In this document: positions 1 to 64,000 of the stretch, in pieces
Layout of the letters: each line of letters opens with the position of its first letter
Numbering within the stretch: the first letter of the stretch is position 1
IMG/VR virus record: IMGVR_UViG_3300042558_003926
Location: 124,001-188,000 of that record
Strand: one strand, 5' to 3'
Length of the DNA stretch: 64,000 nucleotides
Position numbers and translations under genes: made by a program
The notes under the pieces: model-generated
What the model saw: only the letters and a program-made list of their open reading frames with translations
Databases searched by the model: none
What the model was told of the DNA's origin: nothing

Positions 1-324
1 TTTGCGGGAGGTTACGTAAAGGAACCAACCAAAGGATTACATGAATGGATAGCTTGTTATGACTTTGCTTCTCTTTATCCAAACACCATGGTTCAATGGG
101 GAATCTCTCCAGAAGTTTACAAGGGAAAGAATCCAGCAAATCCAAAAGAAACCTGGTCTAAAACAGCATCTGGAGCATATTTTGGCGGTGAAGACGAGAA
201 CCCGATATTAAGAACAATCATTAAAGATCTTTATTCCAGAAGGAGGAAAACTAAAGACCGAATGCTAGAGCTACAGATCGAAATTGACAAGCTAGAAAAG
301 TTATTAGAAAAAGAAAAAAATTAA
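1..324 (+). CDS. Family B DNA polymerase, N-terminal half (partial, 3' end only)
   Basis: Frame 1 is open from base 1: FAGGYVKEP...YDFASLYPN (PolB motif A, DxxSLYP). It stops after the first fingers helix. Confidence 0.9.
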   Translation, partial: FAGGYVKEPTKGLHEWIACYDFASLYPNTMVQWGISPEVYKGKNPANPKETWSKTASGAYFGGEDENPILRTIIKDLYSRRRKTKDRMLELQIEIDKLEKLLEKEKN

Positions 325-356
325 CGCTCTAAAGCCTCCGATCTCCAGGGTCTTTT

Positions 357-364
357 GATATATA
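357..364 (+). promoter_or_regulatory. Putative late-type promoter GATATATA
   Basis: Recurrent intergenic motif resembling the T4 late promoter TATAAATA. Confidence 0.45.
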
Positions 365-416
365 AAAAACCCGGTGGATTTAGGCCTAGACACAAACCTA
401 GTCAAAAATCACAATT

Positions 417-896
417 ATGGCAAATATAGACAACCAATGTAAAGATCTTCTCGTTGAGAATGACTACGTAACGTCCACACACCACCTGGAGAAGTTGATG
501 TCCCTTCAGAAAAACACCCAAGAGAGGGTTTATGGTTACAAGTTTGATGACCTTACCCTCGGAGAAATTAAAGACTTTTGGCTTTGGAACACCAGAGCTA
601 TCGAAGACGAAATATCGGAGGCATATGATGCCTTAGGTGGAGTATCTAACAATGGCGAGACATCTATAGGCAACGCAGTATGGAAACCATGGAAAAGCAA
701 CCATAAGAAGGCTTATGAAATGAAAATATCGGATTTATCCGATGACGATGTAAAAGAATTAAAAATGGAGTTAGTAGACATTCAACATTTCATATTCAAC
801 ATGATGGCTTCCGTTGGCATGACCGCTGAGGAGCTTTATAATTATTACCTCTCCAAAAACAAGGAGAACATCAGAAGACAAGAAAACAATTATTAA
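417..896 (+). CDS. Dimeric all-alpha dUTPase/dCTPase (T4 gp56/MazG-like)
   Basis: EISEAYDAL, WKPWK, ELVDIQHF and C-terminal K-x2-EN-x2-RQ-x2-Y motifs. Confidence 0.8.
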   Translation: MANIDNQCKDLLVENDYVTSTHHLEKLMSLQKNTQERVYGYKFDDLTLGEIKDFWLWNTRAIEDEISEAYDALGGVSNNGETSIGNAVWKPWKSNHKKAYEMKISDLSDDDVKELKMELVDIQHFIFNMMASVGMTAEELYNYYLSKNKENIRRQENNY

Positions 897-915
897 TTAA
901 AATTAAAAGTTAACT

Positions 916-1899
916 ATGGAGGAATTATATTCTTTACCTGAGCCTATTTTACAGGAAAACAAAAATCGTTTCGTTTTATTTCCTATCGAACATCATGACA
1001 TCTGGGAAATGTATAAGAAACAACAGGCTTGCATCTGGACTGCAGAAGAGATCGATTTAGCTCAGGATTTGAATGACTGGAGAAATAAGTTAACTGACGA
1101 TGAGAGATACTTCATCAAAAATGTTTTAGCCTTCTTTGCTGCTTCTGATGGTATAGTAAATGAAAACCTAGCTGAGAATTTTGTTTCCGAAGTTCAATAC
1201 ACCGAGGCTAAGTTTTTCTATGGATTCCAAATTATGATGGAAAACATACATTCGGAAACATACTCATTACTCATAGATACGTACATCAATGACCAGGAGG
1301 AGAAAGCCAGATTATTCAATGCTATAGAAACAATTCCCGCGGTGAGAAAAAAAGCGGAATGGGCTCTTAAATGGGTAGATTCACCAAACTTCCAAGAAAG
1401 ATTAGTTGCTTTTGCTGCTGTGGAGGGTATATTTTTTAGTGGATCTTTCTGTTCTATTTTCTGGCTTAAAAAGAGAGGACTTATGCCTGGTCTTTCGTTC
1501 TCCAACGAGCTAATTTCAAGAGACGAAGGTATGCACTGCGATTTTGCAGTTATGCTACACAACAATCATCTTGTAAATAAAGTTAGCGAAGCTAGAATCC
1601 GTGAAATCATAATAAGTGCTCTTGAGATAGAGAAGGAATTTATTATCGAGTCTTTGCCTATTAGATTGATTGGGATGAATTCGGAGTTAATGAAGCAGTA
1701 TCTGGAATTCGTTGCAGACAGACTCTTAGTTGATCTAGGATGTTCTAAAATGTACAACTCTGAAAATCCATTTGATTTCATGATGAATATTTCACTTCAG
1801 GGAAAGACTAATTTCTTCGAGAAAAGAGTTGGTGAATATCAAAAAGCTGGTGTAATGAACAAGTCAGAGGACGCTTTCGATTTCGATGCTGAATTTTAA
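916..1899 (+). CDS. nrdB: Class Ia ribonucleotide reductase beta subunit
   Basis: [30 protein letters not shown] and DEGMH di-iron motifs. Confidence 0.97.
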
Positions 1900-1918
1900 A
1901 AATAATAATCTAAATTAA

Positions 1919-4414
1919 ATGTTTGTAATAAAAAGAGACGGTTCTAAGGAACCCGTTAGGTTTGAAAAAGTTTCTAATAGAATTAAAAAAATGACTTATG
2001 GTCTAAATCCTGATCATATTGATTCTTTAGAGATTGCGCAAAAAGTTATTGCCGGAATCTACGATGGAATTTCTACACAGGAGTTAGACAATCTTGCAGC
2101 TGAAACTGCAGCATCGCTTATCCCAAATCACCCAGATTATTCAATATTAGCTTCAAGAATAGCAGTTTCTAGATTGCATAAGACAACTAAGAAGAAGTTT
2201 TCTGAAACGATAGAAGATCTTTATAGCTATATAGATCCTGAAACTAATACTCCAGCAGGTCTTATTAACGACGAGACATATAAGGTCGTTATGAAGAATA
2301 AACAGAAACTGGATGGAGCCATCATACACGAGAGGGACTTTAATTTCGAATATTTTGGATTCAAAACATTGGAGAAGAGTTATCTTTTAAAGACATATGG
2401 GGAGACAACGGAAACTCCTCAGCATATGTACATGCGAGTAGCAGTTGGTATATGGGGAGATAATCTGAAGAATGTAATTAAAACATACGAGTTACTTTCT
2501 AATCATTTAATGACCCACGCAACGCCAACATTATTTAATGCTGGAACAAAAAAACCACAGCTATCTTCTTGTTTTCTTTTAATGATGTCGGATGATTCTA
2601 TTCCCGGAATCTATAAGACGTTATCCGATGTTGCTGTTATCTCTCAGAATGCCGGAGGTATAGGACTTGCTATTCATAACGTTAGAAGTACGGGTTCTTA
2701 TATTAAAGGAACAAACGGAACTTCCAATGGAATTGTTCCTATGCTAAAAGTTTTCAACGAAACTGCAAGATATGTAGATCAAGGTGGAGGCAAAAGAAAA
2801 GGATCTTTTGCTATTTATGTAGAACCATGGCATGCTGACATTGAGTCTTTTCTAGATCTTAGAAAGAATACAGGGAAAGAAGAACTTAGAGCAAGAGATT
2901 TATTTTTGGCTTTATGGACCCCTGACTTATTTATGAAGAGGGTTAAAGAGAGCGGAGAATGGTCATTATTTTCTCCTTCTGATGTTCCTGGGCTTTGGGA
3001 ATTATACGGAGAGGATTTCGAGAAAGCTTATATCGATGCTGAACTTTCAGGAAAGGCTAGAAAGACAATAAAAGCCAGGGATTTATGGACAAAAATTATT
3101 GATTCACAAATCGAGACCGGAACTCCATATATGCTTTATAAGGATGCTGCTAACAAAAAATCAAATCAGCAAAATCTTGGTACAATAAAAAGTTCTAATC
3201 TTTGTACGGAGATCTTAGAATATACTTCTAAGGACGAGCAAGCTGTTTGTAACCTTGCATCTATCCCGGTAAATAAATTCTTAAAATCTACAGACAATAG
3301 GACTTCAAAGATAGCCAGAGGAAAATGTGAGGTTGATCATAAAGCCTTATATGATGTAGCTTACCAAACAGCTATCAACCTAAATAAGGTTATTGACGTT
3401 AACTATTACCCGACAAAAGAAACTGAGAGATCTAACATGAGACACCGTCCAATCGGTATCGGTATACAAGGTCTAGCAGATCTTTTTGCAATTATGGGTA
3501 TTCCTTTTACTTGTTTAGAGGCTAAGAAAATAAACGAGGAAGTATTTGAGACAATTTACTTTGCGTCAATGTCCGCTTCAATGGACTTAGCTAGAAGAGA
3601 CGGAAAATATGAAACATTTGACGGTTCACCACTTAGCAAAGGAGATTTCCAATTTAACCTTTGGGGATTCAAAGACGAACAACTTTCCGGAAGATGGGAT
3701 TGGGCTAAATTGAGAAAGGAAGTAATGAAACACGGAGCAAGAAACTCTTTGCTTTTAGCTCCAATGCCAACTGCTTCCACTGCACAAATAATGGGTAACA
3801 ACGAGGCTTTTGAACCTTTTACATCCAATATCTATACCAGAAGAACACTAAGTGGTGAGTTTATTCTTGTAAATAAACATCTAGTTAGGGATCTTATTTC
3901 TTTAGGTCTATGGAGCGATGATATGAAAAACATGATTATCCTACATAAGGGATCGGTTCAGAATATTCCACAAATACCAGAAGCTGTTAGAGAAACATAT
4001 AAAACTGTATGGGAAATAAAGCAGAAGGATCTAATAGATATGTCTGCTGGAAGAGGCAAATTTATTTGCCAATCACAATCACTAAATCTCTTTATAGAGA
4101 ATGTTAATGCTGCTAAATTAACTTCGGCACATTTCCATTCTTGGGAATTAGGACTAAAAACAGGAATGTACTACTTAAGGACTAAATCAGCGGTGGATGC
4201 AATTGCTGGTTTGGGTATAGACATGGAAAAGGCAAAGAAATCTTTGAAAACAACAGAGGAAAAAATTCCAACTCCAGTAAAAGAAAATACCGAGGAGAAG
4301 ATAGATATGCTTGGCATGACAAGCGAAGAACTAAGTAAGGCAGCAGAAAATATGATGTCTGATATAGTTTGTAGCTTAGACAATCCTGACGATTGTCTTG
4401 CTTGCGGATCATAA
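1919..4414 (+). CDS. nrdA: Class Ia ribonucleotide reductase alpha subunit
   Basis: ATP cone (VIKRDG), TPTLFNAGT, SSCF, NLCTE catalytic motif, C-terminal CxxC (CLAC). Confidence 0.97.
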   Translation: MFVIKRDGSKEPVRFEKVSNRIKKMTYGLNPDHIDSLEIAQKVIAGIYDGISTQELDNLAAETAASLIPNHPDYSILASRIAVSRLHKTTKKKFSETIEDLYSYIDPETNTPAGLINDETYKVVMKNKQKLDGAIIHERDFNFEYFGFKTLEKSYLLKTYGETTETPQHMYMRVAVGIWGDNLKNVIKTYELLSNHLMTHATPTLFNAGTKKPQLSSCFLLMMSDDSIPGIYKTLSDVAVISQNAGGIGLAIHNVRSTGSYIKGTNGTSNGIVPMLKVFNETARYVDQGGGKRKGSFAIYVEPWHADIESFLDLRKNTGKEELRARDLFLALWTPDLFMKRVKESGEWSLFSPSDVPGLWELYGEDFEKAYIDAELSGKARKTIKARDLWTKIIDSQIETGTPYMLYKDAANKKSNQQNLGTIKSSNLCTEILEYTSKDEQAVCNLASIPVNKFLKSTDNRTSKIARGKCEVDHKALYDVAYQTAINLNKVIDVNYYPTKETERSNMRHRPIGIGIQGLADLFAIMGIPFTCLEAKKINEEVFETIYFASMSASMDLARRDGKYETFDGSPLSKGDFQFNLWGFKDEQLSGRWDWAKLRKEVMKHGARNSLLLAPMPTASTAQIMGNNEAFEPFTSNIYTRRTLSGEFILVNKHLVRDLISLGLWSDDMKNMIILHKGSVQNIPQIPEAVRETYKTVWEIKQKDLIDMSAGRGKFICQSQSLNLFIENVNAAKLTSAHFHSWELGLKTGMYYLRTKSAVDAIAGLGIDMEKAKKSLKTTEEKIPTPVKENTEEKIDMLGMTSEELSKAAENMMSDIVCSLDNPDDCLACGS

Positions 4415-4425
4415 AGATTTTTTAA

Positions 4426-5052
4426 ATGGGACAAATAAAATACTTCGAACAATTTTTAAATGAGAGAGAACTTCCCGATAACCAAGGGGAAGTTCTCGTC
4501 ATTTTAGGGGCACCTGGATCAGGGAAGGGAACACTAGCAAAAGTTCTACAAGATGACTATGGAATCAATCATATATCCACTGGTGATCTAATTAGAAAGT
4601 CGGATGACGAGGAGCTTAAAAAAATAATAGCTGGTGGTGATCTTGTACCTGACTCAATGATAGTTAAAATGCTCGTTTCCGAACTAAAGAATATAGACCC
4701 TTTAGAGGGTGTTATTTTTGATGGATTCCCAAGGACAATTAAACAAGCTAAAAAGCTTGATTCTATTCTTGGCAAGATGGGGCTTGGGTTAAATCACGCG
4801 ATATTTCTTGATCTTGATGAAAAAATAGCCAAGGAAAGGATAAAAGAAAGAGCAAAGAAAGAGGATAGAAAGGATGATTCCAGCGATGAGGTTATAGAAA
4901 ACAGATTCAAAGAATATCACAATAAGACATTCCCTTTAGTTGACTTTTATAAGAGAAGTAGAAAACTTCTAAAAATAGATGCTGAGGGGGGAAAGGATAA
5001 AGTACTCTCTAAAGTTGTTGAAAAACTGGGACTTACTAAGAAGAAAAAGTAA
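4426..5052 (+). CDS. adk: Adenylate kinase with N-terminal leader peptide
   Basis: GAPGSGKGT P-loop, HISTGDLIR, DGFPRT, RKDD. Extra N-terminus MGQIKYFEQFLNE. Confidence 0.92.
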   Translation: MGQIKYFEQFLNERELPDNQGEVLVILGAPGSGKGTLAKVLQDDYGINHISTGDLIRKSDDEELKKIIAGGDLVPDSMIVKMLVSELKNIDPLEGVIFDGFPRTIKQAKKLDSILGKMGLGLNHAIFLDLDEKIAKERIKERAKKEDRKDDSSDEVIENRFKEYHNKTFPLVDFYKRSRKLLKIDAEGGKDKVLSKVVEKLGLTKKKK

Positions 5053-5070
5053 TTCCATAAAATCATATAA

Positions 5071-5718
5071 ATGAGCACCACTAGTGGAGACTTTGTAAAT
5101 TCCGTAAGGGATATTCTAAATAAGAAAAAGACCGATGATAACCGGAGGAGAATTATCTTAAGGGATATTTTTGATAATCTTGTAAGCTATCTAAAAAATT
5201 CAGGAAAAGCTGAGATAAGAAATGTTAAAGATTTCGAGACTAACGAGATGTCTTATCTTCTGAATCTATATCTAGAATCCGATAATATCAACGAGGATTT
5301 TTATAATATTCTGAAAAACAATGGGGTTGTTCTGGATAGGCACGAAATCGATTCTAAAAATTCACTCTATGTAGCTAACTTTGGTAAAATAATGCTATCG
5401 AATTTAAATTCAGATAGTATTTGTTTTTTAGAATTGAAGATAACAGGCAAATATTTCTTCACATTAAGAATAACTCTAAAGACCGAAGCTGTTAGCTATC
5501 GAGTTTATGATACCAATTACTTTTATTTGAAATTATGGGTTTTTGATGGTATTGATTTTTCTAATCACGATATCCAGATAAGAACTCAGGATAGGAGCAA
5601 AAAGAAGATGAGGGTAGATCTAAACTCAAACTACTACTTCAATATAATGTTTGATAAGATGGGTGAAGTAGTTGAAACAAATATTTCAAAAAAAAGAGGA
5701 GCAAAACTGAATCACTAG
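5071..5718 (+). CDS. Hypothetical protein
   Basis: 215-aa ORF in operon context. Confidence 0.6.
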   Translation: MSTTSGDFVNSVRDILNKKKTDDNRRRIILRDIFDNLVSYLKNSGKAEIRNVKDFETNEMSYLLNLYLESDNINEDFYNILKNNGVVLDRHEIDSKNSLYVANFGKIMLSNLNSDSICFLELKITGKYFFTLRITLKTEAVSYRVYDTNYFYLKLWVFDGIDFSNHDIQIRTQDRSKKKMRVDLNSNYYFNIMFDKMGEVVETNISKKRGAKLNH

Positions 5719-5749
5719 GATATAATTATAAACAGATAAACAAAGAATA

Positions 5750-7033
5750 ATGTCAAAGAACAAAATGAAGAAAAAGAGTCCGGTTCCTATGAAGAGCATG
5801 ATTTCTCCCGTAGCTATGAAAAGTCCTTTATCTAACACAGGAAAACAAACGATTAGCTTGTGTCTTGTTATGATCGTAAAAGACGAGGAAGATACGATGG
5901 AGAGATGCTTGAGAGCTGTTGCACCTTATATAGAATACTGGGTAATCGTAGATACTGGATCCGGAGATAAAACCAAAGAGGTTATTAAAGCAACAATGGA
6001 TGATTTAGGAATCCCTGGTGAATTACACGAAAGACCTTGGGTTAACTTTGAAGTTAATAGGACCGAGAGCTTAAACCTGGCTAAGAATAAATGCGACTAC
6101 AGATGGATAATCGATGCCGATGATACATTCTTTACTGAATCACCTACAGTAAACCCGTTCGCAGGTTTGGACACCAAGCCAGATTGTTATCAGCTAATGT
6201 ATAAGCTGAACCAATTACAGTACAACAGAGCACAGATCGTAAAGTCAGATCAAAATTGGGTTTACAAGGGAGTTCTACATGAATATTTATATTTAGACGA
6301 GGAAAGAATAGAGGTGATGCAGGTTCCTATCAGGGGATGCTATGTTATGGCTGATATTTCGCCTCTAAAAAGAGCTGGTAGTTTGGAGGAGAAATATTCA
6401 AACGATGCTAAGATTCTAGAGGATGCTTTAGTTAAAGAACCAGATAATGAGAGATACATGTTCTATCTCGCTCAAAGCTATAGAGATGCAAATCAACTAG
6501 AGAAGGCCATAGAATCATATCAGAAGAGAGTTGATATGAAAGGATGGGAAGAGGAGGTTTATTATTCCATGTATATGATAGCTAAAATTAGCGAAAGAAT
6601 AGGTAAACCAGATTCAGAGATAATCGATCTATATTCCAGAGCTTGGGAGTACAGACCTGCTAGATTAGAAGCGGTCTTCCACACTATGAGAAAGTTAAGA
6701 GACCAGGGAAGACACCTTATATCTTTTGCCTATGGAGACATTGCAATAAAAACTAAGGGTACTGGAGATATACTCTTTATAGAACCAGAAATCTGGCAGT
6801 GGAGACTTCTGGATGAGTATTCGCTAGCCGCATATTATATAGGAAATCCTGAAATTTCGTTGGAAAAAACTGGTGCCATTGTAAATGCTCCTTTCTTTAA
6901 GGATATCCTACAGGAAGAACAGAAGAGACTTCTTAAGAATATGGATTTCTATAAAAGAGGTGCTGAGGAAAAGATGAAAAAACTAAAACAAATGCAGGCA
7001 CTACAGCAAATGCAAGGTTTAAAGAATGTATAG
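5750..7033 (+). CDS. GT2-family glycosyltransferase with TPR-like C-terminus
   Basis: LVMIVKDEE, IVDTGSGD, DADD (DxD), GVLHEY, then helical repeats (FYLAQSYRD). Confidence 0.8.
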   Translation: MSKNKMKKKSPVPMKSMISPVAMKSPLSNTGKQTISLCLVMIVKDEEDTMERCLRAVAPYIEYWVIVDTGSGDKTKEVIKATMDDLGIPGELHERPWVNFEVNRTESLNLAKNKCDYRWIIDADDTFFTESPTVNPFAGLDTKPDCYQLMYKLNQLQYNRAQIVKSDQNWVYKGVLHEYLYLDEERIEVMQVPIRGCYVMADISPLKRAGSLEEKYSNDAKILEDALVKEPDNERYMFYLAQSYRDANQLEKAIESYQKRVDMKGWEEEVYYSMYMIAKISERIGKPDSEIIDLYSRAWEYRPARLEAVFHTMRKLRDQGRHLISFAYGDIAIKTKGTGDILFIEPEIWQWRLLDEYSLAAYYIGNPEISLEKTGAIVNAPFFKDILQEEQKRLLKNMDFYKRGAEEKMKKLKQMQALQQMQGLKNV

Positions 7034-7035
7034 TG

Positions 7036-7043
7036 GATATATA
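7036..7043 (+). promoter_or_regulatory. Putative late promoter GATATATA
   Basis: Ends 18 nt upstream of the ATG at 7062. Confidence 0.55.
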
Positions 7044-7061
7044 CTATAAAAATAGTATAAA

Positions 7062-7616
7062 ATGATACATCTTTTAGAATTTGAATCTTTTTCTAATTTC
7101 CTAGTAAAAGAAAATGAGGTAAAGGGAGGAATTCCTATTTATAATGAGACTGTTTTCATGCAGAGCAATAACACTAAGCCTGCTATGATGGTAAAAGCTC
7201 CTGAACTCGTTTCTACTCTAACTAGATTATTAGAGGACCAGGAAAAAGGAGATATCGAAAAAATAATCGTTATTGCTGAAATTCCGACACAAGGTAAGAA
7301 CGCTCCTCAATACGTAAGAGATGACGTTCAGATCGAAAGAGACCGAATGGCTAAAAGAAAATATGCTTTATACGGAAGTAGGGTAGAAAGAGCGGATAGA
7401 CCGGAAGAAGAGGAATACACTGATGCTATCAATATATTCGTAGATTCAGAATTTATTGTTAAGGGTGTAATTAATAAATTAGGTAAGGACTATATTATAG
7501 CAATTCCAGATTCAAAGAGAAGAAAAGCTGAAGCTAGTAAATCAGAAATGGAATACTACACGGTTTATCTAGAGCCTAAACAAGTAGATGAGGTATTTTT
7601 TACTCCCTCTAAATAA
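7062..7616 (+). CDS. Hypothetical protein with capsid-targeting-like leader
   Basis: N-terminus MIHLLEFESFSNFLVKENE. Has its own motif upstream and a terminator downstream. Confidence 0.65.
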   Translation: MIHLLEFESFSNFLVKENEVKGGIPIYNETVFMQSNNTKPAMMVKAPELVSTLTRLLEDQEKGDIEKIIVIAEIPTQGKNAPQYVRDDVQIERDRMAKRKYALYGSRVERADRPEEEEYTDAINIFVDSEFIVKGVINKLGKDYIIAIPDSKRRKAEASKSEMEYYTVYLEPKQVDEVFFTPSK

Positions 7617-7639
7617 ATCTAAATGAAACATAATCTAGA

Positions 7640-7670
7640 AGCTCCAATATTAGTATTGGAGCTTTTTTTT
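7640..7670 (+). terminator. Rho-independent terminator
   Basis: AGCTCCAATA-TTAG-TATTGGAGCT followed by a T run. Confidence 0.85.
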
Positions 7671-7715
7671 ATGATATAAGATTAGCTACGAATTAAACCA
7701 AAACTGGAAATAAAA

Positions 7716-9509
7716 ATGGCTTCTAACAAGGTAAACAAAACAATTGAGGTATTAACAGACTTTGAACACATTATCAAAAGGCCCACTATGTACGTGGGAT
7801 CTGTTAAAAGAAGCGAAGAGATAATCCCAATAATAGGAGACGGATTTATAAAATCTGTAACCAAGGAACATTCTATAGGGATGTACAAATTATTCGATGA
7901 GGTTTTCGCTAATTCCGTTGATGAAGCTAAGAGAATGCAGACCCCAATGAAGAAGATAACTGTTGAGGTTTCCTCTAAGGAGAATTCAATCTCAATTACC
8001 GATACTGGTGACGGATTTACGAATGGATCTACCGTTAACAAAAAAAGCGGGATGAGCAATATAGAAACAGCGGTTTCTATGTTAAGAGCTGGATCTAACT
8101 TCGATAATGATAATATAGATGAATCTATCGTTGGTACTAATGGTATGGGGGTTAGCTTGGTTAACGCTCTTTCTTACATGTTCGAAATAGAAACAACAAA
8201 CAGCAAAGAAACGTATTACCAGATCTGGAATAATTTTAAATCAGCTAAGCCCACTATAAAGACAAAAGCAAAGAGTAAGGCTACTGGGACAAAGGTTGGA
8301 TTCGTTCCTAACTCCAGTGTTTTCGATAATTCAAAATGGGATTATGCTACTATTCGAACCTATCTCTGTTTAAGAAAAAGAGTTTTAGAAACAGAGGAAA
8401 AGACTGCATCACTGAAGATAGAATTTATCTGGGATGGAAAGACCGAAATGATTTCATCAGAATTGAAGCCAGACTGGTCCGCAAAAACTCCCATTGGTGA
8501 ATTATTGATATGGGAGAAAAAACAAGACTCTGGCTCATTTTCATTTGTTAATAGTGCTTTATGTACGGGGATACACCAAAAGATCGTATACGATAAAATA
8601 AACGGTGAATTAGAGGATTCTTTAGGACATCATTTCTATGATACCCTTCTCATATTAAATATGTCCCCTAGAATAGTTAGGTTCGGAGATCAGAACAAGA
8701 CAAAATTTGTTTCTAAAAGGGAGGAGGTAGAACCAACTATTATAAGAAACTTCGACGGATCATTAAGTAAGTTCTTTAGAAGCGAGACATATAAGAAAAT
8801 AAAAAAATCGGTTGACGACAGGAAGAAAGAAACAGCCTTAAAGAAGATAAGGAAGGAGAAGAAGTCAATTAGGATAAAGCATTCCAATAAATATTTTCCA
8901 CCTACTTCAGGAAGAGCGGAGAATCTTTTTATTGTGGAAGGACTCAGTGCGATGGGATCGATTCTTCAGAAAAGAGACCCGAAGAAGGATGGAGTCTATG
9001 CACTTAAAGGGAAAATAAAAAATGCTAGAAGCTTATCCGATCTCTCCGATAATAGGGAGATTCTCGAACTGATGCAGATATTAAATCTAGATCCCGCAGA
9101 TCAATCATTGAATTGTCCATTCGATAAAGTAGTAATAGCTACAGACCAAGATCCGGACGGAGCTCACATTACTTCTCTTTTGATAAATCTTTTCTATATG
9201 TGGTTCCCGTGGATGATTAAAGACGGAAGAGTTAGTTTTTTAGAAACACCATTAGTTACTGTTGGTGATAGATCTAAGAGATATTATTATTCATTGGAGG
9301 AATTCAAAAAGAATGTATCTAAAAGCGAAAGAGGAGCTATTAGATATCTCAAAGGACTAGGATCTTTATCTTTGGAGGACTGGGATCACGTTATGAAAAA
9401 CAAGAGGATAATATCTATAAAGGATGACACCAAAGCAAAGACGAATCTAGAAATGGCATTTGGAAAATCTTCTCTGGAAAGGAAAAAGTGGCTAAGCTCA
9501 GAGGTTTAA
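7716..9509 (+). CDS. Type II topoisomerase large subunit (GyrB/T4 gp39+60-like)
   Basis: RPTMYVGS, GTNGMGVS ATPase motifs. Toprim motifs VEGLSA, LKGK, TDQDPDG, YLKGLGS. Confidence 0.93.
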   Translation: MASNKVNKTIEVLTDFEHIIKRPTMYVGSVKRSEEIIPIIGDGFIKSVTKEHSIGMYKLFDEVFANSVDEAKRMQTPMKKITVEVSSKENSISITDTGDGFTNGSTVNKKSGMSNIETAVSMLRAGSNFDNDNIDESIVGTNGMGVSLVNALSYMFEIETTNSKETYYQIWNNFKSAKPTIKTKAKSKATGTKVGFVPNSSVFDNSKWDYATIRTYLCLRKRVLETEEKTASLKIEFIWDGKTEMISSELKPDWSAKTPIGELLIWEKKQDSGSFSFVNSALCTGIHQKIVYDKINGELEDSLGHHFYDTLLILNMSPRIVRFGDQNKTKFVSKREEVEPTIIRNFDGSLSKFFRSETYKKIKKSVDDRKKETALKKIRKEKKSIRIKHSNKYFPPTSGRAENLFIVEGLSAMGSILQKRDPKKDGVYALKGKIKNARSLSDLSDNREILELMQILNLDPADQSLNCPFDKVVIATDQDPDGAHITSLLINLFYMWFPWMIKDGRVSFLETPLVTVGDRSKRYYYSLEEFKKNVSKSERGAIRYLKGLGSLSLEDWDHVMKNKRIISIKDDTKAKTNLEMAFGKSSLERKKWLSSEV

Positions 9510-9547
9510 TTTTTTATATCCGTGTTATTTAGTTATTTTTATAGTGC

Positions 9548-9793
9548 ATGAGATCGAAAAAATATAGAATTCCAAGGAAGAAGAAAAAGCAAATCCCGGA
9601 GGGATTCTATTGTTATACCCAAACGTCGGATTTCAAGAAACTTAAGAATGGGAAATATGGGTACACTATAAAAGAGTGTCCTTTCTATTATCAGAAATCA
9701 GAAGGCATTTTTGGTGGTTGGTGTAAACTCATCGGAGGTGAAATAATGGATCAGTGTAAATCATGCGGTGAAAAACTAGGAAAATTTAAATAG
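9548..9793 (+). CDS. Small Cys-rich hypothetical protein
   Basis: 81 aa with several Cys, tightly packed with neighbours. Confidence 0.55.
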   Translation: MRSKKYRIPRKKKKQIPEGFYCYTQTSDFKKLKNGKYGYTIKECPFYYQKSEGIFGGWCKLIGGEIMDQCKSCGEKLGKFK

Positions 9794-10723
9794 ATGGGAA
9801 GATACGGATATTGTTGTATAAATATGAGTCTTTCTGATAGAAAGATCTCTACTAACAGAGGAATGGTAAAGAAAACATTTCTAGAGAAAGGTATAGCATA
9901 TGCTTCAGAGCTAGCTTTAAAGAATGTAATAGATCTAAGAGAAATCTTGCAATGGAATTATGACAACGGAATACAGATGTATAGGATGTCCAGTGATATA
10001 TTTCCTTGGTGCTCCGAATATGAAATAAAGGACCTACCTGATTATGATGCAATCTCGGCCGTTTTAAAAGCATGCGGTTTTTTTGCAATAATGAATGACC
10101 AAAGAATAACATTTCATCCCTCACCATACGGAGTTCTAGCTTCCGAACGTCCCGATGTGGTGGAGAAGGCAATAAAGGAACTTTCTCAACATGCGGAGAT
10201 ATTCGATCTGATGGGACTAGACAAAAGCCATAAGTATCCGATCAATATTCACATAAATACAACGAAGCCAACAAAAGAGGATGCAGCAGACAGATTCTGT
10301 CGTAATTACGAGGTACTCCCGGATTCAGTAAAGGCTAGACTAGTCTTGGAAGTTGATGATAAGAAATCACAATTTCACGCGGAGGATCTTTACGAGATGG
10401 TCCATAAAAGAATTGGTATCCCAGTAACTTTTGATTATCTACATAACAAATGTAACCCATCCTCTCTTAGCGAGCGTGATGCACTGGCATTGTGTGTTAG
10501 CACCTGGCCAGAGGGTATTGTTCCGATAACTCATTATTCGGATTCTAGAAAAATCTTCGAGGATTCTTCTGCTAAGGAAGTAGCTCATTCCGATTGGATT
10601 TGGGAATCACCCGAAACTTATGGGCTTGAGATCGATATAGAATTTGAAGTTAAAATGAAAGATTTAGCTTTACTTAAATACATAAAAGAAAAGGAACTGC
10701 TATATGAAGTCAAAAAATTCTAA
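9794..10723 (+). CDS. uvsE: UV damage endonuclease
   Basis: GYCCIN, RMSSDIFP, RITFHP, LEVDD, TFDYLH, HYSDS, H-S-D and EVKMKD motifs. Confidence 0.92.
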   Translation: MGRYGYCCINMSLSDRKISTNRGMVKKTFLEKGIAYASELALKNVIDLREILQWNYDNGIQMYRMSSDIFPWCSEYEIKDLPDYDAISAVLKACGFFAIMNDQRITFHPSPYGVLASERPDVVEKAIKELSQHAEIFDLMGLDKSHKYPINIHINTTKPTKEDAADRFCRNYEVLPDSVKARLVLEVDDKKSQFHAEDLYEMVHKRIGIPVTFDYLHNKCNPSSLSERDALALCVSTWPEGIVPITHYSDSRKIFEDSSAKEVAHSDWIWESPETYGLEIDIEFEVKMKDLALLKYIKEKELLYEVKKF

Positions 10724-10946
10724 AGAGCTTGAAGAATTTGAGCAGAAGGTGAATAACCAGGATATGAATGCGCAGATTAAGTATCGGATAGATCGTTCTC
10801 TGGAAGCATCTGTTAAATATGAATATCTAATTGAAACTTACGGCGAGGAAAAAGTTGATGAGTTAGTAAAGGACGTTATCGATTTATATGACGTTGATTT
10901 TTATAACTCAGTGAAGAAAAAATTAGAATCGGGAAGTAATGTTTGA
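10704..10946 (+). CDS. Hypothetical protein
   Basis: 80-aa ORF overlapping both neighbours. Confidence 0.55.
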   Translation: MKSKNSKELEEFEQKVNNQDMNAQIKYRIDRSLEASVKYEYLIETYGEEKVDELVKDVIDLYDVDFYNSVKKKLESGSNV

Positions 10947-11295
10947 GAATAACGACGATGAATTCGGATTAGAAAGAGAGGAAGCCCCAGTTAGACACCC
11001 TCAATACGACATTCTAAAAAAACACATAGAGAGATCGGTCCAGGATATGTTTCTTAGTACATTAAGAAACCAGCCAATAGAACTCATTTTTATATTTGAG
11101 AATGAAAATCAAATAGATGGGTTTAGTGATAGGGTTTTAAAATATTGGGAGGGACTGGAAAAATATGAGATATGTTCGGAGGTTATTGAGTTATCTAAAC
11201 AACTAAAAGAAAAATGGAAAAATAGGGATGGTCTGGAAAAAACCGAAGGGTTTGTTAGAATACAGGATATTTTCAGATCAACATTTAAAGCTTAA
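10939..11295 (+). CDS. Hypothetical protein with UVR-like motif
   Basis: EKYEICSEVIEL motif, shared with 28782, 29072 and 29288. Confidence 0.55.
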   Translation: MFENNDDEFGLEREEAPVRHPQYDILKKHIERSVQDMFLSTLRNQPIELIFIFENENQIDGFSDRVLKYWEGLEKYEICSEVIELSKQLKEKWKNRDGLEKTEGFVRIQDIFRSTFKA

Positions 11296-12329
11296 TGATG
11301 TCGCAGAAAGACTACTATAACATATTGGGGATAACAAAGAATGCGACAGCGGACGAGATAAAAAAAGCATACAGAAAACTTGCTCATAAACATCACCCCG
11401 ATAAAGCAGGAAACACCTCAGAGGCAAAGGAAAAATTTCAGGAAATCTCAGAAGCATACGAGACTCTATCCAATCCGGACAAGAAAGCATCATATGATAA
11501 TCCATTCGCCGGATCAAGACAAAACTGGAACTGGCAGAATACAAACCCTTTCCAAACTGGAGATTTCTCTAGTTTCTTTACTGGTAGGCAAACCGCTAAG
11601 GAAACAATGATAAACAGAGGAAGAAATCTTAACGCATATGTTTCAGTTACACTGGAAGAAATGATGACTGGTGCAATCAAGAAGATACGCATAAATCGGA
11701 ATGTCCAATGTGATCCATGTAAAGGTACAGGAGCAGAAAACGGAGAAACTGTAAACTGCTCTACTTGCGGGGGAATGGGGAGAGTTAATAGAACAGTCCA
11801 GCACACTTTCGGAGAAATCGTAATGCAGGAGGACTGCCATACATGTAGAGGAAGCGGTAGCGTTTCCAGAACTAATTGTTCCACCTGCAGGGGAACAGGT
11901 CTAATTAGGAAAGAAGAAGAACTAGAAACCTCAATCCCAAAGGGATCGATAAGCGGTGTTTCTTATCTGGTAATAGGAAAGGGAGACTGGGCAAAATCTC
12001 CAGCAAACCCCGGAGATTTAATTATAAACGTAGAGGAATATGTACATCCAGTTTACCGAAGGGACGGTATAAACCTTATTCATGACAAGTACCTTTCATT
12101 TAAGGATGCTTGTTTAGGAACATCCGTAGACATACCAGATCTAAAGGGATCAACTCTAAGAATAAAAATACCAGCAGGAACTTCTTCTGAAAAGGTATTT
12201 AGATTACAGGGTAAAGGAATTCCTGAATTTAATGGAATTGGAAACGGGGACATCCTTGTTAAAACCTATATAAAGATCCCTAAGGATCTAAGTGATGAAC
12301 AAATGAAAGCACTAGAATTATTTGAATGA
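11295..12329 (+). CDS. dnaJ: DnaJ co-chaperone
   Basis: J-domain with HPD, four CxxCxGxG zinc-finger repeats, C-terminal GDL and LRIKIPAG motifs. Confidence 0.95.
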   Translation: MMSQKDYYNILGITKNATADEIKKAYRKLAHKHHPDKAGNTSEAKEKFQEISEAYETLSNPDKKASYDNPFAGSRQNWNWQNTNPFQTGDFSSFFTGRQTAKETMINRGRNLNAYVSVTLEEMMTGAIKKIRINRNVQCDPCKGTGAENGETVNCSTCGGMGRVNRTVQHTFGEIVMQEDCHTCRGSGSVSRTNCSTCRGTGLIRKEEELETSIPKGSISGVSYLVIGKGDWAKSPANPGDLIINVEEYVHPVYRRDGINLIHDKYLSFKDACLGTSVDIPDLKGSTLRIKIPAGTSSEKVFRLQGKGIPEFNGIGNGDILVKTYIKIPKDLSDEQMKALELFE

Positions 12330-12637
12330 TGGAATTTATTATCTTAATGTTATTTTTTGGATTCTGTATAACTACCACTGTAGTTAATGGATCCATATTC
12401 GAGAAATTTAGAAACTGGACGGGCGTAAAAGTACCACTGCTTTACAAACTAATAACCTGTGTAATGTGTTTTGGTTTTTGGGTAGGCGCGTCTATTTTCT
12501 GGACATTGACCTTCATTGGTAAGATTGGACCTATTGGTGAAATGCCAATCTGGTTTAATCTAATCTTTTATCCATTTATCCAAAGCACTCTTGGCGTATT
12601 CATGGAGTCAATTATAATATTCTTGAGAAAAGCATAA
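12326..12637 (+). CDS. Small membrane protein (DUF1360-like)
   Basis: Three hydrophobic stretches and CxxCxGFW. Confidence 0.55.
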   Translation: MMEFIILMLFFGFCITTTVVNGSIFEKFRNWTGVKVPLLYKLITCVMCFGFWVGASIFWTLTFIGKIGPIGEMPIWFNLIFYPFIQSTLGVFMESIIIFLRKA

Positions 12638-12645
12638 TCATAAAA

Positions 12646-14043
12646 ATGAGTCACATTAATATATCGGATCAAATAAACCGACAGTATCGGACGTACGCAC
12701 TGTATGTTTTACAAAGTAGAGGAATCCCAAATTTCTATGATGGATTAACTCCAGTCCAGAGATTAATATTAGAAAATTCCCCATCTCGGTTTAATAAAAC
12801 GATTGGATTAGTCGGGGAAGTAATTAAAACTGGATTATATCACCACGGTGACTCATCTTTAGCTGGAGCGATATCCAAGTTAGCTAGACCTTTTGGTTGT
12901 TCATATGGAGTACTAGAAGGGGATGGTTTTTTCGGATCCCCAGTAAATCCCAGTCCTTCGGCTCCCAGATACACGTCAGTAAGAATAAACCAAAGGATTA
13001 AGGATATCATTTCAAAAAACTCAGATCTTAATATCAAGAATGAGGAGGGAGGTCATGATTGGATCCATGTAGAATTCCCCGTTGGATTATTAACACATGT
13101 CGTTGGTATAGCGGTCGGATATAGAAGTAATATACTTCCAAGAAAGATGGAGGACGTTTTAGAATATCTCCAGGGATCACCTAAATTACTGAAGCCTTAC
13201 TTTAAGGACTTTTCTGGAAAAATAACCAGATGGATGAACGAGGAAAGTTCATGGTTAATAGAAAGTGGATTTGAGGTTGATAAGAACAAGAAGTTGATTC
13301 GTATTTTCGATCTACCGCCAGTTATGAGATATGACAGTTTTATCAATAAGCTAGACGATAAACTGGATAGAATGGGTCACGACTATAGGATCGAAAATAG
13401 ATCTCAGAGTAAATGTGATCTAATAGTTTCCTTTAGAGGGATGAGCCCGGAAATATTTGAAGAGACGGTTTCTTCAGTTTCTAAATTAACTAAGATTATA
13501 GTTAAGGAGGATGTTATTTTTGTTAAGGACGGGAACGTTATGGATTTCCCGTCGGTTAAGGATTATCTGGACCACTTCAAGGCTCACCTAGAGTTGGTTA
13601 AGCTAAAGAGAATAATAAAAGACGAGCAGGACTTCTCACGAGAATTGGCTTTCTTAGAAGCTAAGTTGAAGTTTTTAAATTTCATGATAGCGAAGAAAAG
13701 GAACAATAATGAGATAGTAGATTTTGTTTCTCAGTTCGAAAATTGGATATCTATTAGACTTCAGAAGATAGAAATAGTTAAGCTAAGTGTTGAACACATA
13801 AAGCAAACCGAGGAAGACATAAAGGAGATAAAAAAGAAAATAGCACAACTAAAGAAGGACATAAAGGAGCAGGAGAAAAATTACAAGCAGGTGTGTAAAA
13901 ATCTGGAAAAGATCTCAAAAACAAAGCAGACTAAAATATCGAATAGTCTTTTTGAGGAAAGCCAAATTAATGGGATAGAAATATTCCAGGTAGAGGAAGA
14001 AGAGGAAAAAATCGAAGAAATAGAACAGGAAGATGAAATTTAA
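12646..14043 (+). CDS. Type II topoisomerase medium subunit (GyrA/T4 gp52-like)
   Basis: DGLTPVQR, YHHGDSS, APRYT (catalytic Tyr), GIAVGY. Confidence 0.92.
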   Translation: MSHINISDQINRQYRTYALYVLQSRGIPNFYDGLTPVQRLILENSPSRFNKTIGLVGEVIKTGLYHHGDSSLAGAISKLARPFGCSYGVLEGDGFFGSPVNPSPSAPRYTSVRINQRIKDIISKNSDLNIKNEEGGHDWIHVEFPVGLLTHVVGIAVGYRSNILPRKMEDVLEYLQGSPKLLKPYFKDFSGKITRWMNEESSWLIESGFEVDKNKKLIRIFDLPPVMRYDSFINKLDDKLDRMGHDYRIENRSQSKCDLIVSFRGMSPEIFEETVSSVSKLTKIIVKEDVIFVKDGNVMDFPSVKDYLDHFKAHLELVKLKRIIKDEQDFSRELAFLEAKLKFLNFMIAKKRNNNEIVDFVSQFENWISIRLQKIEIVKLSVEHIKQTEEDIKEIKKKIAQLKKDIKEQEKNYKQVCKNLEKISKTKQTKISNSLFEESQINGIEIFQVEEEEEKIEEIEQEDEI

Positions 14044-14079
14044 AAAAGAAACAGCAGTAAAACTTAGAAAAGATAAAAT

Positions 14080-14844
14080 ATGAGACTTAGAATCACAAGT
14101 ACCGCAAACCTAATTACACTTTTGCGAAGATTGAAAACGGTAGAAAGGAGCGTTATCCTTGAATTAAAAAAGGATGGAATTTTTTGTAAAGTTCATACAC
14201 CGGATAAGTCGGTAATGAAATATTCTTCCGTTAAATTCGACGATATTCTAGAAGGAGAAATAGATTGGAAAAAAATTAAATGTGATCGTATAAAAATCGG
14301 GATAATTGATGTTACCCGTTTAATAGATGCCTTTAAACACTTCAGACCAGAGGAAGAGATCTTTATGGAGATTGAAACTGATAATTTGGAAGGATCTTGT
14401 GTTTCTACTGAGGTTAAATTAATTTCTGCTTCACTTAGCATTAGACTAAAATGTGCGGATCTTTCACTACTTTCTTATGTTGAGGATAATATATTAGATC
14501 TTGTTCATAGCAGGGAAGATGCTTTATTAAGATTTAAAATCTACCAATCTGACTTCACCACGATTACATCCCTATGTGGATTAGAAACAAACTCCGAGGA
14601 GATTTTATGCTTCAATGTGAAGGACACAAATGTTTATGCTATAGGGGATTCATTCAATTATAAGCTGAACATAGGATCTTCCGAGATAATTTTAGAAGAC
14701 GGTGAGAGTTCACCAAATATCTATAAAAAGGAATTATCTTACATGGAACCAGAAACTTGCGAGGTTTATGTTCATGACAACAGAATGGTTATGGTATCTG
14801 AACAATCTTCTACGTCTATAGCTATGGGATTAGTTGAAAAATAA
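14080..14844 (+). CDS. Putative sliding clamp (gp45/PCNA-like)
   Basis: About 250 aa with alternating beta/alpha pattern, overlapping the start of the PolB C-half. No diagnostic motif. Confidence 0.45.
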   Translation: MRLRITSTANLITLLRRLKTVERSVILELKKDGIFCKVHTPDKSVMKYSSVKFDDILEGEIDWKKIKCDRIKIGIIDVTRLIDAFKHFRPEEEIFMEIETDNLEGSCVSTEVKLISASLSIRLKCADLSLLSYVEDNILDLVHSREDALLRFKIYQSDFTTITSLCGLETNSEEILCFNVKDTNVYAIGDSFNYKLNIGSSEIILEDGESSPNIYKKELSYMEPETCEVYVHDNRMVMVSEQSSTSIAMGLVEK

Positions 14845-15997
14845 AAATATGACACAGGAAGAAATCCTAGAAATAAAACAAAAAATAGAGAGGCTTACTG
14901 AAGTTAAGAACGAACTTAAGAACGAGGAGCAGGCTATTAAATTAACAATGAACTCCATCTATGGAGCGATTGGTAATAACTGGTTTGTGTGTTTCAATCC
15001 TGATGTTGCTGAATCTGTAACCCTACAGGGACAGGACCTAATAAAGTATTCGGAGAAGATTCTCCATAAATACTTCCATGAGCACTGGCACCTAGATAAG
15101 GAGCTCCATGAAAAATTAGGGCTTACCGCCGTGAAGAAGGTTTCTAGACCCCTGGTTGTTTATGGTGATACTGATTCTAATTACGTGACGTTTCAGGAGG
15201 TGGTAGATTCATGTGACTATAAAGGAGACCCAAAGGATTTAATTCTTAAGATAAATGAATATAGACTGAATGATTATCTGAAGAAGTGTTTTGATATCTA
15301 CTCCAAAAAATGGAATACAGACAATTACCAGGACTTTGAGTTAGAGACACTTTCTTTTAACGCCATATTCTTAGGTAAGAAGAAATATGTTGCTAACCTG
15401 GCTTATGATTCAGGTATCCACACAGATCCTCTATCTCAGTTGAAGTTTACTGGAGTTGAGATGATTAAAGGAGGTACACCTCCATTTGTAAGAGAGAAGC
15501 TTGTTTATCTAACAAAATTCATTTTCTCAAAAGGTAGAAATTTTAATATCAGGGACTTTGTTAAGGAACTTAAGGATATAAAGAAGGAATTCAAAGTCCA
15601 GGAACCTAAAAACATATCAGCATCCGTAAATATTAACAATTACGAGAAATTCATTCTGAATGATACCACCGCTTTCGAAGTGGCAAAGGCTTGTCCAATC
15701 CACGTTAGAGCTTCTGGTTATCACAACTACCTTCTAAATTCGTCTAAATATAAGAGTAAATATTCCCTAATAAGAAGCGCTGAGAAGGTTAACTATTACT
15801 TTGTTAAAACAAAATCTATAGCTGACAATAATGTCTTTGCATATCCTCAGGGAACATTTCCCTATGAATTTGCTCCGCCTATAGATTATGATGAGCAGTT
15901 TACTAAGACTATTTTGGATCCTATAAATAGGTTTATTGAAGTTATGGGGTACAATAAAATAAGTCCTAACTTGTTTATGATTAACGCACTTTTTTAA
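14834..15997 (+). CDS. Family B DNA polymerase, C-terminal half
   Basis: KLTMNSIYG (motif B), YGDTDS (motif C), KKKY, C-terminal clamp-binding-like LF. Confidence 0.93.
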   Translation: MKNKNMTQEEILEIKQKIERLTEVKNELKNEEQAIKLTMNSIYGAIGNNWFVCFNPDVAESVTLQGQDLIKYSEKILHKYFHEHWHLDKELHEKLGLTAVKKVSRPLVVYGDTDSNYVTFQEVVDSCDYKGDPKDLILKINEYRLNDYLKKCFDIYSKKWNTDNYQDFELETLSFNAIFLGKKKYVANLAYDSGIHTDPLSQLKFTGVEMIKGGTPPFVREKLVYLTKFIFSKGRNFNIRDFVKELKDIKKEFKVQEPKNISASVNINNYEKFILNDTTAFEVAKACPIHVRASGYHNYLLNSSKYKSKYSLIRSAEKVNYYFVKTKSIADNNVFAYPQGTFPYEFAPPIDYDEQFTKTILDPINRFIEVMGYNKISPNLFMINALF

Positions 15998-16002
15998 ATA
16001 AT

Positions 16003-16209
16003 ATGGGATTCCACAGAAGGCATATACCTGATCTAGAACGATTAAAAGAAATAAGAACATCTTGCAATAGCGATGAAGAATTTTTGGAAAAAATCCTGGG
16101 TAAGGCGGACGCTATTATCGGTTCTGTCGAGTCTGTCCGTTATATGGATGAAGTTTACGAGAACCACAAAAAAACAGGAGAGCAAAATGATGACGGAGGA
16201 AGAGATTAA
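16003..16209 (+). CDS. Hypothetical protein
   Basis: 68-aa ORF in operon. Confidence 0.5.
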   Translation: MGFHRRHIPDLERLKEIRTSCNSDEEFLEKILGKADAIIGSVESVRYMDEVYENHKKTGEQNDDGGRD

Positions 16210-16477
16210 AGAATATCTCGGGTCGCTTAATTCAATGGCATTTACCCGAAGCGAATATGATGAATACAAGCTTCTGATGATAGAAGAGGCAGAAGAAATT
16301 CTATGCAACAAAGAGAAATACATAAATTTCGACGATCTCCCTATAATGACACGTATTTCTAGATTAAATGACCTAATAGACTTCTTTACAATGGAGGAGG
16401 AAAAAGAAATAGTTAGAGATCTAAACTTAGTTAAGACATCAATTAAGCTCAGGTTCTATTTTAAGGAGTTCGTATGA
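16187..16477 (+). CDS. Hypothetical protein (start likely 16187)
   Basis: ATG at 16187 after GGAG. The upstream extension overlaps the previous gene. Confidence 0.5.
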   Translation: MMTEEEIKEYLGSLNSMAFTRSEYDEYKLLMIEEAEEILCNKEKYINFDDLPIMTRISRLNDLIDFFTMEEEKEIVRDLNLVKTSIKLRFYFKEFV

Positions 16478-16722
16478 AGAAATATCTGATCATAGGATTT
16501 TCCTCATTCATTATAGAAGTAGCTAGCACGATGTACATCGCTACGGTAGCTGATCGTTCTGTTTTTATGATATTCTGGGCATTCGTCGGTCCTTTCCTGT
16601 CTCTTCCTTTTGTTGGGTATCTAGTAGAGACTAAATGCTGGAGAGAGAGATCGAAATTAGCTCTTTCTTCTGCTATAGGATATACTATAGGAGCTTATAT
16701 GGTTTATTTATTTGGGATTTAA
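16474..16722 (+). CDS. Small membrane protein
   Basis: Three hydrophobic segments, ATGA overlap. Confidence 0.55.
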   Translation: MKKYLIIGFSSFIIEVASTMYIATVADRSVFMIFWAFVGPFLSLPFVGYLVETKCWRERSKLALSSAIGYTIGAYMVYLFGI

Positions 16723-16756
16723 ATCCCAATGAGTAAGTAGTTAATCCTTTACTTTA

Positions 16757-16764
16757 GATATATA
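16757..16764 (+). promoter_or_regulatory. Putative late promoter GATATATA
   Basis: Ends 21 nt upstream of the ATG at 16786. Confidence 0.55.
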
Positions 16765-16785
16765 AGAAGCAAAATAATTTAAGAT

Positions 16786-18243
16786 ATGCCATCAAATAGA
16801 GTTCTCGATTTTTTCTCCTATATTAATGAGGCTAAGGTAGACACCACAAAAATAGTGGTTCTGACCGGTAACGTTAAGGGAAGTAAGACTTCATCGTCTT
16901 TTGAGAAAGAGTGTAAGAAAAGAAAAATAGAATGCTATATAGTAGACGTAAACGATGCTATTATAGAGAAAACATACAATGGACACACATTTAAGACGGG
17001 GGACAAGGAAATCCAAATAGACCCGAACTCTACTGTAATTGTACCAAGAAGAGGAGTTTTAGAAAACTCATACACTAAGCAGATCCTTTCATATCTGGAG
17101 GATTCCAGATATTTTACAGTAAACACTTTGGAATCTATGGAAGTGTGCGAGAATAAGTATTTAACTTCTCAGATATTGGAGGAGAGTGGTTTACCAGTTC
17201 CTAAATGTGCTTTAGTTCCCAATGAGGATTTTCTAGATTCCGCTCTAAAACAAATAGGTGGTAAATTCCCAGTAGTTATGAAGCTGCTTGCAGGAACTCA
17301 GGGAATAGGAGTTTCTATAGTTGATTCGTACTCTTCATTGAAATCTGTCTACCAAACCATCAGAAAGCTAGATGGAGATAATGAGATTTTAATCCAAGAA
17401 AAAATAGATTCCAACTTTGATCTTAGAATTCAAGTTATAATCAAGAAATTCGACCCTTTACAGCCAGATCCTGATAACTGCATTATCCTGGGATCGATGA
17501 AAAGACAGGCGGTTAAGAAAGACTTTAGAACCAACTATTCTTTAGGTGGATCTGTTTCGAAATACAACATATCTAAAGAAATAGAAGAAATTGCATGTAA
17601 AGCGGCAAATGCAGTAGGTTGCCATTGGTGTGGGGTTGATATTATGATAGATTCTAAAACTAAGAAGCCTTATATACTGGAAGTTAATTCCTCTCCTGGT
17701 ACGGAAGGAATATCGCAAGCAATCGGAAAGCCTATAGTTGATGACGTTATAAATTATCTTGTTGAAAAGAGCAACTGGTCTTATTCCAATTTAGAAATAG
17801 GATACTTAGAAACTATAGAGATACCAGGAATTGGTAATATAGTAGCTAAGTTTGATACCGGAAACGGAGCAAAATCATGCAGTATGCACTGTGATGAGGT
17901 TGAAGAGGTTGACGGTAAGCTAAAATGGAAAATCGGTAAGAAGAATTTTGTTAGCGATATCGTGGGATATTCGGATGCCGAAGTAGGTAGGGATATACAC
18001 ACTAGACCAATAATAGAGATGGACATAATGTTCCACGGTGTTCTGGTACCTGCAGTTAAGATTTCTCCAGTCGACAGGACAGAGAAAAGCACACCATTCT
18101 TAGCAAATAGAGGATTTATGAGAAGACTTGGTCTAATTGTTAATCCATATAAAGCCTTTGTGGTTTCAGAAGAACCTAAAGGAGGATATCAGGTTGGGGC
18201 TTCTAAGGGTAAATCCCACGCAGGAATTAAATTCGAAAAATAA
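16786..18243 (+). CDS. RimK-like ATP-grasp ligase fused to retropepsin-like (DTG) protease domain
   Basis: CENKYLT, GTQGIGV, IQEKI, FRTNYSLGG, GVDI, EVNSSPG. C-terminal AKFDTGNGA. Confidence 0.88.
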   Translation: MPSNRVLDFFSYINEAKVDTTKIVVLTGNVKGSKTSSSFEKECKKRKIECYIVDVNDAIIEKTYNGHTFKTGDKEIQIDPNSTVIVPRRGVLENSYTKQILSYLEDSRYFTVNTLESMEVCENKYLTSQILEESGLPVPKCALVPNEDFLDSALKQIGGKFPVVMKLLAGTQGIGVSIVDSYSSLKSVYQTIRKLDGDNEILIQEKIDSNFDLRIQVIIKKFDPLQPDPDNCIILGSMKRQAVKKDFRTNYSLGGSVSKYNISKEIEEIACKAANAVGCHWCGVDIMIDSKTKKPYILEVNSSPGTEGISQAIGKPIVDDVINYLVEKSNWSYSNLEIGYLETIEIPGIGNIVAKFDTGNGAKSCSMHCDEVEEVDGKLKWKIGKKNFVSDIVGYSDAEVGRDIHTRPIIEMDIMFHGVLVPAVKISPVDRTEKSTPFLANRGFMRRLGLIVNPYKAFVVSEEPKGGYQVGASKGKSHAGIKFEK

Positions 18244-18254
18244 CAAAATATAAA

Positions 18255-18467
18255 ATGGAAAACTTAAGAGAGTTTGGTAATCTTAGCGAATCTGCTCAGG
18301 ATGAAAAAACAGAAAAAATCCAAGTTCTTCTTTCCAAAGAAGATTTAACAGATTTAAGCAGAAAGATCTCTAAAGAGGCTTTAGCTAAGGGTGAAGCACC
18401 TGTTTCTATTTCACACTATGTAAGAAAGCTAATCAGAAGAAATCTAGGAAAAACTACCGAAGATTAA
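18255..18467 (+). CDS. Small ribbon-helix-helix-like protein with leader
   Basis: KIQVLLSKED...SISHYVRKLIR pattern. N-terminus MENLREFGNLSES. Confidence 0.5.
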   Translation: MENLREFGNLSESAQDEKTEKIQVLLSKEDLTDLSRKISKEALAKGEAPVSISHYVRKLIRRNLGKTTED

Positions 18468-18469
18468 TA

Positions 18470-18790
18470 ATGAGGCTTATAATAGAGTTTGATGATTATC
18501 TGGAGGATGACCTAGAACTAGGTGAGCCAGAGAAGGCAATGATCCGGAACTGGATACAGAAATATGAGAAGTACTTTAATTTCCACAATAGCGGAGAATT
18601 TGTAGATTCAATCGAACAGGTAACAAAAGACTGTGTGGAACAGCTCGGTCTAGATAAATCAAAAACAGATGCGGTTCAGGATTACCTAGAAAGTCTCTAT
18701 ACATTAGCGGATGGTCTTTCTGTGGTAATGTCTCCTGGACCAGAATTTCAATACACTAATATAGATCAAGTTCAAAGATTTCAATATTAA
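18470..18790 (+). CDS. Hypothetical protein with leader-like N-terminus
   Basis: MRLIIEFDDYLED. Confidence 0.55.
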   Translation: MRLIIEFDDYLEDDLELGEPEKAMIRNWIQKYEKYFNFHNSGEFVDSIEQVTKDCVEQLGLDKSKTDAVQDYLESLYTLADGLSVVMSPGPEFQYTNIDQVQRFQY

Positions 18791-18791
18791 T

Positions 18792-18821
18792 TGAAACTTT
18801 TTTTAAATCCTATCCTAGAAC
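18792..18821 (+). promoter_or_regulatory. Putative early/middle promoter TGAAAC-N18-TAGAAC
   Basis: Same 18-nt spacing seen at several intergenic sites. Confidence 0.5.
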
Positions 18822-18839
18822 AATTAAAATAATCGTTTT

Positions 18840-20270
18840 ATGGATCTAGTTTCAGCTTTACAACAATCTAATACAACTACCGAGAATGGAATGGTAACAA
18901 ATTCTAGCTCTCTTGATAACTGCGTTGATATGTTTTTTAAAATCGGAGCTTTTAGATCTGCGGAAGAAGCTGATGTGATTAGAGTTTTTTCTCTTGCCTT
19001 TTCAGAGGATCCGGTTTCCGCTTTAAGAATTCTTTTCTGGGCTAGAGACATCAGAGGTGGTGCTGGAGAGAGAAGAGTTTTTAGAATATGCCTGGAATAT
19101 CTTTCCAAAGCTAATAGAGAGGCTATAGTTAGGAACATGCCTCTTATCTCTGAATATGGAAGATGGGATGATTTGCTTGTATTTTTCGGTACGGATCTTC
19201 AGGACGAGGCAGCAAAGTTAATTAAGGGTGCTCTGGATTCTGAGAATGGTCTTTGTGCTAAATGGATGCCTAGAAAGGGATTTGTTGCTAACGAGCTTAG
19301 AAAGTTCATGGGAATGACACCGAAGGATTATCGTAAGACCCTTGTTTCTCTTACTAATGTGGTTGAGCAGAATATGTGTTCCGGTAAATGGGAAGACATT
19401 AACTATTCGCAGGTTCCTTCTGTAGCTGCTGCCAGATACCAGAGAGCTTTCTATAAAAGAGACACAGAAAGGTATGCAGAATACATTAGACTCTTATCTC
19501 TTCCTGCAGAATCTAGACCGGAAGGAGTAAAGATAAATGCGCAAGCCGTTTATCCATACGATGTTCTAAAATCAATCAGAAAAGGTAACGAAGACGTAGC
19601 AACCGCCCAGTGGAACGAACTTCCCGATTATATGGAGGGAAGCTCAGATATGATATTACCTGTAGTGGACGTATCCGGATCTATGACAACCGGGATTTCT
19701 AGCGGATCATCTTTAACCTGTATGGATGTTGCAATTTCTCTTGGACTTTACATCTCCGAAAGAAATGTGGGGCCTTTCCAGGATCACTTCATCACATTTA
19801 GTGAAAGACCTGAACTCCAAAAACTAAAGGGTAATCTTTACGAGAGATATCACCAATTAGAATCTTCTGAGTGGGGGATGTCTACTAATTTAGAATCGGT
19901 GTTTGATTTAGTTTTGCGTCAGGCTATTAAACATAACGTGGGTAAAGAATCGATGCCAACTAAGATATTGATTCTTTCCGATATGGAATTCAACCAGGCC
20001 ATTCGTGGAGGAGAAAGCGTTTCAGCTATAGAGATGATCAGAGGAAAGTACGAGAAAGCTGGATATGATATGCCATCTATTATATTCTGGAACATTCAGA
20101 GTAGGAGTGGAGGAAATAATGTTCCGGTTAGATTCGATGAGTCGGGAACTGCTTTAATCTCCGGATTTTCGCCTTCCATTTTGAAATCGATACTCTCAGG
20201 GAATAACATTACTCCTATTGATATTATGCAAGAGACGATAAATTCGGAAAGATATAAAAATATATCATAA
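18840..20270 (+). CDS. TROVE-like/vWA protein (DUF2828-type)
   Basis: RDIRGGAGERRVF, YGRWDDL, AKWMPRKG. vWA MIDAS motif DVSGSM and ILSDMEF. Confidence 0.85.
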   Translation: MDLVSALQQSNTTTENGMVTNSSSLDNCVDMFFKIGAFRSAEEADVIRVFSLAFSEDPVSALRILFWARDIRGGAGERRVFRICLEYLSKANREAIVRNMPLISEYGRWDDLLVFFGTDLQDEAAKLIKGALDSENGLCAKWMPRKGFVANELRKFMGMTPKDYRKTLVSLTNVVEQNMCSGKWEDINYSQVPSVAAARYQRAFYKRDTERYAEYIRLLSLPAESRPEGVKINAQAVYPYDVLKSIRKGNEDVATAQWNELPDYMEGSSDMILPVVDVSGSMTTGISSGSSLTCMDVAISLGLYISERNVGPFQDHFITFSERPELQKLKGNLYERYHQLESSEWGMSTNLESVFDLVLRQAIKHNVGKESMPTKILILSDMEFNQAIRGGESVSAIEMIRGKYEKAGYDMPSIIFWNIQSRSGGNNVPVRFDESGTALISGFSPSILKSILSGNNITPIDIMQETINSERYKNIS

Positions 20271-20274
20271 TCAA

Positions 20275-20304
20275 TGAAACATTATCTTCAGACCAATATA
20301 TAAA
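20275..20304 (+). promoter_or_regulatory. Putative promoter TGAAAC-N18-TATAAA for an ncRNA cassette
   Basis: Matches the window-wide motif. The predicted start near 20311 precedes the first stem. Confidence 0.6.
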
Positions 20305-20314
20305 AATAAAATAA

Positions 20315-20399
20315 GGAATCTTTTCAGCAAAACTAACTTACAATTTATGAATATCGATCAGTCTGGTTCTACGGTTCCAGTCGTAAAAAAAGAGATTCC
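20315..20399 (+). ncRNA. Candidate structured ncRNA unit 1 (Y-RNA-like architecture)
   Basis: GGAATCTTTT pairs with AAAGAGATTCC. CAGCAAAAC follows the 5' strand and TTCTACG is internal. Confidence 0.6.
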
Positions 20400-20410
20400 G
20401 TTAACATTAA

Positions 20411-20466
20411 AGGATTGTTACAGCAAAACATATTCTACGCAACTATAGGAAAGAAAAAGCAATCCT
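20411..20466 (+). ncRNA. Candidate structured ncRNA unit 2
   Basis: AGGATTGTT pairs with AGCAATCCT. Same CAGCAAAAC and TTCTACG elements. Confidence 0.6.
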
Positions 20467-20476
20467 GAAACATTAA

Positions 20477-20507
20477 AAGTCCGAGTGAAAGCTCGGACTT
20501 TTTTTTT
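20477..20507 (+). terminator. Rho-independent terminator
   Basis: AAGTCCGAG-TGAAAG-CTCGGACTT followed by a T run. Confidence 0.9.
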
Positions 20508-20559
20508 CTCCCGAGATTATTCCATATGTTTACCAAGCAAACCAATAAAAATATAAGTT

Positions 20560-20892
20560 ATGGAAGAACAAAAAAGAATTAATTGGAACGAAGCTCGCAA
20601 CAAGGCTTTAGATTTTTTCAAAGCCTCAATTAAAGTGATTTTCATTCTGGTAGCTATTGCTTCTGGATATGCTATCTCGGAAATACACCATAGGTATTCT
20701 GAGAAAAATAGTCAGAAAGAGGGAGCACCGATGGAAACCAGAAATTCATCGGAAATCTCTGTTGCTATTAACGAGAGAAACGAGCTAATGATAATAGATC
20801 GTAGAAATGGAGAATATGAGATCTATCAGGATTCTACTGGGATTCAGATATTCAATCTCTATGCAAATAAAATGTATAATGATAACAAATAG
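20560..20892 (+). CDS. Membrane-anchored hypothetical protein
   Basis: N-terminal hydrophobic helix. Confidence 0.6.
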   Translation: MEEQKRINWNEARNKALDFFKASIKVIFILVAIASGYAISEIHHRYSEKNSQKEGAPMETRNSSEISVAINERNELMIIDRRNGEYEIYQDSTGIQIFNLYANKMYNDNK

Positions 20893-20897
20893 AAATC

Positions 20898-21410
20898 ATG
20901 AAAAACCGTATTTACATGATCGCTATGAGCGTTCTTTTGCTACCGATATTCTTTCTACTTCTTAGTAGCTCTACGTCTCCTAAAAACGAAGTACCGATAT
21001 CTTCTCCTAAGACATCTATGAAAGTACCACCTTGTATAGAGATGCACAATTGCATAGAAAAATACTCCGAAATATATCATATCCCCAAAAAATACGCTTA
21101 TGGTGTAGCCTGGAAGGAAACGAGATATTCTGGTGCATTTCACTGGGAATATGATCCAGGACAGACTAGTTGTGTAGGAGCAGTAGGTCCGATGCAGGTA
21201 ATGTATTCAACGGCCCAGATGATGTGGAAGAATAAGGAATTTACTAGGGAAGAATTGAGGAATGATATAGAATTCAACGTGGAAACTAGTATGAAGTTAC
21301 TTAGACATCTACATGACAGATACGGCGATTGGAAAATAGTTTTCGGGTGTTATAACACAGGAAAGCCTATCGTTAACCAGTACGCCATAGATGTTTATAA
21401 TTTTAACTAA
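20898..21410 (+). CDS. Lytic transglycosylase (SLT domain) with signal/anchor
   Basis: AWKETRY (catalytic Glu), AVGPMQVM, GCYNTG. Confidence 0.85.
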   Translation: MKNRIYMIAMSVLLLPIFFLLLSSSTSPKNEVPISSPKTSMKVPPCIEMHNCIEKYSEIYHIPKKYAYGVAWKETRYSGAFHWEYDPGQTSCVGAVGPMQVMYSTAQMMWKNKEFTREELRNDIEFNVETSMKLLRHLHDRYGDWKIVFGCYNTGKPIVNQYAIDVYNFN

Positions 21411-21424
21411 ATAAGGGAATAATA

Positions 21425-22387
21425 ATGAAATGCTCGGCTATAAAGGTCGAGCATTTTTTTTTGACAATGAAAGCTGTTTATGTAGATTGGCACCTTCCCA
21501 GAAAAATGAAGGGAGTAGAAATACCAGTAAAAAAACACTGGGAAGTGGTTATGATAATTAGAACGACTTATTTCTCTAGGGAAATAAATGGATTCTCTCC
21601 GGTTCTTTATTGCGATCAAGCGACATATGATTACTATGAAAGCTTAGATCTGATCAAGCATTTTGATGAGGTTTTTCCAGTTTTGCCTAATGACCCCGAA
21701 GAGATAGATTTCGACCCTACAGTTTTTTGGGCAGCTGCAAAATTCTTAGCTATAGAGAAATGCGATTCCCCTTTTATTATGATAGATCTGGATGCAGAGA
21801 TAAGGTTTAAAATAAATCCGGAAAATCACGAGGCATTCTTTGCACACTATGAAATGGTTCGTGAAGATGATATTAATTTTTATCCTCCACCAGAATTCTT
21901 GGATAAGAGTGGTTTTTTAGAATCTCGACATGGAATAGAATGGAGCGATGTAGCAATAAATACATCTATAATATATTTTAAAGATCTTTCACTAGCAAAG
22001 GAGTTTGCTACTTCAGCTTTGGAATTCATGAAAAATATAGAGGAGATTGATCTATCCTTCGATTCGGTTTCTTATATCCTATTAGTAGAACAAAGATTAG
22101 CTTATGAGCTTTGTAAAATGAGAGGAATAGACGTTGGAACACTAATATCCGGTATTTATATACCTAGAGAGGCAAGAGATGGGAAGGAACCGGAGTTTAT
22201 TGATTCCGATGTTAATGAAGTATCCGAAAGAGGATTCCTGCATATATGGGGATATAAGAAAGCATTAAATGCTGATCCCCGATTGGAGGAGAAACTCTTA
22301 GGAGATCTGATATCATCGAGATTGGAGCTCAAGGAAGATATTATAGGATCGATATCTAAAAATTTCGAGATCTATATGAATAAATAG
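21425..22387 (+). CDS. Nucleotide-sugar transferase-like protein (DUF6734-like)
   Basis: FWAAAKFLAI, MIDLD (DxD), INTSIIYF, LVEQRL, FLHIWG. Confidence 0.5.
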   Translation: MKCSAIKVEHFFLTMKAVYVDWHLPRKMKGVEIPVKKHWEVVMIIRTTYFSREINGFSPVLYCDQATYDYYESLDLIKHFDEVFPVLPNDPEEIDFDPTVFWAAAKFLAIEKCDSPFIMIDLDAEIRFKINPENHEAFFAHYEMVREDDINFYPPPEFLDKSGFLESRHGIEWSDVAINTSIIYFKDLSLAKEFATSALEFMKNIEEIDLSFDSVSYILLVEQRLAYELCKMRGIDVGTLISGIYIPREARDGKEPEFIDSDVNEVSERGFLHIWGYKKALNADPRLEEKLLGDLISSRLELKEDIIGSISKNFEIYMNK

Positions 22388-22390
22388 TGG

Positions 22391-22570
22391 ATGGAAGGAG
22401 ATAAGGAAATAGAGAAAGATTTTTACAACTATCTTAGGGATTTTGCAGAGTCCAATGGGATAAGTGTTACTAAGGTTATTAAAATGCCAAAGTTAGTAGA
22501 AGATCTTAGAAATCTTTATCTCGCTAAAAAAAATACAACTGACTCTTCGAGTAAGAAAGAAGATAAGTGA
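22391..22570 (+). CDS. Small hypothetical protein (59 aa, not in ORF track)
   Basis: MEGDKEIEKDFYNYLRDF...KKEDK fills the gap before the tmRNA. Confidence 0.45.
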   Translation: MEGDKEIEKDFYNYLRDFAESNGISVTKVIKMPKLVEDLRNLYLAKKNTTDSSSKKEDK

Positions 22571-22573
22571 TAT

Positions 22574-23062
22574 GGGCCCGCTTTGGATTTGACAGGCGGA
22601 GGTAGTTCTTTGAGATGCAGGCAGTCTTAGATTGGAAAGACTTTAATTACCTATCAAACAATAAACGCAAACGTTTACAATTCTGAGGATATCATGAGTA
22701 TCCCAACTTCACTTACTCGTTCGGTAGTAACTGAAGAGGTTGAGCTAGCTGTTGCAGCCTAACCAATTGGCGGCAACTGCCAATCATAAAAGAAAGTTGC
22801 AAGCTGGCAAGAAAAAAGGTTCGTAGTATTGCCTATTTGACATTGAGTGGAACCTTGAGGATTAGTCCAATACCCATTTAGATCGTCACTATCAATGTCA
22901 GTGAAACTTGGCTAATACCTGGGAGTAGACCAGACTGAGCGTTAAGTCTGAAAGAAAAAAGAAACGCACCCAAAGTTTGTTGATGTCAAACAATCAACTA
23001 AGCCTGTGAATGAGTCCAATGGACATTCGATCTGGACGAGGGTTCGACCCCCTCCGGGTCCA
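22574..23062 (+). ncRNA. ssrA: tmRNA (about 489 nt)
   Basis: 5' GGGCCCG pairs with 3' CGGGTCC+A, giving the G3-U70 Ala determinant. GATTTGACAGG D-loop analog, GGTTCGACCCC T-arm, internal tag ORF ending LAVAA. CCA is not encoded. Confidence 0.93.
22667..22762 (+). other. tmRNA tag reading frame ANVYNSEDIMSIPTSLTRSVVTEEVELAVAA*
   Basis: GCA resume codon after ATAAAC. Ends in AVAA-TAA. Confidence 0.8.
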
Positions 23063-23070
23063 CTAAATTA

Positions 23071-23099
23071 ATCCCATCCTCTACCGGATGGGATTTTTT
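23071..23099 (+). terminator. Terminator after ssrA
   Basis: ATCCCATCC / GGATGGGAT followed by a T run. Confidence 0.85.
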
Positions 23100-23101
23100 G
23101 T

Positions 23102-23109
23102 GATATATA
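23102..23109 (+). promoter_or_regulatory. Putative late promoter GATATATA
   Basis: Ends 5 nt before the ATG at 23115. Confidence 0.55.
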
Positions 23110-23113
23110 GGAA

Positions 23114-23179
23114 TATGAAACACATTAAATTATTTGAAGATTTCATGAATCTAGATAATCTTAAGGGATTACAAATGAT
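23114..23179 (+). repeat. 66-nt exact direct repeat, copy 1
   Basis: Identical to 23861-23926. Encodes MKHIKLFEDFMNLDNLKGLQMI. Confidence 0.95.
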
Positions 23180-23729
23180 TGATGAGGATATTTTTGATTT
23201 AATTGGTAAACATCCAAATTACTTTAACAGTTCTTACGTTTCAAAAATAGCTAATAAGTTAGGATATAAACTAAAAATAAATTTAGATTCAGGTAATAAT
23301 GGTGTTGCCTATATATTAGATGGCGGTAAAGTATTAAAAATAACTACGGATAAAACAGAATTTTTAGTAGCTAATAAATTAAAAGGTAAAAATTTAAAAA
23401 GAATAAGTAACATATATGAAACTTACAAAATTAAAGACCAAGGCGTTTATATAATAGTTTTGGAATATTTAGATAGTTTACCAGAAGAATTGTTTGAATT
23501 AGTGAAAAATTATAACGGATCCTTTGGTTGGGGGCCAGAATTTGATTGGTTGATAATACAATTGAATGATATTGAAACCGAATTAAAGAATAACGGTATA
23601 TCAGATCCAAAAGATTTTGATTGGGGGATGAATATGGGATTAAAAAATGGAAATTTAGCGGTATTCGATGTTGGTGATCAAACTATTAATTATGGTGATT
23701 ATCCAGAATTAGATATTTCAAATTTATAA
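23115..23729 (+). CDS. Protein-kinase-like fold protein with leader (start 23115)
   Basis: SGNNGVAY Gly loop, VLK, E helix, VLEYL hinge, D...N and FDVG. Very AT-rich. Confidence 0.55.
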   Translation: MKHIKLFEDFMNLDNLKGLQMIDEDIFDLIGKHPNYFNSSYVSKIANKLGYKLKINLDSGNNGVAYILDGGKVLKITTDKTEFLVANKLKGKNLKRISNIYETYKIKDQGVYIIVLEYLDSLPEELFELVKNYNGSFGWGPEFDWLIIQLNDIETELKNNGISDPKDFDWGMNMGLKNGNLAVFDVGDQTINYGDYPELDISNL

Positions 23730-23848
23730 CGCGGGTGGGATTTTTCTTTTAAAATTTTCAACCGAAATTTTGATTAGAACGATGAACGGAACACTTACAC
23801 ATAACTTTTTAATCCCCTCCGGTCCTAGGGCATTTGGGACTCCGTACG

Positions 23849-23856
23849 GATAAATA
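23849..23856 (+). promoter_or_regulatory. Putative late promoter GATAAATA
   Basis: Ends 5 nt before the ATG at 23862. Confidence 0.55.
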
Positions 23857-23860
23857 GTAT

Positions 23861-23926
23861 TATGAAACACATTAAATTATTTGAAGATTTCATGAATCTA
23901 GATAATCTTAAGGGATTACAAATGAT
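23861..23926 (+). repeat. 66-nt exact direct repeat, copy 2
   Basis: Identical to 23114-23179. Confidence 0.95.
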
Positions 23927-24689
23927 AAATGAATACTTAGTAAATGATGTAATAAGGTTTAAGAAATATCTCGAATCCCCAAAATCTTTAAAGAAGAAAT
24001 CTCTTCCTCATAAATACTACTATCTCTTTGATGATTTTATTTTAGAAACCGGGTATAAATTTAAGGGGTCTAAAGAAATTGATGGAGATAAAATAATATC
24101 ATGGATAGAGAATAATGATAAGAAAGCCTACGAAGAATTTGCAGAATATCTGTACAATAAGATAGAAGATGAAACCCTCCCGATAGAAAAACGTAAGTAT
24201 CCTGCTTGGAGGTGGCTTAAATCCCCTGAGATAATTAAAAACCAATGGCTCATACATTTTACTGATTATGCGAAAGAGATCAGTAAAGATGGATTCAAAT
24301 ATGGAGCTAAAAATCTTGATGATCTGGCAGCTACTACAAGATTATCTAAAGCTGATAAAGAGGCAGGAGGATATAATTTTGCATTTTCAATCGATGATTT
24401 TCCTAAGTACTATAGCTATTATACTAATTACGGTCTTTTACCAAAATATGGACCTCTTGCTGTGTTATTTAAAGCTTCAGGTATTAGGGTTTGGCATGAA
24501 AAGGATCAGGAGTATCAGGTGATTTTTTATGGGAGAGAGGCTACTGATATAATACCTATAGTGTTCGGAGAAAAGAATTGGGCAATATTTGATAAAGATG
24601 GAAGAGTATTATTTGAGAATGATGACTTGGATAGGGTTGTTAAATGGGCGATAGATAACTATAATCAATATCGCAAAAAAATTGATTGA
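23862..24689 (+). CDS. Hypothetical protein with leader
   Basis: Same first 22 aa as 23115 but an unrelated body (WLIHFT, GYNFAF, YG...VLF). Confidence 0.7.
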   Translation: MKHIKLFEDFMNLDNLKGLQMINEYLVNDVIRFKKYLESPKSLKKKSLPHKYYYLFDDFILETGYKFKGSKEIDGDKIISWIENNDKKAYEEFAEYLYNKIEDETLPIEKRKYPAWRWLKSPEIIKNQWLIHFTDYAKEISKDGFKYGAKNLDDLAATTRLSKADKEAGGYNFAFSIDDFPKYYSYYTNYGLLPKYGPLAVLFKASGIRVWHEKDQEYQVIFYGREATDIIPIVFGEKNWAIFDKDGRVLFENDDLDRVVKWAIDNYNQYRKKID

Positions 24690-24751
24690 TAAAAATCAAT
24701 ACTTACAGTTTTATTTGACCCCCTACCAGGAGGATAATGCTAAGCAATTTT

Positions 24752-24781
24752 TGAAACTTTTTAGATAAATACTAATATAAA
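24752..24781 (+). promoter_or_regulatory. Putative promoter TGAAAC-N18-TATAAA
   Basis: Motif with 18-nt spacer. Also contains GATAAATA. Confidence 0.5.
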
Positions 24782-24797
24782 AATTAAACAAATTATT

Positions 24798-25142
24798 ATG
24801 ACACTTACTATTACTACAATTTTATTGGTTGCATTGATCCTTGGATTTTGGTACCTATATTCTAGAAATTCGTCTACCAACACAACAGGATCTATCGATG
24901 TTGATCTTGACATTAAATTAGATGGAACTGATGAAAGCTCCGAAGAAAACTCAGCTACAGTTTCTGTTGGATTCAGCGGAACTACTGGTGAACCTGAAGC
25001 TAATGAAATTAAAGAACCAATTATCAAGGAAACAGTTTCTGAGGGTAAAAAATCAGCAAAAGCTAAAGCACCAAAGAAAGGACCTTCCAAAAAAGGGAGA
25101 AAACCAAAAAAGGATAAAGGAAACGATCTACTACTAAGCTAA
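24798..25142 (+). CDS. Membrane-anchored protein with basic tail
   Basis: N-terminal TM helix and Lys-rich C-terminus. Confidence 0.6.
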   Translation: MTLTITTILLVALILGFWYLYSRNSSTNTTGSIDVDLDIKLDGTDESSEENSATVSVGFSGTTGEPEANEIKEPIIKETVSEGKKSAKAKAPKKGPSKKGRKPKKDKGNDLLLS

Positions 25143-25148
25143 ATAAAA

Positions 25149-25176
25149 ACTCCTTCAGAAAGAAGGAGTTTTTTTT
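25149..25176 (+). terminator. Rho-independent terminator
   Basis: ACTCCTTC / GAAGGAGT followed by a T run. Confidence 0.85.
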
Positions 25177-25240
25177 GCTATTTAATTTTTTATTCCCGTT
25201 ATAGAAATCTAATTTTAGGCAACTTCTAAAAAAAATACCA

Positions 25241-25717
25241 ATGATACTAAGAACTATCAAAAACAAAGTCTTATTAAGATTCTACAAGATGTCCAGATTC
25301 TTTAAAAGAGGACACTATAACAAAACCAAGCTATCCAAGAAAGAAAGGACGCTCAAAAAAATACTAAGAGAGATCCTTGAAAATCCAGATAGCAGAATCT
25401 ACTACTCTCCTGAGAGTTACCGGATATTCACTCACAATAAAGAGAAAACCTACATAATATCATTTGATGATAGGGAGGTAAGAATCACGAACCATAAATC
25501 ATTTTCGAGGTTTGATATACATCCAGATTTTGGTAAATCAATCATCCGAGATGCTTTTGCTAGAATAGAATCTGATATGCAAAAGCTGGAAAGCGAAGCG
25601 GTTTCAAATGAGGATCTTTTTCTAGATGGGGTTTACGATAATTTCAAAAATCCAGAATCCGGTGAGAATGGAATTCCTGAAAAGTACTTTCAATCAATTC
25701 TAGAGGAAGCTAATTAA
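25241..25717 (+). CDS. Hypothetical protein
   Basis: 158-aa ORF. Confidence 0.55.
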   Translation: MILRTIKNKVLLRFYKMSRFFKRGHYNKTKLSKKERTLKKILREILENPDSRIYYSPESYRIFTHNKEKTYIISFDDREVRITNHKSFSRFDIHPDFGKSIIRDAFARIESDMQKLESEAVSNEDLFLDGVYDNFKNPESGENGIPEKYFQSILEEAN

Positions 25718-25719
25718 GT

Positions 25720-26088
25720 ATGAGAATAGCTGTAATTGCACACGATAACAAGAAAGCTGATCTCGTTGCTTTTATTCTGAAGAGACTTGATTTTTTTAAA
25801 AAACACGAGATCGTAGCAACTGGGACCACAGGTAAGCATATAGAGCACGCCGGCATAGAGGTAACAAAAAAGCTTTCCGGTCCTAAAGGAGGAGATGCAC
25901 AGATAGCAGCGGAACTTGTTGAAGGTCGAATAGATGGGGTTCTTTTTTTCATTGATCCCTTAACATCTCATCCACATGAGGTTGACGTCCAGATGTTGCT
26001 AAGACTTTGTAATGTGTGGAATATTCCAATAGCAACAAACTATTCTACGGCTAAGCTTCTAGTAGAAGCTATAATTAAAGAGAAGTAA
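25720..26088 (+). CDS. mgsA: Methylglyoxal synthase
   Basis: IAHDNKK, ATGTTG, SGPKGGDAQI, DPL, PHEVDVQMLLRLC, PIATN. Confidence 0.95.
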   Translation: MRIAVIAHDNKKADLVAFILKRLDFFKKHEIVATGTTGKHIEHAGIEVTKKLSGPKGGDAQIAAELVEGRIDGVLFFIDPLTSHPHEVDVQMLLRLCNVWNIPIATNYSTAKLLVEAIIKEK

Positions 26089-26089
26089 A

Positions 26090-26782
26090 ATGATACTGTG
26101 CTTTATATCAGATACTCATGGCCAGCACGAGAATCTTAAATTAAACCTATTCCTAGAGAAAATTCTTGGCAAATATCCTGATTCGGTTTTGATCCACTGT
26201 GGGGATATTTCAAATAGAGGCAGAGATTATGAGGTAGTGGATTTTATTTCCTGGTACGATAGTTTAGGGTTTAAAAAAAAGATACTGGTAGCAGGAAATC
26301 ATGATTTTCTTTTCGAAACTAATCCTGAAAGATGTAACGAAATACTAGACGGAAAGACGATAATATATCTGAATGATTCTGGTGTAGAGATAGATGGTAT
26401 TAAATTTTGGGGAAGTCCAGTAACTCCCTGGTTCTATGACTGGGCTTTTAACAGGAGAGGCGAAATTGTTGATCACTGGGATCTAATACCTTCGGATATA
26501 AATATACTCATTACACACGGTCCTCCAAAAGATATTCTTGATTACACTTTCAATGGACACAAAAATGTTGGTTGTCCAGAGCTTTCCAGAAAGATTGGGG
26601 ATCTAAAGAATCTTATAGCACATTCCTTCGGTCACATCCACGAATCATTTGGAACAGATATCATAGATGGGGTTACCTATATTAACGCCTCTTTTCTGAA
26701 TCTTTCCTATTATCCAGCCAACTATCCCATCATATTTGATACCGAGGAAAAAAAATCCTATATTTTTTCAGACCTAGACTGA
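26090..26782 (+). CDS. Calcineurin-like metallophosphoesterase
   Basis: SDTH, GD, GNHD, THGPP, GHIHE. Confidence 0.9.
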   Translation: MILCFISDTHGQHENLKLNLFLEKILGKYPDSVLIHCGDISNRGRDYEVVDFISWYDSLGFKKKILVAGNHDFLFETNPERCNEILDGKTIIYLNDSGVEIDGIKFWGSPVTPWFYDWAFNRRGEIVDHWDLIPSDINILITHGPPKDILDYTFNGHKNVGCPELSRKIGDLKNLIAHSFGHIHESFGTDIIDGVTYINASFLNLSYYPANYPIIFDTEEKKSYIFSDLD

Positions 26783-26829
26783 AATCTTATTGATATTTGT
26801 TCATAGAAAAATAAAACAATAAATTTTAA

Positions 26830-27606
26830 ATGAGAACTTTCCAAAAACCATCCGATGCTATAAAATGGACTAAGGAGCGGTTGTCTGATTGTGGGTATGT
26901 AGTTAAAACGGAAAAATGGCAGGGTATAGAAGCACCCGACGATATGTTTGAGATTATGAACCATTCTTTCCAAATGTTTATCCCACATTCTTTGGAAGAA
27001 CTTATTGATGAGGTAAAACCGAATCTTGACTGGGCGGATGAGCACTTCTTTGAAAGAGTTGGGGGTCTTCCCCTTAATCCACCTCCTTCCCATGTTAACT
27101 GGCCATTTGCTCAAAAGAATAACGAGAAGTTTGGTGGGAATAGTAGATTTTCCCACACCTATCCGGAAAGGATATGGCCTAAATACGCATCAGAAGAACC
27201 CAATACCAAATTATCAGGAATACGTTTCGATTACGGAGATCTTGCTGATGTTGTTGATTTATTAGAGAAGGAGCCATTTACCAGACAGGCTTTTTTGCCC
27301 ATATGGTTTCCTGAGGATACCGGAGTAACCCACGGAGAAAGAGTACCGTGTACTATAGGGTATCATTTTATGCGGAGAGGAAATTGGTTCCATATAGCTT
27401 ACTTTATTAGATCATGTGATTATATAAGACACTTTAGAGATGACATATATCTAGCGATAAGAAAACTTATGTGGATATTAGATGAGCTTAAAAAGAGAAA
27501 TCCGGATACATGGAACGATGTTGTTCCTGGGTATTTTTCTATGCACATAATATCTTTGCATTGCTTTAATAGCGAGAAGGGATTATTAAAATTAAGTAAT
27601 AAGTAG
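26830..27606 (+). CDS. Divergent thymidylate-synthase-fold enzyme (candidate dCMP-modifying)
   Basis: TRQA, catalytic PC, RSCDYIRHFRDD where canonical ThyA has RSxDxxxGxxFN. Confidence 0.75.
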   Translation: MRTFQKPSDAIKWTKERLSDCGYVVKTEKWQGIEAPDDMFEIMNHSFQMFIPHSLEELIDEVKPNLDWADEHFFERVGGLPLNPPPSHVNWPFAQKNNEKFGGNSRFSHTYPERIWPKYASEEPNTKLSGIRFDYGDLADVVDLLEKEPFTRQAFLPIWFPEDTGVTHGERVPCTIGYHFMRRGNWFHIAYFIRSCDYIRHFRDDIYLAIRKLMWILDELKKRNPDTWNDVVPGYFSMHIISLHCFNSEKGLLKLSNK

Positions 27607-27607
27607 C

Positions 27608-27787
27608 ATGAACGAGATCTTAATGAAAGCGGTAAAAGAACTAGCTGATCAATATCAGGAAATAGTAAATTTAGCTAGAAAATATCCCAATGACGCCGAA
27701 TTAGGAAAGCAGGTTAGAATTTCTATCAGAGATTATATTTCTAATAAAGAGACTGATAAAAAAGTTGAATCCCAAGATAAAAAATAG
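27608..27787 (+). CDS. Small hypothetical protein (59 aa, not in ORF track)
   Basis: MNEILMKAV...YPNDAELGKQVR fills the intergenic gap. Confidence 0.45.
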   Translation: MNEILMKAVKELADQYQEIVNLARKYPNDAELGKQVRISIRDYISNKETDKKVESQDKK

Positions 27788-27790
27788 AAA

Positions 27791-28069
27791 ATGGATCTAA
27801 AATCAAGTTATTTCAAAGAGATAAAAAAGCCAACGGACAACATGTTATCTTTTTATGAAAAAATGTTTAAAAGAAACCAATCTAAGTTTATTAGAAGATC
27901 CAGTCTAGAGGTTTCCCATTTGGGTGTCGAGTTTGATTATGACGATAAAAAAATGAAGTTACTGGGATCAATGGACGCCAATCTCATGGTAGCTGAGGAT
28001 ATAAATGACGGAAAATGTTATATAATACATTGTGACAGCGTTACAAACTCGGTTTTAAAAAAAGATTAG
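27791..28069 (+). CDS. Hypothetical protein
   Basis: 92-aa ORF. Confidence 0.5.
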   Translation: MDLKSSYFKEIKKPTDNMLSFYEKMFKRNQSKFIRRSSLEVSHLGVEFDYDDKKMKLLGSMDANLMVAEDINDGKCYIIHCDSVTNSVLKKD

Positions 28070-28071
28070 TC

Positions 28072-28293
28072 TTGTTAGAATTCTACATTAAAACATATAG
28101 CCCGGAGGTACACATTCAGATATGTGAGCTAATTTCTTTGACATTATCCAAGATTCTTTCGGATAAGATGGGTGATGAATCTGACGATTTTTATGGGATG
28201 TTCCTATTGAGAAGCAGCGATGAAATTTATGAGATTTTTTCTGAGTTTAGAGATATAACTTTAGAAATGCCAGAAGGAAAAGTTATCAGATAG
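28072..28293 (+). CDS. Hypothetical protein
   Basis: 73-aa ORF, non-ATG start. Confidence 0.4.
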   Translation: MLEFYIKTYSPEVHIQICELISLTLSKILSDKMGDESDDFYGMFLLRSSDEIYEIFSEFRDITLEMPEGKVIR

Positions 28294-28315
28294 ATCTCTT
28301 ATCCATATTCTTGTC

Positions 28316-28323
28316 GATATATA
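28316..28323 (+). promoter_or_regulatory. Putative late promoter GATATATA
   Basis: Intergenic, upstream of 28372. Confidence 0.5.
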
Positions 28324-28371
28324 GTCCGTATCTATATCTTTTTGAAATCGGGCAATAAAACAAATTGATAT

Positions 28372-28755
28372 ATGGACGAGAATAACATAAACCAAGCGTT
28401 CTTAATGAAGCAAATATTGGACGAGCTTACCAAACTCAAGTCCAATATGCCTAATGGGGAGCTAAAGCACCTCCAAGACAGCATAGAAGATTTGAAAAGG
28501 GACCAAAAGTCCTTAAAGGATGACATATCTGATATTAAGAAAAAGCTTCTTGATCCAGAAACTGGTGTAATTGTGAAGGTTAACGAAAACACAAAATTTA
28601 GAGTGCAGGAGGAGGGAAGATATGAGGACTATTTGGAGTTCAACGCGGATCTTCAGAACCTAAAAAAATGGCAGGGCGGAATAAATAAGGCAATGTGGAT
28701 AATTTTTACAGCCATTGCAGCTATTGCGCTTAAAGTTATTTTCGACGTGGGGTAA
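28372..28755 (+). CDS. Coiled-coil protein with C-terminal TM (holin/spanin-like possible)
   Basis: Heptad pattern and hydrophobic C-terminus. Confidence 0.55.
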   Translation: MDENNINQAFLMKQILDELTKLKSNMPNGELKHLQDSIEDLKRDQKSLKDDISDIKKKLLDPETGVIVKVNENTKFRVQEEGRYEDYLEFNADLQNLKKWQGGINKAMWIIFTAIAAIALKVIFDVG

Positions 28756-28781
28756 ACCCCACATAAAAAAAAGATTGGACC

Positions 28782-29075
28782 ATGGAATCAGGAAGCTTCA
28801 AAGAATTCATGGATATGCAGGACAACGAAGGTCCTTTCCTAGGGGATTTAATTTACCCCAAAGTTAAGGAGGCGATTCTAGAGAACTATGAGGAGGCTTC
28901 TTTATTTACACTGATTCCCACAGACAACAAGGAATATCCCGAGGGTATTGTTTTTACGTTAGATCGAGCTCAATTTTCAATATTTCTGGAAAATTATTTA
29001 AAGCTGTGCGAAGATGAGGAGCAGTATGAAAGATGTTTGGAAATATTGGATCTACAGGAGCTCATTACAGAATGA
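28782..29075 (+). CDS. UVR-like motif protein
   Basis: EQYERCLEILDL. Confidence 0.55.
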   Translation: MESGSFKEFMDMQDNEGPFLGDLIYPKVKEAILENYEEASLFTLIPTDNKEYPEGIVFTLDRAQFSIFLENYLKLCEDEEQYERCLEILDLQELITE

Positions 29076-29266
29076 CGTTAAGCATGAACGGGGAGGAGAA
29101 GAAAATATATGATAAGGCACTCGCAAAGTATTCCATAATTGTGAGATGCGGAGGAAATTCGATAGAAGAAATCAAAGAATGTATTAGCATATTTGAAGAA
29201 TTTGAAGATTATGAAAAATGTGCCGACCTACTCGAAATATTAAAGGCTTACGAGACTAAAAAGTAG
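29072..29266 (+). CDS. UVR-like motif protein (start likely 29072)
   Basis: EDYEKCADLLEIL, ATGA overlap. Confidence 0.55.
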   Translation: MTLSMNGEEKKIYDKALAKYSIIVRCGGNSIEEIKECISIFEEFEDYEKCADLLEILKAYETKK

Positions 29267-29287
29267 TGAGAATAGAGAAATTAAAAG

Positions 29288-29554
29288 GTGAAGATAATCA
29301 ATAGACAGATTTTTGAGAATGCTCTGAAGAGCATGGAGGTTTATGGACTAGATGGGATGAGCTCTCCTAGAATATTAGCTAAGAGAAATATTATAAAAGA
29401 TTCACTCATCAGATATTATGAATCTACCGAAGAATTCGAGAAGTGTAAGTACATAGTTGGCTTTTTCGAGGATCTAGAAAAAGAGATAGCTCTAAATAAC
29501 AAAAAAGTCAAGGCTCTAAAAGCCAGAAAAAACAAATCCGATAAGGATAGTTGA
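29288..29554 (+). CDS. UVR-like motif protein
   Basis: EEFEKCKYI. Confidence 0.55.
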   Translation: MKIINRQIFENALKSMEVYGLDGMSSPRILAKRNIIKDSLIRYYESTEEFEKCKYIVGFFEDLEKEIALNNKKVKALKARKNKSDKDS

Positions 29555-29573
29555 TGCCTAATCAGCCAGTTAT

Positions 29574-29603
29574 TGAAACCTTTAGTTCTAAATTAGGTAT
29601 AAT
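29574..29603 (+). promoter_or_regulatory. Putative promoter TGAAAC-N18-TATAAT
   Basis: Perfect -10 box with 18-nt spacer. Confidence 0.65.
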
Positions 29604-29629
29604 TGTTATCAAAAACAAACAACTAATCA

Positions 29630-31204
29630 ATGAAGTTTTCAGAATTATCGTCAGAGCAAGTATTTGAGATTTCCAAAATATATTGGGATCGAAAGATGGG
29701 ATGGGACGAAAGAATGGAGGCTCTCAGTCAGTATCTAGGTAAATCCGAAAGAACTGTTCAGAAGTGGATATCAAAATTAGGTATCACAGAGAAATCCATA
29801 CAAGAATCCCCTCAGCTAATTAGAGCAAAGGAAAAAAAATTCAATAAGAGAAAAAGAAGATTCATTGTAACTTGGGCTCAAAATGATACCCCAGTTCATG
29901 ATAACTTTATTCTTAATATAGAGACATACGCTAATCATATTAACGCTGACATTCACGTCATAGCAGGAAGATATAAAAATCCAACATCAGTTTTTACTGA
30001 TAAAAAATACGAGCAGTGGCCGGATAGGATTATAAAGTATTTAGATGCAAACAGACACGAGATCCATAAATATATGTGGATAATGTCCGATGTTAAAATA
30101 CAGCCTACTGCGGTTGATCCTATGACTGGGCTTCAGGGTATGACCGGGATAAATTCATGTATATTCGGATCACCCAAGGTTCAGATGGAAACAATTCCAG
30201 TGCTTGAAGGAAATCTACCCAAGATTATGATGACTACCGGCGCATGCACGGTGAAAAATTATACAGATTCAAAATCGGGTAAAAAAGGAGAATTCCATCA
30301 CACATTGGGATTTGTCGTAGTTGAAATTAAAGATGATGAAACATTTTTTGCCCGACAGGTAACAGCAAATGAAGCTGGTGATTTTACCGACCTTTACTAC
30401 AGGGTAGAATATGATCCGGACTCAGATCAAAGCACAGTAAAAACAATAGATAGAGTCTCTGCAATTATCCTGGGAGATGTCCATTATGGACAACATGACC
30501 AGGAGGTTCTTGATAATACTCTGGGAATGTTTAAAAACATCAAGCCTGATTATGTGGTACTTCATGATGTTTTCGATGGTCTTTCTATAAATCATCACGA
30601 ATCCAATGATCCTTTCGTTCAGTATCATCGTGAGATAGAAGGCACTAATTCTCTTAGAAATGAGATAGATGCCATGCTAAATGGTCTGGAGGAGTTCAGA
30701 AACTATAAAACAGTTATAGTAAGAAGTAACCATGATGATTTCTTAGATCGATGGTTAAAGAACACCGACTGGAGAAAGGCAACTACAATGAAGAATTCCA
30801 TAGAATACATGGAGTTTAGTACGTTGCTTCTTAAAGGGGAAGCACCAAATGGGATCATTCCGTACCTCATAAAGCAAAAATTCCCAGATTTTATTACTCT
30901 AGGAAGAAGCGACAGTTTTGTTATAAAAGACTGGGAGTTGGGACAGCACGGTGATATTGGTTCAAATGGAGCCAGAGGTTCTCTTTTACAATTCAGAAAA
31001 TTGAATAGAAAATTAGTGGTAGGACATTATCATTCACCAGGAAGAAAGGACGGAGCACTTGCTGTTGGTACCTCTACTAAACTAAGAGTAAATTACAATC
31101 TAGGACCTAGCGGATGGCTACATTCACATGTGATTATACATGATGATGGTAAGGCACAGCACATAAACTTCATAAAGGGTGGATTTACCACTCTAAAGAA
31201 TTAA
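29630..31204 (+). CDS. HTH-containing calcineurin-like phosphoesterase/nuclease
   Basis: N-terminal HTH (SERTVQKW), GDVH, LHDVFD, SNHD, QHGD, GHYHS. Confidence 0.75.
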   Translation: MKFSELSSEQVFEISKIYWDRKMGWDERMEALSQYLGKSERTVQKWISKLGITEKSIQESPQLIRAKEKKFNKRKRRFIVTWAQNDTPVHDNFILNIETYANHINADIHVIAGRYKNPTSVFTDKKYEQWPDRIIKYLDANRHEIHKYMWIMSDVKIQPTAVDPMTGLQGMTGINSCIFGSPKVQMETIPVLEGNLPKIMMTTGACTVKNYTDSKSGKKGEFHHTLGFVVVEIKDDETFFARQVTANEAGDFTDLYYRVEYDPDSDQSTVKTIDRVSAIILGDVHYGQHDQEVLDNTLGMFKNIKPDYVVLHDVFDGLSINHHESNDPFVQYHREIEGTNSLRNEIDAMLNGLEEFRNYKTVIVRSNHDDFLDRWLKNTDWRKATTMKNSIEYMEFSTLLLKGEAPNGIIPYLIKQKFPDFITLGRSDSFVIKDWELGQHGDIGSNGARGSLLQFRKLNRKLVVGHYHSPGRKDGALAVGTSTKLRVNYNLGPSGWLHSHVIIHDDGKAQHINFIKGGFTTLKN

Positions 31205-31233
31205 TATAGGGTCCAGGTAGACATGCTAATTTG

Positions 31234-31241
31234 GATATATA
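31234..31241 (+). promoter_or_regulatory. Putative late promoter GATATATA
   Basis: Upstream of the homing endonuclease. Confidence 0.55.
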
Positions 31242-31260
31242 ATTTAAAAAAATCTAAATT

Positions 31261-31932
31261 ATGATAATCTACAAAACTACCAATTTGATAAACGGGAAGA
31301 TATACATAGGGCAAGACACCAATAACGATCCGAATTATATGGGTTCAGGAAAAATAATTAAGGAAGCAATTAAAAAATACGGAAAGTCTAGCTTTGTTAA
31401 GGAAATTCTGGAAGAATGTAAAACTATAGATCAACTGAACGAGAGGGAGATTTATTGGATCTCTTTATTTAATTCAACCGATAATAAGATAGGCTATAAT
31501 ATACTAAGGGGTGGTCTGGGATCTAAAGGATTTAAACAATCACCTGATGTTATAGAAAAGATAAGAGAAAATAGCAATTCCGATAAATTTAAGGAAATTA
31601 TGTCTTCTCCAGAAGTTTCTTCTAGGATATCTGAGGGACAATTAAAATCGGAAAAAAAGAAGGAGTTACATTCTTCTGAGGAATACAGAGAAAAAATGAG
31701 CAAAGCTCTTAAGGGTAGGACTTTTACCGACGAGCAGAGAAAAAAAATATCAGAAAGCCTGAAGGGAAAGAAAAAAACCGAGGAACACATAAAAAATCTA
31801 TCGGATTCTCTGAAAAACAGCGAAAAAATAAAAGGAGAAAAAAACCCATTCTATGGAATGAAACATTCTGAGGAAACAAAGGATAAAATAAGAAAATCAA
31901 TCCAAAGTAAAAATAATGATAGAAAAAAATAA
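31261..31932 (+). mobile_element. Free-standing GIY-YIG homing endonuclease with NUMOD3-like repeats
   Basis: IIYKTTN...YIGQ, YMGSG, E...GYN. C-terminal repeats KKISESLKGK and NPFYGMKHSEETK. Confidence 0.92.
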
Positions 31933-32522
31933 TCCACCTCTTCTTCGCGAGCTAAAGTTTATTGCTGGCGTTGATGAGGTGGGCTGAAGGCCGAGGATGT
32001 CTTTCTGGTCCAGTGGTAGCTGCTGCTGTGATACTACCCGATGGATTTTACGATCCGAGAATTAAAGACAGCAAATTAATTAAAAGTCAAAAGAAAAGAG
32101 AGGAAGTAGAACTAATCATAAAGGAGAATGCAATATCATGGGGAATAGGAGCTAGTTCACCTCAAGAGATTGATCAGATGAATATACTTCAGGCAACATT
32201 CTTGGCTATGAAAAGAGCCATAGATTCTTGCTCAAAAAAGCCCGATTTTCTATATGTGGACGGAGATAAATTCCCAGGACATAACGGAATTCCCTACGAG
32301 TGTGTCATAAAGGGTGATTCCAAGATACATTCAATTTCAGCAGCATCTATTCTGGCTAAGGTACACCGGGATAAGCTTATGAGACAGATAGGAATTGAAT
32401 ATCCAGCATATAAATGGGAAACCAATGTTGGGTACGGTACTGCTGACCACATTAATGAGATAAGAAGATCTGGATTAACAAAGCACCACAGAAAAACTTT
32501 TTGTTTAAATTTTATAAAATGA
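31916..32522 (+). CDS. rnhB: Ribonuclease HII interrupted by a 7-nt insertion with in-frame TGA (31985-31987)
   Basis: ATG at 31916 gives MIEKNNPPLLRELKFIAGVDEVG*. The +1 frame continues GRGCLSGPVVAAAV...IKDSK...YVDG...KGD...ISAASILAKVHRD...GYGT...HRKTF. Removing 7 nt yields a 199-aa RNase HII. Confidence 0.85.
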
Positions 32523-32866
32523 ATACTATGGAATCGCAAGAAATCAACCAACCTATGTCAGAATCGGAAGAAATGAAAATCCTTGGTATAGAGGAATTCG
32601 ATAGAGCCGAGTGGGTTTTCCAATTTGATGATGAGGAACCTATTGTTATTGCTTGGAGCAATAGTAAAGAAGAGCCAGGCGAATTATCTTTTATTCTTAA
32701 GGCTAATAGCGAGAGCAATCTAACTTTTAGATCTGCTAATGGATCTAAGAAAATGCAAATATTTGCCCGAAGAATGCCGGATGAAAGAAGAGCTGAACTA
32801 GATGAACTTAGCAGGATAGAGGAAGAAAATATAGAAAAGATAAACCAAACCGAGGTTAAAGAATAA
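32519..32866 (+). CDS. Hypothetical protein
   Basis: ATGA overlap with the rnhB stop. Confidence 0.55.
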   Translation: MNTMESQEINQPMSESEEMKILGIEEFDRAEWVFQFDDEEPIVIAWSNSKEEPGELSFILKANSESNLTFRSANGSKKMQIFARRMPDERRAELDELSRIEEENIEKINQTEVKE

Positions 32867-32871
32867 TTATT

Positions 32872-33942
32872 ATGAATAAAACTAAATTCGATTTCGATGA
32901 TATCCTGATTCAACCTTCTATAGTTAGCGATATATCTTCTCGTAGTGAGGTTACCGTTACATATAATGATGGGTACCTCCCTCTATTTACTGCTCCTATG
33001 GATACTGTAGTTAGCGAGAATAATATTGAACTTTTTCAGGCTAAAGGGATAAGAGTTGTGAAGCCAAGAACCCTGAATACACCATACAGTGGTTATGGAA
33101 CGGATTTCAATGAATTCATTTCTCTTGGTTTAGACGAATTCATTAAAATTTATCTAGGTAAAAAAAAGAATGAATATGATGACCAGATGTTTATTCTCAT
33201 CGACATTGCAAATGGGCATATGAGAAAGCTTATTGATTCTGTTAAGAAAGCTAAAGAAACATACGGTGATTCTTTAATTCTCATGGTGGGTAATATAGCC
33301 AATCCTAAGACATACTCCGATCTTTCCGAAGCAGGAGCTGATTTTGTAAGAGTTGGGATAGGAAACGGCGGAGGTTGCTTAACGACGGTTCAAACTGGAG
33401 TTGGCTATCCTATGGCATCTTTAATTAAAGAATGTTACATCGAAAGCTGTTTGATGAATACCCCCGCGAAGATTGTTGCTGATGGCGGATTTAAAAGCTA
33501 TTCTGATATTATAAAAGCTCTTGGACTAGGAGCAGATTATGTTATGCTTGGTTCAATATTGAATAAAGCTTTGGAGAGCGCAGGTGACACATACTTAGCT
33601 AATACTAAAGGTGAGGGATGGACTGAGCCGGGTGAAAGGATCAATCAATATGCTGCTGAGACAGAGAATCTGTTCAAGTACGGTACTAAGATGTTTAAGA
33701 AGTTTAGAGGGATGAGTACCAAGGAGGCTCAGAAGGCTATGGGTAAGACAGAGTTGAAAACTAGCGAAGGAGTTAGTCGAATGCAACCAGTAGAATACAC
33801 ATTAGAAGGATGGACTGAAAACTTTAGAAGCTACCTTTCCTCCGCAATGAGCTATTCCGATGCAGCCGATCTTAAGAGCTTTATAGGTCTTGCTAAGTTC
33901 AACTACGTAACTCCAAATTCTTTAAACAGATATAAAAAATGA
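32872..33942 (+). CDS. IMPDH/GMP-reductase family protein
   Basis: FDFDDILI, APMDTV, IDIANGH, VGNIAN, VGIGNGGGCLT, ADGG, GADYVMLGS, FRGMS, SEG. Confidence 0.88.
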   Translation: MNKTKFDFDDILIQPSIVSDISSRSEVTVTYNDGYLPLFTAPMDTVVSENNIELFQAKGIRVVKPRTLNTPYSGYGTDFNEFISLGLDEFIKIYLGKKKNEYDDQMFILIDIANGHMRKLIDSVKKAKETYGDSLILMVGNIANPKTYSDLSEAGADFVRVGIGNGGGCLTTVQTGVGYPMASLIKECYIESCLMNTPAKIVADGGFKSYSDIIKALGLGADYVMLGSILNKALESAGDTYLANTKGEGWTEPGERINQYAAETENLFKYGTKMFKKFRGMSTKEAQKAMGKTELKTSEGVSRMQPVEYTLEGWTENFRSYLSSAMSYSDAADLKSFIGLAKFNYVTPNSLNRYKK

Positions 33943-34247
33943 GAAAGGGAGATTTCTGCTTACTTAATTCGGAGGGATGCCTATTGTACTGCAAGAGGCA
34001 TAATGAATATGTAACTAAAAACTCTGAAGAGGAAATATGTCACCATGTGTTTGTTATCTACGATATGGAAGACTGTATAGTTGATATTTTAGATTCCGAT
34101 AAAATGAAGGAATTCATCCACGGTGATTTGGAACTACATGGCCAATTAAAAAGCTACAAATATTCAGAATTTCCGGGGAGCATGAAACCAGACCTTAGAA
34201 GCCTGGATGAATTTATAGGTATAGATACTACGGGAAAAATATATTAA
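33939..34247 (+). CDS. Hypothetical protein
   Basis: 102-aa ORF. Confidence 0.5.
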   Translation: MRKGDFCLLNSEGCLLYCKRHNEYVTKNSEEEICHHVFVIYDMEDCIVDILDSDKMKEFIHGDLELHGQLKSYKYSEFPGSMKPDLRSLDEFIGIDTTGKIY

Positions 34248-34283
34248 AATTTTTTTGGTATATAAAGCAAAAAAAAAATTTTA

Positions 34284-34733
34284 ATGAAATCTAGCTATTA
34301 TTTAAACATAGATCTCGTATCGAAAAGAAAATTTACTCAGGAGGATTTAGAAAAAATAAAAAATTCTCTGGAGCTAAATGAGGATTTCTTCGATCTTTGC
34401 TCCATACTTGCAGAATCTATATCAATGAACTTTAGCAGCCACATAGAAATATATGTGGAGGATGCAGAATTCGATTCCGATAAATTAAATGAGGTTGAGG
34501 AATTCGTAAATATTCTCGATTCGACTATATCAGGTGGATGGGGTAACGATTCTAAAATAGAGTGGACATCCGAATATCCAAATGTCTCTTATTTGTGGTT
34601 TAAGAATGACGATTCTTGGGATCTGGTAACAAAGGATCATGATAGAGGCGTATGGGGTGAGGAGGAAGAATGGGATTCCAAAGATTCCGGTTATGGATAC
34701 GGTGGAGATTTAGATCCCGATGATAATTGGTAA
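34284..34733 (+). CDS. Acidic hypothetical protein
   Basis: 149-aa ORF. Confidence 0.55.
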   Translation: MKSSYYLNIDLVSKRKFTQEDLEKIKNSLELNEDFFDLCSILAESISMNFSSHIEIYVEDAEFDSDKLNEVEEFVNILDSTISGGWGNDSKIEWTSEYPNVSYLWFKNDDSWDLVTKDHDRGVWGEEEEWDSKDSGYGYGGDLDPDDNW

Positions 34734-34736
34734 ATA

Positions 34737-34766
34737 CGGAACATTCTAGAAAATCAAATATATAAT
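34737..34766 (+). promoter_or_regulatory. Putative promoter CGGAAC-N18-TATAAT
   Basis: Variant of the TGAAAC motif. Predicted start near 34772. Confidence 0.55.
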
Positions 34767-34771
34767 AACTG

Positions 34772-34866
34772 AGGAAAGAGCCTTTAGCACTTATCGTCTC
34801 GGGTCATTTGGCCTTAGAGTTGTTTTAAAAGAGCAACGAAGAGATATTAAAAAAACAAAAGGTAAT
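34772..34866 (+). promoter_or_regulatory. Structured 5' leader whose first 11 nt complement the 3' end of the transcript
   Basis: AGGAAAGAGCC is the reverse complement of GGCTCTTTCCT (35725-35735). Internal hairpins GGTCA/TGGCC and GTTGTTT/GAGCAAC. Confidence 0.55.
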
Positions 34867-35712
34867 ATGAAAAAAAGCAGATCGGGAGTGGATATCTCCC
34901 AAAGACCCCAAGCATGGATCGCCGTATCCAACAACAGGCAAAAACTCTACGGCGAAGATCAGGATAAGATCTATTTGGAAGATGGACAAGAATTCCAAAT
35001 AGAATTATACAATCCAACATCAACCACTTATCTTTCTAAGATTTACATCAACGGGAAACTAATGTCTAGTTCTGGATTGGTTTTAAAACCAGGACAGAGG
35101 TATTTTCTAGACAGACACATAGATGTAAAGAAGAAGTTAGTTTTCTCAACTTATGATGTTGAGAACAGCGAGGAGGTGAAAAAGGCAATTGAAAAAAATG
35201 GTCTAGTTAAGGTTGAATTTTACGCCGAGACAACACCTAACGATTGGCATGGGCAAAAAATAACTTGGGACACATACACATCGTATCCAACTTATACTTC
35301 GCCAACTTATAATCCACCAACTTATAATCCTACGATAACTTTTGGTGGATCCACAATTAACACTCTTTTCACGACAACGAATACCTCAAATCAGATAGTA
35401 GGAAATTCTAGCTACACAACTAATCTAGTTAATTGCTCAGCAGCTGGATCTTTATCCACTACATCTATTTTATCCACTACACCTATTGAAACAGGAAGAG
35501 TAGAGGAAGGAAGTAAATCGGACCAGAATTTTGGAAAAGATAATGGTACGTATTCAATCTTTAAATCTTATGAATCTGAGTATCAGATTCTACCAAGATC
35601 TACTAAACCTGTAGAGATCAGCGAGATTAGAGAGTACTGCACTGAGTGTGGAACAAGAATAAAGAAAAAAAGCTGGAAATTCTGCCCATCTTGCGGCGGA
35701 AATCTAGAATAA
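34867..35712 (+). CDS. Hypothetical protein with C-terminal zinc ribbon
   Basis: CxxCG...CPxCG. Ig-like N-terminus and PTY low-complexity linker. Confidence 0.75.
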   Translation: MKKSRSGVDISQRPQAWIAVSNNRQKLYGEDQDKIYLEDGQEFQIELYNPTSTTYLSKIYINGKLMSSSGLVLKPGQRYFLDRHIDVKKKLVFSTYDVENSEEVKKAIEKNGLVKVEFYAETTPNDWHGQKITWDTYTSYPTYTSPTYNPPTYNPTITFGGSTINTLFTTTNTSNQIVGNSSYTTNLVNCSAAGSLSTTSILSTTPIETGRVEEGSKSDQNFGKDNGTYSIFKSYESEYQILPRSTKPVEISEIREYCTECGTRIKKKSWKFCPSCGGNLE

Positions 35713-35786
35713 ATTAAATTGCGGGGCTCTTTCCTTTTTTATAGAGAACTATTCTCAAAATCCGCATATAATTAAAAAAGATCTAG

Positions 35787-37724
35787 GTGAAAGTATTTTT
35801 TATTGTACCACATTTGTCTACCGGAGGAATGCCGGAATACCTAAAGAACAAGATAGAAAAAATTAAGGACTCCTGCGATATCTGGGTTTTAGAAAAATCA
35901 CATGAGAGAACTTATAATACCATCCGAAAAAGAATAGAATCATTAATAGGCGAGGATCGAATTGTAACATGGGGGGTTAAGAAAAAGATGATTCTTGACA
36001 TGATAGAATCTATCAAGCCCGATGTAATACATTTCGAAGAACCCTGTGAACACTTCCTATCGGATGACATTCTGATGAGGATATTCAGTAAGGATAGAAA
36101 TTACAGAATTATAGAGACTTTCCACGACTCGTCAATGGAAGCAGAGGAGAAAAGATTTCTCCCAGATAAATTTATTGTAGTTAGCCCTTGGCAAGTAAAG
36201 TTACTCCAGAAATTAAAAGTACCAATGGAAGTTATAGAACATAAATTAGAAGAGAAACCAGTTAGAGATAGTTCTCTTGCTAAAAAGAAACTTGGAATGG
36301 ATCCATCTAGGAAACACATTGTCCAGGTAGGAATATTCACCCCAAGAAAAAACCAATCAGAAACAATCAATATAGCCAGAATCCTTCCGGATTGTGATTT
36401 CTATTTAATAGGAACTTTGGCTGATAATTTTAAATGGTACTGGACTCCACTCATGGAAAATTTACCTTCAAATTGTAAAGTCCTGGGGGAAAGAGACGAC
36501 GTAGATCTTTTTTACGAAGCCGCTGATCTTATTATATTCCCATCGGTAGAGAACTTTAATGATAAGGAAACAAGTCCATTAGTTCTTAAAGAAGCAACTT
36601 CTTGGAAAGCACCTCTTCTTATGAAAAATACACCGGTCTACTCTGACATGTATCAGGAATCTGATCGGATTCATTTTATGGGAGATTCTATTAACTATAA
36701 TGCAAATAAAATTTTAAAAATATTCGGAAATATGGAAAACACGGCTCAGAAATTTTTTGCCAGATTTGAATCAGAAGAAAACAAGATAATAATAAATCTG
36801 ATGGAGAATAATGTTGGTGATGTTAATGTGTCAATTAAAGATCGTGATTCAAACACCTGCGTATACTCATTTTCTCTAAATGCAGATCACTCTGGATCCG
36901 AATGGTGGACTATTCCGATTCCTAAACCATACTTTGATTTTCAGGAAGATCGTAACTTTAGCGGGTTTCTTATTGAATTTTACAGCTCACAGACTGGCGA
37001 AATTATACAATCGATAACGATTGATCTTGGTAAAAAACCAATCATGAAGAAAAGAATAGTTGCTAATGGACCAATTAATTTTGATCCTATATTTGTTAAC
37101 TATACGCAGTTCTTTGTAGATGGAATATACAACCAGTTTTTTGCTGGATCTAGAATCAGCACAGCTATAGACATCGGAGCTAACGTTGGACTTTTCACTG
37201 AATGGGTTTTGGATAGGTTTGGTAGTGATACAAGAGTAATTTCGGTAGAGCCTAACTCTAAGGCTTGTTTATCTTTTGAGTCCATGCACTCCGGAAAAGA
37301 AAATGTTACATTGGATAAGCTGGCGGTAACATCCACAGATGGTGAAACTATTAGACTCATGGTAAATCCAGAAAACACCCTGATATCTAGTGTAGAGGGA
37401 ACCGGCGATGGTTATTCTGAATTCGAAGAAGTTGGAACAATATCTCTCATTGGACTTATGAAGAAATACGATCTTGAGGAAGTAGATCTTTTAAAAGTTG
37501 ATGTCGAGGGAGCTGAGTATGATATATTTAGTTCTGTTGAAGAGAATGATCTTAGAAGATTTAAACATCTTCTGATAGAATTTCACAATAATCAGGGAAG
37601 AGCTTCTTCTCTTATTTCTAAGATAGTTTCGGCTGGGTTTGAAATAGATCTTAGAGACGATGATACCAGATACGCAGTGGATCAAAATAACGACAGAGGA
37701 ACAATATTTGCTACAAGGAAATGA
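35787..37724 (+). CDS. GT4 glycosyltransferase fused to FkbM-family methyltransferase
   Basis: HLSTGGMPE, RKNQ, E(x7)E region. C-terminal IDIGANVG, VEP, LKVDVEGAEY. Confidence 0.88.
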   Translation: MKVFFIVPHLSTGGMPEYLKNKIEKIKDSCDIWVLEKSHERTYNTIRKRIESLIGEDRIVTWGVKKKMILDMIESIKPDVIHFEEPCEHFLSDDILMRIFSKDRNYRIIETFHDSSMEAEEKRFLPDKFIVVSPWQVKLLQKLKVPMEVIEHKLEEKPVRDSSLAKKKLGMDPSRKHIVQVGIFTPRKNQSETINIARILPDCDFYLIGTLADNFKWYWTPLMENLPSNCKVLGERDDVDLFYEAADLIIFPSVENFNDKETSPLVLKEATSWKAPLLMKNTPVYSDMYQESDRIHFMGDSINYNANKILKIFGNMENTAQKFFARFESEENKIIINLMENNVGDVNVSIKDRDSNTCVYSFSLNADHSGSEWWTIPIPKPYFDFQEDRNFSGFLIEFYSSQTGEIIQSITIDLGKKPIMKKRIVANGPINFDPIFVNYTQFFVDGIYNQFFAGSRISTAIDIGANVGLFTEWVLDRFGSDTRVISVEPNSKACLSFESMHSGKENVTLDKLAVTSTDGETIRLMVNPENTLISSVEGTGDGYSEFEEVGTISLIGLMKKYDLEEVDLLKVDVEGAEYDIFSSVEENDLRRFKHLLIEFHNNQGRASSLISKIVSAGFEIDLRDDDTRYAVDQNNDRGTIFATRK

Positions 37725-40036
37725 GAATAGCACAAATAACTCCAGGTGTAATTCCAATCCCTCCAAATGGATGGGGTGCGGTCGAGAAAATAATATGGGA
37801 ATACACGAAGGTGCTGAGATCTTTGGGCCACGAGGTAGAAATACTTTATGCTAATGAGGTAAACCTGGATGATTGGGATATCGTTCATGTGCATATGGCT
37901 AACCTTGCCTTGAACCTAAAAGAAAGAGGAATACCCTACGTCTTTTCCCACCACGATCACCACGCATATCATTTTGGAAAGGATTCCCACGTTTATAAGG
38001 AAAATCTTGAAGCTATAGAGGGATCTGTCGTTTCGTTTGTCCATGCTAAATACCTAGTTGAATATTTTGGCGGTGGAGATAAGATAAGGTATCTAAGCCA
38101 CGGAGTTAATATTAGGGATTACCAGTTTTCTGATAGAACCCAGGAGGTTAGATCTGGGAAATTCTCTTTGCTAATGTTGGCAAATAACGGGTTAGGTGGA
38201 GATAAGTTATACGATCGGAAGGGATTCAGATACGGTATAGAATCTGCTAGAAAGTTGGATCTCCCAATAACCATAATATGCCCCGGGACAAATTCAGATC
38301 TAATTAACTCCATAGATCCATACGAAAATCTGACGGTTAAATATGATCTGGATTATGCAGACACACTGAATGAAATTAGGAATCATCACATTTTTCTAAA
38401 TCCTTCTATGTTGGAAGCTGGACACCCAAATTTAACTGTTACGGAGATGGTAGCACTGGGAATACCGGTGGTCGGAACATCCGAATCAGAAATGCTGGGA
38501 TTGAAAAGAATAGAGCTGGGAAGCGATTTGAAAATTGATGAATCTAGTCTAGTTTCTAGTATTTATGAGGTGATGAGCAAATACCCCCAAATGGTTTTGG
38601 AATGCAAACAGGCTCGCGAATCCATATCATGGGAGGTCATAGTTTCCAAAATGCTAATGGATTATGCAAACTATTCTAAAATAGATCAAAGGGAGCTAAT
38701 TTTAAGCTCATATAGAGCTCCTATCAGGAAAGACTTATTATCCGATGGGAAAGGCTTCGATTGTTCGTTTAGCGGCTCTATTTATGCTTACAAGTCCATA
38801 AATACACCATCCATTGTCTCGGTTTTGTTTAAAGACAGGAGAACCAATAGAATAATTCACAGGAATAATTTCGCTAAAAGCTCTAAGTCCTGGGTAATGT
38901 ATGCGGATTCGCCAGATATTTTTATTGATTGGGAGGTTATATTTAAGTTAGGCGACAGAGTTCTTTTTAGTAAAAATGCAGATCTGAATAACAACCACGT
39001 TCTCGTTTATGGAAATCTGGACCACGGTCATTCCGAAATCCTCAGAAAATTTGAGGAAAGTACCGGATGTGTGATATCTATTTCTGATTCAGGGATACCA
39101 GGATTCTTTAAATGCGATGGGTCTTACGATCTCTATTACAGAAAATTAAATATTAATCAGATCCTAGATTATTTTATGTCACCAAAGCAGATCCAGGATA
39201 GAACTCTAATTAAGTTAGAGACAGGATCGCTAGGAGATAATATTGCTTTTGTTCCCTATGCTAATGAATACGGTAGAATTAGAGGTAGTGTAGTTGATGT
39301 TATGATGGCACATAAATCTCTCTTTCTAAAGGAATATGAGTGGATAAACTTCGTAGAATCGGATAGCCTATATGATTATACCAACTATATTGCGGTTGAT
39401 TATATTTTCGAAAAGCCCCTGCAGGAGGGGGTAGCCTACCAGCTAAATCTAGGATACGAAGAAATAAGACCCAAAATAAGGAGGAGGGATTCGAAAAACA
39501 CACCCAAGGGGAAATACGTTTGTTTTTCTATGCACAGTACAGCACAGGCTAAACACTGGAACTATCCGAAGGGATGGGAAAAATTGTGCAATGAATTAAA
39601 GATAAGGGGGCTAGAACCAGTCTGTATAGACAGATATGAATCATTTGGGACCGAAGGAAACTGGAATCATGTTCCTCCAAATTGCACTAATATGACGGGA
39701 GGAGATCTGGAAAGAATGAGAGAGATAATTAGCGGATGTGAATTTTTCATTGGCCTTTCTAGCGGTCTATCCTGGTTAGCTCATGCTCTAGGAAAAAGAG
39801 TTGTTATGATATCAGGAGTAACCTTACCCGAGAATGAATTTACAATCGACTGTTTAAGAATACATTCGGAATCATCTTGCAATTCTTGCTTCAATAAAAC
39901 CACAGATTATGAGTTTGATGCGGGGGATTGGATGTGGTGTCCGGAGTTCAGAGGGACTGAGAGACAGTTTGAATGTACTAGAAGTATCTCTCATTTATCC
40001 ATATTATCAAGGATAAAGGAAATTGGATGGATTTAA
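37721..40036 (+). CDS. GT4 domain fused to autotransporter-heptosyltransferase (TibC/Aah)-like domain
   Basis: IPPNGWGAVE. C-terminal LGDNIAF, AQAKHWNY, FIGLSSGLSWLAH and Cys cluster CNSC...WCP...FEC. Confidence 0.8.
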   Translation: MRIAQITPGVIPIPPNGWGAVEKIIWEYTKVLRSLGHEVEILYANEVNLDDWDIVHVHMANLALNLKERGIPYVFSHHDHHAYHFGKDSHVYKENLEAIEGSVVSFVHAKYLVEYFGGGDKIRYLSHGVNIRDYQFSDRTQEVRSGKFSLLMLANNGLGGDKLYDRKGFRYGIESARKLDLPITIICPGTNSDLINSIDPYENLTVKYDLDYADTLNEIRNHHIFLNPSMLEAGHPNLTVTEMVALGIPVVGTSESEMLGLKRIELGSDLKIDESSLVSSIYEVMSKYPQMVLECKQARESISWEVIVSKMLMDYANYSKIDQRELILSSYRAPIRKDLLSDGKGFDCSFSGSIYAYKSINTPSIVSVLFKDRRTNRIIHRNNFAKSSKSWVMYADSPDIFIDWEVIFKLGDRVLFSKNADLNNNHVLVYGNLDHGHSEILRKFEESTGCVISISDSGIPGFFKCDGSYDLYYRKLNINQILDYFMSPKQIQDRTLIKLETGSLGDNIAFVPYANEYGRIRGSVVDVMMAHKSLFLKEYEWINFVESDSLYDYTNYIAVDYIFEKPLQEGVAYQLNLGYEEIRPKIRRRDSKNTPKGKYVCFSMHSTAQAKHWNYPKGWEKLCNELKIRGLEPVCIDRYESFGTEGNWNHVPPNCTNMTGGDLERMREIISGCEFFIGLSSGLSWLAHALGKRVVMISGVTLPENEFTIDCLRIHSESSCNSCFNKTTDYEFDAGDWMWCPEFRGTERQFECTRSISHLSILSRIKEIGWI

Positions 40037-40063
40037 AGATACGGAGAAACATTATTAAAAAAG

Positions 40064-40071
40064 GATATATA
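40064..40071 (+). promoter_or_regulatory. Putative late promoter GATATATA
   Basis: Upstream of the ATG at 40090. Confidence 0.55.
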
Positions 40072-40089
40072 ACTAAAAAAGAAAATAAA

Positions 40090-40650
40090 ATGTCAAGAAT
40101 AGTTTCATTTGATCAGTTCAAAACAACATCAGATAAAATGAGCGGAAAATCACGTTCATACAGCTCTTCTAAAAACGAAGGGCACGAAGAGCACGAAGAG
40201 CATGATAACCGTGGAGGACATCAGCACTATATGTTTTTCCAAAATCTAATTTCAATTAAGCATCACATTGAGGAGATACTAAATATGAATCCGGATCAGG
40301 TTGATGATCTACTTCAAAATGGACACGATTGGGCTTGCGATCATATTGCAACATCTAAAGATGATATCCAAGAGGTAGGGGAATGGCTAAGAAACGAAAT
40401 GGAAATGTCAGGAGAAGGTGGAGAGCACCACGAAGAGGAAGAAGAGGAAGAGCCAGAAAACGTTGTCGTTGACATCGAAGGAGATAATGACGAAGTTGAG
40501 GTAGCTGACAACGGTGAAGAATCCGGGGAAGATGAGGAAGAGGAGGAAGACGATGACGAGGAAGAAGAGGAAGAAGAGGAGCAACCTTATAATGAGGATG
40601 ACGATTACAACCTCGGTGAAGGTTTTGATGACGATGATTACGAAGAGTAA
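40090..40650 (+). CDS. Highly acidic protein with leader (start likely 40090)
   Basis: MSRIVSFDQFK, and an Asp/Glu-rich C-terminal half. Confidence 0.7.
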   Translation: MSRIVSFDQFKTTSDKMSGKSRSYSSSKNEGHEEHEEHDNRGGHQHYMFFQNLISIKHHIEEILNMNPDQVDDLLQNGHDWACDHIATSKDDIQEVGEWLRNEMEMSGEGGEHHEEEEEEEPENVVVDIEGDNDEVEVADNGEESGEDEEEEEDDDEEEEEEEEQPYNEDDDYNLGEGFDDDDYEE

Positions 40651-40672
40651 ATAGCACAACAAAATATTAAAA

Positions 40673-40695
40673 AGCCGTCAATGACGGCTTTTTTT
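40673..40695 (+). terminator. Rho-independent terminator
   Basis: AGCCGTC / GACGGCT followed by a T run. Confidence 0.85.
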
Positions 40696-40696
40696 G

Positions 40697-40726
40697 TGAA
40701 ACAAAGTTTGGGTTAAGCGATAATAC
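40697..40726 (+). promoter_or_regulatory. Putative promoter TGAAAC-N18-TAATAC
   Basis: Motif directly after the terminator. Confidence 0.5.
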
Positions 40727-40730
40727 TTTC

Positions 40731-41378
40731 ATGGAAATAAAATTTGCTGACAGTTTCGAACAGAGTCTAAAAAGATTAATTAGACAGAACACCTGGTGGT
40801 ATAAAACATATTCACTATTCCGATATGATATACCTAGATTTTTAAAGAACACCTGGAAATTCAGAAAGGCATTATGGAACCATTACTGGTTCGATCATCA
40901 TGGAACTCTAAGATTTATGGAAATTTCACTTAGAGATATGGCCGAAAAGATAGAAAAATATGGACTGGAAGTAGATCACTCTAGACTAAAAAAAGTTTCT
41001 GCTATGAGGAGGGCTGCTGATCTTATAAAGAACTACAACGAAGATCTTTATCTGGATATGGCAGAGTCAGAATTAGGTGAGATCACTTACAGAAAACCCC
41101 TATTTGAGAAGGATCCGAATAATCCAGATTACTATACAATGGTAGATCAGGATACACAGGAAGAGAGCGAGCATAAGGAAAAAGTTTATGCTAGAACAAG
41201 GGAAATAGAGGAGCAAGAATGGAATGAACTCTGGACTATTATAAGAGGCCAAGATATGAATCAATTCAGAGCATTCTACAAGAAAGTAAAAGTGGGTGAA
41301 GCTGACGATTTCGAGAAGGAGCAAGGGGAGTGGGACAATTGGTTTGATGGGACCGGAATGAAGGGATGGTGGGATTAA
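40731..41378 (+). CDS. Hypothetical phage protein
   Basis: 215-aa Trp-rich ORF. Confidence 0.65.
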   Translation: MEIKFADSFEQSLKRLIRQNTWWYKTYSLFRYDIPRFLKNTWKFRKALWNHYWFDHHGTLRFMEISLRDMAEKIEKYGLEVDHSRLKKVSAMRRAADLIKNYNEDLYLDMAESELGEITYRKPLFEKDPNNPDYYTMVDQDTQEESEHKEKVYARTREIEEQEWNELWTIIRGQDMNQFRAFYKKVKVGEADDFEKEQGEWDNWFDGTGMKGWWD

Positions 41379-41525
41379 AAAATTTATCATGAAATTTTTA
41401 TCAAAAATCAAAAGAATCATTTCTTCCTGGATATCAAGGCACATCATAGCAGAATTACCTCCTGATGAAGATGAGGAGTTCTCAGAAAAATATCGAAAAT
41501 AAATTTAACACTTAAAATCCACAAG

Positions 41526-41798
41526 ATGAACTACACAAATCCAAATAATCTAGATCATAACGATACACCGGAAGACTGGTTAAACTCCTCTTTAATTTTT
41601 GCAAGATCCCTGAGTCTAATTTTTAAAGAAAATGAAGGTGTGGTTGTAGATCTTATGGGCGATATGAGGTTTGGTGATGAGGGAAATATAAAAAAAGTTA
41701 TAGTTTTTAAATCTAACGATATGGTTAGGGTTATTGAGTGCGAGGAGGATCTGAAAGAGGGTTCTTGGGTTATTGTTCATGACATAAACCCTAATTAA
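41526..41798 (+). CDS. Hypothetical protein
   Basis: 90-aa ORF. Confidence 0.5.
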   Translation: MNYTNPNNLDHNDTPEDWLNSSLIFARSLSLIFKENEGVVVDLMGDMRFGDEGNIKKVIVFKSNDMVRVIECEEDLKEGSWVIVHDINPN

Positions 41799-41853
41799 TT
41801 TTTTATACCCGAATAATCATAATATCTTTATACTAATTTTTTAATAGTTAAGG

Positions 41854-42240
41854 ATGAATAAACTGTCTAAGAATGATCTAAAAGCCCGCCACCATGGGTT
41901 AACAGTGGGAGGCCTCCGAAAGTTCCTTATGGATCATCCAGAGATCTCAGATGACCAACCGGTTCTGATAGAAAGAGTGGAGGATATCTACTTTAAAAAA
42001 CACGGATGGAGTGTTTATCTAAAGGAAGGGGAGATGTACCACAATATGCTTTCTTTTAACGAAAACATGAGGAAGGAAATAGACAGAAGAGCCAGAGGAG
42101 AAGAACCAGAGTATGGTATGAAGGATCCTTCCGTGTACATCAAAGAGCCAAGCGAAGAAGATATGAATCAATACGTTCCTGCTTGGTGCTGTGTTAAATA
42201 TAAAGACGACGAAGCACTATTCATAGATCTGCACTATTAA
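41854..42240 (+). CDS. Hypothetical protein
   Basis: 128-aa ORF. Confidence 0.55.
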   Translation: MNKLSKNDLKARHHGLTVGGLRKFLMDHPEISDDQPVLIERVEDIYFKKHGWSVYLKEGEMYHNMLSFNENMRKEIDRRARGEEPEYGMKDPSVYIKEPSEEDMNQYVPAWCCVKYKDDEALFIDLHY

Positions 42241-42241
42241 G

Positions 42242-42772
42242 ATGGAGGAGAAAGACAAACAAACAAAAAATAGACCATGTAATCCCGATCACAATGGGGA
42301 ATGCCTGGTGTGTGATTGCTGGCTAGATAACTGCGCATACGACAGATATCTAAATAAGGACTATAAGTGGGAAACGGAAGAAGAATTGAACAAGATGTTC
42401 GGAGAAGATAAGCAGGACGACGACCTATACAATGGGGTTTCTGAAACACCCCACAAATGGGTGGTTGTTAAAATAGAAAAGGACGGTAATGTGTATTACA
42501 AAGTCTACGGATCGTGGATGGGCGGATATTTGGATGGAGACAGATGGAAAATGAATAGCGGGATTTCTTCTATCCAGGAAGATGAGAAGGCATTTTTCTT
42601 CTCCGGCCTATCTGGATCTAAATACCTGTGTCTTAAAGGACATTATGGTATAGCATCGGCCTACACAGAGTCGGTATTGGAAAACGTAATCTCCAATTCA
42701 CATAAGGTGGATGCCAAAATGGAGATAATGGATGCTGAGACCAATTGGATGGAATTATTTAGTAAGAAATAA
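42242..42772 (+). CDS. Hypothetical protein (Cys-rich N-domain plus conserved phage domain)
   Basis: CNPDHNGECLVCDC and SWMGGYLDGDRWKMNSGI. Confidence 0.6.
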   Translation: MEEKDKQTKNRPCNPDHNGECLVCDCWLDNCAYDRYLNKDYKWETEEELNKMFGEDKQDDDLYNGVSETPHKWVVVKIEKDGNVYYKVYGSWMGGYLDGDRWKMNSGISSIQEDEKAFFFSGLSGSKYLCLKGHYGIASAYTESVLENVISNSHKVDAKMEIMDAETNWMELFSKK

Positions 42773-42956
42773 AGAATCTAAAAACTTAAATTAATAATAA
42801 AAATGAGCAAAGAAGAAGCAAAGGACCAACTTATAGATTTATTGATGGGACAAGTCGCTGACTTAAGTATGATGTCTAAGATTGAATTAGGGAACGATGT
42901 GATCGAAGAAATTAATAGACTAAGATCGATAATTAACGAAGAAAAGAAAATTAAAG

Positions 42957-43208
42957 ATGAATAGTCCCAGGAAAAGAGTCCTTTTCGTTTCGATAGTATT
43001 CTCAATCATATTTATCCCTCTTGCCTTTATGTTAATCCAGGAGAAGTCGTGCGATGAACACGTGGTTCTGGAGGATGGTACCGAATACGACTGCACCAGA
43101 GTCCTTTCTTATGTAAACGGGATGAGTACAATAAACACATGCGAGGGAGAAAGAATAAATGTTCCCACACATAGAATTAAGAGAGTAACAAAAATAAAAA
43201 ACCGATAG
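42957..43208 (+). CDS. Membrane-anchored hypothetical protein
   Basis: N-terminal TM helix. Confidence 0.5.
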   Translation: MNSPRKRVLFVSIVFSIIFIPLAFMLIQEKSCDEHVVLEDGTEYDCTRVLSYVNGMSTINTCEGERINVPTHRIKRVTKIKNR

Positions 43209-43210
43209 TT

Positions 43211-43483
43211 ATGGCAATAAGTCCAAACATGCTAAGTAGTCAATTTATGAAGGAAGTTGATCACTATGAAAAACTAATAGACCAGATTTTAATAGAGAAG
43301 ACCCTTTCACCGGGATCTTCCATATCTCTGGATGTACCAACTTCTATGACACATCAGCATTTTAAAATCATCAGAGAAAGATACATGTCCGCTGGATGGT
43401 GCAATGTCATCTGGCATTCAGATCAAAGAGATGGTGATTACTTATCTTTTATTATGACGAATAAGTCAGCGAAGAACAATTGA
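43211..43483 (+). CDS. Hypothetical protein
   Basis: 90-aa ORF. Confidence 0.5.
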   Translation: MAISPNMLSSQFMKEVDHYEKLIDQILIEKTLSPGSSISLDVPTSMTHQHFKIIRERYMSAGWCNVIWHSDQRDGDYLSFIMTNKSAKNN

Positions 43484-43803
43484 TAATGGAAGATTGGTTA
43501 CTAAATTGGACTGCATTTGTTACACGAAATACACATGCAGTAATGGACGGGATATCACATGATGATGGTCCTGAGTGGTACGATAAGATGTGGGAGTCTT
43601 GGAAGAGAAATTCAGATCATGGACAGAAGTTAAATGAGATACGCTACCGGGACATAGATCCGGATTCTGGTGACATTTCATCTGATAAGATCATATGCAC
43701 ATGCCACGGCGTTTCTATAACTAATTGGGTTTATGGTGCGATTAGTACCAAGTCAATAGAATTAGATGACCCAAATAGGGAAATCTATATAAAAGAAAAT
43801 TAA
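43480..43803 (+). CDS. Hypothetical protein
   Basis: 107-aa ORF. Confidence 0.5.
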   Translation: MIMEDWLLNWTAFVTRNTHAVMDGISHDDGPEWYDKMWESWKRNSDHGQKLNEIRYRDIDPDSGDISSDKIICTCHGVSITNWVYGAISTKSIELDDPNREIYIKEN

Positions 43804-43828
43804 AGAGTAACAATTAAAAACAAATAAG

Positions 43829-44224
43829 ATGAATGAGTACAGAGAGGAAGAGAGATTCTTCAAAAGAATGGTTTATTGGGTGATTGGTTTAGTAATCGTC
43901 CTATCAGTCGGTGGATTTGTAATCCACAAATTTAGAGAGGCAACACGGGTTGATACTGCTGTTCAGAACTACGAGGAGTATCAGGAGATCTACAACACTT
44001 GTGTTAAGATCAATATGGATATCTGCAACATGAAAGATGTCCCAGAAACAGATCCTATGTTTAGCCAGTTTAGTAAAGCACAAAGAATCCTGACTTTAAG
44101 AACAAACCTTAACCGATGGATCGAGGAATATAATGCTAAGTCAAAGATGTGGGGCAGAGCATTATGGAAGTCAAATAGTTTACCATATCAATTAAGTAAC
44201 CAAGAGTTTAATTGTAACAATTAA
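43829..44224 (+). CDS. Membrane-anchored hypothetical protein
   Basis: TM helix, EYNAKS motif. Confidence 0.6.
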   Translation: MNEYREEERFFKRMVYWVIGLVIVLSVGGFVIHKFREATRVDTAVQNYEEYQEIYNTCVKINMDICNMKDVPETDPMFSQFSKAQRILTLRTNLNRWIEEYNAKSKMWGRALWKSNSLPYQLSNQEFNCNN

Positions 44225-44228
44225 GAAA

Positions 44229-44801
44229 ATGAAAAAATTATTAGCAATTTTAGTATTGATGTTTGCGATAACATCATGTGACCGAGAATTAGAAAATACT
44301 TCTGCTTTAGACGAGCAAAAGAAAACTGAAGCAAACCAAAGAGATCTGAATGCGATCCAGCCCGCACCAAAAATTTCATGGTCATTAGAAAGGGATAACC
44401 TAATCAAAAGATTTAAGTTGCAAAACGATAGATCGATTTCTTTCTATATGTATGTATTCGTAGAAGGTGTGGGGGAGCCTATTGGCTATTACCAAGTTAA
44501 TAAGGTATCTTCAGTAAATTCTCAACTTACTAATACTGAGCAAATTGTAACTTATACATCTCCACATTCTGGTGATGGTTGGGGTCAACATGTGTTACCA
44601 AGTCCTGCTGAAGATGGTTCTTATGGTACTAACGGAGATGCTGTTTTTGGGTTTACTCCAGAAGATATTTACATCGAACACAACATGCACTACATGGTTT
44701 CTACAGTTCCTTTATCATTCACCAAACCTGTGAATAGATTAACTATCATTAATGTTGAGACGGAGAAACAGTTGAAAGATATAATGGCTAAAATTAGATA
44801 G
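44229..44801 (+). CDS. Putative lipoprotein
   Basis: Signal peptide with lipobox ITSC. Confidence 0.7.
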   Translation: MKKLLAILVLMFAITSCDRELENTSALDEQKKTEANQRDLNAIQPAPKISWSLERDNLIKRFKLQNDRSISFYMYVFVEGVGEPIGYYQVNKVSSVNSQLTNTEQIVTYTSPHSGDGWGQHVLPSPAEDGSYGTNGDAVFGFTPEDIYIEHNMHYMVSTVPLSFTKPVNRLTIINVETEKQLKDIMAKIR

Positions 44802-44810
44802 CATTGGATT

Positions 44811-44881
44811 AGTCAGGTGGCTTAGTGGTAAAGCCCGACCTTTTAAGTCGGAGTACGTAGGTTCGATTCCTGCCCTGACTA
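44811..44881 (+). tRNA. tRNA-Lys (anticodon TTT at 44842-44844)
   Basis: Acceptor stem AGTCAGG/CCTGACT, D-arm GCTT/AAGC, anticodon stem CCGAC/GTCGG with loop CTTTTAA, T-loop TTCGATT. No encoded CCA. Confidence 0.9.
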
Positions 44882-44894
44882 CTAAAAACAAAAT

Positions 44895-45494
44895 ATGAAT
44901 AAACTTGAATTAACTGACGAGCAACTTTGGATAGTACAGAAGGCTTTAGATTTCTACTCTAGAGTGGGTATAGGTCAATTCTGGACAATCAAGGAGCATC
45001 CAACTTTTGAGAATCATCTAATAGATGAATTTACGCCAAAGAGGGGGATTCCACTAGAAGTCGGGGACAAGACAGTTAGAGGCGAAGTTGTTGAGATTGG
45101 CAAGAAATGGGTAAAAACCAAGGGATCCTGGGGTGAGGGAGAAGAGATTAAAAAATGGACTGATGTTGATAAGATAAGAAGATCGCCAGATTATCGTAGA
45201 TATCATGAAGTTAGAGAATCCGTAGATGCTTCCCTGATTCAACCCCGAAACATGCTGATCAACGATCCGCTCATGTCTAAACATGGATCGTGGGGAATAC
45301 ACAACAAGTCGGTCGACGATTCATGTAGGATAGCCTTTGATATAATCCAAGTAATCCGACACGAGAGATGGAAACTAAATCCAGAAAGGTCTCAAGCAAC
45401 AGTGGATTCACACATACACTTTACCCACTCTAAAGATGGATCTTCTAATAAGATCAAATGCCAACTTAATATCGAAGACGATGAAAACAATTAA
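44895..45494 (+). CDS. Hypothetical protein
   Basis: 199-aa ORF. Confidence 0.6.
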   Translation: MNKLELTDEQLWIVQKALDFYSRVGIGQFWTIKEHPTFENHLIDEFTPKRGIPLEVGDKTVRGEVVEIGKKWVKTKGSWGEGEEIKKWTDVDKIRRSPDYRRYHEVRESVDASLIQPRNMLINDPLMSKHGSWGIHNKSVDDSCRIAFDIIQVIRHERWKLNPERSQATVDSHIHFTHSKDGSSNKIKCQLNIEDDENN

Positions 45495-45720
45495 AATAAG
45501 ATTTGTAAAAAGAACCAGCGATTATCTTATCCAAAGAAAAACGTGGCTAGGTAGATGGAAATATATTGGATATACCGTTGATATGGGGTATGGGGGTTAC
45601 TATCAACTTTATTGTAAAGACACTAAGAATGAATTACTTGAGGAAGTTTTGGATAGACATTATCAGGTATGTAGAAAACACGTTGAAATTGTAGAATATC
45701 CCGGGATAAAAATTTATTAG
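45481..45720 (+). CDS. Hypothetical protein
   Basis: Likely ATG at 45481. Confidence 0.45.
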   Translation: MKTIKIRFVKRTSDYLIQRKTWLGRWKYIGYTVDMGYGGYYQLYCKDTKNELLEEVLDRHYQVCRKHVEIVEYPGIKIY

Positions 45721-45723
45721 TAT

Positions 45724-45942
45724 ATGGAAGACACAAATAGGGAGATAGATTTTAAAAGAGTTTCTAAATCCATATCGGATCACATGTCGAATCTAAAATA
45801 CGATAATGGGGATTTATCTGATATTGGAAATGAAATAGGATTTTCTATAGGTCAGTCATTAAAGAATATGAGTCAGGACGAGATCGACGATTTTATATCC
45901 GGATTTAAACATGGAGTTAGTCTAACAAACGGAACACACTAA
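45724..45942 (+). CDS. Hypothetical protein
   Basis: 72-aa ORF. Confidence 0.5.
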   Translation: MEDTNREIDFKRVSKSISDHMSNLKYDNGDLSDIGNEIGFSIGQSLKNMSQDEIDDFISGFKHGVSLTNGTH

Positions 45943-45952
45943 AATATAAATT

Positions 45953-46504
45953 ATGGTAAGAGAAGAATTAACAAAGGAAGAGATCTTAGAGATCGAAAGA
46001 TTAACCGGAGGAAAAATAGGAACTCACACGTTCGGACCGAATAACGAGCATGTGTTGGAAAACTCATTTTTATCACCAGATGGAACTTATATCGGTAACA
46101 TAGACAATGCCAAATGGTACGTCAATAACCAAATGATGGTTGATGAGGAATATCCTCATGGTGTTGCCGCAGTCATCACCAAGGAGACTTATGGAACTGA
46201 TGCTCCAGTAATCGAGGGGATGTATGGATACACCCATAGAGGTGGTAATCTTTTTAGAATCGGGGATAGGTTGTTTGATGAATCTTACAAACCAAAGAAG
46301 GAAGATTACGAGGAGAGCCAATGGAATGAATGGGAGTTAAAATTTGCCCAGTCATATGACGAGGGTGATGAGCTTGATAAGAAATGGATGGACGAGTCTG
46401 GAATATCCCACGTTATTCCATTCAAGTTAAGAGGCAGCAAAACCATAGAAAATATGAGAGAGGCATTTGTTGCTGCAAAAAATATGTCTAACTATTTAAG
46501 TTAA
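45953..46504 (+). CDS. Hypothetical protein
   Basis: 183-aa ORF. Confidence 0.6.
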   Translation: MVREELTKEEILEIERLTGGKIGTHTFGPNNEHVLENSFLSPDGTYIGNIDNAKWYVNNQMMVDEEYPHGVAAVITKETYGTDAPVIEGMYGYTHRGGNLFRIGDRLFDESYKPKKEDYEESQWNEWELKFAQSYDEGDELDKKWMDESGISHVIPFKLRGSKTIENMREAFVAAKNMSNYLS

Positions 46505-46509
46505 TAACC

Positions 46510-47421
46510 ATGGCTCAAAGTATATTAGAAACAGCTTATAATAATAAAATCCGAAACATGGTTGGATCTCTTCCTTATCTGGAATTTGGATTCCCCTATA
46601 TGGAATCCTTCGAGCCTTACCATAATTTATCTGAGGAAAGAATTATGCAAGCCCACGTCAGGCATTTCAATTTGGAAAGATACCAAGTATCGTCCACTAT
46701 AGCTATAGAAACCGTAAATTCTTTAAAACATTTTCATGGCGTAGATGCGGGAGAGACGATCAAGGAGGTATTATTTAATGAGTTTAAAAGATTAAAGGAG
46801 AAGAATTTATATAAGATTTATGTGGAGAATTCTACCAACGAGCTTAAACCATCTGATACCAAACTAGGTTCTTGGATTAAACGAAATTTATTTAAGACCA
46901 AGAGTTTTCCCCATTATATAGACAATGATCCTACTCGATTGCTTTCAATCATAAGGGAAGCTTCATATAAAATAGCAGAATCATGCAAATTCGGTCCAGG
47001 AGATTTCGTAATCGGTTCTCCCTCTGTGGTTTCAATCATAAAAGCACACCCCCTATTTAGACCAACGATGTCAGAATATGAAGGATCGATAGAGAAGGAG
47101 GGATGTTTTGATGCAATTATCCCTATTGATGTCTACATAAACCCTGCACTTTCTTGGGACGACACTAAAATAATTGTTGGTAGATCGAATAATGCTAATT
47201 TAGAAAATGGATTCTTTGTTATTAGCGCTGAGGACTATCCCACATTGGAGACGATAGCTACTGTATCACCAACGGGGGAAAAAATTACAAGAGCGGTGGA
47301 TCATATTTCCATAGGGAAGCTTTCCCCTGAAAATTCACACAAGAGATTAATCAGCATCCAAATTGATCTAGGAAAGAAACCTTTGTGGAGAAGAATTCTA
47401 GAATTACTTGGAGCTAGATAG
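46510..47421 (+). CDS. Divergent truncated major-capsid (gp23/gp24)-like paralog
   Basis: STIAIETVNSLKHFHGVDA, GPGDFVIGSPSV and IDVYINP...IIVG recall gp23 segments such as ELAQDLKAxHGLDAE, GNFVVCSP and VYVDP. Confidence 0.5.
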   Translation: MAQSILETAYNNKIRNMVGSLPYLEFGFPYMESFEPYHNLSEERIMQAHVRHFNLERYQVSSTIAIETVNSLKHFHGVDAGETIKEVLFNEFKRLKEKNLYKIYVENSTNELKPSDTKLGSWIKRNLFKTKSFPHYIDNDPTRLLSIIREASYKIAESCKFGPGDFVIGSPSVVSIIKAHPLFRPTMSEYEGSIEKEGCFDAIIPIDVYINPALSWDDTKIIVGRSNNANLENGFFVISAEDYPTLETIATVSPTGEKITRAVDHISIGKLSPENSHKRLISIQIDLGKKPLWRRILELLGAR

Positions 47422-47671
47422 GATTAATATTATGGAGGAGAAAAAAGAAATCATAGTTAAGTGCGTGGACAACTGTTCATGTCTTTCTGTTGATAAAGAC
47501 ATAACAGGAGATACGACTGATTATTATGTTACATTGTACAGAAGTTATTCAGGGAAGAGTTTTTGGTTTAGATTAAGGGATGCCTGGATGATATTGACGG
47601 GAAAGGACATAAGTACCTGGGATATGGTGCTAACGGAGGAAGAGTTTAACAGATTAAGAAATTTCGAATGA
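47408..47671 (+). CDS. Hypothetical protein
   Basis: 87-aa ORF. Confidence 0.45.
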   Translation: MELDRINIMEEKKEIIVKCVDNCSCLSVDKDITGDTTDYYVTLYRSYSGKSFWFRLRDAWMILTGKDISTWDMVLTEEEFNRLRNFE

Positions 47672-48012
47672 GCAAATTAATTTATCTAGCATCACCTTAT
47701 TCACATCCAGAGGATAGCGTAAGACGTGAGAACTATCTCATAGTAACTAAGATCGCAGCTGATTTAGTTTATAGAGGCTATGTTGCAATATCACCAATAA
47801 CATATGGACACATGCTACTAGAGCATGCAAAGATGCCAACTGATTGGGAATTTTGGGAAAATTTCTGCATTACTCTTCTGGAGAAATGCGAGAAGATTAT
47901 AGTTTGCAACAACATGGTGGGATGGGATAAATCCCGAGGTGTTTCAGCTGAGATCGAGTTCGCAAAAAACAACGGGATAGAAATTGAATATCTAGTTAAA
48001 CCTAAGACATAG
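47668..48012 (+). CDS. DUF1937/DUF4406 nucleoside-deoxyribosyltransferase-like protein
   Basis: IYLASPYS, SPI, W...C, GWDKSRGVSAEIEFA. Confidence 0.75.
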   Translation: MSKLIYLASPYSHPEDSVRRENYLIVTKIAADLVYRGYVAISPITYGHMLLEHAKMPTDWEFWENFCITLLEKCEKIIVCNNMVGWDKSRGVSAEIEFAKNNGIEIEYLVKPKT

Positions 48013-48015
48013 ATT

Positions 48016-48723
48016 ATGGATGGTAGATTTACATGGTGCGGACATGAATGGATAACATCAGAGAGATGGGGATTGATCCATCAGGATAAGCCATATTGCT
48101 GGTACGACAACTCCGCGATTCATATGAATACGGACAAATCAATAATTTTAAAGACGCATAAGAATCCGAGATATTTTGATAATCTAAAAATATCATCTCC
48201 GGTAGGTATAGGACTGATATCATGCACAACTAAATTCGGTCACGGTAGATTTTCTCTAGAAGCAAAGATGCCATCCGGACCTAACCTATGGCCAGCATTT
48301 TGGATGTGGAGCTGGGATTCATGGCCTCCGGAAATAGATGTATTTGAAGGATACACTAACTCTAAAGGAAGCTACTTTAAACCTAGATTTCCTGAGATTC
48401 TTGGGTTCTGGAATATCCAGAGTAACGTTCATTACAAGAAAGAAGGAGATAATAAGATGCTGGGAGCAAAGAACCACTGGCTGGGAACGAAAAGTCCAGA
48501 TAAGCTATTTATGGAATATGCTGTGGAGTGGAGACCTGACAGAATAGATTTCTTTTGGAATGGTAAAAAGATCAGAACGGTAAAAGACAGAACTATTCTG
48601 GATCAGTTGAATTCCACAACGATGAACGTGATAATAAATAACAGCATCACAGCAGAGGCAGATCTGGAAAATCCTCCTTACTCTGAATTTACTGTTAGAA
48701 ATTTTAGCTACTACAAATTATAG
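48016..48723 (+). CDS. Glycoside hydrolase family 16
   Basis: WPAFWM and catalytic EIDVFE, YAVEW. Confidence 0.85.
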   Translation: MDGRFTWCGHEWITSERWGLIHQDKPYCWYDNSAIHMNTDKSIILKTHKNPRYFDNLKISSPVGIGLISCTTKFGHGRFSLEAKMPSGPNLWPAFWMWSWDSWPPEIDVFEGYTNSKGSYFKPRFPEILGFWNIQSNVHYKKEGDNKMLGAKNHWLGTKSPDKLFMEYAVEWRPDRIDFFWNGKKIRTVKDRTILDQLNSTTMNVIINNSITAEADLENPPYSEFTVRNFSYYKL

Positions 48724-48725
48724 AA

Positions 48726-48941
48726 ATGGAAAAAGAAAACAATAACCATAGGAAGATAACTTGGGAATGTGAGCTTTGTAATTCAGTTCAGACTTCATAT
48801 TCTAATAAAAGATGGGATATGGACATTTGTGAATGTGGTAATTCAGGATACGATTTAGAGGAATGGTACTCAAGAACAATGGGAAAAATTAAAATAATCT
48901 CAGAGGAAAAAATAGATGCGACAATCAGGGAGAACAACTAG
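48726..48941 (+). CDS. Small Zn-ribbon-like protein
   Basis: CELC...CECG. Confidence 0.5.
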   Translation: MEKENNNHRKITWECELCNSVQTSYSNKRWDMDICECGNSGYDLEEWYSRTMGKIKIISEEKIDATIRENN

Positions 48942-49206
48942 GATAGCAAATTTTGTTGTTGATCAGCTATACACCTGCGGAAAGTGTATAGCGACAGACC
49001 ATGTCGCATATGATTTACGAGGAGATTCTTTCCGAATGTTAACTCACCTAATAGATAAAGTAAAAGAGCAAATTAGAATTAACTCAAACGGAAGATTGCA
49101 GTGCAATCACAGAATAGTTAGACTTGAAGGAACCGGTATTCCTGTTGTTTATTTTGAGCTAATACATGTTGGCGAGGACAATCTAGAATTCATTCAGATT
49201 AGATAG
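48916..49206 (+). CDS. Hypothetical protein
   Basis: Begins MRQSGRTT (degenerate P-loop-like). Confidence 0.45.
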   Translation: MRQSGRTTRIANFVVDQLYTCGKCIATDHVAYDLRGDSFRMLTHLIDKVKEQIRINSNGRLQCNHRIVRLEGTGIPVVYFELIHVGEDNLEFIQIR

Positions 49207-49274
49207 GGATATTTGTGTTTCCGTAATATCTTATTTTTTGGGTATATAGCATAAAAATAAGAAGACAGAGGAGA

Positions 49275-49610
49275 ATGAAAGCACAAATGTTTAACCACTC
49301 AGAATGGGTAACAGAGACTAATCCATTTAAATTAAGAAACAAGTACACCGAACTACTCAAAGATAGCGGATTTGGTATACTTAGCTTCGTTGAGTATAAT
49401 TTCGAACCACAAGGATACACAGCTCTCTGGCTTCTTTCTGAAAGCCATTTTGCAATACACACTTTCCCGGAGGAAAATAAATCTTATATAGAACTCTCCT
49501 CCTGCATAGAAAAGCAGTATTTAAAGTTTATGGATCTTAATGACTCCTCACTGGAGGCAGAGGTATCTTCTATTAAGGAAGATCTAGAATCCGTTCAATT
49601 TTCTAAGTAA
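49275..49610 (+). CDS. speD: S-adenosylmethionine decarboxylase proenzyme-like
   Basis: FEPQGYTA, LSESHFAIHTFPE (Ser-derived pyruvoyl site), SC. Confidence 0.88.
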   Translation: MKAQMFNHSEWVTETNPFKLRNKYTELLKDSGFGILSFVEYNFEPQGYTALWLLSESHFAIHTFPEENKSYIELSSCIEKQYLKFMDLNDSSLEAEVSSIKEDLESVQFSK

Positions 49611-49834
49611 TTTTTCTGATATTCAAATCCCTGTGAGAACATTTTTGTGTTCGTAGAATACAATTAGAAAGTATTAAAGATGAGAGGAATAAGAATTATC
49701 TATGATTTCTTTAGATTGTGGATCCTATGGGGAGACAGAAAAGAAGCATGGCAAGATGCTAAAATTAAAAACGACCCACATTTCCAGAATGAAATGAAGA
49801 AATTTGATGAGAACTATTCCGATAAATTGAACTG

Positions 49835-50050
49835 ATGGAAACTAAAGGAAAAAATTATTCGTTGTCGTTTGAATTGAATGACAAGCAGCAAAAAAAGTAT
49901 GATGGGTGGAAATCACACATTAAAGCATTATATGGGGAGTATGGATCATTCACTTGGACAATAACCCCTACAGGAATTGGTTTAGGAATTTCCGTTTTTA
50001 GCGAACTTGCAAAAGTTGAATTAGATTTAACCGACGTTGATAGCTGGTAA
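49835..50050 (+). CDS. Hypothetical protein
   Basis: 71-aa ORF with TPTGIG motif. Confidence 0.55.
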   Translation: METKGKNYSLSFELNDKQQKKYDGWKSHIKALYGEYGSFTWTITPTGIGLGISVFSELAKVELDLTDVDSW

Positions 50051-50060
50051 AAATAAAAGT

Positions 50061-51179
50061 ATGAATAGCATAGATAAACAATATCAAACTCTCCTTCAGG
50101 ACATACTAGACAATGGAGTAGAAAAGAAGGATAGAACCGGGACAGGGACAATATCCGTGTTTGGTAGGCAGATCAGACATAATATGTCGGAAGGATTCCC
50201 TTTGCTCACCACAAAGAAGATGTACTGGAAAGGAATAGTAACTGAGCTACTATGGTTTTTAAGAGGTGACACCAATATTAAATTTCTTATTGATAATGAT
50301 TGTCATATTTGGGATGGTGATGCTTACAAGAACTACGAGAGAACGGTAAAACAATCGATCGATAAGGCTGTTCAGGACGGAATCTTAAAAGGTGACGATT
50401 CTGAAGGATATAGCTATCTGGATAAGGAATCATTTATACACAGGATTAAAACAGATTCAGTTTTTTCTGAAAAATGGGGAGATCTTGGACCTATCTACGG
50501 AAAACAATGGAGAGCATTTGGACAGTCTGAAGAATACCACGATGGATCTGTGTATTTTTTATACCCTCCGATAGATCAAATATCTCAGGTAATAAAAACC
50601 CTCCAGGAAGATCCGGATTCGAGAAGATTGATGGTAACCGCATGGAATCCATCTGAACTGCATCTTTCAGTCCTTCCGCCATGCCACTATGGTTTCCAAT
50701 TATATACGAGAGAATTCAGCTTATCTGAAAGGTGTAAGCTATGGTCGGATTCAAGAGGGAAAAGTTTAACCTTTACGGAGGATTTCACGCACAAGCATCT
50801 CGATTCCCTTAAGTTTCCCTCGAGAGGAATTTCTCTAATGTATAATGCTAGAAGCCAGGACGTTCCTCTAGGTACCCCTTTTAATATAGCATCATATGCC
50901 CTACTTCTATCTATAATAGCAAAAGTTGTAGGTATGATACCCGACGAGGTAGTAGCAAACATGGGAGATTGCCACATATATCTAAACCAGATAGAGGGAG
51001 TAAAAGAACAATTAGGCAGGGATTCTTATCCTTTACCCGATTTAAAACAAATGAAGAGTGATGATTTCTACAAGTCAGTTCGGGAAAATTTCAATCTAAT
51101 CACTCATTTAGATAATACCGATTTTATTATAGAAAACTACCAATCCCACGCACCTATAAAAATGCCATTAAGTAATTAA
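50061..51179 (+). CDS. thyA: Thymidylate synthase (with insertions, start likely 50061)
   Basis: DRTGTGT, PLLTTKK, ELLWF, LGPIYG, LPPCH, RSQDVPLGTPFN, GDCHIY. Confidence 0.95.
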   Translation: MNSIDKQYQTLLQDILDNGVEKKDRTGTGTISVFGRQIRHNMSEGFPLLTTKKMYWKGIVTELLWFLRGDTNIKFLIDNDCHIWDGDAYKNYERTVKQSIDKAVQDGILKGDDSEGYSYLDKESFIHRIKTDSVFSEKWGDLGPIYGKQWRAFGQSEEYHDGSVYFLYPPIDQISQVIKTLQEDPDSRRLMVTAWNPSELHLSVLPPCHYGFQLYTREFSLSERCKLWSDSRGKSLTFTEDFTHKHLDSLKFPSRGISLMYNARSQDVPLGTPFNIASYALLLSIIAKVVGMIPDEVVANMGDCHIYLNQIEGVKEQLGRDSYPLPDLKQMKSDDFYKSVRENFNLITHLDNTDFIIENYQSHAPIKMPLSN

Positions 51180-51190
51180 AACAACATTAA

Positions 51191-51616
51191 ATGAAGACAG
51201 GAATAATAGCAGGAAATTTTGATGTCATCCATCCGGGATACATTAATATGTTTGATCAATGTAAAGAACATTGCGATTCTTTAGTTGTTTTGTTGCACGA
51301 AGATCCTAGTGTCGAGAGACCGGAGAAAATTAAACCAATCCTACCAGTAATAGACAGGATGAGAATGCTTAAAGCTCTAAATCACGTGGATGGGGTAATG
51401 GTTTATAAATTGGAGAAAGATCTGCATGATATAATAAGTACGGGGTTTAGGATGAACATCTTCCACGTTAGGTTTTTAGGAGATGATTACATAGATAAAT
51501 CCTTTACCGGGGACGATATAGGAATTCCTGTACACTATCTAAATAGAGATCATGGATGGTCGACAACAAAATACAAAAGGATGATTGCGGAATCGATATC
51601 TGCTAAATATAACTAG
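51191..51616 (+). CDS. Cytidylyltransferase (TagD-like)
   Basis: GNFDVIHPGY, LGDDY, WSTT. Confidence 0.85.
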   Translation: MKTGIIAGNFDVIHPGYINMFDQCKEHCDSLVVLLHEDPSVERPEKIKPILPVIDRMRMLKALNHVDGVMVYKLEKDLHDIISTGFRMNIFHVRFLGDDYIDKSFTGDDIGIPVHYLNRDHGWSTTKYKRMIAESISAKYN

Positions 51617-51620
51617 GATT

Positions 51621-51833
51621 CTAGTTCCTATTAGGAAATAATGGATCTGGCTCTATTACAACATCTTTCTTATTGTTAAGATAATGTAATGCTGTTTGCC
51701 CCATTTGATCCATGATCGAAGGCATCGAAAATGGCTCTTGACAACTGGATCCATTTACTTGGTTTGCACTGGGGTTCATTGCTTCCAATCTCTTAGAGAT
51801 GTAATCAAGATATTCCTTACTTGGTCTCGTCAT
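51621..51833 (-). CDS. Small antisense-oriented protein (70 aa, start 51833)
   Basis: Minus-strand GATATATA at 51839-51846, 5 nt before the ATG. MTRPSKEYLDYISKRLE... Confidence 0.5.
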   Translation of the reverse strand: MTRPSKEYLDYISKRLEAMNPSANQVNGSSCQEPFSMPSIMDQMGQTALHYLNNKKDVVIEPDPLFPNRN

Positions 51834-51900
51834 AATTTTATATATCGGTAATTTTTTTTTATCGGCTCTTTTTATTATCTTTAGGATCAAACCAATCAAA

Positions 51901-52371
51901 ATGACATTCGATAAATTTTCAGACATTATAGAGAGATTAAAAAGGCATTCGGAGATAGTAAATCAGGCATACTCTTTAAAAATAGATCTAATAGATTTTA
52001 GCGATGATCTTCATCGAATAATAGATGATCTAGTTAGAGAAATATACGGTGAAACCGGGTATGATTGGTTTTCTTGGTTTTGCTGCGAGAATGATTTTGG
52101 TAGAAAGGATTGGTCATCACTTCCTATCTTGGGATCTTCTAGAGAAATAGATGGTAAAACAGCTAGTGTAGGAAAAATAAACGGCGGAGAGATTGGAATA
52201 GGTGCATGGGATGAGAACGGGGATCCTATCTGTTACGACGTAAGATCAACCTGGACGTTTCTTGAAAAAAATTATTCGAGAATTCAAAAGAATGATGAAA
52301 TAGATCCTTCCCTGTGGGAAACAATCAAAGACAGCGGAGATAAAATTAAAAATAGAAAAAATAACAAATAA
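51901..52371 (+). CDS. Hypothetical protein
   Basis: 156-aa ORF. Confidence 0.55.
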   Translation: MTFDKFSDIIERLKRHSEIVNQAYSLKIDLIDFSDDLHRIIDDLVREIYGETGYDWFSWFCCENDFGRKDWSSLPILGSSREIDGKTASVGKINGGEIGIGAWDENGDPICYDVRSTWTFLEKNYSRIQKNDEIDPSLWETIKDSGDKIKNRKNNK

Positions 52372-52384
52372 TAAATTTTAAAAA

Positions 52385-52711
52385 ATGAAAAATCTTTATC
52401 TTCCTCTAGTCTTATTTTTTGCTTCAGGCAGTATAGTAGCTCAAACATCCTATAAGTCGGATATAATAAATCCGGTTTATGCAGACTTTGCATACGCTAA
52501 CCCAAGTCGGGATACATTATTTCTTTCTATAGATGGAAATGAGATGGGGAGAAGAACGTATCTTATATGGGAGGGAGATCCTAACTGGGATAGAAAAAAT
52601 CCGATTGTTTTGCTTGTTCCTCAGGAATTCATAGATCAAAGAAAATCGATATACCTAAATACCGATTCAGAATCTAATAATAGATCTAGAACAAAGAGAA
52701 ATAGAAAATAA
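52385..52711 (+). CDS. Exported hypothetical protein
   Basis: Signal-peptide-like N-terminus. Confidence 0.55.
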   Translation: MKNLYLPLVLFFASGSIVAQTSYKSDIINPVYADFAYANPSRDTLFLSIDGNEMGRRTYLIWEGDPNWDRKNPIVLLVPQEFIDQRKSIYLNTDSESNNRSRTKRNRK

Positions 52712-52719
52712 ATTATAGA

Positions 52720-53697
52720 ATGGTGAGAAATACAAGGATACGTAAAAGAATTTTGGATATGGTGGAAAGAACAGAAGAACTCTCTTACCCTCAGAGTAAC
52801 GAGGATAACGAAAACATTGACGTTAAAAACGACTTCGTACAGTGGTCAATAGTGGGAGACGGCAGTTTCTGTCCATCTTCTAAAACCATGGATATGCTAG
52901 ATCCAGGTTTATACGAGCCTTGTTATAATAACCGTATGGGTGAATGGACATTACTGAAGATGACCGTTAACACAGACGAGCTTTTTGAACTTCCAACTCC
53001 GGAAATAAGCGAGATATTAGATGATCTAAAAAAGTTCTGGCAGAAGAAAGATGAATATAAAAGCTTCGGTGTTCTCCATAAAAGAGGTATTTTATTATAT
53101 GGAGATCCAGGATGTGGTAAATCTGGTATACTCCAGCTTTGCATGAAGCACATAATAAAGGATCTCAATGGTTTAGTTATAAATCTAAAGGACGAGGATA
53201 CAGTTAGAGGTTACATTTCCATAGTGGATAAACTCAGACAAATAGAGCCAAGAAGACCGATTATAGTTATACTCGAAGATATTGATTCCATAGCTTCCGA
53301 GGGAAATTTTGTAACTTCTCAGCTGCTAAATATGCTGGACGGGATTAAGCAAACGGAGAATGTTGCTTATATAGCAACGACTAACTATCCGGAGAGATTG
53401 GAAGAAAGAATAACTAATAGGCCATCTCGATTTGATAGAAGATATTATGTTTCGCCTCCTTGTGAAAATGTGAGAAGATCCTATCTTGAAAGAAAAACAA
53501 AAGGAAACATGGAACAAGAGGAGATTGAAGTGTGGATCAAAGATACTGAAGGTATGTCTCTTTCTCATCTTAAAGAACTCCTAATATCTGTTAAAGTTTT
53601 AGAAACACCTTATCAACAGGCAATAAACCATCTTAGAGGTTTAGAAACCAAACCAAGAGGAAAGGGGCAGAAAAGAGTAGGATTTAGCGGAAATTAG
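52720..53697 (+). CDS. AAA+ ATPase (BCS1-like)
   Basis: GDPGCGKS, ILEDID, LLNMLDG, TTN, RPSRFDR. Confidence 0.92.
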   Translation: MVRNTRIRKRILDMVERTEELSYPQSNEDNENIDVKNDFVQWSIVGDGSFCPSSKTMDMLDPGLYEPCYNNRMGEWTLLKMTVNTDELFELPTPEISEILDDLKKFWQKKDEYKSFGVLHKRGILLYGDPGCGKSGILQLCMKHIIKDLNGLVINLKDEDTVRGYISIVDKLRQIEPRRPIIVILEDIDSIASEGNFVTSQLLNMLDGIKQTENVAYIATTNYPERLEERITNRPSRFDRRYYVSPPCENVRRSYLERKTKGNMEQEEIEVWIKDTEGMSLSHLKELLISVKVLETPYQQAINHLRGLETKPRGKGQKRVGFSGN

Positions 53698-53698
53698 C

Positions 53699-53926
53699 AT
53701 GGAACTTAATAAAGATCAGAAAAAACACATCGAGGAAGCTCTGGACTTTTATCCGGAGCTTACCTATGAAAACTTAGAAGAAATTCACGAGGAGATTCTC
53801 CATAACATGATAGACGATTTTATCATAGATCTTTCAGATGACGAGGAGGGGGATTTGCATATGACTTACTCAAACCTAGTCTATGATGATCTGGAGGAAA
53901 GAATAAAAAAAATAAAAGCAAAATGA
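53699..53926 (+). CDS. Small acidic protein
   Basis: 75-aa ORF. Confidence 0.5.
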   Translation: MELNKDQKKHIEEALDFYPELTYENLEEIHEEILHNMIDDFIIDLSDDEEGDLHMTYSNLVYDDLEERIKKIKAK

Positions 53927-54780
53927 AAGATGCGCTAGGCGACAGAATGAAGGACTTCTATGAAGACCGAACACGTTACAAGTTGGGACGTCGCACCAAC
54001 ACAATCATCCGTATCGACGGAAAAGCATTCCATACTTACACACGAGGACTTAAACGTCCATTCGACGAAGGGTTAATGGAAGACATGAATCGTACAACTG
54101 AGTACCTATGTCAGAATATCCAAGGAGCAAAATTTGGATACGTTCAATCAGATGAGATTTCAATTCTCATCACTGATTACGATGACATTTCTACACATGC
54201 TTGGTTTGACGGAAACTTGCAGAAAATGGCAAGTATTGCTGCTTCATTGGCAACTGCTGAATTTAATAGACTAAGATTGGCAAGAATTCTTTATGAAGAC
54301 CCGACCAAAGTTTGGGGTGAGATAATCTCATCATATAAACTTGCAATGTTTGATGCACGAGTATTTCAAATCCCTTACCAAGAGGAAGTGATTAACTACT
54401 TTATTTGGAGACAACAAGATGCTACAAGAAATTCTATTTCTTCTGTTGCTCAAGCTTATTTTTCTTCAAAGGAGTTGCACGGTAAGAAAACCAATCAGAT
54501 GCAAGATATGCTAATGTTGGAAAAAGGGATTAACTGGAATGACTTTACCCCTCGTGAAAAAAGAGGAAGTTTGATTCGTAAAGTAGAAAAGAAATTTATC
54601 AAATCGGATTCTATCGAAGATGTAGCAAAAACACCAAACACTGAGAGAATTGATGATAAACACATTTATACTAGATCAAAATTTGAAGCCGATCCGGAAA
54701 CTCCAATCTTTACCCAAGATAAAGACTATCTTAGATTGATGATGCCTCAAGAAAGAGTGACTACAGAATCACTAGTTTGA
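53923..54780 (+). CDS. tRNA-His guanylyltransferase (Thg1-like 3'-5' polymerase)
   Basis: RMKDFYE, RIDGKAFH, YVQSDEIS, FDARV, WRQQD. Confidence 0.93.
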   Translation: MKDALGDRMKDFYEDRTRYKLGRRTNTIIRIDGKAFHTYTRGLKRPFDEGLMEDMNRTTEYLCQNIQGAKFGYVQSDEISILITDYDDISTHAWFDGNLQKMASIAASLATAEFNRLRLARILYEDPTKVWGEIISSYKLAMFDARVFQIPYQEEVINYFIWRQQDATRNSISSVAQAYFSSKELHGKKTNQMQDMLMLEKGINWNDFTPREKRGSLIRKVEKKFIKSDSIEDVAKTPNTERIDDKHIYTRSKFEADPETPIFTQDKDYLRLMMPQERVTTESLV

Positions 54781-55340
54781 TAACCATGGAGGGGAAAAAG
54801 ATATTATTTCTGGATCACGATGGAGTTATCTGCTTATGTGATCAATGGGGAAGTAGATATAAGAAAAAAGGATACGACAGTAATCCAGAAACCCCTATGG
54901 ACATAAGAATGGATAACTTCGACAGAAAAGCAGTTAAAGTTCTAAATGAAATCGTAGATGTTACTGGATGTGACATAGTGATTTCTTCAGATTGGAAAAG
55001 ATGGGGAACCCTGGAACAAATACAGGAAATGTATCGAACCAGGGGTATCAAACCCCCTATAGATACTACCCCCTTCTTCTCCGCTTTACTCAAAGAAAAA
55101 AAGATTCCGTCTTTTCTAGAATACACCAGGGAAGATTCTCTTGAAATAGAGAGAAGTTATGAGATAAATTACTGGTTAGAAACACACCCGGAAGTGACAC
55201 ATTGGGTTGCTCTTGATGATCTGGATATGTCGAAAAGAGAAGCATGGGGTCTCGATAATTTCGTTCATTGTAAAAGATCATACAGGGAAGGCATAAAACA
55301 ATCAGGGCTTAAAGATAAAATAATAAAGCACCTGATTTAA
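54777..55340 (+). CDS. HAD-superfamily protein (RNA-repair 'Swiss Army Knife' type)
   Basis: FLDHDGV, ISSDW, EI..W, WVALDD, G. Confidence 0.85.
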   Translation: MITMEGKKILFLDHDGVICLCDQWGSRYKKKGYDSNPETPMDIRMDNFDRKAVKVLNEIVDVTGCDIVISSDWKRWGTLEQIQEMYRTRGIKPPIDTTPFFSALLKEKKIPSFLEYTREDSLEIERSYEINYWLETHPEVTHWVALDDLDMSKREAWGLDNFVHCKRSYREGIKQSGLKDKIIKHLI

Positions 55341-55365
55341 ATCCATCCATCAATTATATTTTTTG

Positions 55366-55373
55366 GATATATA
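55366..55373 (+). promoter_or_regulatory. Putative late promoter GATATATA
   Basis: Ends 5 nt before the ATG at 55379. Confidence 0.55.
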
Positions 55374-55378
55374 ATAGT

Positions 55379-56872
55379 ATGGAAAATATCATATCTTTTA
55401 GCACATTTTCATCGATTAATGAATCGGTGGATCCTAATGCTACTAATATCATTATAGGAGATTCTGCATCCCCTCTGATGGCTTTAAATATCAAAAATGC
55501 TAGTCTTTTGTCTAATCAACAGGGAGAAGGTTCTCTTTGGAAAGGTGGGAAGGGAGTTAAATGGTTAAAATCTGCAGTTTCTAAATATCCAATTTCTCCG
55601 AGAATACAGAACGTTGTCATCAACATTGGCACCAACGGAGGTTTTAATAAGAAGGATGACATAAAGGGACTATACACCGAACTTAAGAGAGTATTCCCTA
55701 ATGCTAGATTCCTACAATTACAGGGAAGCTGGGGATGGGGAGGAAATAGGAATGTAACAGAGGCACAGGTTAAGGAATACTACAAAGGGTACGAAAAGGA
55801 GGGAGCTATCATAGTTTATCCAGCAAAGGGATATGTTGCAACCGATAGAGAAGCACACACCAATAGACCAGTCTTGGCTAAGATCGGTGCTGAAGTAGAC
55901 CGTTTAATAAATACACCAGGTAAAGTCGTTTCTTCTGAAGTTTCGTATTCTACTACATCCTCAGGACAGGGAGAAAATACACAACAGTATTCTACCGGAT
56001 CTTCTAATGTTATAGGAGGAATTATATCCAGAAAAGGAGATCCATATAAATACAAGGTGGAAAATGATCACTGGATGGCAAAAAGAGACGATCACACTAG
56101 ATGGTATGAAATAACAGGGAAGGACTTTAAACCGGCATATCAAGTTTCAATTGATATATTAGATACAGAAAATCCTACCTCTAGAACAGAAAAAGCTCCA
56201 AAAAGAACTGTTAAAAATCCAGGGACTAGTACCAATACCAATACAAACACGGTCACTAACACCCAAGACGATATAGATCAGGTTATTCTTCCTTTAGAGA
56301 AGGGAGCGGATCCGGAAAAGCTAGATCCTAAGATCTCCAAGGAATTCAATTTTCATTTAATTCCCGACGGGAAAGAAACCAACTACAGAAGTGCTCAATT
56401 ACCTATGAAGCACATGAAGAACATGTATATTAAATACGGTATTAAGAGAGTTATCAGATTAAACGGCGACGGGAAGGACGCAAAACATCATATGCTAAAC
56501 AAAGCAGTTACCATAGAGGAAGAAAAAGCTCTATGTAAGGAGATAGGATGTGAATTCCATAAGTTATCATCAGTTAAAGATCAAGCGAAAGTAAACGAGC
56601 TTCTAGCTAAGGGAAACACACTTATACACTGTGCCCACGGAGCTGATAGGACTGGGGGTAACGTCGGAGGATATTTATATGACACCAAAGTCAATTCTTC
56701 TTTAATCACACCGGAAGCAATCTGGAAATACACAACACAATACAACAACTGGAACTCAATGGCTAAGAATAGGCCAAAGAAATTTGCAGATGGGGGATAT
56801 TTAACGCAGGCACAAAAATTTGGAGTAGAGGATTTAGAATCTGCCAACGCTCTAGCTAAAAAATACAAATAA
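55379..56872 (+). CDS. Multidomain protein: leader, SGNH-like domain and Cys-phosphatase (PTP/DSP-like) domain
   Basis: MENIISFSTFSSINES, IIGDS and NIGTNG, HCAHGADRTG (CX5R). Confidence 0.7.
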   Translation: MENIISFSTFSSINESVDPNATNIIIGDSASPLMALNIKNASLLSNQQGEGSLWKGGKGVKWLKSAVSKYPISPRIQNVVINIGTNGGFNKKDDIKGLYTELKRVFPNARFLQLQGSWGWGGNRNVTEAQVKEYYKGYEKEGAIIVYPAKGYVATDREAHTNRPVLAKIGAEVDRLINTPGKVVSSEVSYSTTSSGQGENTQQYSTGSSNVIGGIISRKGDPYKYKVENDHWMAKRDDHTRWYEITGKDFKPAYQVSIDILDTENPTSRTEKAPKRTVKNPGTSTNTNTNTVTNTQDDIDQVILPLEKGADPEKLDPKISKEFNFHLIPDGKETNYRSAQLPMKHMKNMYIKYGIKRVIRLNGDGKDAKHHMLNKAVTIEEEKALCKEIGCEFHKLSSVKDQAKVNELLAKGNTLIHCAHGADRTGGNVGGYLYDTKVNSSLITPEAIWKYTTQYNNWNSMAKNRPKKFADGGYLTQAQKFGVEDLESANALAKKYK

Positions 56873-56873
56873 G

Positions 56874-57161
56874 ATGAATATAGAGATTATCGATTTTTAC
56901 GCTGAATGGTGTGGACCTTGCAAGGCAATGTCACCCATGATTGAATCAATGCAGAAGCAATTTCCTGAGGGAAATGAATCGGGGGTTACCATTAGAAAGG
57001 TTAACGTGGACTCCGATCCAGAACTTGCTAGAAAGTACAACATAAGAAGCATACCAACCCTGGTTTTTCTTAAAAATGGAGTCGAAAAAGAAAGAGCCTC
57101 GGGTCTAAAAAATAAAGCATTTATGGACGAGAAAATAAATGAAATGATACTAAACAACTAA
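56874..57161 (+). CDS. trxA: Thioredoxin
   Basis: FYAEWCGPCK, IRSIPT. Confidence 0.95.
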   Translation: MNIEIIDFYAEWCGPCKAMSPMIESMQKQFPEGNESGVTIRKVNVDSDPELARKYNIRSIPTLVFLKNGVEKERASGLKNKAFMDEKINEMILNN

Positions 57162-57184
57162 AAATCCAATATAATTTAACGTAG

Positions 57185-57219
57185 TCCCGGAGTTATTAAC
57201 AACTTCGGGATTTTTTTTT
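57185..57219 (+). terminator. Rho-independent terminator
   Basis: TCCCGGAGTT / AACTTCGGGA followed by a T run. Confidence 0.85.
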
Positions 57220-57295
57220 GATTTTTTTCCAAATTTCTTAAACTTTTCCAAAACCTTTGCATATAAACTAGTATAAAATAAAAAAAAAACAAATT

Positions 57296-57769
57296 ATGGA
57301 AAACTTAATGATTAAAACAGAATTAATTAAAGCTCTTAACAACGACACAAGAGCTAAGGCATGGATTGCTCCAAATCTAGCATTATTTGCTAACAGCGAA
57401 AAAAATCAGGATATGTTTCTAACAACATACCGGATCAGAAATTCTTACGAGTATCTTCTTGATAAGCTAGAGGTTGGCGAGGAAATCACCGAGGATAAGG
57501 ATATGGTATTGATCCAAAGGTTATTTGATATGGACTTTTATCCACCAAGAAAGATGAGTCTTACTGATTGGAAAAATGGAAAGGATCCGAAAGTATCTAT
57601 AAAGAAAGCATACAAGGATAGAAGATGGAAAGGCAATCGCCGTAGAAAGTTTGAAATAACATTGGAGTTAGATAATGGAGATATTTATCAGATAAACCCA
57701 AACGACATTATGAATAAATTCTTAAACATAACATCGTCCCTCCCGTCACTTCTACAATCAAATCTTTAA
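57296..57769 (+). CDS. Hypothetical protein
   Basis: 157-aa ORF after TTAAAC-N18-TATAAA (57238-57267). Confidence 0.6.
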   Translation: MENLMIKTELIKALNNDTRAKAWIAPNLALFANSEKNQDMFLTTYRIRNSYEYLLDKLEVGEEITEDKDMVLIQRLFDMDFYPPRKMSLTDWKNGKDPKVSIKKAYKDRRWKGNRRRKFEITLELDNGDIYQINPNDIMNKFLNITSSLPSLLQSNL

Positions 57770-57770
57770 C

Positions 57771-57803
57771 AAAAAAGCCAATCGTAAGATTGGCTTTTTT
57801 TTT
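57771..57803. terminator. Bidirectional terminator at the strand switch
   Basis: A6-GCCAATC-GTAA-GATTGGC-T run between convergent genes. Confidence 0.9.
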
Positions 57804-57942
57804 ATTTCCCTTGTCCTCTATACCCTTTTACGTATTTCTTGGACCTTTTATTGTTAGAAGTTTTGCTCTTAGCGTGTCGATCACAGGAGCTTCTGTTTTT
57901 CTTAACGAAGTTATTAGTTGATTGTACTTTTGCCTTTGCCAT
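57802..57942 (-). CDS. Small basic protein (46 aa, not in ORF track)
   Basis: MAKAKVQSTNNFVKKNRSSCDRHAKSKTSNNKRSKKYVKGYRGQGK. Confidence 0.6.
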   Translation of the reverse strand: MAKAKVQSTNNFVKKNRSSCDRHAKSKTSNNKRSKKYVKGYRGQGK

Positions 57943-57959
57943 TTTTTGGTTTGTTATTT

Positions 57960-58568
57960 TTAAGCTATGTCAGTTGACTCTATTAGAGTGTAAGAAAAAG
58001 CGTTACCGTGTATCTTAGCAGCTTTCTTACATATCGACATGAATTGATCAAAATCTTTAACTCTTTTAAAAACCTGGCATCCTTCGCTCCAGTTTTCTAC
58101 CCACATTGAATCCTGTCCAGCTTTATGTATATTAATACCGAACATACCAGTGTCCGTTACTTTCTCCTCGTATATCATATCCCTATTTGCATCTCTCCAT
58201 ACAGTGACATTACCCTTTCTTTGGCAAAGAGCTTCATATTTACCCTGGTGCTTATCGATCATCCAAACACCTCGGTATTGTCCAGGAACTAATCTAGCAA
58301 CACCTTTCTTATTATGGAATTCCATGACACCTTTTTTGCCAGGATCACATGTACCTGCCCAGCAGAAGTATTGCCAATTTCCAGACTCATCCTTATACGA
58401 TATAGTTAAATGATCATCAAAAACGTTTGTTACCTTATCTGCAACACTGGGAGCGTTATTTCTAACACCAACAATGTTTACATCATAAGTCTTATTTGAA
58501 GCGTCTTCGAACCATTTATAGCCTTTACCTTTAATGGCTTTTTCAATCTGTTCCCTTGTGTAACTCAT
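57960..58568 (-). CDS. Putative L,D-transpeptidase-like (YkuD-fold) cell-wall enzyme/lysin
   Basis: GINIH...WSEGCQVF (H...S.GC). Minus-strand GATAAATA at 58610-58617. Confidence 0.65.
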   Translation of the reverse strand: MSYTREQIEKAIKGKGYKWFEDASNKTYDVNIVGVRNNAPSVADKVTNVFDDHLTISYKDESGNWQYFCWAGTCDPGKKGVMEFHNKKGVARLVPGQYRGVWMIDKHQGKYEALCQRKGNVTVWRDANRDMIYEEKVTDTGMFGINIHKAGQDSMWVENWSEGCQVFKRVKDFDQFMSICKKAAKIHGNAFSYTLIESTDIA

Positions 58569-58627
58569 AGTTTATTTTTCTTATTTTTAGTAGGATTCAT
58601 GATCCGATATATTTATCTTTTCCTGAC

Positions 58628-59080
58628 CTAATTTTTGTAATACTCTATCATTTTTAGAGCATTTTGAATTAACCAAGGATCTACTCCTGGTATTTTATTT
58701 AGAAAGTGAAGTTCGTACGTATAGCAGAGAACTTCTTCATTTCTAGGATCTAATTTAGAGCATAGCTGTTTGATGTATAGGTGCATGGATTCATGCACTA
58801 AAATAGCTGCTATATTGTAAATATTAGATCCTTTTATGTCATTAACAGATATGGTTATCATGGTGTCGCCTTCAGTTGTGGAAAATCCCCCATTCCAGTA
58901 TCCTATCGATTGACATGTCTCCAACAACATATTATACTTTTCAAGATCGTATTTTTTGATAATACTAATAGCGCTATCAACTTTATCTTTCCATCCATCA
59001 CCAACGTCTGCCACTTTAATCTGACCAAACGAATATGTTAGTGAAAGAGAGAATAGTATGGTTATAATTACATTCTTCAT
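58628..59080 (-). CDS. Exported HExxH metallopeptidase-like protein
   Basis: Signal peptide, VHESMH, downstream EE. Confidence 0.6.
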   Translation of the reverse strand: MKNVIITILFSLSLTYSFGQIKVADVGDGWKDKVDSAISIIKKYDLEKYNMLLETCQSIGYWNGGFSTTEGDTMITISVNDIKGSNIYNIAAILVHESMHLYIKQLCSKLDPRNEEVLCYTYELHFLNKIPGVDPWLIQNALKMIEYYKN

Positions 59081-59529
59081 AGCTTCATTACTGCTTCATG
59101 TATTGCTTTTTTTAGAGCTGATGATACAGTCATTTTTTCGAATGGGATTCCTCCTTCTTTAACCTCAATCATTATCGCTCTAATCTCTGTTTCAGATTCT
59201 CCTATACCTTCGTAGCATTTCCCATTATAGTATAGTCTAACACCAACCTGAGTAACCGATTCTGTTTTTTCTACACCAACTATCCTTATTGTGGTCTTAG
59301 GTAATCCAAAGTAAAATACTTCAACATCGATGTCGTTTCCTTCATCGGATAAACAAAACTTTTGAGACACCTCATCTTCAACAATTTGTCTTATGCCAAA
59401 TCGGATGTCCCTGTTTCCCATCTCTTTTAGTTTTGCAGTATTGTAAACCGAATCAACATAAACACACTGCTGTGCTTGTAGGTTCAGACTAAATAGGGTT
59501 AGTCCGAAAAGTAAAATCACATTTTTCAT
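59077..59529 (-). CDS. Exported hypothetical protein
   Basis: Signal peptide. The C-terminus resembles a CsgG-like tail (SSALKKAI). Confidence 0.55.
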   Translation of the reverse strand: MKNVILLFGLTLFSLNLQAQQCVYVDSVYNTAKLKEMGNRDIRFGIRQIVEDEVSQKFCLSDEGNDIDVEVFYFGLPKTTIRIVGVEKTESVTQVGVRLYYNGKCYEGIGESETEIRAIMIEVKEGGIPFEKMTVSSALKKAIHEAVMKL

Positions 59530-60116
59530 TTTATTAGATATTTATTGTAATCTGTAGATGCTGGCTTTTCATTCTTGAAATAATATCTTTCAACTTTATC
59601 TCCATATCTTATTGTTTTGTAATATCCGTCAGGAACTGTTGCACCTGTTGGAAGTACTATTGACTTGGCTGTATATACACATCTGATCTCAACCACAACG
59701 GATTTGTTTGTTTTCGCTAATTCTCTTTCCCTTGCTTCCAATAACCTCCAGGTAGTTCTATTTAGATTCTCTTGCTGGAGTGAGCAATTTAAATATGTGA
59801 AAGTTCTGAATAACATCTCTTTGGTGCAGTTAAAATCTGCTGCCGGGGCAAGATGTCCCTTATCGTAGGGATTTCCCTCGTAATCTTTATTATCGGATGT
59901 CACAATCGAATCACAGATATAAAAGTCCATACCTGTTCTTGGTGCAGATCCATTTGGACACTGTACTGTATATCTGATAAATTTAGGTTGTTGTAGTTTC
60001 TCCGAATATACAATTTCAAACATGTCGGTTTTGATGTAGACCGAATCTCTCAATGACTCTTGCGAAAAAGAAAATAGTGGAAAAATGATAATTAAAGTAA
60101 GTAGTAGTTTTTTCAT
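59526..60116 (-). CDS. Exported DNA/RNA non-specific endonuclease (NucA/Serratia type)
   Basis: YDKGHLAPAAD, N..LQ...LN...W, E, VPDGYYK. Confidence 0.92.
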   Translation of the reverse strand: MKKLLLTLIIIFPLFSFSQESLRDSVYIKTDMFEIVYSEKLQQPKFIRYTVQCPNGSAPRTGMDFYICDSIVTSDNKDYEGNPYDKGHLAPAADFNCTKEMLFRTFTYLNCSLQQENLNRTTWRLLEARERELAKTNKSVVVEIRCVYTAKSIVLPTGATVPDGYYKTIRYGDKVERYYFKNEKPASTDYNKYLIK

Positions 60117-61793
60117 TTAGTAATTTACTGTTGTTTTATAAGCTGGAGCGATGAGATAATAATTAGTACTCCCCCCACTCAAGGGTGAGTTTATTGTTAT
60201 CGATGATACACCCGGGATAGCTAATCTCATATCGGATGTATTTGCTATCAATGTGTTATATTGTGCTGTTGTATATAATTTTGATGGTGTCATACCTATC
60301 CAATTTGGCAGAAACCCAAATCTTCTTAAATTGATATATGTTTCATCAGCGACGTTTATCTTACCGTCGTAGTTAACGTCATATCTATTGTAATGAATAC
60401 TCTTAAGCGGGGTTGTACCTAAAATCAGCTTAGATACTTCAACCATATCATTTATATTTAAAGATGTGATTGGAGTTAAAGCATCTATTTGTATGTACCA
60501 TTCAGTTGCTGGGTTTGTAGGTTGGGAAAAACTATAATATCCGGAAGAATTAGTATATACTATTTGGTGTAATGCCCATGGTGTAAAATCATTGATATAA
60601 TCAAACTCTATAACATAAGGTAATGAGGTGTTTGCTAAATCGTTCCACTTGCCACCACCAACAAATTGGGTATAATCCTCAGTTCCTGAGTTGTTTGGTT
60701 CTCCTGGGTTCCAATTGGTATATTGGTTTGTCCTATATCTGTATGCGTACAGGTTAAATGTTCTATCAATTTCATCCACTGTAATTGCTCTATCGAAAAA
60801 CTGGATGAGACCTAATCTAAACGCTCCGAACCCGCCATGGCCCATATTGGTAGCATCATTCAGACCAAAAGCAAAATGTTGTTGTCCGTTACCACCATGT
60901 ATAAATGCGGCTTGGCGAGAAAAGTTAACACTACCAAAGCTTACATTATTAAGATATCCTCTCATAGTGGTTCCATCGTAAGTAATGCAGACCATATTCC
61001 AAGTATTAAGAGTGATAGCAGTACTCAATTGAACAATTCCGCTAGCGCTCCAAAAACCAACTCGTAATGTGTTAGATCCAGTAATCTCCATAATTGACTC
61101 GTGCCAACCTGACGATGGATTCGCAACATTTAATTCTGAAGCTATCACTCCATTTCCAGTAGGATAAACCCAAGCAACTACTGATATTGCTGTTGATGAG
61201 AACTGCGAAGATAAGTTATTAGTTATTGCATACTGATTAGACCCATTAAAGGCTAAGTATTTACCGCCCGTACTTGTATAGACTGGAGAATTGTATAGTG
61301 TTGCATTTACGGATGATTTTATATCCACTAAAGTTGATCCCGATGTGTAGGATGACACATCATAATCCGTCTTCAATCCACTAGTAACCTGTGTTTCTGT
61401 CCAACGATATCCCCCAACCGGTTCGGAATAAGTATATCCAGCAACTTTATCCTGATAGTATCCAATCCAACCCGATGGCCATGTATTAAACAAGAAGTTA
61501 TTTTCAGAAACATTAGAAACAGTTGCTAAGTGACCTCCCATGTTTTCACAAGCAGTTTTTGCGCTTGTCCAAGTCATCGATCCAGTAGAACGATAATATG
61601 AATGCCCGTTATAATTTGTTTGTGATGTAAATCCTACTAATGTCGGAGTGGTTCTTCTATATAATTTAATTGGCACATTTACAGCACCAGTTCCATCCGC
61701 GTTGTAGATATAACCGGAATGTGTAAAAGTTTGTGCATCTAGCGGTAACACACAAAATAATATTATTGCCCAACTAATAATCTTGTTCCACAT
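60117..61793 (-). CDS. Exported C-type lectin / LamG / dockerin-like protein
   Basis: TWTSAKTACENMGGHLA, WIG, WNPGEPN, WND. LamG-like insert and YDVNYDGKINVAD. Confidence 0.75.
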   Translation of the reverse strand: MWNKIISWAIILFCVLPLDAQTFTHSGYIYNADGTGAVNVPIKLYRRTTPTLVGFTSQTNYNGHSYYRSTGSMTWTSAKTACENMGGHLATVSNVSENNFLFNTWPSGWIGYYQDKVAGYTYSEPVGGYRWTETQVTSGLKTDYDVSSYTSGSTLVDIKSSVNATLYNSPVYTSTGGKYLAFNGSNQYAITNNLSSQFSSTAISVVAWVYPTGNGVIASELNVANPSSGWHESIMEITGSNTLRVGFWSASGIVQLSTAITLNTWNMVCITYDGTTMRGYLNNVSFGSVNFSRQAAFIHGGNGQQHFAFGLNDATNMGHGGFGAFRLGLIQFFDRAITVDEIDRTFNLYAYRYRTNQYTNWNPGEPNNSGTEDYTQFVGGGKWNDLANTSLPYVIEFDYINDFTPWALHQIVYTNSSGYYSFSQPTNPATEWYIQIDALTPITSLNINDMVEVSKLILGTTPLKSIHYNRYDVNYDGKINVADETYINLRRFGFLPNWIGMTPSKLYTTAQYNTLIANTSDMRLAIPGVSSITINSPLSGGSTNYYLIAPAYKTTVNY

Positions 61794-63592
61794 GTTATTG
61801 TATAATTTAGAGTGTTTACTTTTATAGCCCAGGCTCCCCCTGCATTTATGTTAAATTTAAATCTTTTGGTTATGTTTATGTTAGTACCAAGACTAGGTAG
61901 AACAACATAAGGTGACTTTAATACCAAATCATTATAGTAACTTACATATGGAGAATAAACGAACAGTGCCATTATCTTCATGTCTATTCTTCTTCCGAAT
62001 TTTAGATCATACATACCACCAGCGATTAAAGCAGATCCTAGGAAAGGTGTTTTATAAACTTGCCCATATGATATTGTCCCCATATAAACTGCCTTCAGAT
62101 TCGGTATCTTCGGGAACATAAACATTTGACCTCCTGCTAATGTTCCGTAAATAGAACCTCTTCCTTCAAATCCTACCGATAATGTTCCAGATAAAAGACC
62201 AACACTTTTCTTATTTATCCATGCATGATATCCAGTTAGATTTGGCCCTTTCTGAGCAGATACGTAGTCTAGTAAACCCCCACGAGCAGTTTCTCCATCC
62301 CATCTCATATTGTGATACCCACCTGTTAATTTTAGTCCTGTTCTGACTTCAGAATTTTGAAAATTAAATCCAACAAAATCACTTGATGCTATTACAGTAG
62401 GCTTACCCCCATCCTTATTTTGATTTATAGTCTTCGTAGCTCCCTGTGTAATATTTGTTTGCCCACCTTGTTCTTCTTGAGGTTTCGTCGTTTCCTCCGA
62501 ATTTGTAGTGTTTCCATTTTCATTAGGAGATCCACTATTTGAATTTCCACCGGAGTTAGAGTTGCTATTTGTTGAATTGGTAGGAGTAGGAGTAGGAGTA
62601 GGATTACCGTTAGTTATTCCCTGATTCGTTTCTCCTTTTTCCCCTTGCCCGGAAGTACTAGACCCCATATTGCCATTCCCGACAGAGCCGCTAGGATTAT
62701 TATTGACAGTGCTATTGATATTAGTTCCATTGGTATTTGAATTTTGATTATTTACAGACGGCAAAGTCTGTGTATTTCCATTTTCATTTGATCCATTTTG
62801 AGCTGCATTGCTTCCTGTTGGTGTCTCACCTTGAGCTCCAGCATTTGAACCAGAGGTTCCAATTCCTCCATTGTTTGAGCCTCCTTCATTTGATCCAGAA
62901 GTGGCTTGATTTCCTCCATTAGTGTTACCTGTTCCATTAGTTCCATTTTGATTATTTGATGCGGTGCTATTGGAGATTCCCCCTGAATTTGAATTTGTAC
63001 CGGTGCTATTGCTTGTACTGGTCTCTGAGTTATTATTAGGATTTAAGTTACTGTTTGAACTTCCCGCATTATTTGTAGATCCGCCGGCATTAGTTCCACT
63101 ATTTACAGTTCCTGAAGCCGTCTGCTGAGAATTAGCATTCCCACCGTTATTATTCTTTTTATCCCCTTTTTTTTCCCGTGTATTTGATGAATTTGATGCT
63201 GCTGTTAAAGTTCCACTTAAAAAATCAGTAGCACCATTAGATAAATCCATGAGGGAAGAAAGAGAGTTAATTATACTTATAGTATTAAGAGCAACATCCT
63301 GAGCCATGTTTATCTGGCCGCCAAGTCCAATTATCTCAGAGCATGGAGATCCATTATATTGGGAAAATATATTATTAGCCCATGATTCAAAATTCCCATT
63401 GGAGAAGTCCTGCTGTGAAAAATTACCAATAAATCCATAGTATCCCACAGTAACAGTACCGTTTATTGGTACTATTAGATTTTTAATATTGCCAGTACAT
63501 GGATCAGTGTAAGAATAATTATACGTTTGCGCATTTGTTTTTAAAAAAGCAAACACCAAAAAAAATAAAGATATAGAAATTCTTATTCTCAC
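61763..63592 (-). CDS. Exported protein with Asn/Ser/Gly/Thr-rich linker and C-terminal beta-barrel-like domain
   Basis: Signal peptide, long low-complexity stretch, amphipathic beta strands at the C-terminus. Confidence 0.7.
   Translation of the reverse strand: MRIRISISLFFLVFAFLKTNAQTYNYSYTDPCTGNIKNLIVPINGTVTVGYYGFIGNFSQQDFSNGNFESWANNIFSQYNGSPCSEIIGLGGQINMAQDVALNTISIINSLSSLMDLSNGATDFLSGTLTAASNSSNTREKKGDKKNNNGGNANSQQTASGTVNSGTNAGGSTNNAGSSNSNLNPNNNSETSTSNSTGTNSNSGGISNSTASNNQNGTNGTGNTNGGNQATSGSNEGGSNNGGIGTSGSNAGAQGETPTGSNAAQNGSNENGNTQTLPSVNNQNSNTNGTNINSTVNNNPSGSVGNGNMGSSTSGQGEKGETNQGITNGNPTPTPTPTNSTNSNSNSGGNSNSGSPNENGNTTNSEETTKPQEEQGGQTNITQGATKTINQNKDGGKPTVIASSDFVGFNFQNSEVRTGLKLTGGYHNMRWDGETARGGLLDYVSAQKGPNLTGYHAWINKKSVGLLSGTLSVGFEGRGSIYGTLAGGQMFMFPKIPNLKAVYMGTISYGQVYKTPFLGSALIAGGMYDLKFGRRIDMKIMALFVYSPYVSYYNDLVLKSPYVVLPSLGTNINITKRFKFNINAGGAWAIKVNTLNYTITCGTRLLVGQ
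62581..62602 (-). repeat. 6-nt tandem repeat encoding Pro-Thr
   Basis: (TAGGAG)n on the plus strand, read as PTPTPTPT. Confidence 0.8.
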
Positions 63593-64000
63593 CTTGGAAA
63601 TATCCCTTTCGATATAAGCCTAGTTACAACTCTTGATGAAGCTGTTTCTAAAGCTTTCTTTGTTGATATACCAACAGTAGATTGATTAAACTTCACATCA
63701 TCGCTAATGTCACCCAATATAGAAGATGTCTTGATTGTTACAGCTTCTCCCAGACCAGATCCAACTATAACCTGACTTGTTTCTGCATCAACGAATTTAA
63801 TCTGCAATCCTAATCTTGTAGTCTGATTTACTGTTTGCTGTCCATTTACCTTAATTATCTCATCTTCAGATACACTAAAGTCATAAACCTCTATATAAAC
63901 AAAATATTTAGCTAAAACCACATTACCTTTAACTTCAATCTTGTTCGAAGACACACCTTTATCTGAAGCCTTGTCCTGTGCGATCATCCTCTGCTTGATG
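63589..64000 (-). CDS. CsgG/HfaB-like protein, C-terminal part (runs off the window)
   Basis: YIEVYDFS, IKFVDAETSQVIVGSGLGEA, KKALETA. Frame open beyond 64000. Confidence 0.7.
   Translation of the reverse strand, partial: IKQRMIAQDKASDKGVSSNKIEVKGNVVLAKYFVYIEVYDFSVSEDEIIKVNGQQTVNQTTRLGLQIKFVDAETSQVIVGSGLGEAVTIKTSSILGDISDDVKFNQSTVGISTKKALETASSRVVTRLISKGIFPR

Follow-up and report, generated by a model that had tools for sequence, protein, structure and literature searches.

A short N-terminal leader shared by unrelated proteins of a huge freshwater Bacteroidota phage is likely a T4-like capsid-targeting propeptide

The window, by which we mean the whole stretch of 64,000 nucleotides analysed here, comes from a huge phage of freshwater Bacteroidota, ~290 kb in size and from an uncultivated clade, whose replication and head genes are T4-like. 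A preliminary description of this stretch had listed ten N-termini sharing a hydrophobic-x-x-F-x-x-F core, and all ten (10/10) are present where it placed them. The genes are given below together with one further promoter-like element; a slash marks the predicted cut site at the leader end, and PSSM denotes the score on our leader matrix.

4426..5052, plus strand: adenylate kinase (Adk), leader MGQIKYFEQFLNE/R (4426-4464); Pfam ADK 1.4e-38, PSSM 25.9 bits
7062..7616, plus strand: 184-aa protein of unknown function, leader MIHLLEFESFSNFLVKENE/V; PSSM 19.0 bits
16786..18243, plus strand: RimK-like ATP-grasp ligase, leader MPSNRVLDFFSYINE/A (16786-16830); Pfam RimK 2e-34
18255..18467, plus strand: 70-aa protein, leader MENLREFGNLSE/S; PSSM 16.8 bits
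18470..18790, plus strand: 106-aa protein, leader MRLIIEFDDYLE/D; PSSM 17.3 bits
23115..23729, plus strand: 204-aa protein, 24-residue leader MKHIKLFEDFMNLDNLKGLQMIDE/D; PSSM 25.6 bits
23862..24689, plus strand: 275-aa protein with the same leader cassette as 23115, MKHIKLFEDFMNLDNLKGLQMINE/Y; first 66 nt identical to those of 23115
28782..29075, plus strand: 97-aa protein, weak leader candidate MESGSFKEFMDMQDNE; PSSM < 10 bits
31234..31241, plus strand: further GATATATA promoter-like copy, preceding a gene without a leader
40090..40650, plus strand: 186-aa protein, leader core MSRIVSFDQF; PSSM 11.2 bits from the alternative start
55379..56872, plus strand: 497-aa protein, leader MENIISFSTFSSINE/S; PSSM 20.1 bits

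The identities proposed earlier for Adk and the RimK-like ligase held (Pfam 1e-38 and 2e-34); no 'kinase-like' protein besides Adk could be identified. The 'phosphatase-like' label of the 55379 protein held in part, as it rests on below-threshold Pfam matches alone; this protein is possibly SGNH/GDSL hydrolase-like (IIIGDSA) with a phosphatase-like C-terminal part, the ESM Atlas GDSL result being just a lead. The longest ORFs for 23115 and 40090 begin at 23088 and 40027, respectively, and we prefer the shorter forms because GATATATA then lies ahead of the ATG (by 13 and 26 nt), whereas it would fall inside the longer ORFs.

The leader is a real shared N-terminal motif, and a stronger one than first reported. 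Counted from Met1, the pattern [ILVM]4-x2-F7-x2-[FYL]10 is found in 8 of 92 window proteins (4426, 7062, 18255, 18470, 23115, 23862, 40090 and 55379) vs. 0.14 expected given how often this pattern occurs inside proteins, a register enrichment with P = 2e-12, or 1e-10 if 23115 and 23862 are taken as one count. The shared core described earlier was therefore confirmed, with these eight in exact register, the same motif shifted by two residues in the 16786 protein, and only a weak form in 28782. N-terminal enrichment, proposed as a check at that time, is strong when measured against internal positions: the motif starts at residue 4 ~26 times more commonly than at internal positions, and 11% of N-termini reach at least 12 bits on the leader matrix (PSSM) vs. 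0.11% of internal blocks (~100x). In leave-one-family-out scoring, 30 of the 40 flagged families score on a matrix built without them. The leader, which is 12–24 residues long with Leu, Ile or Met at P3 and a mean net charge of −1.55 across residues 5–16, is common to 30 unrelated protein families over ~100 related contigs, and at least 22 leader proteins lie within ~165 kb of one genome.

Conservation of the leader is at the level of the protein. In the ATP-grasp protein (16786), [VI]L[DN]FxxFLNE[AS] is kept in 40 orthologues with N14 and E15 invariant, and this conservation holds at 58–75% identity; across orthologues the invariant Leu is written with six codons, and Asn, Glu and Phe codons are split 10/10, 14/6 and 13/5, with the amino acids unchanged. 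The leader is kept in 10/10 unique orthologues of the 7062 protein (e.g., MKNLLEFESFNPINEA) and present in 23/26 unique orthologues of the 18470 protein, the Adk orthologue in contig L041 has the N-terminus MVIVKDFNTFLNE/R, and the N-terminus of the weak candidate 28782 is conserved in orthologues (contigs L022 and L033). The sequences, together with an AlphaFold2 model for the ATP-grasp protein, show the leader to be a disordered add-on ahead of folded enzymes: we regard it as an add-on tag because in Adk the Pfam domain begins only at residue 26 and the ATP-grasp model is disordered at residues 1–18 (pLDDT < 50), its first strand and fold beginning at residue 22.

In most leaders the last three residues are (L/I)-N-E, and the next is Ser, Ala or Gly. 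Across leader families, P3-P1 is most often INE or LNE, and P1' is most often Ser, then Gly and Ala. The I/L-N-E ending named in the preliminary description was thus partly confirmed, holding for most leaders; about one-fifth of regex-defined leader families have no hydrophobic-x-Glu inside 25 residues, and the window proteins without a clear site of this kind are 40090, with no (L/I)-x-E nearby, and 28782, which lacks both a hydrophobic residue at P3 and an upstream promoter motif. Inside the Adk, ATP-grasp, CHAP and OmpA-like proteins such sites are not enriched, and the single site is at the leader end. We infer from sequence alone that the phage's own head protease would cut after the Glu of (L/I)-x-Glu; cleavage has not been observed.

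GATA(T/A)ATA, previously described upstream of six leader genes, is indeed found 13–29 nt upstream of 7062 (at 7036-7043), 16786 (16757-16764), 23115 (23102-23109), 23862 (GATAAATA at 23849-23856), 40090 (40064-40071, within the longer ORF) and 55379 (55366-55373). Genes 18255 and 18470 likely share the promoter and transcript of 16786, since the intergenic gaps are only 11 nt (16786 to 18255) and 2 nt (18255 to 18470). The Adk gene has no promoter motif and follows a ribonucleotide reductase (RNR) gene after an 11-nt gap. The proposed check of co-occurrence, run with [GC]ATA[TA]ATA, gave upstream motifs for 9/22 leader genes vs. 17/163 others (odds ratio 5.9, P = 8e-4); the remaining 13 leader genes have no copy of it themselves. 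GATATATA is not tied to the leader, because the copy at 31234..31241 precedes a leaderless gene, the N-terminus of which we take, reading by eye, to be GIY-YIG endonuclease-like. It is likely a late promoter, because the non-leader genes it precedes include the protease-capsid operon and baseplate, tail-fibre and GH19 endolysin genes; this is inferred solely from the identity of those genes, and metatranscriptome contigs were too sparse for transcription starts or timing around GATATATA.

By walking along contigs, we placed the head module of the same phage ~75 kb to the left of the window, where the following gene is found.

L130:4943-6973: T4 gp21-type prohead protease fused to a repeat scaffold, 676 aa, with Peptidase_S77 and Peptidase_S80 matches

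This protein scores 32.0 bits for Peptidase_S77 (cut-off 27) and 31.1 bits for Peptidase_S80 (cut-off 23.4), and has LNE at residues 7–9, as T4 gp21 has LIE-9. It contains eight [LI]NE sites (Poisson P = 7e-7) and 13 exact 14-residue repeats, Y-[LVI]-A/S-E-[NK]-[LV], each with L/V-A-E. The capsid protein belongs to Pfam Gp23, and its propeptide junction, HSLNE/SAGAY, does not vary among 76 orthologues, which have 51 distinct N-termini. Three neighbors of the capsid gene (387, 296, and 85 aa) bear the leader; by eye, the 387- and 296-aa proteins look coiled-coil and scaffold-like.

The leader is also present on a CHAP hydrolase and an OmpA-like protein, both without signal peptides, which we infer would fit proteins ejected to open the cell wall. 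The predicted cargo, inferred from the leaders, comprises adenylate kinase, the ATP-grasp ligase, the CHAP peptidoglycan hydrolase, the OmpA-like peptidoglycan binder, a nucleotidyltransferase and many unknowns. The one related proteomic annotation is that of a YerA41 homologue of the ATP-grasp protein, labelled 'structural protein', but the preparation behind it also contained polymerases and helicases, and the GenBank record marks ribonucleotide reductase, too, as particle-associated. The leader was not found on tail-fibre or replication proteins, and in the baseplate region the matrix picks out just one protein, a doubtful case at 15.2 bits. A Sec or lipoprotein signal peptide was considered and rejected: the leaders are acidic and have no hydrophobic run of at least 13 residues, although such runs were filtered out by design, and true signal peptides in the window belong to other genes (58628-63592, minus strand). 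A DnaJ homologue is encoded in the window, and the phage encodes both DnaJ and Hsp20 homologues.

Taken together, our hypothesis, which we consider likely, is that the leader serves as a T4-type capsid-targeting propeptide. The T4-style reading put forward in the preliminary description is supported by our sequence tests because the protease, the LNE/S capsid junction, the scaffold sites, the leader ends, the shared promoter motif, the leaderless tail and replication proteins and the leader cassette agree, while packaging, cleavage and injection remain inferred and unproven. In the proposed mechanism, the short acidic amphipathic N-terminal peptide, with its hydrophobic-x-x-Phe-x-x-aromatic core, would dock the protein on the scaffolding core of the assembling prohead, and the gp21-type protease would then cut the leader at its terminal (Leu/Ile)-x-Glu, mostly L/I-N-E before Ser, Ala or Gly. 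That enzyme would also process the major capsid protein at HSLNE/S and cut the repeats of its own scaffold into small peptides; the mature cargo would remain in the head beside the DNA and enter the next cell. The motif, its enrichment, its protein-level conservation, its unstructured add-on nature, the protease, the capsid and scaffold sites and the late-gene promoter motif are shown at the level of sequence, whereas scaffold binding, cleavage, retention in the head and injection are inferences.

[quoted passage not shown] Like the CTS, the leader is a short N-terminal peptide common to unrelated proteins, with key hydrophobic or aromatic residues at 4 and 7 and, in most cases, an ending of (L/I)-x-Glu before a small residue. 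The gp21-type protease likewise has L-x-E-9 near its own N-terminus, and in T4 this one enzyme both processes the gp23-type capsid protein and breaks down the scaffold, as is proposed here. However, the leader is longer than the 10-residue CTS, has an extra aromatic residue one helical turn later, and usually has Asn at P2; the tagged set amounts to at least 30 families across the clade rather than a handful, and includes enzymes (Adk and the ATP-grasp ligase), unlike the small basic anti-restriction proteins of T4; and the protease here is fused to a scaffold of 13 x 14-residue repeats. The likeness is one of pattern and logic, and homology is not demonstrable, because T4 internal proteins score weakly on the leader matrix (5.8 and 2.0 bits).

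The phiKZ-like giant phages (phiKZ gp175, 201phi2-1, SPN3US gp245) also have large capsids, many internal proteins and a gp21-related protease cutting after Glu; paralogues there may begin with the same stretch of residues, a role in directing proteins to the prohead is assumed for the propeptides, and the protease of our phage also matches Pfam Peptidase_S80. However, their propeptides are mostly longer than 100 residues, with no common short motif and with Ser, Ala or Gly at P3. A phiKZ-type propeptide was therefore rejected, the leaders having 12–24 residues and Leu, Ile or Met at P3. Encapsulin cargo-loading peptides and bacterial microcompartment encapsulation peptides are short amphipathic terminal peptides that, with a flexible linker, send unrelated enzymes into shells, and encapsulin shells have the HK97 capsid fold. 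The leader resembles them, by analogy, as an amphipathic terminal peptide on unrelated enzymes, but those peptides are not removed by a protease, and their shells are not virions and make no delivery to another cell.

Huge phages of freshwater Bacteroidetes that encode bS21 have genomes of up to 331 kb (Chen et al., 2022, PMC9723584) and a conserved block of portal, 'prohead core scaffolding and protease' and capsid genes with late transcription. Our phage likely belongs to the same or a neighboring clade (freshwater, Bacteroidota hosts). A term search of that paper found no mention of an N-terminal leader, cleavage motif or promoter motif. Relatives with cultured hosts (MaF61, PTm1) share an [LI]NE-rich scaffold or capsid site, and no such leaders were found in the scanned parts of MaF61 (125 kb) and PTm1 (30 kb).

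Alternatively, the leader might target proteins to the prohead core and be cut there, with most tagged proteins being assembly or scaffold accessories that are degraded or expelled, so that no enzyme arsenal is injected. The scaffold-like, apparently coiled-coil 387- and 296-aa capsid neighbors, which have further LNE sites, speak for this, as does the long repeat scaffold full of cut sites on the protease itself. However, Adk and the ATP-grasp, CHAP and OmpA-like proteins have one site at the leader end, which is the T4 internal-protein pattern (cut once and retained), and we consider this alternative unlikely. Similarly improbable is that the leader is a short linear motif for another hub, be it the sliding clamp, a phage chaperone, or a compartment for replication or assembly, and that its L/I-N-E ending has nothing to do with the head protease. 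In T4-like phages, sliding clamps are bound by acidic aromatic peptides that look similar, which would favor such a hub; the DnaJ homologue in the window and the absence of the late motif from Adk also speak for it. Against it, none of the 22 leaders matches the PIP box Q-x-x-[LIMV]-x-x-[FYW]-[FYW] or the beta-clamp motif Q-L-[SD]-L-F, L/I-N-E never varies where the capsid propeptide ends and is strongly enriched in the protease-scaffold, several leader genes are grouped next to the capsid gene, and the cassette shared by 23115 and 23862 stops at the predicted cut.

It is much less plausible that the similarity is a nucleotide-level element of mRNAs with very short leaders, acting in translation initiation or near the promoter, with the peptide motif merely apparent. 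Several leader genes do start just 13 nt past the promoter-like motif, and in Bacteroidota-type genes, which lack Shine-Dalgarno sites, the first codons could matter for initiation, but this is contradicted by the synonymous codon use at invariant residues of the 16786 leader, and codons differ between families and the peptide motif also occurs where no promoter motif precedes the gene. That AT-rich N-termini, whose codons favor Phe, Ile, Asn, Lys, and Glu, resemble one another by chance is all but excluded by the enrichment statistics and by leader conservation among diverged orthologues; in AT-rich phage controls, no real gene reached 10 bits in T4 (68 kb), MaF61 (125 kb), PTm1 (30 kb) or LR756500 (31 kb).

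Against the capsid-targeting reading itself, neither proteomics nor biochemistry has shown a leader protein in the virion or cut, the Adk gene without a late motif lies directly behind ribonucleotide reductase genes, and a long cargo list that includes a housekeeping-type enzyme is unusual for a virion. The leader families without a hydrophobic-x-Glu, the purely inferential late role of GATATATA, the weak T4 scores and the lack of leaders in the scanned parts of MaF61 and PTm1 also count against it. A bolder form of the capsid-targeting reading, for which we see as much reason to doubt as to believe, is that the leader is a sequence-readable 'cargo code', any bearer of which would be loaded into the head and injected, with dozens of families including metabolic and modifying enzymes (adenylate kinase, the ATP-grasp ligase, the nucleotidyltransferase) and cell-wall enzymes, and with the leader cassette shuffled between genes by recombination. 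Such shuffling is suggested by the DNA-identical leader on two unrelated genes, as the first 66 nt of 23115 and 23862 are identical, i.e., the 24-codon leader minus its last two codons, both leaders end with I-[DN]-E, and the protein bodies beyond have no similarity. If this cargo code is true, recombination of the leader cassette would let the phage recruit new cargo quickly. Already with one such tag on dozens of unrelated proteins, enzymes among them, the packaged, probably injected protein cargo of this phage may be readable from sequence alone.

The leader, a short N-terminal tag with a hydrophobic-x-x-Phe-x-x-aromatic core that is often followed by (L/I)-x-E, is real, occurs across the phage family and is under selection at the protein level. 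The preliminary description had listed ten such N-termini in the window; all ten were found at the places it reported, and eight of them share an exact register from Met1, with a hydrophobic residue at position 4, Phe at position 7 and an aromatic residue or Leu at position 10. Based on the frequency of the same pattern at internal positions of the 92 window proteins, 0.14 such N-termini would be expected (P = 2e-12, or 1e-10 with the two genes that have identical leaders counted once). In a set of 2,375 distinct proteins drawn from the window and from related loci, 4.4% have the strict pattern starting at residue 4, compared with 0.17% per internal position. A position-specific score matrix trained on leader N-termini gave 12 bits or more for 11% of N-termini versus 0.11% of equal-size internal blocks, and 30 of the 40 flagged sequence families still reached at least 10 bits when the matrix was rebuilt without them. 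In the phage itself, of which only about 165 kb of one genome is covered, 22 of 185 proteins are flagged.

Proteins carrying the leader (window genes are named by their start coordinates; a slash marks the predicted cut)
4426: adenylate kinase (Adk), strong
7062: strong
16786: RimK-like ATP-grasp protein, strong
18255: strong
18470: strong
23115: strong
23862: strong
55379: strong
40090: moderate
28782: weak
Outside the window: CHAP peptidoglycan hydrolase, leader MSRILLFHEYLLE/S
Outside the window: OmpA-like protein, leader MARPVLNFADFLIE/S

Searches of Pfam and PHROGs returned nothing significant for the leader proteins 7062, 18255, 18470, 23115, 23862, 28782 and 40090, and many of the further carriers beyond the window are likewise proteins of unknown function. 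The tag was not seen on tail-fibre or replication proteins of the regions scanned, and the baseplate region contains a single matrix scorer, a doubtful 474-aa protein at 15.2 bits. The cell-wall enzymes bear the tag without signal peptides, as might be expected of ejected proteins that breach the wall, although this is an inference. Taking all leader-positive N-termini together, the triplets most frequent after the core are INE and LNE, and the next residue is most often Ser, followed by Gly and Ala.

Conservation of the leader acts on amino acids. In 20 orthologues of the ATP-grasp protein it reads [VIA]-L-x-[FY]-x-x-[FY]-[LI]-N-E-[AS]. Among orthologues of 61-92% identity, Asn14 and Glu15 are the only invariant positions within residues 1-25. 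In the 20 leaders Leu is encoded by six codons, and codon use is split 10/10 for Asn, 14/6 for Glu and 13/5 for Phe; this synonymous-codon diversity at invariant residues rules out an RNA-level or promoter-proximal element. The leader is also an addition to the proteins that carry it. The Pfam adenylate kinase domain of the 4426 protein begins only at residue 26. An AlphaFold2 model of the ATP-grasp protein shows no secondary structure in residues 1-18, where pLDDT is below 50, and its first strand starts from residue 22. A peptide that is strongly conserved yet unstructured has the look of a docking and cleavage motif, as inferred from sequence and model. Counted from the ATG, the first 66 nucleotides of the 23115 and 23862 genes are identical, i.e., all but the last two of 24 leader codons, and their leaders end in M-I-[DN]-E; the remaining protein sequences have no similarity, and the upstream DNA differs except for the promoter motif. 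From sequence alone, we read this leader as a portable module.

The 64-kb window has about 36% G+C, and its plus strand holds almost all genes up to 57.8 kb. Since it contains no structural genes, head genes were sought by walking along contigs of the same phage, and the head block was located in locus L130, about 75 kb left of the window start.

Replication and head genes of the phage
Window: T4-like replication and nucleotide-metabolism genes (ribonucleotide reductase, two topoisomerase II subunits, UvdE, DnaJ, thymidylate synthase)
Window 14834-15997 (+): C-terminal half of a split family-B DNA polymerase
L046:8502-9908, just left of the window: exonuclease and N-terminal half of the family-B DNA polymerase
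Leftward of the window: gp32 and helicase, then tail-fibre, baseplate and neck genes (Pfam T4 gp13 match)
L130:2157-4874: head block gene 1, 905-aa protein in portal position
L130:4943-6973: head block gene 2, 676-aa protease-scaffold (Peptidase_S77 and Peptidase_S80)
L130, head block gene 3: 579-aa capsid protein (Pfam Gp23)
L130, after the capsid gene: proteins of 387, 296 and 85 aa

The C-terminal half of the polymerase lies about 15 kb downstream of the N-terminal half, with ribonucleotide reductase, Adk, topoisomerase and DnaJ genes in between. The nearest relatives of the polymerase piece are uncultured huge phages and Lak megaphages; those of the capsid protein are again these, plus Tenacibaculum, Flavobacterium and Chryseobacterium phages. 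Neighbouring genes encode the type IX secretion tail of Bacteroidota. The ATP-grasp gene matches its counterpart on an IMG/VR contig of 289,651 bp at 100% identity, and its relatives occur on about 40 contigs (up to 430 kb). A megablast search with 25 kb of window sequence found no match among GenBank phages. The phage fits the group of freshwater huge Bacteroidetes phages of Chen et al. (PMC9723584). A minus-strand block (window 57960-63987, continuing into loci L043 and L048) encodes proteins with cleavable-looking signal peptides, among them a non-specific endonuclease, a lectin/laminin-G protein and, farther on, one with a type IX secretion tail. About 2 kb past the window end, near the point that would be window coordinate 65.8 kb, two independent assemblies break off, suggesting a variable region there. 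The window also encodes tRNA-Lys(UUU) (44811-44882) and, just upstream of the 55379 leader gene, a Thg1-like tRNA-His guanylyltransferase (53923-55340, plus strand; Pfam 4.5e-27) beside a HAD domain of the 'Swiss Army Knife' RNA repair type (3e-25); an RNA ligase lies farther right, in L048.

The 676-aa protein matches both Peptidase_S77, the T4 gp21 family (32.0 bits, cut-off 27), and Peptidase_S80, the phiKZ gp175 family (31.1 bits, cut-off 23.4); a PDB sequence search of solved structures gave no match. It has LNE at residues 7-9, where T4 gp21 has LIE-9, and contains eight [LI]NE triplets versus 0.7 expected (P = 7e-7), most of them conserved in 50 orthologues. The protease is fused to a long scaffold-like tail that contains 13 exact 14-residue tandem repeats, Y-[LVI]-A/S-E-[NK]-[LV]-x-x-x-I-x-Y-[ST]-[EK], each of which includes a hydrophobic-x-Glu and hence a potential cut site, a design that we interpret, on sequence grounds only, as that of a scaffold destined to be cut up into small peptides. 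The capsid protein starts MKLINEQEIYDTWSPIIESK...YCHYHSLNE/SAGAYNTLG, and its stretch YCHYHSLNESAGAY does not vary among 76 orthologues, which between them have 51 different N-termini. This N-terminus aligns with the propeptide of T4 gp23, which is cut at FLTE65/A to reduce the full-length chain of 521 residues to a mature 456. The proteins encoded after the capsid gene themselves begin with leaders (MKNIPSFKEFNQY... in the 387-aa, MTLLKFKDWDNLNE/A in the 296-aa and MLSFYDFMNE/D in the 85-aa protein), and a nucleotidyltransferase-like gene two genes before the protease starts (V)ARVLDYISFNNNVNE/A. From sequence alone, head genes and leaders are inferred to use the same cleavage code. Pfam found nothing in the 905-aa portal-position protein; it has a leader-like stretch, SVISFEDFERMLSENE, about 95 residues from the N-terminus, which scores below 15 bits and could conceivably mark a long processed N-terminal region, as in giant-phage portals.

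In T4, IPII and IPIII start MKTYQEFIAE/A and IPI starts MKTFKEF... (T4 record), and genetic work in the literature assigns targeting in this ten-residue leader to residues 4 and 7 and processing to 8 and 10 (PMC9026906; PMC8442874). In the leader described here, positions 4 and 7 are likewise occupied by a conserved hydrophobic residue and Phe; one more aromatic residue follows a helical turn later, before L/I-x-E. When the matrix was applied to 68 kb of T4, IPIII and IPII were the top real genes, at only 5.8 and 2.0 bits. The resemblance inferred from sequence is thus one of pattern and logic, and homology is not shown. No real gene reached 10 bits in the scanned parts of T4 (68 kb), Flavobacterium phage MaF61 (125 kb), Tenacibaculum phage PTm1 (30 kb) or the uncultured relative LR756500 (31 kb), and the leader was not found in the parts scanned of the latter three (125 of 168 kb in MaF61), so in this form it looks clade-specific. 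MaF61 has 17 [LIM]NE sites in its annotated prohead scaffold; in PTm1 the capsid protein has LTINE/N and the protease-scaffold contains five [LIM]NE sites. Protease specificity therefore seems to extend more widely than the leader itself, which is seen only in this clade.

Two full-length ATP-grasp homologues from distant phages also have N-terminal extensions. That of Pelagibacter phage Mosig (L002:2998-4383) is MQVQPFKNYLEE/A, suggesting that a similar tag may exist on the ATP-grasp enzyme of T4-like marine phages. The extension in Yersinia phage YerA41 (L001:2980-4401) is ...RRLLNKFEAADE, and this homologue is annotated as a 'structural protein', i.e., particle-associated. As evidence of packaging the annotation is weak, because polymerases, helicases and topoisomerases were present in the same particle preparation, and ribonucleotide reductase, too, is labelled particle-associated in the GenBank record.

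The motif GATA(T/A)ATA, previously noted upstream of six of the ten genes, was confirmed 13-29 nt before 6/10. Of the 22 leader genes, 9 have it upstream, as do 17 of the remaining 163 genes (odds ratio 5.9, P = 8e-4). The motif also stands before the operon for protease and capsid protein, a baseplate gene of the gp25-like type, one tail-fibre gene, further structural genes and the gene for the GH19 endolysin, and is similar to the late promoter of T4, TATAAATA. Three public freshwater RNA runs contained only 5-7% of the sampled words of a 4-kb test stretch, and their short, scattered contigs gave no information on transcription starts or timing. G+C-rich hairpins with TTAATCC or TAAATCC lie close upstream of several of these gene starts, at 23063-23110, at 23800-23856 and before 18255 and 55379; those at 23063-23110, 23800-23856 and 55379 directly precede the GATATATA motif, and those at 23063-23110 and 55379 are followed by a run of T. 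Such an order could represent a terminator-then-promoter arrangement. A 490-nt tmRNA gene (22574-23063, plus strand; tag peptide EEVELAVAA*, ARAGORN) is followed by a hairpin and run of T, just upstream of the 23115 leader gene.

Taken together, the leader is likely a T4-type capsid-targeting propeptide that is removed by the gp21-type protease of the phage, with scaffold binding, cleavage, retention in the head and injection all inferred. It would mark a large, partly enzymatic cargo for packaging. The main alternative keeps the same mechanism and holds that many of the tagged proteins are accessories of assembly and are not retained in the head, which we consider unlikely. It is also improbable that the leader targets a different hub, such as a clamp or chaperone, since the capsid protein and scaffold contain matching sites. 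Clamp-binding motifs matched none of the leaders.

If the leader is a capsid-targeting propeptide, the principle is the known one of T4, and the scale and cargo are unusual. T4 capsid targeting, which is in use as a way of loading phage heads with foreign proteins, would then extend to a distant lineage whose consensus differs, and the leader and protease form a defined pair that can be tested in vitro. The non-DNA contents of huge-phage heads are largely unknown, and most huge phages cannot be grown. If the leader marks packaged proteins, the injected proteome of this clade of abundant freshwater phages (about 100 contigs, up to 430 kb) could be predictable from metagenomes, and the predicted set would include enzymes that may be active in the host before phage gene expression.

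What the first reader, a model, noticed from the sequence alone, without database searches (positions are those of the whole stretch)
18840..20507. TROVE/vWA-like gene followed by its own tandem end-paired ncRNA cassette
Seen: the 290-nt gap has a promoter motif (20275-20304) and a strong terminator (20477-20507) but no ORF. It holds two units, each closed by a 9-10 bp terminal stem with different sequence but retained pairing (GGAATCTTTT/AAAGAGATTCC and AGGATTGTT/AGCAATCCT). Both have CAGCAAAAC right after the 5' strand, share an internal TTCTACG, and are followed by AACATTAAA. Known: Ro60/TROVE proteins bind Y RNAs via a stem formed by their 5' and 3' ends, and bacterial Y RNAs lie next to rsr. 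Inference: a phage ribonucleoprotein of DUF2828-type protein with non-canonical Y-like RNAs, perhaps an RNA quality-control or anti-defense decoy.
Basis: partly seen in the sequence, partly recalled or inferred. Interest (0 to 1): 0.8.

Follow-up and report, generated by a model that had tools for sequence, protein, structure and literature searches.

The report
Ro-like phage protein with partner RNAs
Beside a phage gene for a ring-shaped, Ro60-like RNA-binding protein lie two small end-paired RNAs of a widespread family absent from Rfam, built like the enigmatic 'Class I' RNAs of social amoebae, which suggests a second, unrecognised branch of the Ro/Y-RNA type of ribonucleoprotein.

Summary
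The gap after the DUF2828/DUF7788 gene (18840-20270) carries two tandem units, 20315-20400 and 20411-20467, followed by an intrinsic terminator. Each unit has a 9-10 bp stem joining its ends, an unpaired CAGCAA just after the 5' strand, an A-run before the 3' strand and a G after it.

A covariance model finds only these two sites in the 64-kb window. In about 1 Mb of related loci it finds such units almost only beside DUF2828 genes, on the gene's strand. All nine stem pairs covary and CAGCAA is invariant.

The same units occur in cultured phages of Mycobacterium, Staphylococcus, Listeria, Enterococcus, Bacillus, Campylobacter, Ralstonia, Cronobacter, Vibrio (KVP40) and E. coli (Felix O1-like). 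They often sit inside tRNA arrays.

The protein model superposes over its full length on Ro60. No Rfam family reaches threshold. The only resemblance is to Dictyostelium Class I RNA: same stem, same UUACAGCAA, same CUG end, same size.

Best reading: Y-RNA-like partners of a Ro-like protein. Binding and function are untested. The promoter claim is unsupported, and whether Dictyostelium has a DUF2828 protein could not be checked.

The parts
18840..20270 (+). Gene for a 476-aa Ro60-fold protein: an N-terminal helical (HEAT/TROVE-like) part, Pfam DUF2828, and a C-terminal vWA part, Pfam DUF7788, with an intact MIDAS motif
   Evidence: Pfam gives DUF7788 at 6.5e-52 and DUF2828 at 2.4e-29. PHROG 850 is named 'RNA-binding protein'. 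The AF2 model has pLDDT 75. Foldseek against PDB gives 9kop at E 3e-8 and 1yvr at E 1e-6, full length. D277, S279, S281, T349 and D381 are invariant in 26 homologues.
20271..20314 (+). Spacer between the stop codon and unit 1. It is conserved in the two closest relatives. It may be a promoter or a processing site; which is undecided.
   Evidence: Alignment A7. There is no consensus promoter in the scan. One metatranscriptome contig identical to the window spans 20208-20357, from inside the gene into unit 1, at depth 2.
20315..20400 (+). RNA unit 1 (about 86 nt). It has a 10-bp terminal stem (20315-20324 with 20390-20399), unpaired CAGCAA at 20325-20330, an inner hairpin at 20363-20380 with a C(UACG)G loop, an A-run at 20384-20389, and a trailing G20400.
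   Evidence: R1 gives E 1.2e-6 and R2 gives E 7e-7; this unit was not in the seed. Fold. The inner hairpin covaries in L002 and L003.
20401..20410 (+). Spacer between the units, part of the repeated AACATTAAA. It is a likely processing region.
   Evidence: Sequence. Partly conserved in L002 and L003. The processing role is inferred.
20411..20467 (+). RNA unit 2 (about 57 nt). It has a 9-bp terminal stem (20411-20419 with 20458-20466), UUACAGCAA at 20418-20426, an A-run, and a 3' end reading ...CCUG (G20467).
   Evidence: R1 gives E 1e-10 and R2 gives E 3.7e-10. Weak full-length match to RF01414 Dicty_Class_I_RNA at 15.7 bits. Fold.
20475..20510 (+). Intrinsic terminator that closes the cassette: a 12-bp stem, a GAAA loop and a T9 run
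   Evidence: Terminator scan. Identical in L002 and L003. Relatives' cassettes also end in a terminator.

Best explanation
The gap encodes two small stable RNAs of one family. Each is closed by a helix between its own 5' and 3' ends. Each shows a single-stranded (U)UACAGCAA just above the 5' strand and ends in ...CC(U)G.

They are most likely the dedicated RNA partners of the adjacent Ro60-fold DUF2828/DUF7788 protein. In that reading they are the functional counterpart of Y RNAs for Ro60. The protein would recognise the stem plus CAGCAA module. The variable inner part is a simple hairpin here and a tRNA-like T/D-arm module in some relatives. It would gate the ring or tether other factors.

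The cassette is probably transcribed with, or just after, the gene and ended by the terminator at 20475-20510. It would then be cut into pieces of about 86 and 57 nt. In other phages the same units are released from tRNA polycistrons.

Status of each step:

- Shown: the RNA family is real (conservation, covariation, specificity), it is linked to DUF2828 genes on the same strand, and the protein has the Ro60 fold.
- Inferred: physical binding, processing, and a role in RNA or tRNA surveillance or repair, or in countering host RNA-directed defence, during infection.
For: **Specificity**
- R1 and R2 hit only the two units in the 64-kb window.
- In 495 kb of 74 viral loci, 75 of 76 hits lie on the gene strand just downstream of the gene.
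- In 431 kb of 80 independent genome or MAG loci (35-57% protein identity), all 32 hits with E<0.01 are on the gene strand. All but one lie within about 700 nt upstream or 450 nt downstream of the gene; the exception is 2 kb downstream.
- A rule-based detector finds a unit near the gene in 113 of 135 distinct loci. Density is 0.98 per kb there, against 0.10 per kb on the opposite strand.

**Covariation**
- In 53 units, 94% of cells are paired, against 31-50% for slid structures.
- All 9 pairs have double changes, and 0 of 500 shuffles reach the score.
- CAGCAA and the G after the 3' strand are invariant.

**Reverse test (RNA to protein)**
- An RNA-only pattern found 73 IMG/VR loci. Of these, 42 carry a DUF2828 gene, always on the same strand. 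In 41 of the 42 the gene is within 768 nt.
- About 14 of the remaining loci sit in tRNA arrays. Six of these are on contigs whose other locus holds the gene.

**Cultured phages with units beside the gene or in the neighbouring tRNA array**
- Kahlid, 6ec, LP-048, pinkbiff, S13, F341, phage 113, Skywalker, RSP15 and KVP40.
- Controls without hits: KVP40 1-50 kb and the T4 tRNA region.

**Protein**
- Ro60 fold and MIDAS motif.

**Y-RNA-like modularity**
- Some units carry T- and D-arm-like inserts, and one gives a partial YrlA match.
Against: - No binding, expression or processing data exist. The only RNA-level trace is one depth-2 metatranscriptome contig, which could be DNA carry-over.
- Sequence-profile similarity of the protein to Ro60 is not significant. 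The AF2 model is of moderate quality (pLDDT 75, TM about 0.55).
- The Ro-binding motif of known Y RNAs (GNCGAA or GGUCCGA) is absent.
- In Dictyostelium the one protein shown to bind a look-alike RNA directly is an RRM protein, Rnp1A, not a Ro-like protein.
- Units also occur kilobases from the gene inside tRNA arrays. The linkage could therefore partly reflect shared residence in the tRNA region.
Confidence: 0.7

Rival explanations
1. The units are stable small RNAs of the phage tRNA region that act without the DUF2828 protein. They might, for example, bind a host RRM- or Hfq-type protein or serve as decoys for tRNA-directed nucleases. Their closeness to DUF2828 would only reflect that both live in the tRNA cluster.
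For: Many units sit between tRNA genes on the tRNA strand, some far from the gene. The Dictyostelium look-alike binds an RRM protein directly.
Against: In the window and its freshwater relatives there is no tRNA array at the locus, yet the units follow the gene directly. In the reverse test the commonest neighbour of a genuine unit is a DUF2828 gene, within 768 nt and always on the same strand. T4 has a tRNA cluster and no unit was found there. No DUF2828 homologue was noted in T4, but this was not searched for specifically.
Confidence: 0.15
2. The units are cis-acting elements of the DUF2828 mRNA. They would be autoregulatory operators in the 5' or 3' UTR, or stabilising and processing structures, rather than trans-acting RNAs.
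For: The units lie 20-130 nt upstream of the start codon in many lineages and just after the stop codon in others. A metatranscriptome contig bridges the gene and unit 1.
Against: The units form tandem arrays of 2-3 divergent copies. Copies occur between tRNA genes several kb away in the same genome. Inner modules of up to about 250 nt are conserved. The position flips between upstream and downstream across lineages.
Confidence: 0.08
3. The array is an RNA antidote that neutralises a toxic protein, in the manner of a type III toxin-antitoxin system.
For: The layout is tandem RNA units plus a terminator next to a protein gene. [quoted passage not shown]
Against: The units are not identical repeats. 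The protein has a Ro60 ring plus vWA fold, not an endoribonuclease fold. The order of RNA and gene is not fixed.
Confidence: 0.04
4. The two stems and shared words are a chance or repeat-element artefact.
For: The gap is A+T-rich, and single-sequence fold z-scores of the separate units are modest at -1.7 to -1.8.
Against: Covariation, invariant motifs, strand and position specificity, and recurrence across phages of at least five bacterial phyla.
Confidence: 0.01

Closest known systems
Dictyostelium Class I RNAs (Rfam RF01414; Aspegren 2004, Avesson 2011, Kjellin 2021, PMC7919456)
   Same: - A short covarying stem joins the 5' and 3' ends.
- A single-stranded 11-nt motif, CCUUACAGCAA, lies directly after the 5' strand. 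Its Dictyostelid-invariant C6, C9, A10 and A11 are also invariant in the phage units.
- Both have a conserved 5' G and a 3' ...CUG(U).
- The middle is variable and the length is about 55-65 nt.
- RF01414 is the only Rfam family matched. Matches are full-length: 15.7 bits for window unit 2, 18.9 for Kahlid and 28.2 for L030.
   Different: - All scores fall below Rfam's gathering score of 41.5.
- The phage units are clustered, co-oriented with a Ro-like gene or with tRNAs, and lack the eukaryotic DUSE promoter.
- Phage stems are longer, at 7-10 bp.
- Some units carry inserts of 100-250 nt.
- Class I RNAs were reported as unique to Dictyostelia, and their known direct binder is the RRM protein Rnp1A.
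- Homology versus convergence is not settled.
Bacterial and phage Y RNAs (YrlA RF02553, Yrn1; Chen 2014, PMC4201824; Thermus phage phiLo Yrl1 and Yrl2, PMC12135203)
   Same: - They are encoded next to, and on the strand of, a Ro60-fold protein, often in several copies.
- The ends pair into a stem with a short conserved motif near the 5' strand.
- The inner module is variable and in some members mimics tRNA T and D arms.
   Different: - The motif is CAGCAA rather than GNCGAAN0-1G or CGAA.
- The partner protein is DUF2828/DUF7788, not Pfam TROVE.
- There is no YrlA or Y_RNA match in the window.
- The window's units have no tRNA-like domain.
Ro60 / Rsr (TROVE plus vWA ring proteins; PDB 1yvr, 9kop)
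   Same: Full-length structural superposition, helical ring plus vWA, and an intact MIDAS motif.
   Different: No significant sequence or profile match. The protein belongs to separate Pfam families. RNA binding has not been shown.
T4 stable RNAs C and D (species 1 and 2) in the tRNA cluster
   Same: Small stable RNAs of unknown function encoded within a phage tRNA array.
   Different: They do not match the model: no unit with E below 0.2 in the T4 tRNA region.

Membership tests
Y RNA / YrlA (Ro60-associated RNAs) | Encoded near, and on the strand of, a Ro60 orthologue | tested here: inconclusive
   The units are adjacent and co-oriented. The neighbour is a Ro60-fold protein of another Pfam family, DUF2828/DUF7788, not TROVE.
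Y RNA / YrlA (Ro60-associated RNAs) | Stem formed by the 5' and 3' ends | tested here: met
   9-10 bp terminal stems, 94% paired, all pairs covary.
Y RNA / YrlA (Ro60-associated RNAs) | Ro-binding motif GNCGAAN0-1G (bacteria) or GGUCCGA bulged helix (animals) | tested here: not met
   The invariant motif is CAGCAA. The definition of the known motif comes from PMC4201824.
Y RNA / YrlA (Ro60-associated RNAs) | tRNA-like T and D arm domain (YrlA); Rfam gathering score | tested here: not met
   No Y_RNA or YrlA hit in the window, even at E up to 10. Relatives give only a partial YrlA match of 21.4 bits against a gathering score of 69.
Dictyostelium Class I RNA (RF01414) | Short covarying stem joining the ends, with a conserved 5' G and 3' CUG(U) | tested here: met
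   Unit 2 reads AGG...CCUG and unit 1 reads GG...CCG. The G after the 3' strand is invariant in 53 units.
Dictyostelium Class I RNA (RF01414) | 11-nt CCUUACAGCAA next to the 5' strand (U3, C6, C9, A10, A11 near-invariant) | tested here: met
   Window unit 2 has UUACAGCAA and unit 1 has UUUUCAGCAA. Many relatives have the full CCUUACAGCAA.
Dictyostelium Class I RNA (RF01414) | Length 42-65 nt (a few up to about 85 nt) | tested here: met
   Unit 2 is about 57 nt and unit 1 about 86 nt. Sizes in Dictyostelia come from PMC7919456.
Dictyostelium Class I RNA (RF01414) | Rfam gathering score of 41.5 bits | tested here: not met
   15.7 bits for window unit 2, and 28.2 bits for the best relative.
Dictyostelium Class I RNA (RF01414) | DUSE promoter about 60 nt upstream; binding by Rnp1A | not testable with these tools
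   These are eukaryote-specific or experimental features.
Ro60 / TROVE proteins | Pfam TROVE (PF05731) plus vWA_Ro60 sequence match | tested here: not met
   Pfam gives DUF2828 and DUF7788 only. PDB sequence and profile searches are not significant.
Ro60 / TROVE proteins | HEAT-repeat ring plus vWA fold with MIDAS | tested here: met
   Foldseek gives 9kop at E 3e-8 and 1yvr at E 1e-6, with about 500 aligned columns. The DxSxS...T...D residues are invariant. The model is of moderate quality.
Type III toxin-antitoxin (ToxIN-like) | Array of near-identical RNA repeats processed by an adjacent endoribonuclease toxin | tested here: not met
   The units differ in stem and interior. The protein has the Ro60 fold.

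The most novel reading that the evidence does not exclude
DUF2828/DUF7788 proteins and Class I-type RNAs (stem plus UUACAGCAA plus CUG end) form an ancient second lineage of Ro/Y-type ribonucleoproteins. It would be shared by tailed phages of many bacterial phyla, probably by giant viruses, and by eukaryotes. The Dictyostelium Class I RNAs, thought unique to social amoebae and of unknown mechanism, would be its eukaryotic members. A Dictyostelid DUF2828-type protein would be their missing partner. One candidate to check is DDB_G0281243, a protein of unknown function that was pulled down with DdR-21.
Probability: 0.3. Interest if true: 0.92.

Novelty: new variant of a known kind. Interest (0 to 1): 0.85.

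Why it matters
**An unannotated RNA class in model phages.** It would add an abundant noncoding RNA class to phage genomes, including well-studied ones: KVP40, Felix O1-like phages, Listeria and Staphylococcus phages, and cluster L-type mycobacteriophages.

**A partner for a very large protein family.** At least 7951 related clusters were found in one search. The family currently carries only a DUF label or a bare 'RNA-binding protein' name. A concrete RNA partner would make its function directly testable in tractable hosts.

**A link to RNA repair.** The units and the gene sit in or beside tRNA arrays, near RtcB, RNA ligase, Thg1-like and tmRNA genes. This ties them to tRNA and RNA damage, repair or defence-evasion biology, as with the bacterial rsr-yrlA-rtcB operon.

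**A lead on Dictyostelium Class I RNAs.** Their mechanism has been open since 2004. The near-identity of architecture offers a specific hypothesis, a Ro-like partner, and a bacterial or phage system in which to study it.

Tried and rejected
- **Rfam 15.** At gathering thresholds on the window and 20 loci it reports only tmRNA and tRNAs. In E-value mode the terminator attracts spurious sRNA matches such as MicC and Leu_leader. YrlA appears only as a partial sub-threshold match in a mycobacteriophage unit.
- **Promoters.** Sigma-70-type and T4-late-type promoter readings of 20275-20304 are not supported by the scan or by motif enrichment.
- **Expression.** Two lake metatranscriptomes hold only scattered depth-2-3 contigs of this phage. 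One bridges the gene and unit 1. This is too thin to show discrete RNAs, and the single read-laying run is now used.
- **Long units in relatives (181-257 nt).** The single-sequence fold is no better than shuffles. RNAalifold recovers only the terminal stem and two small hairpins.
- **T4 rnaC and rnaD.** They do not belong to this family.
- **Dictyostelium DUF2828 protein.** I could not test for one. The homology search lists only the 120 best of at least 7951 hits, all phage-like. The Atlas shows only viral and Ro60 clusters. Avesson 2011 is not held.
- **Literature.** No paper was found that links DUF2828, Class I RNAs and Y RNAs. The library is incomplete, so prior description elsewhere cannot be excluded.
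- **Other readings rejected on anatomy.** Type III TA array, CRISPR-like or REP-like repeat, and a coding reading of the 33-aa ORF.
Full report
**What is in the window**

The ORF at 18840-20270 (+) encodes a 476-aa protein. Pfam assigns DUF2828 to its N-terminus and DUF7788 to its C-terminus. PHROG 850 is named 'RNA-binding protein'.

- Unit 1 spans 20315-20400. Its stem is GGAATCTTTT with AAGAGATTCC.
- Unit 2 spans 20411-20467. Its stem is AGGATTGTT with AGCAATCCT.

Both units have CAGCAAAAC after the 5' strand, an A-run before the 3' strand and a G after it. A strong intrinsic terminator follows at 20475-20510. MFE folds keep both terminal stems and leave CAGCAA unpaired.

Unit 1 also holds an inner hairpin at 20363-20380 with a C(UACG)G tetraloop. 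It is not conserved in relatives.

Small ORFs of up to 36 aa overlap the gap on the two strands, the largest within it on the + strand being 33 aa. The closest relatives differ there by indels that are not multiples of three.

The window is part of a lake-water jumbo phage; the identical locus lies on a 289,651-bp IMG/VR contig. The window also encodes:

- ribonucleotide reductase, topoisomerase II, family B DNA polymerase, thymidylate synthase, DnaJ and UvdE;
- a gp23-like capsid protein;
- a Thg1-like enzyme;
- a tmRNA (22574-23065) and one tRNA-Lys.

**The units belong to a real, conserved RNA family**

Homologues of the protein at 55-92% identity in 80 IMG/VR loci are almost always followed by two or three such units and a terminator. 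The units sit directly after the gene, or after one small inserted ORF.

The stems differ between lineages but stay complementary. Examples of the 5' strand are GGAATC, GGATTG, GGATAG, GAATGA, GGTTTC, GGTTCC, GGATCG, GGAACG and GAGTGG.

I built a covariance model (R1) from 25 short units with a nine-pair terminal stem. On the seed alignment 92% of cells are paired, against 26-61% for slid structures, and 0 of 500 shuffles reach the covariation score.

Results with R1:

- In the whole window it finds only unit 2 (E 1e-10) and unit 1 (E 1.2e-6). Unit 1 was not in the seed.
- In 495 kb of 74 viral loci, 75 of 76 hits are on the gene strand just downstream of the gene.
- In 431 kb of 80 independent loci from bacterial and archaeal genome assemblies, many of them MAGs (35-57% protein identity), all 32 hits with E<0.01 are on the gene strand. 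All but one lie within about 700 nt upstream or 450 nt downstream of the gene; one lies 2 kb downstream.

A 53-unit alignment across these sets shows the following:

- 94% of cells are paired.
- All nine pairs have changes on both sides.
- C, G and C of CAGCAA are invariant in all 53 units, and its three A's are kept in 50-52 of 53.
- The G after the 3' strand is invariant.

This alignment was fitted to the model, which favours the structure. The seed count on the MAFFT alignment and the slid controls point the same way.

The broader model R2, run with filters off, again finds only the two units in the window.

A simple rule-based detector (stem, then C[AT]GCAA, then G) finds a unit near the gene in 113 of 135 distinct loci. 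Density there is 0.98 per kb, against 0.19 per kb elsewhere on that strand and 0.10 per kb on the other strand.

**Reverse test, from RNA to protein**

An RNA-only pattern (GGTT, two free bases, TTACAGCAA, a gap of 25-55, AACCTG) found 73 IMG/VR loci.

- 42 loci contain a DUF2828 homologue, always on the same strand as the unit. In 41 of the 42 it is within 768 nt.
- About 14 of the 31 others lie inside tRNA arrays on the tRNA strand and have full stem complementarity. Six of these are on contigs whose other locus holds the gene.
- The rest have only the 4-bp GGTT/AACC match inside ORFs. Their number is about what chance predicts.

**Range in cultured phages**

tblastn finds the protein in 711 phage records. 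I looked at ten of them, and units with stem plus ACAGCAA are present in every one.

| Phage | Position of units |
|---|---|
| Mycobacterium phage Kahlid | three units after the 'Ro-like RNA binding protein' gene; the middle one has T-arm and D-arm-like hairpins and a partial YrlA match |
| Staphylococcus phage 6ec | three units downstream |
| Listeria phage LP-048 | two units upstream; an RtcB-like ligase gene lies nearby |
| Felix O1-like Escherichia phage pinkbiff | between tRNA genes downstream |
| Cronobacter phage S13 | after two tRNAs; T-arm-like insert |
| Campylobacter phage F341 | two units between the tRNAs and the gene |
| Enterococcus phage 113 | two units upstream |
| Bacillus phage Skywalker | within and after the tRNA array |
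| Ralstonia phage RSP15 | among tRNAs downstream |
| Vibrio phage KVP40 | inside the tRNA cluster |

KVP40 has no unit beside the gene. All R2 hits in a 50-kb stretch fall inside the tRNA cluster, which ends 3.4 kb upstream of the gene on the same strand. The first 50 kb of KVP40 give no hit. In nine of the ten phages the gene lies within 3.5 kb of tRNA genes.

T4's tRNA region, including the stable RNAs C and D, gives no hit.

**The protein**

There is no significant sequence or profile match to any PDB chain. An AlphaFold2 model built from a 26-sequence alignment has pLDDT 75 and pTM 0.61. It shows a helical N-terminal two-thirds and an alpha/beta C-terminal third.

Foldseek against PDB puts two structures on top, both over about 500 aligned columns. 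They are the Thermus phage phiLo Ro60 (9kop, E 3e-8, TM 0.55-0.57) and Xenopus Ro60 (1yvr, E 1e-6). All other hits are vWA domains only.

The MIDAS residues (DxSxS, T, D) are invariant. With DUF7788-bearing clusters removed, most of the nearest protein-language-model clusters (69 of the 100 hits, and all of the top-ranked ones) carry TROVE plus vWA_Ro60. They include animal RO60. Related models exist in giant viruses of protists, and DUF2828 proteins are encoded by plants.

'TROVE/vWA-like' is therefore supported at the fold level. The protein is not a member of Pfam TROVE.

**Comparison with known RNAs**

Bacterial and phage Y RNAs are encoded next to Ro60 on the same strand. They pair their ends, carry GNCGAAN0-1G (or CGAA) near the 5' strand, and often have a tRNA-like domain. 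The present units share the layout and the modularity. They do not share the motif, and they do not match Y_RNA or YrlA.

The only Rfam family they resemble is RF01414, the Class I RNA of Dictyostelium. Matches are full-length:

- 15.7 bits for window unit 2;
- 18.9 bits for Kahlid;
- 28.2 bits for L030, where it is the only hit among 4227 families in that 401-nt stretch, at E 0.0024.

The gathering score is 41.5, so by Rfam's criterion these are not members.

The defining features given by Kjellin et al. (PMC7919456) are nevertheless all present:

- a short covarying stem joining the ends;
- the 11-nt CCUUACAGCAA directly after the 5' strand, whose Dictyostelid-invariant C6, C9, A10 and A11 are also invariant in phages;
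- a conserved 5' G and a 3' CUG(U);
- a variable middle and a length of about 60 nt.

That paper reports Class I RNAs as absent outside Dictyostelia. Their mechanism is unknown. One of them, DdR-21, binds the RRM protein Rnp1A directly. It also pulled down GuaB, NdkC and DDB_G0281243, a protein of unknown function.

I could not test whether Dictyostelia encode a DUF2828 protein. I found no paper linking these RNAs to Ro, Y RNA or DUF2828.

**How it most likely works**

Shown:

- The RNA family exists.
- Its structure is under selection.
- It is linked on the same strand to a Ro60-fold gene across phages whose hosts span Actinobacteria, Firmicutes, Proteobacteria (gamma, beta and epsilon) and, judging by contig labels, other phyla.

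Inferred:

- The protein binds the stem plus CAGCAA module, as Ro60 binds the Y RNA stem.
- The variable inner part gates the ring or tethers other factors. It is a UNCG hairpin in the window, tRNA-like arms elsewhere, and a conserved 181-257-nt module in many freshwater relatives.
- The particle acts on RNA during infection.

The RNA repair context fits a role in tRNA or RNA surveillance or repair, or in countering RNA-directed host defences. That context includes tRNA arrays, RtcB-like ligase, RNA ligase, Thg1-like enzyme and tmRNA. It parallels the bacterial rsr-yrlA-rtcB operon, which I cite from established knowledge. This part is speculation.

Unit ends are probably made by processing. 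In tRNA arrays the units sit 6-10 nt from the neighbouring tRNAs. RNase P and 3' trimming would therefore release them. In the window, the two units are each followed by AACATTAAA and share one terminator.

The promoter proposed at 20275-20304 is not supported by the scans. The 45 nt before unit 1 are conserved. One depth-2 metatranscriptome contig runs from the gene into unit 1. Read-through from the gene is thus at least as likely as a separate start. Expression remains essentially untested.

**Verdict**

- The promoter, the TTCTACG motif and the functional guesses are not supported.
- The feature is a new variant of the Ro/Y-RNA kind of system.
- Its RNA is architecturally the same as the Dictyostelium Class I RNA. 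This is an unexpected connection and is worth direct experimental test.

Noticed in passing
window 22574-23065 (+): A phage-encoded tmRNA (Rfam 85.5 bits; ARAGORN tag peptide EEVELAVAA) lies 2.1 kb downstream of the RNA cassette, followed by a terminator at 23070-23095. It is also present in relatives L002 and L003.
   Followed up: partly
window 53923-54777 (+) and 32872-33939 (+): A Thg1-like tRNA-His guanylyltransferase (a tRNA 5'-end repair type enzyme) and an IMPDH/GMP-reductase-like protein. GuaB (IMPDH) was one of four proteins pulled down with the Dictyostelium Class I RNA DdR-21. This is probably coincidence.
   Followed up: no
L017:4510-4759, L033:4506-4751, L013:4794-4974 and 11 others (alignment A6): Most freshwater relatives carry a second, long unit of 181-257 nt. 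It is closed by the same stem plus CAGCAA and has long invariant sequence blocks inside. It has no Rfam match and no convincing consensus fold beyond the terminal stem and two small hairpins.
   Followed up: partly
L006:4433-4610 versus L007:4430-4560: Two near-identical loci differ by an indel of about 53 nt. The indel removes the T-arm-like GGTTCAAACCC hairpin from unit 1, so the inner module is gained or lost as a block. These first units also use CUGCAA instead of CAGCAA.
   Followed up: no
L082:3860-3980 and 3990-4102 (Cronobacter phage S13); L245:8301-8416, 9967-10213 (KVP40 'tRNA-Pseudo'): These are over-long tRNA genes of 113-124 nt. The two in S13 share an insert of about 45 nt. They could be intron-bearing tRNAs or another tRNA-derived RNA class next to the units.
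   Followed up: no
L246:2908-3171 (T4 rnaC, rnaD): T4's stable RNAs of unknown function in the tRNA cluster do not match the unit model. They are a different kind of RNA.
   Followed up: yes
window 16786-18243 (+): A RimK-like ATP-grasp ligase (485 aa) lies two small ORFs upstream of the Ro-like gene. Any relation to the cassette is unknown.
   Followed up: no
literature: PMC13148394 (mycobacteriophage LeBron gp53): A 472-aa 'Ro-like RNA-binding protein' of a cluster L1 mycobacteriophage is moderately toxic when overexpressed alone in M. smegmatis. The same phage encodes an RNA ligase and a polynucleotide kinase. Whether gp53 belongs to the same family as the window protein was not tested.
   Followed up: no

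Follow-up and report, generated by a model that had tools for sequence, protein, structure and literature searches.

How two adjacent genes with unrelated products come to begin with the same 66 nucleotides is the question raised by this locus, which lies in a 64,000-nucleotide stretch (the window; positions 124,001 to 188,000 of the IMG/VR record IMGVR_UViG_3300042558_003926) of a 289,651-bp (~290 kb) lake/freshwater jumbo phage genome, G000. A reading made from the sequence alone had interpreted the repeat as a snapshot of leader shuffling: a newly acquired domain would take over a leader already present and thereby gain virion packaging, or the leader itself would serve as a recombination cassette. 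The features concerned are as follows:

23114..23179, + strand: repeat copy 1, T plus codons 1–22 of gene 1, exact 66 nt
23861..23926, + strand: repeat copy 2, T plus codons 1–22 of gene 2, exact 66 nt
23115..23729, + strand: gene 1, 204 aa, predicted minimal protein-kinase-like cargo (AlphaFold, Foldseek, invariant columns)
23115..23186, + strand: gene 1 leader MKHIKLFEDFMNLDNLKGLQMIDE, 24 aa, composed of the type-A 10-residue motif, a linker and a putative protease site, I-D-E
23862..24689, + strand: gene 2, 275 aa, leader MKHIKLFEDFMNLDNLKGLQMINE, with a helical N-terminal domain and a C-terminal domain weakly ADP-ribosyltransferase (ART)-like

The two copies stand in direct orientation, 747 nt apart, and begin 1 base 5' of the respective ATGs (23115 and 23862). 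The exact match goes no further on either side; the 12 nt 5' of the copies are alike but not identical (GATATATAGGAAT versus GATAAATAGTATT), each being a promoter-like motif whose end lies 4–5 nt from the ATG, and at the other end identity stops at base 2 of codon 22, where the first mismatch is synonymous (ATT/ATA, Ile22) and is followed by GAT/AAT (D/N23) and GAG/GAA (E24), beyond which gene 1 and gene 2 share no similarity. The exact duplication claimed in the sequence-only reading, its stop within the codon before the predicted protease site (MI-DE versus MI-NE) and the unrelatedness of the downstream domains have thus all held. Full copies of the repeat number two in the whole genome, with no others within the window, and if the same 22 residues had been encoded twice independently under the genome's own codon usage, nucleotide identity would be expected with P ~5e-8.

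The repeat is real and does not stem from a chimeric assembly. Two further IMG/VR contigs, assembled from other samples, match at 100% identity across 7–13 kb that include both copies, and in run X1 the 66-nt repeat has a unitig depth of 23.6, compared with 12.4 for the left flank, 12.3 for the gene 1 body and 10.9 for the right flank; with double depth for R and single depth for B, A-R-B-R-C is the one order that the unitig graph allows. Because independent assemblies agree and the repeat unitig lies at twice the depth of its flanks, an assembly artefact can be set aside. No form carrying an in-register deletion between the repeats, a check that had been proposed alongside the sequence-only reading, was seen in the Logan contigs, which were the only material searched (no raw or long reads). 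A read-contig joint, 23110>23869, was rejected as such a form, being out of register with the repeat and supported by 21 nt on one side; it was taken as the cross-mapping of another gene.

The cargo of gene 1 probably adopts a protein kinase-like superfamily fold, although this is a model-based prediction and kinase activity is untested. The AlphaFold model (pLDDT 79.6) is below 50 for residues 1–24 and confident from there on; Foldseek matches in the PDB include PknB, YabT and APH(2''), with E from 2e-5 to 5e-5 and TM ~0.45. The criteria found comprise a bilobal fold, the beta3 Lys, the alphaC Glu, the catalytic D..N and a DFG-like Asp, and the corresponding residues K75, E82, D167, N173 and D185 are invariant or nearly so in the alignment of relatives. 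Gene 1 has no Pfam match, and nothing usable was obtained from Pfam or PHROGs on either cargo protein. Its GC content of 25.9% is the lowest among 356 crudely called genes (mean 37.5%, sd 3.5) and agrees with that of the related locus L019 (27%); a foreign, AT-rich origin is likely.

For gene 2, the AlphaFold model is of higher confidence (pLDDT 88.9), and leader residues 1–24, which end in I-N-E at residues 22–24, are again of low confidence and detached from the folded body. An ADP-ribosyltransferase-like assignment of its C-terminal domain is possible but tentative, resting on weak fold resemblance only: VIA-align returned Scabin at Z 5.3, and at least 25 of the top 50 matches have the ART fold, all of them below the trust level of Z 8, while Foldseek found no significant match in either the PDB or AFDB. 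Residues H132, Y171 and E217 are conserved, the ART criterion being an H-Y-E or R-S-E triad. Among 77 gene 2 homologues, the leaders end in a near-invariant hydrophobic-x-E junction, and in the tree of gene 2 bodies the type-A leaders form one clade (SH-aLRT 96). Confinement to a single clade indicates vertical inheritance, and gene 2 is accordingly the likely native owner, that is, the donor, of the leader; repeated leader swaps within the gene 2 family were considered and dropped on the same ground. The bodies of gene 1 and gene 2 have no sequence similarity, different folds and separate families of homologues.

That a leader has been swapped, and that the resulting cassette is mobile, is shown by comparison with other phages. 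Relatives of gene 1 at 71–85% identity carry a different leader, type B (MKDLKQFIKTTIREF..INE), which is likewise found at the N-terminus of multiple cargoes, and homology between gene 1 and these relatives resumes, in protein and in DNA, at the I-x-E junction; DNA homology to L019 begins at 23171, with microhomology at the junction. Moreover, a cassette of promoter, leader and gene 1, 704 nt long and 97% identical by blastn, recurs in L016–L018 (L016 7988–8691 = G000 147102–147805). The L016 copy begins at the promoter motif, and apart from this cassette the ~8.8-kb loci of L016–L018 have no similarity to the window's genome; gene 2 was not seen in the contigs with the L016 copy. Similarly, in the syntenic locus L076 the slot after ssrA is occupied by a different cargo, preceded by the same 10-residue leader, and homology to the window stops at leader codon 10 (the L076 contig ends 510 nt past ssrA). 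Gene 1 has therefore traded one leader type for another rather than gained a leader from nothing; the contigs at hand do not settle exactly where, or in which order, the recombination events took place.

The surroundings of the two genes include the following elements:

22574..23063, + strand: tmRNA (ssrA), marking the slot of the leader-cargo gene (ARAGORN; Rfam RF00023, 85.5 bits)
23070..23101, + strand: terminator-like hairpin CCCATCC..GGATGGG plus T-run (terminator scan; -18.8 kcal/mol, z -2.25)
23102..23110, + strand: promoter-like motif of gene 1, GATATATAG, putative late class, 4 nt before the ATG
23730..23805, + strand: 3' flank travelling with gene 1, right end of the 704-nt cassette, 97% identical with L016–L018
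23849..23857, + strand: promoter-like motif of gene 2, GATAAATAG, 4 nt before the ATG

The ssrA gene is 93% identical in the syntenic relative (G006/L076). The hairpin abuts the promoter motif and forms with it a composite terminator/promoter unit (23070–23110), and the 21-nt GGGATTTTTTGTGATATATAG recurs 5' of another leader gene (G000 222506–222526). The L016 copy of gene 1 has gene 2's version of the motif (GGATAAATAATATT), not that of the window's gene 1. Across the genome, GATAWATA occurs 78 times and lies at most 45 nt upstream of the start in 43 genes, large structural genes and the protease open reading frame among them; the motif or a near variant is present at 11 or more of 20 leader genes. 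In several leader genes it stands 3–6 nt from the ATG, and the 5' untranslated regions would accordingly be very short. Late expression of the leader genes together with the head genes remains no more than a possibility, inferred from a motif common to structural genes without transcript data; in the RNA runs, fewer than 10% of the sampled words were present. Downstream of gene 1, neither a terminator scan nor folding gave a canonical or clear terminator, and the 73-nt 3' element (23733–23805) has no repeat elsewhere in the window's own genome and folds no better than shuffles. Unitig depth is raised at 23744–23827 in runs X9, X13 and X18.

The leader itself is widespread. Some 20 genes of the window's genome begin with MKxIKxFExF, and all matches to the strict motif M-[K..]-x-[ILVM]-x-x-[FY]-[ED]-x-[F..] in this genome (20/20) fall at starts of open reading frames; hydrophobic-N-E-[ASN] is ~9-fold enriched at residues 11–20, and such N-termini occur on head-module neighbours too. 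In IMG/VR, exact MKHIKLFEDF was found at 61 loci on 32 unrelated cargo clusters, with hydrophobic-x-E at residues 11–13 in 28 of 53 MKHIKLFEDF genes; many cargoes thus share one leader. It may be set beside the capsid-targeting proposal, as a counterpoint, that hydrophobic-x-E is short and common. Other leader-bearing genes within the window include:

4426..5052, + strand: leader-bearing adenylate kinase with a 25-residue N-terminal extension MGQIKYFEQFLNE... (Pfam ADK 1.4e-38, domain from residue 26)
16786..18243, + strand: gene with leader-like N-terminus MPSNRVLDFFSYINEA, promoter motif upstream
55379..56872, + strand: gene with leader-like N-terminus MENIISFSTFSSINES, promoter motif 13 nt upstream

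Among the tagged proteins there are also P-loop enzymes. Ordinary enzymes such as adenylate kinase are not classic head-internal proteins, which is a second counterpoint to that proposal.

The same 10 residues, MKHIKLFEDF, are written in 33 nucleotide versions. Positions 4 (I/V/L) and 7 (F/Y) are conserved, and positions 4, 7 and 10 remain hydrophobic or aromatic while synonymous sites vary freely among phages, which places selection on the peptide and not on RNA. For the same reason the leader is not a recombination signal at the level of DNA, and recombination merely uses whatever identity two leaders share, a refinement of the sequence-only reading. Leader types are mutually exclusive within a phage and specific to phage lineages: the window's own genome has 20 type-A and no type-B leaders, type-A-seeded loci have 136 A and 0 B, and type-B-seeded loci have 49 B and 4 A. 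No type-A leader genes were found in the cultured relatives MaF61, pT24 and PTm1, and no model system thus supports this leader type; megablast of the locus and tblastn of gene 2 against the same collection of cultured phages gave no match. Nothing relevant on KLFEDF or KLFEEF was found in the literature searched, and the jumbo-phage reviews examined make no mention of targeting leaders.

T4-type head machinery is present in the window phage. Its genome encodes a T4-type prohead protease (S77) fused to scaffold, together with a Gp23-type capsid protein, as supported by Pfam matches to Peptidase_S77 (PF03420, 34.2 bits, above the cut-off) and Gp23 (PF07068, 137.8 bits) and by PHROG matches to head maturation protease (9.5e-39) and major head protein. 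In the protease-scaffold open reading frame (G000 43277–45307), the S77 domain occupies residues 1–244, and the scaffold part has ~14 tandem repeats, each with L-A-E-N, and hydrophobic-N-E sites that cluster towards the C-terminus (63 per 1000 versus 21 expected); these repeated cleavage-type sites are paralleled in T4 gp22. Gp23 and/or S77 was found in all five large leader-bearing records. The window phage also encodes a ClpP-like gene besides its tmRNA.

The nearest known parallel is the capsid-targeting sequence (CTS) of T4, a 10-residue element with targeting residues 4 and 7, in a system where cleavage follows Glu in L/I-X-E (PMC9026906); the internal proteins of T-even phages are diverse and have only the CTS in common (Mullaney & Black 1996; Repoila et al. 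1994; reviewed in PMC9026906 and PMC3012670). The window leader resembles the CTS of IPI, IPII and IPIII in its shortness and N-terminal place, in having hydrophobic or aromatic residues at the key positions 4 and 7, in being closed by a hydrophobic-x-Glu site with a gp21/S77-type prohead protease in the same genome, in standing on unrelated cargoes that vary between related phages, and in having promoter motifs of the structural-gene class. However, M1, K2 and F7 are the only residues of MKHIKLFEDF that recur in the T4 CTS, printed as MKTYQEFIAE (PMC8442874), and the likeness is therefore architectural, homology not being shown. The window-phage leader is often longer (13–24 residues) and tags ~20 or more scattered genes per genome as opposed to a handful at one or two loci. 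The phage itself stands far from T4, in a Lak-related lineage that probably infects Bacteroidota; its kind of leader comes in two or more types that exclude each other, and an exchange between types has been caught in the window phage. Similarly, the locus recalls the promoter-early stem-loop (PeSL) cassettes by which T4-type phages shuffle modules (Arbiol et al. 2010, PMC2839356; Comeau et al. 2014, PMC4122927): a terminator-like hairpin joined to a promoter-like motif lies directly 5' of an accessory gene that varies, close relatives differ by indels or replacements with their limits exactly at such units (L076, L016), the cassette carries its own promoter, and identical short segments recur at other loci. 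The window promoter, however, is of the structural-gene (late-like) class and not sigma-70 early, there is no canonical terminator 3' of gene 1, and the homology used reaches into the coding leader, with the consequence that exchange yields in-frame protein fusions. In phiKZ, 201phi2-1 and SPN3US, propeptide-bearing head or ejection proteins are accompanied by a gp21-like protease (PMC9026906, PMC5694885, PMC7411985); these are likewise jumbo phages with many candidate head-internal proteins, and a diverged gp21 homologue processes after Glu at a minimal three-residue motif. Their propeptides differ in being long, heterogeneous and cut at S/A/G-X-E, and no short, shared, portable leader is described in those three sources.

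On this basis, the explanation that is modestly favoured, by analogy, is that a recent leader swap left the repeat behind and that the leader works in the manner of the T4 CTS. The leader (MKHIKLFEDF, linker, hydrophobic-x-Glu) would take late-expressed cargo into the scaffolding core of the prohead, the S77 (gp21-type) prohead protease would then remove it after the Glu, and the mature cargo would stay in the head and be ejected with the DNA. Gene 1 would come from an AT-rich phage lineage using the type-B leader; once in a type-A phage, it would acquire the promoter and leader of gene 2 by recombination at the shared junction codons ..CAAA-GAT-AATGAA (Q-x-I-N-E), after which the promoter-leader-cargo cassette would move between phages and land in the post-ssrA slot of the window's genome, the left crossover falling where the resident leader begins. 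That the cargo is expressed late, targeted to the capsid, cut at I-x-E and finally ejected is inferred for a phage that is uncultured, without proteomic, expression or biochemical evidence, and a complex prediction of the protease-scaffold open reading frame with leader residues 1–45 gave no answer and is evidence neither way. With regard to the sequence-only reading, the late-type motif before each ATG (which also precedes structural genes), the low GC of gene 1 and its position right after ssrA have held; capture of a resident leader by an incoming cargo is upheld by the comparative data, including the variable cargo that it had proposed to look for behind a constant leader, with the refinement that the leader was exchanged and not newly gained, and virion packaging remains an inference.

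The alternative that survives best, and remains possible, is that the leader, although a real N-terminal module open to swapping, is no capsid-targeting propeptide; it might be a translation-start or mRNA feature of nearly leaderless late transcripts, a degradation or regulatory tag (e.g., for the ClpP-like protease) or a helix that docks onto a different phage assembly. In its favor are the promoter motifs within 3–6 nt of the ATG, the presence of a ClpP-like gene and tmRNA, the adenylate kinase and P-loop enzymes among the tagged proteins, and the absence of direct packaging evidence, the complex prediction being uninformative. Against it, selection acts on the peptide, with free synonymous sites and positions 4, 7 and 10 kept; the leader closes, always at the same distance, with hydrophobic-N-E-[A/S], a type of site repeated periodically in the scaffold; leader-like N-termini occur on genes within the head module; leader-bearing phages have S77 and/or Gp23; and the architecture parallels the experimentally defined T4 CTS.

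A second alternative, that ongoing gene conversion between two adjacent resident leader genes, and not a one-off capture, keeps the copies identical, is unlikely. The short distance and direct orientation of the copies (747 nt) speak for it, as do the avid recombination of T4-type phages (PMC2839356) and the zero leader mismatches among the window's gene 1, gene 2 and the L016 copy, set against 11 body differences between the two phages' gene 1. However, a divergence of 2%, as in the body, predicts only ~1–2 mismatches in the leader, and zero is therefore not significant; in relatives whose gene 1 body is 85% identical the leader is another one altogether, which means that a replacement did occur, and the L016 copy has the same leader, yet no gene 2 is seen in its contigs. 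Gene conversion would in any case be maintenance added onto the swap and not an alternative to it. Lastly, an assembly chimera (conceivable in principle, as a 66-nt repeat exceeds common k-mer sizes and could mislead assemblers, and as all three contigs with the P0079 variant break ~200 nt past gene 1) and ancient paralogues with bodies diverged past recognition are all but excluded by the identical assemblies and single-order unitig graph described above and by the differing folds (kinase-like versus helical plus ART-like) of bodies that lack sequence similarity and have a homologue family each; neither of these outcomes, which the sequence-only reading had named as its refutation, has been borne out.

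Returning to the capsid-targeting reading, a bolder version can be framed, about which doubt outweighs confidence. In this version, uncultured T4-like jumbo phages would use lineage-specific N-terminal address codes, at least two in number (MKHIKLFEDF..hydrophobic-N-E and MELRKFIATTIREYLNE), each co-evolving with its own protease-scaffold, and effectors crossing between lineages would need to be re-addressed. The hydrophobic-N-E codons would then act as a universal in-frame splice junction, giving an exon-shuffling-like supply of dozens of ejected effectors, kinase-like and ART-like ones included.

The locus is a dated, base-resolved case of cargo re-tagging between phage lineages, and it also exemplifies the use of cleavage-site codons as an in-frame recombination junction. 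Should the leader prove to be a capsid-targeting propeptide, the ejected-protein repertoire of many uncultured jumbo- and mega-phages could be identified by a simple rule on sequence; each genome would contribute dozens of such proteins, most without a known function, with kinase-like and possibly ADP-ribosylating enzymes among them, and these proteins would be the likeliest first actors in host takeover and anti-defence. Leaders of this kind might also serve to load phage heads with foreign proteins, a use to which the T4 CTS is already put.

The two genes that share the repeat, together with the elements preceding the first of them, are arranged as follows.

Features around the repeat (window positions)
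22574-23063: tmRNA gene (ssrA), ending 50 nt 5' of gene 1
23070-23101: terminator-like hairpin and T-run, adjoining the promoter-like motif of gene 1
23115-23729: gene 1, 204 aa
23862-24689: gene 2, 275 aa

Window 23114-23179 equals 23861-23926 exactly over 66 nt, without extension on either side; each copy starts 1 base 5' of its ATG (23115, 23862) and runs as far as the second base of codon 22, from where gene 1 reads ATT GAT GAG (I-D-E) and gene 2 reads ATA AAT GAA (I-N-E). Only residues 1-24, the leader, can be aligned by BLASTP, no similarity being found between the two proteins past I-x-E, and the 12 nt 5' of the copies differ at 4 positions and are otherwise related (GATATATAGGAAT versus GATAAATAGTATT). 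Under the genome's codon usage, nucleotide identity would have P ~5e-8 if the same 22 residues had been encoded twice independently; the repeat is therefore attributed to a recent copy and not to constraint on the peptide. A chimeric assembly, which the sequence-only reading had named as a refutation, is excluded, because other samples yielded two IMG/VR contigs with 100% identity over 7-13 kb spanning both copies, and Logan unitig depth in run X1 doubles in the repeat (left flank 12.4, repeat 23.6, gene 1 body 12.3, right flank 10.9), the unitig graph of this run being that of a true two-copy repeat. What that reading had described, namely an exact 66-nt repeat on unrelated bodies with identity ending inside the codon that precedes the predicted protease site (MI-DE versus MI-NE), thus stands.

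With regard to the cargo, the gene 1 body matches PknB, YabT, and APH(2'') in Foldseek (E ~2e-5), and across its family none of the kinase positions (Lys, Glu, D..N, and the DFG-like motif) varies; the modelled body is a minimal protein-kinase-like fold. For gene 2, Foldseek yields nothing significant; its C-terminal domain scores Z 5.3 against Scabin, and ART-fold proteins account for at least 25 of the top 50 matches, all under the tool's trust level, so that a weak ADP-ribosyltransferase-fold resemblance is a lead rather than an assignment.

The two genes differ in how they came by the leader. Nearly all of the 77 gene 2 homologues carry a variable leader closing in a conserved hydrophobic-x-E (..NE|Y-I-T-N-D..) before a conserved body, and in a body-only tree the leaders of type A (the MKHIKLFEDF-like form of this phage) fall in one clade (SH-aLRT 96), so that the leader of gene 2 is vertically inherited; the orthologue in a 434-kb relative, at 71% nucleotide identity, includes the leader within the alignment. 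A 96% variant of gene 1 has the same leader as gene 1, whereas relatives with 71-85% identical bodies start MKDL[KR]QFIKTTIREFVEEQKINE (type B) and share sequence only from ..E-D-I-F-D-L onward. For one such relative, the phage at locus L019 (with Gp23 nearby), DNA homology, at 86% identity, does not set in until window 23171, which is 8 nt short of the end of the repeat, and CAAA-GAT-AATGAA is common to both parental junctions. The first gene had been called AT-rich, and correctly so: at 25.9%, its GC content is the lowest of all genes in the genome and agrees with the 27% of L019. The type-B leader heads 21 cargo clusters and is strictly N-terminal, lying within the first 16 ORF residues in 40 of 42 matches.

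Matches to the two leader types
Own genome: type A 20, type B 0
Type-A-seeded loci (538 kb): type A 136, type B 0
Type-B-seeded loci (384 kb): type A 4, type B 49

Because the types exclude each other, leader type belongs to the phage, and a cargo moving to another lineage takes on a different leader. Separately, a more distant phage with a kinase-like gene 1 homologue (L012:4784-7010, 25% GC) has neighbouring genes sharing another recurrent N-terminal type, and its N-termini MKILLNESQLKKLILTES, MKIIITENQFKILYEQ, and MNLNENIERIRQIMISEE hint at further leader families.

Mobility of the cassette is evident from another phage, represented by three assemblies (L016-L018, 41% GC), which have in common with our genome only 704 nt at 97% identity (window 23102-23805), running from the promoter motif through the leader and gene 1 into 76 nt of 3' flank; blastn finds no similarity to our genome in the remainder of the ~8.8-kb loci, which lies nearly all 5' of gene 1. 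The promoter of this copy is gene-2-like (GGATAAATAATATT), unlike that of gene 1 in the window, and the 21 differences are distributed as listed.

Differences between the L016-L018 cassette and the window copy
Promoter: 4
Leader: 0
Body: 11
3' flank: 6

In a close syntenic relative (locus L076 of record G006), with 85-90% identity over 8.6 kb upstream and a 93% identical ssrA, the terminator and promoter after ssrA are followed by a gene starting MKHIKLFEDF, in which DNA homology to the window stops at codon 10; a homologue of its cargo is absent from our genome. Variable cargo behind a constant leader, the check proposed for relatives, is thereby found, and it also accounts for the exact repeat of the window starting directly at the ATG. 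Most likely, although by inference, a cassette with the promoter and leader of gene 2 recombined into a resident post-ssrA leader gene, the left crossover falling within its first codons. As side observations, the L016 (8616-8827), L017, and L018 contigs, three independent assemblies, end less than ~20 nt apart, ~200 nt past gene 1, which hints that the next gene (MSKEMREYIDN..) begins with a repeat or a hypervariable site. Moreover, a 73-nt stretch 3' of gene 1 (window 23733-23805), single-copy in this genome and without a significant fold, reaches, in three lake metagenomes, a unitig depth 2-15x that of the flanking sequence and joins several different downstream sequences; other phages thus carry it as well.

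Beyond this locus, a back-translated MKHIKLFEDF pattern retrieves 61 IMG/VR loci with 53 unique ORFs, 48 of which have at least 60 residues and form 32 BLASTP clusters. Residues 11-13 are hydrophobic-x-E in 28 of the 53 (VNES, INEA, LNEA, etc.), and all five large leader-bearing records contain Gp23 and/or S77 genes. As many as 33 different nucleotide sequences code for these 10 residues, and their codon usage is ordinary; hence it is the peptide, and not the DNA or RNA, that is under selection. Within the genome, the strict N-terminal pattern M-[K..]-x-[ILVM]-x-x-[FY]-[EDG]-x-[FLYI], run on the six-frame translation, gives 20 matches, every one at the start of an ORF of at least 70 aa and most without a Pfam family; among them is an adenylate kinase (window 4426-5052) with a 25-residue leader-type extension (MGQIKYFEQFLNE..). 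This is an ordinary metabolic enzyme, unexpected as a head-internal protein. Hydrophobic-N-E-[A/S/N] at residues 11-20 of phage proteins is ~9-fold enriched (10 observed, ~1 expected), and N-termini such as MRILNFSEFALNES and MLSFYDFMNED occur on genes adjoining the capsid and protease genes. The promoter-like GATA[AT]ATA occurs 78 times genome-wide, lies within 45 nt 5' of the start in 43 genes, including the protease ORF and large structural genes, and, itself or as a near variant, precedes at least 11 of the 20 leader genes. Consequently, the proposed "late-type motif" is a real class, its late timing being inferred without expression data. An identical 21-nt unit of terminator T-run and promoter motif (GGGATTTTTTGTGATATATAG) lies 5' of two different leader genes (window 23090-23110; whole record 222506-222526) and suggests that such units also get shuffled.

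The phage itself (IMG/VR record of 289,651 bp, 37% GC, of which the window is 124001-188000) occurs in lake water, in at least 18 DNA runs dated 2018-2024. Its head genes are of T4 type. A Peptidase_S77 (gp21) match lies within a 676-aa ORF (whole record 43277-45307), which is labeled head maturation protease by PHROGs and directly followed by a Gp23-type major capsid protein gene. The nearest relatives of this capsid protein are those of Lak megaphages and of an uncultured 462-kb phage (43-46% identity), the jumbo phages of Flavobacterium, Tenacibaculum, Chryseobacterium, and Sphingomonas being farther away; given these relatives, a Bacteroidota host is plausible, not shown. A second Gp23-like gene (window 46687-47217), distant from the main head module, is a possible vertex-protein paralogue. 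Among further observations on the neighborhood, the region 2.3 kb 5' of the tmRNA gene encodes a 476-aa TROVE/Ro60-like protein (window 18840-20270; DUF2828 and DUF7788; phrog_850 'RNA-binding protein'), with no Y-RNA-like partner at Rfam gathering scores within the window. The tmRNA has a predicted tag ending ..EEVELAVAA and, with a ClpP-like protease gene (whole record ~207876-208512; 77% nucleotide identity to a gene with PF00574 in the 434-kb relative), makes a phage-borne tagging-plus-degradation pair that could form its own unit. A short way downstream, window 25720-27606 encodes a protein with an MGS-like domain, a metallophosphoesterase, and a third protein, divergent but thymidylate-synthase-like (PHROG 4e-24, Pfam below cut-off), that could be a pyrimidine-modifying enzyme; a tRNA-Lys(TTT) gene is at window 44811-44882. 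In the protein cluster of gene 1, the longest contig given is 337,724 bp, against the 289,651-bp record rated 100% complete; a longer or concatenated assembly may exist.

In T4, gp21 cleaves after the Glu of L/I-X-E, and the capsid-targeting sequence (CTS), residues 1-10 of IPIII, uses residues 4 and 7 for targeting and 8 and 10 for processing (PMC9026906). T-even internal proteins are highly diverse, with only the conserved CTS in common (PMC3012670, citing Repoila 1994), and the CTS has been proposed as an evolutionary device to load diverse proteins (review PMC9026906). Similarly, leader positions 4 and 7 are conserved hydrophobic or aromatic residues, and the leader closes in hydrophobic-x-E; however, homology is not demonstrable, as only M1, K2, and F7 coincide (T4 string from PMC8442874). 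Within the protease ORF, the scaffold part has ~14 tandem 14-residue repeats (YSKYLAENLDKNIS-like), each with L-A-E-N, and a C-terminal cluster of LNES, INEA, INEG, and LNEG, giving 63 cleavage-type sites per 1000 residues versus 21 expected by composition, the second-highest density in the genome. Such concentration in the scaffold resembles T4 gp22, and the array, putatively of periodic self-cleavage sites, is an independent, sequence-inferred indication of protease specificity. AlphaFold gives low confidence at residues 1-24 of both proteins and confident bodies from ~25-40 on, and modelling the protease-scaffold protein in complex with the leader yielded no answer, neither for nor against. 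The leader system matches the defining architecture of the T4 CTS/internal-protein system, with packaging and cleavage inferred; the suggested virion packaging is likewise an inference, capsid targeting being well motivated by analogy with T4 in the absence of packaging or cleavage data.

In its mode of exchange, the locus is similar to PeSL-mediated modular shuffling (PMC2839356, PMC4122927). Unlike PeSL, the promoter here is late-like and the shared sequence continues into the coding leader, so that in-frame fusion products result. In the literature searched, no account of this leader family was found. The duplication itself is confirmed, and the different leader on relatives, the mobile cassette, and the other cargo in the L076 slot support, as originally proposed, the shuffling of leaders between phage cargo genes.
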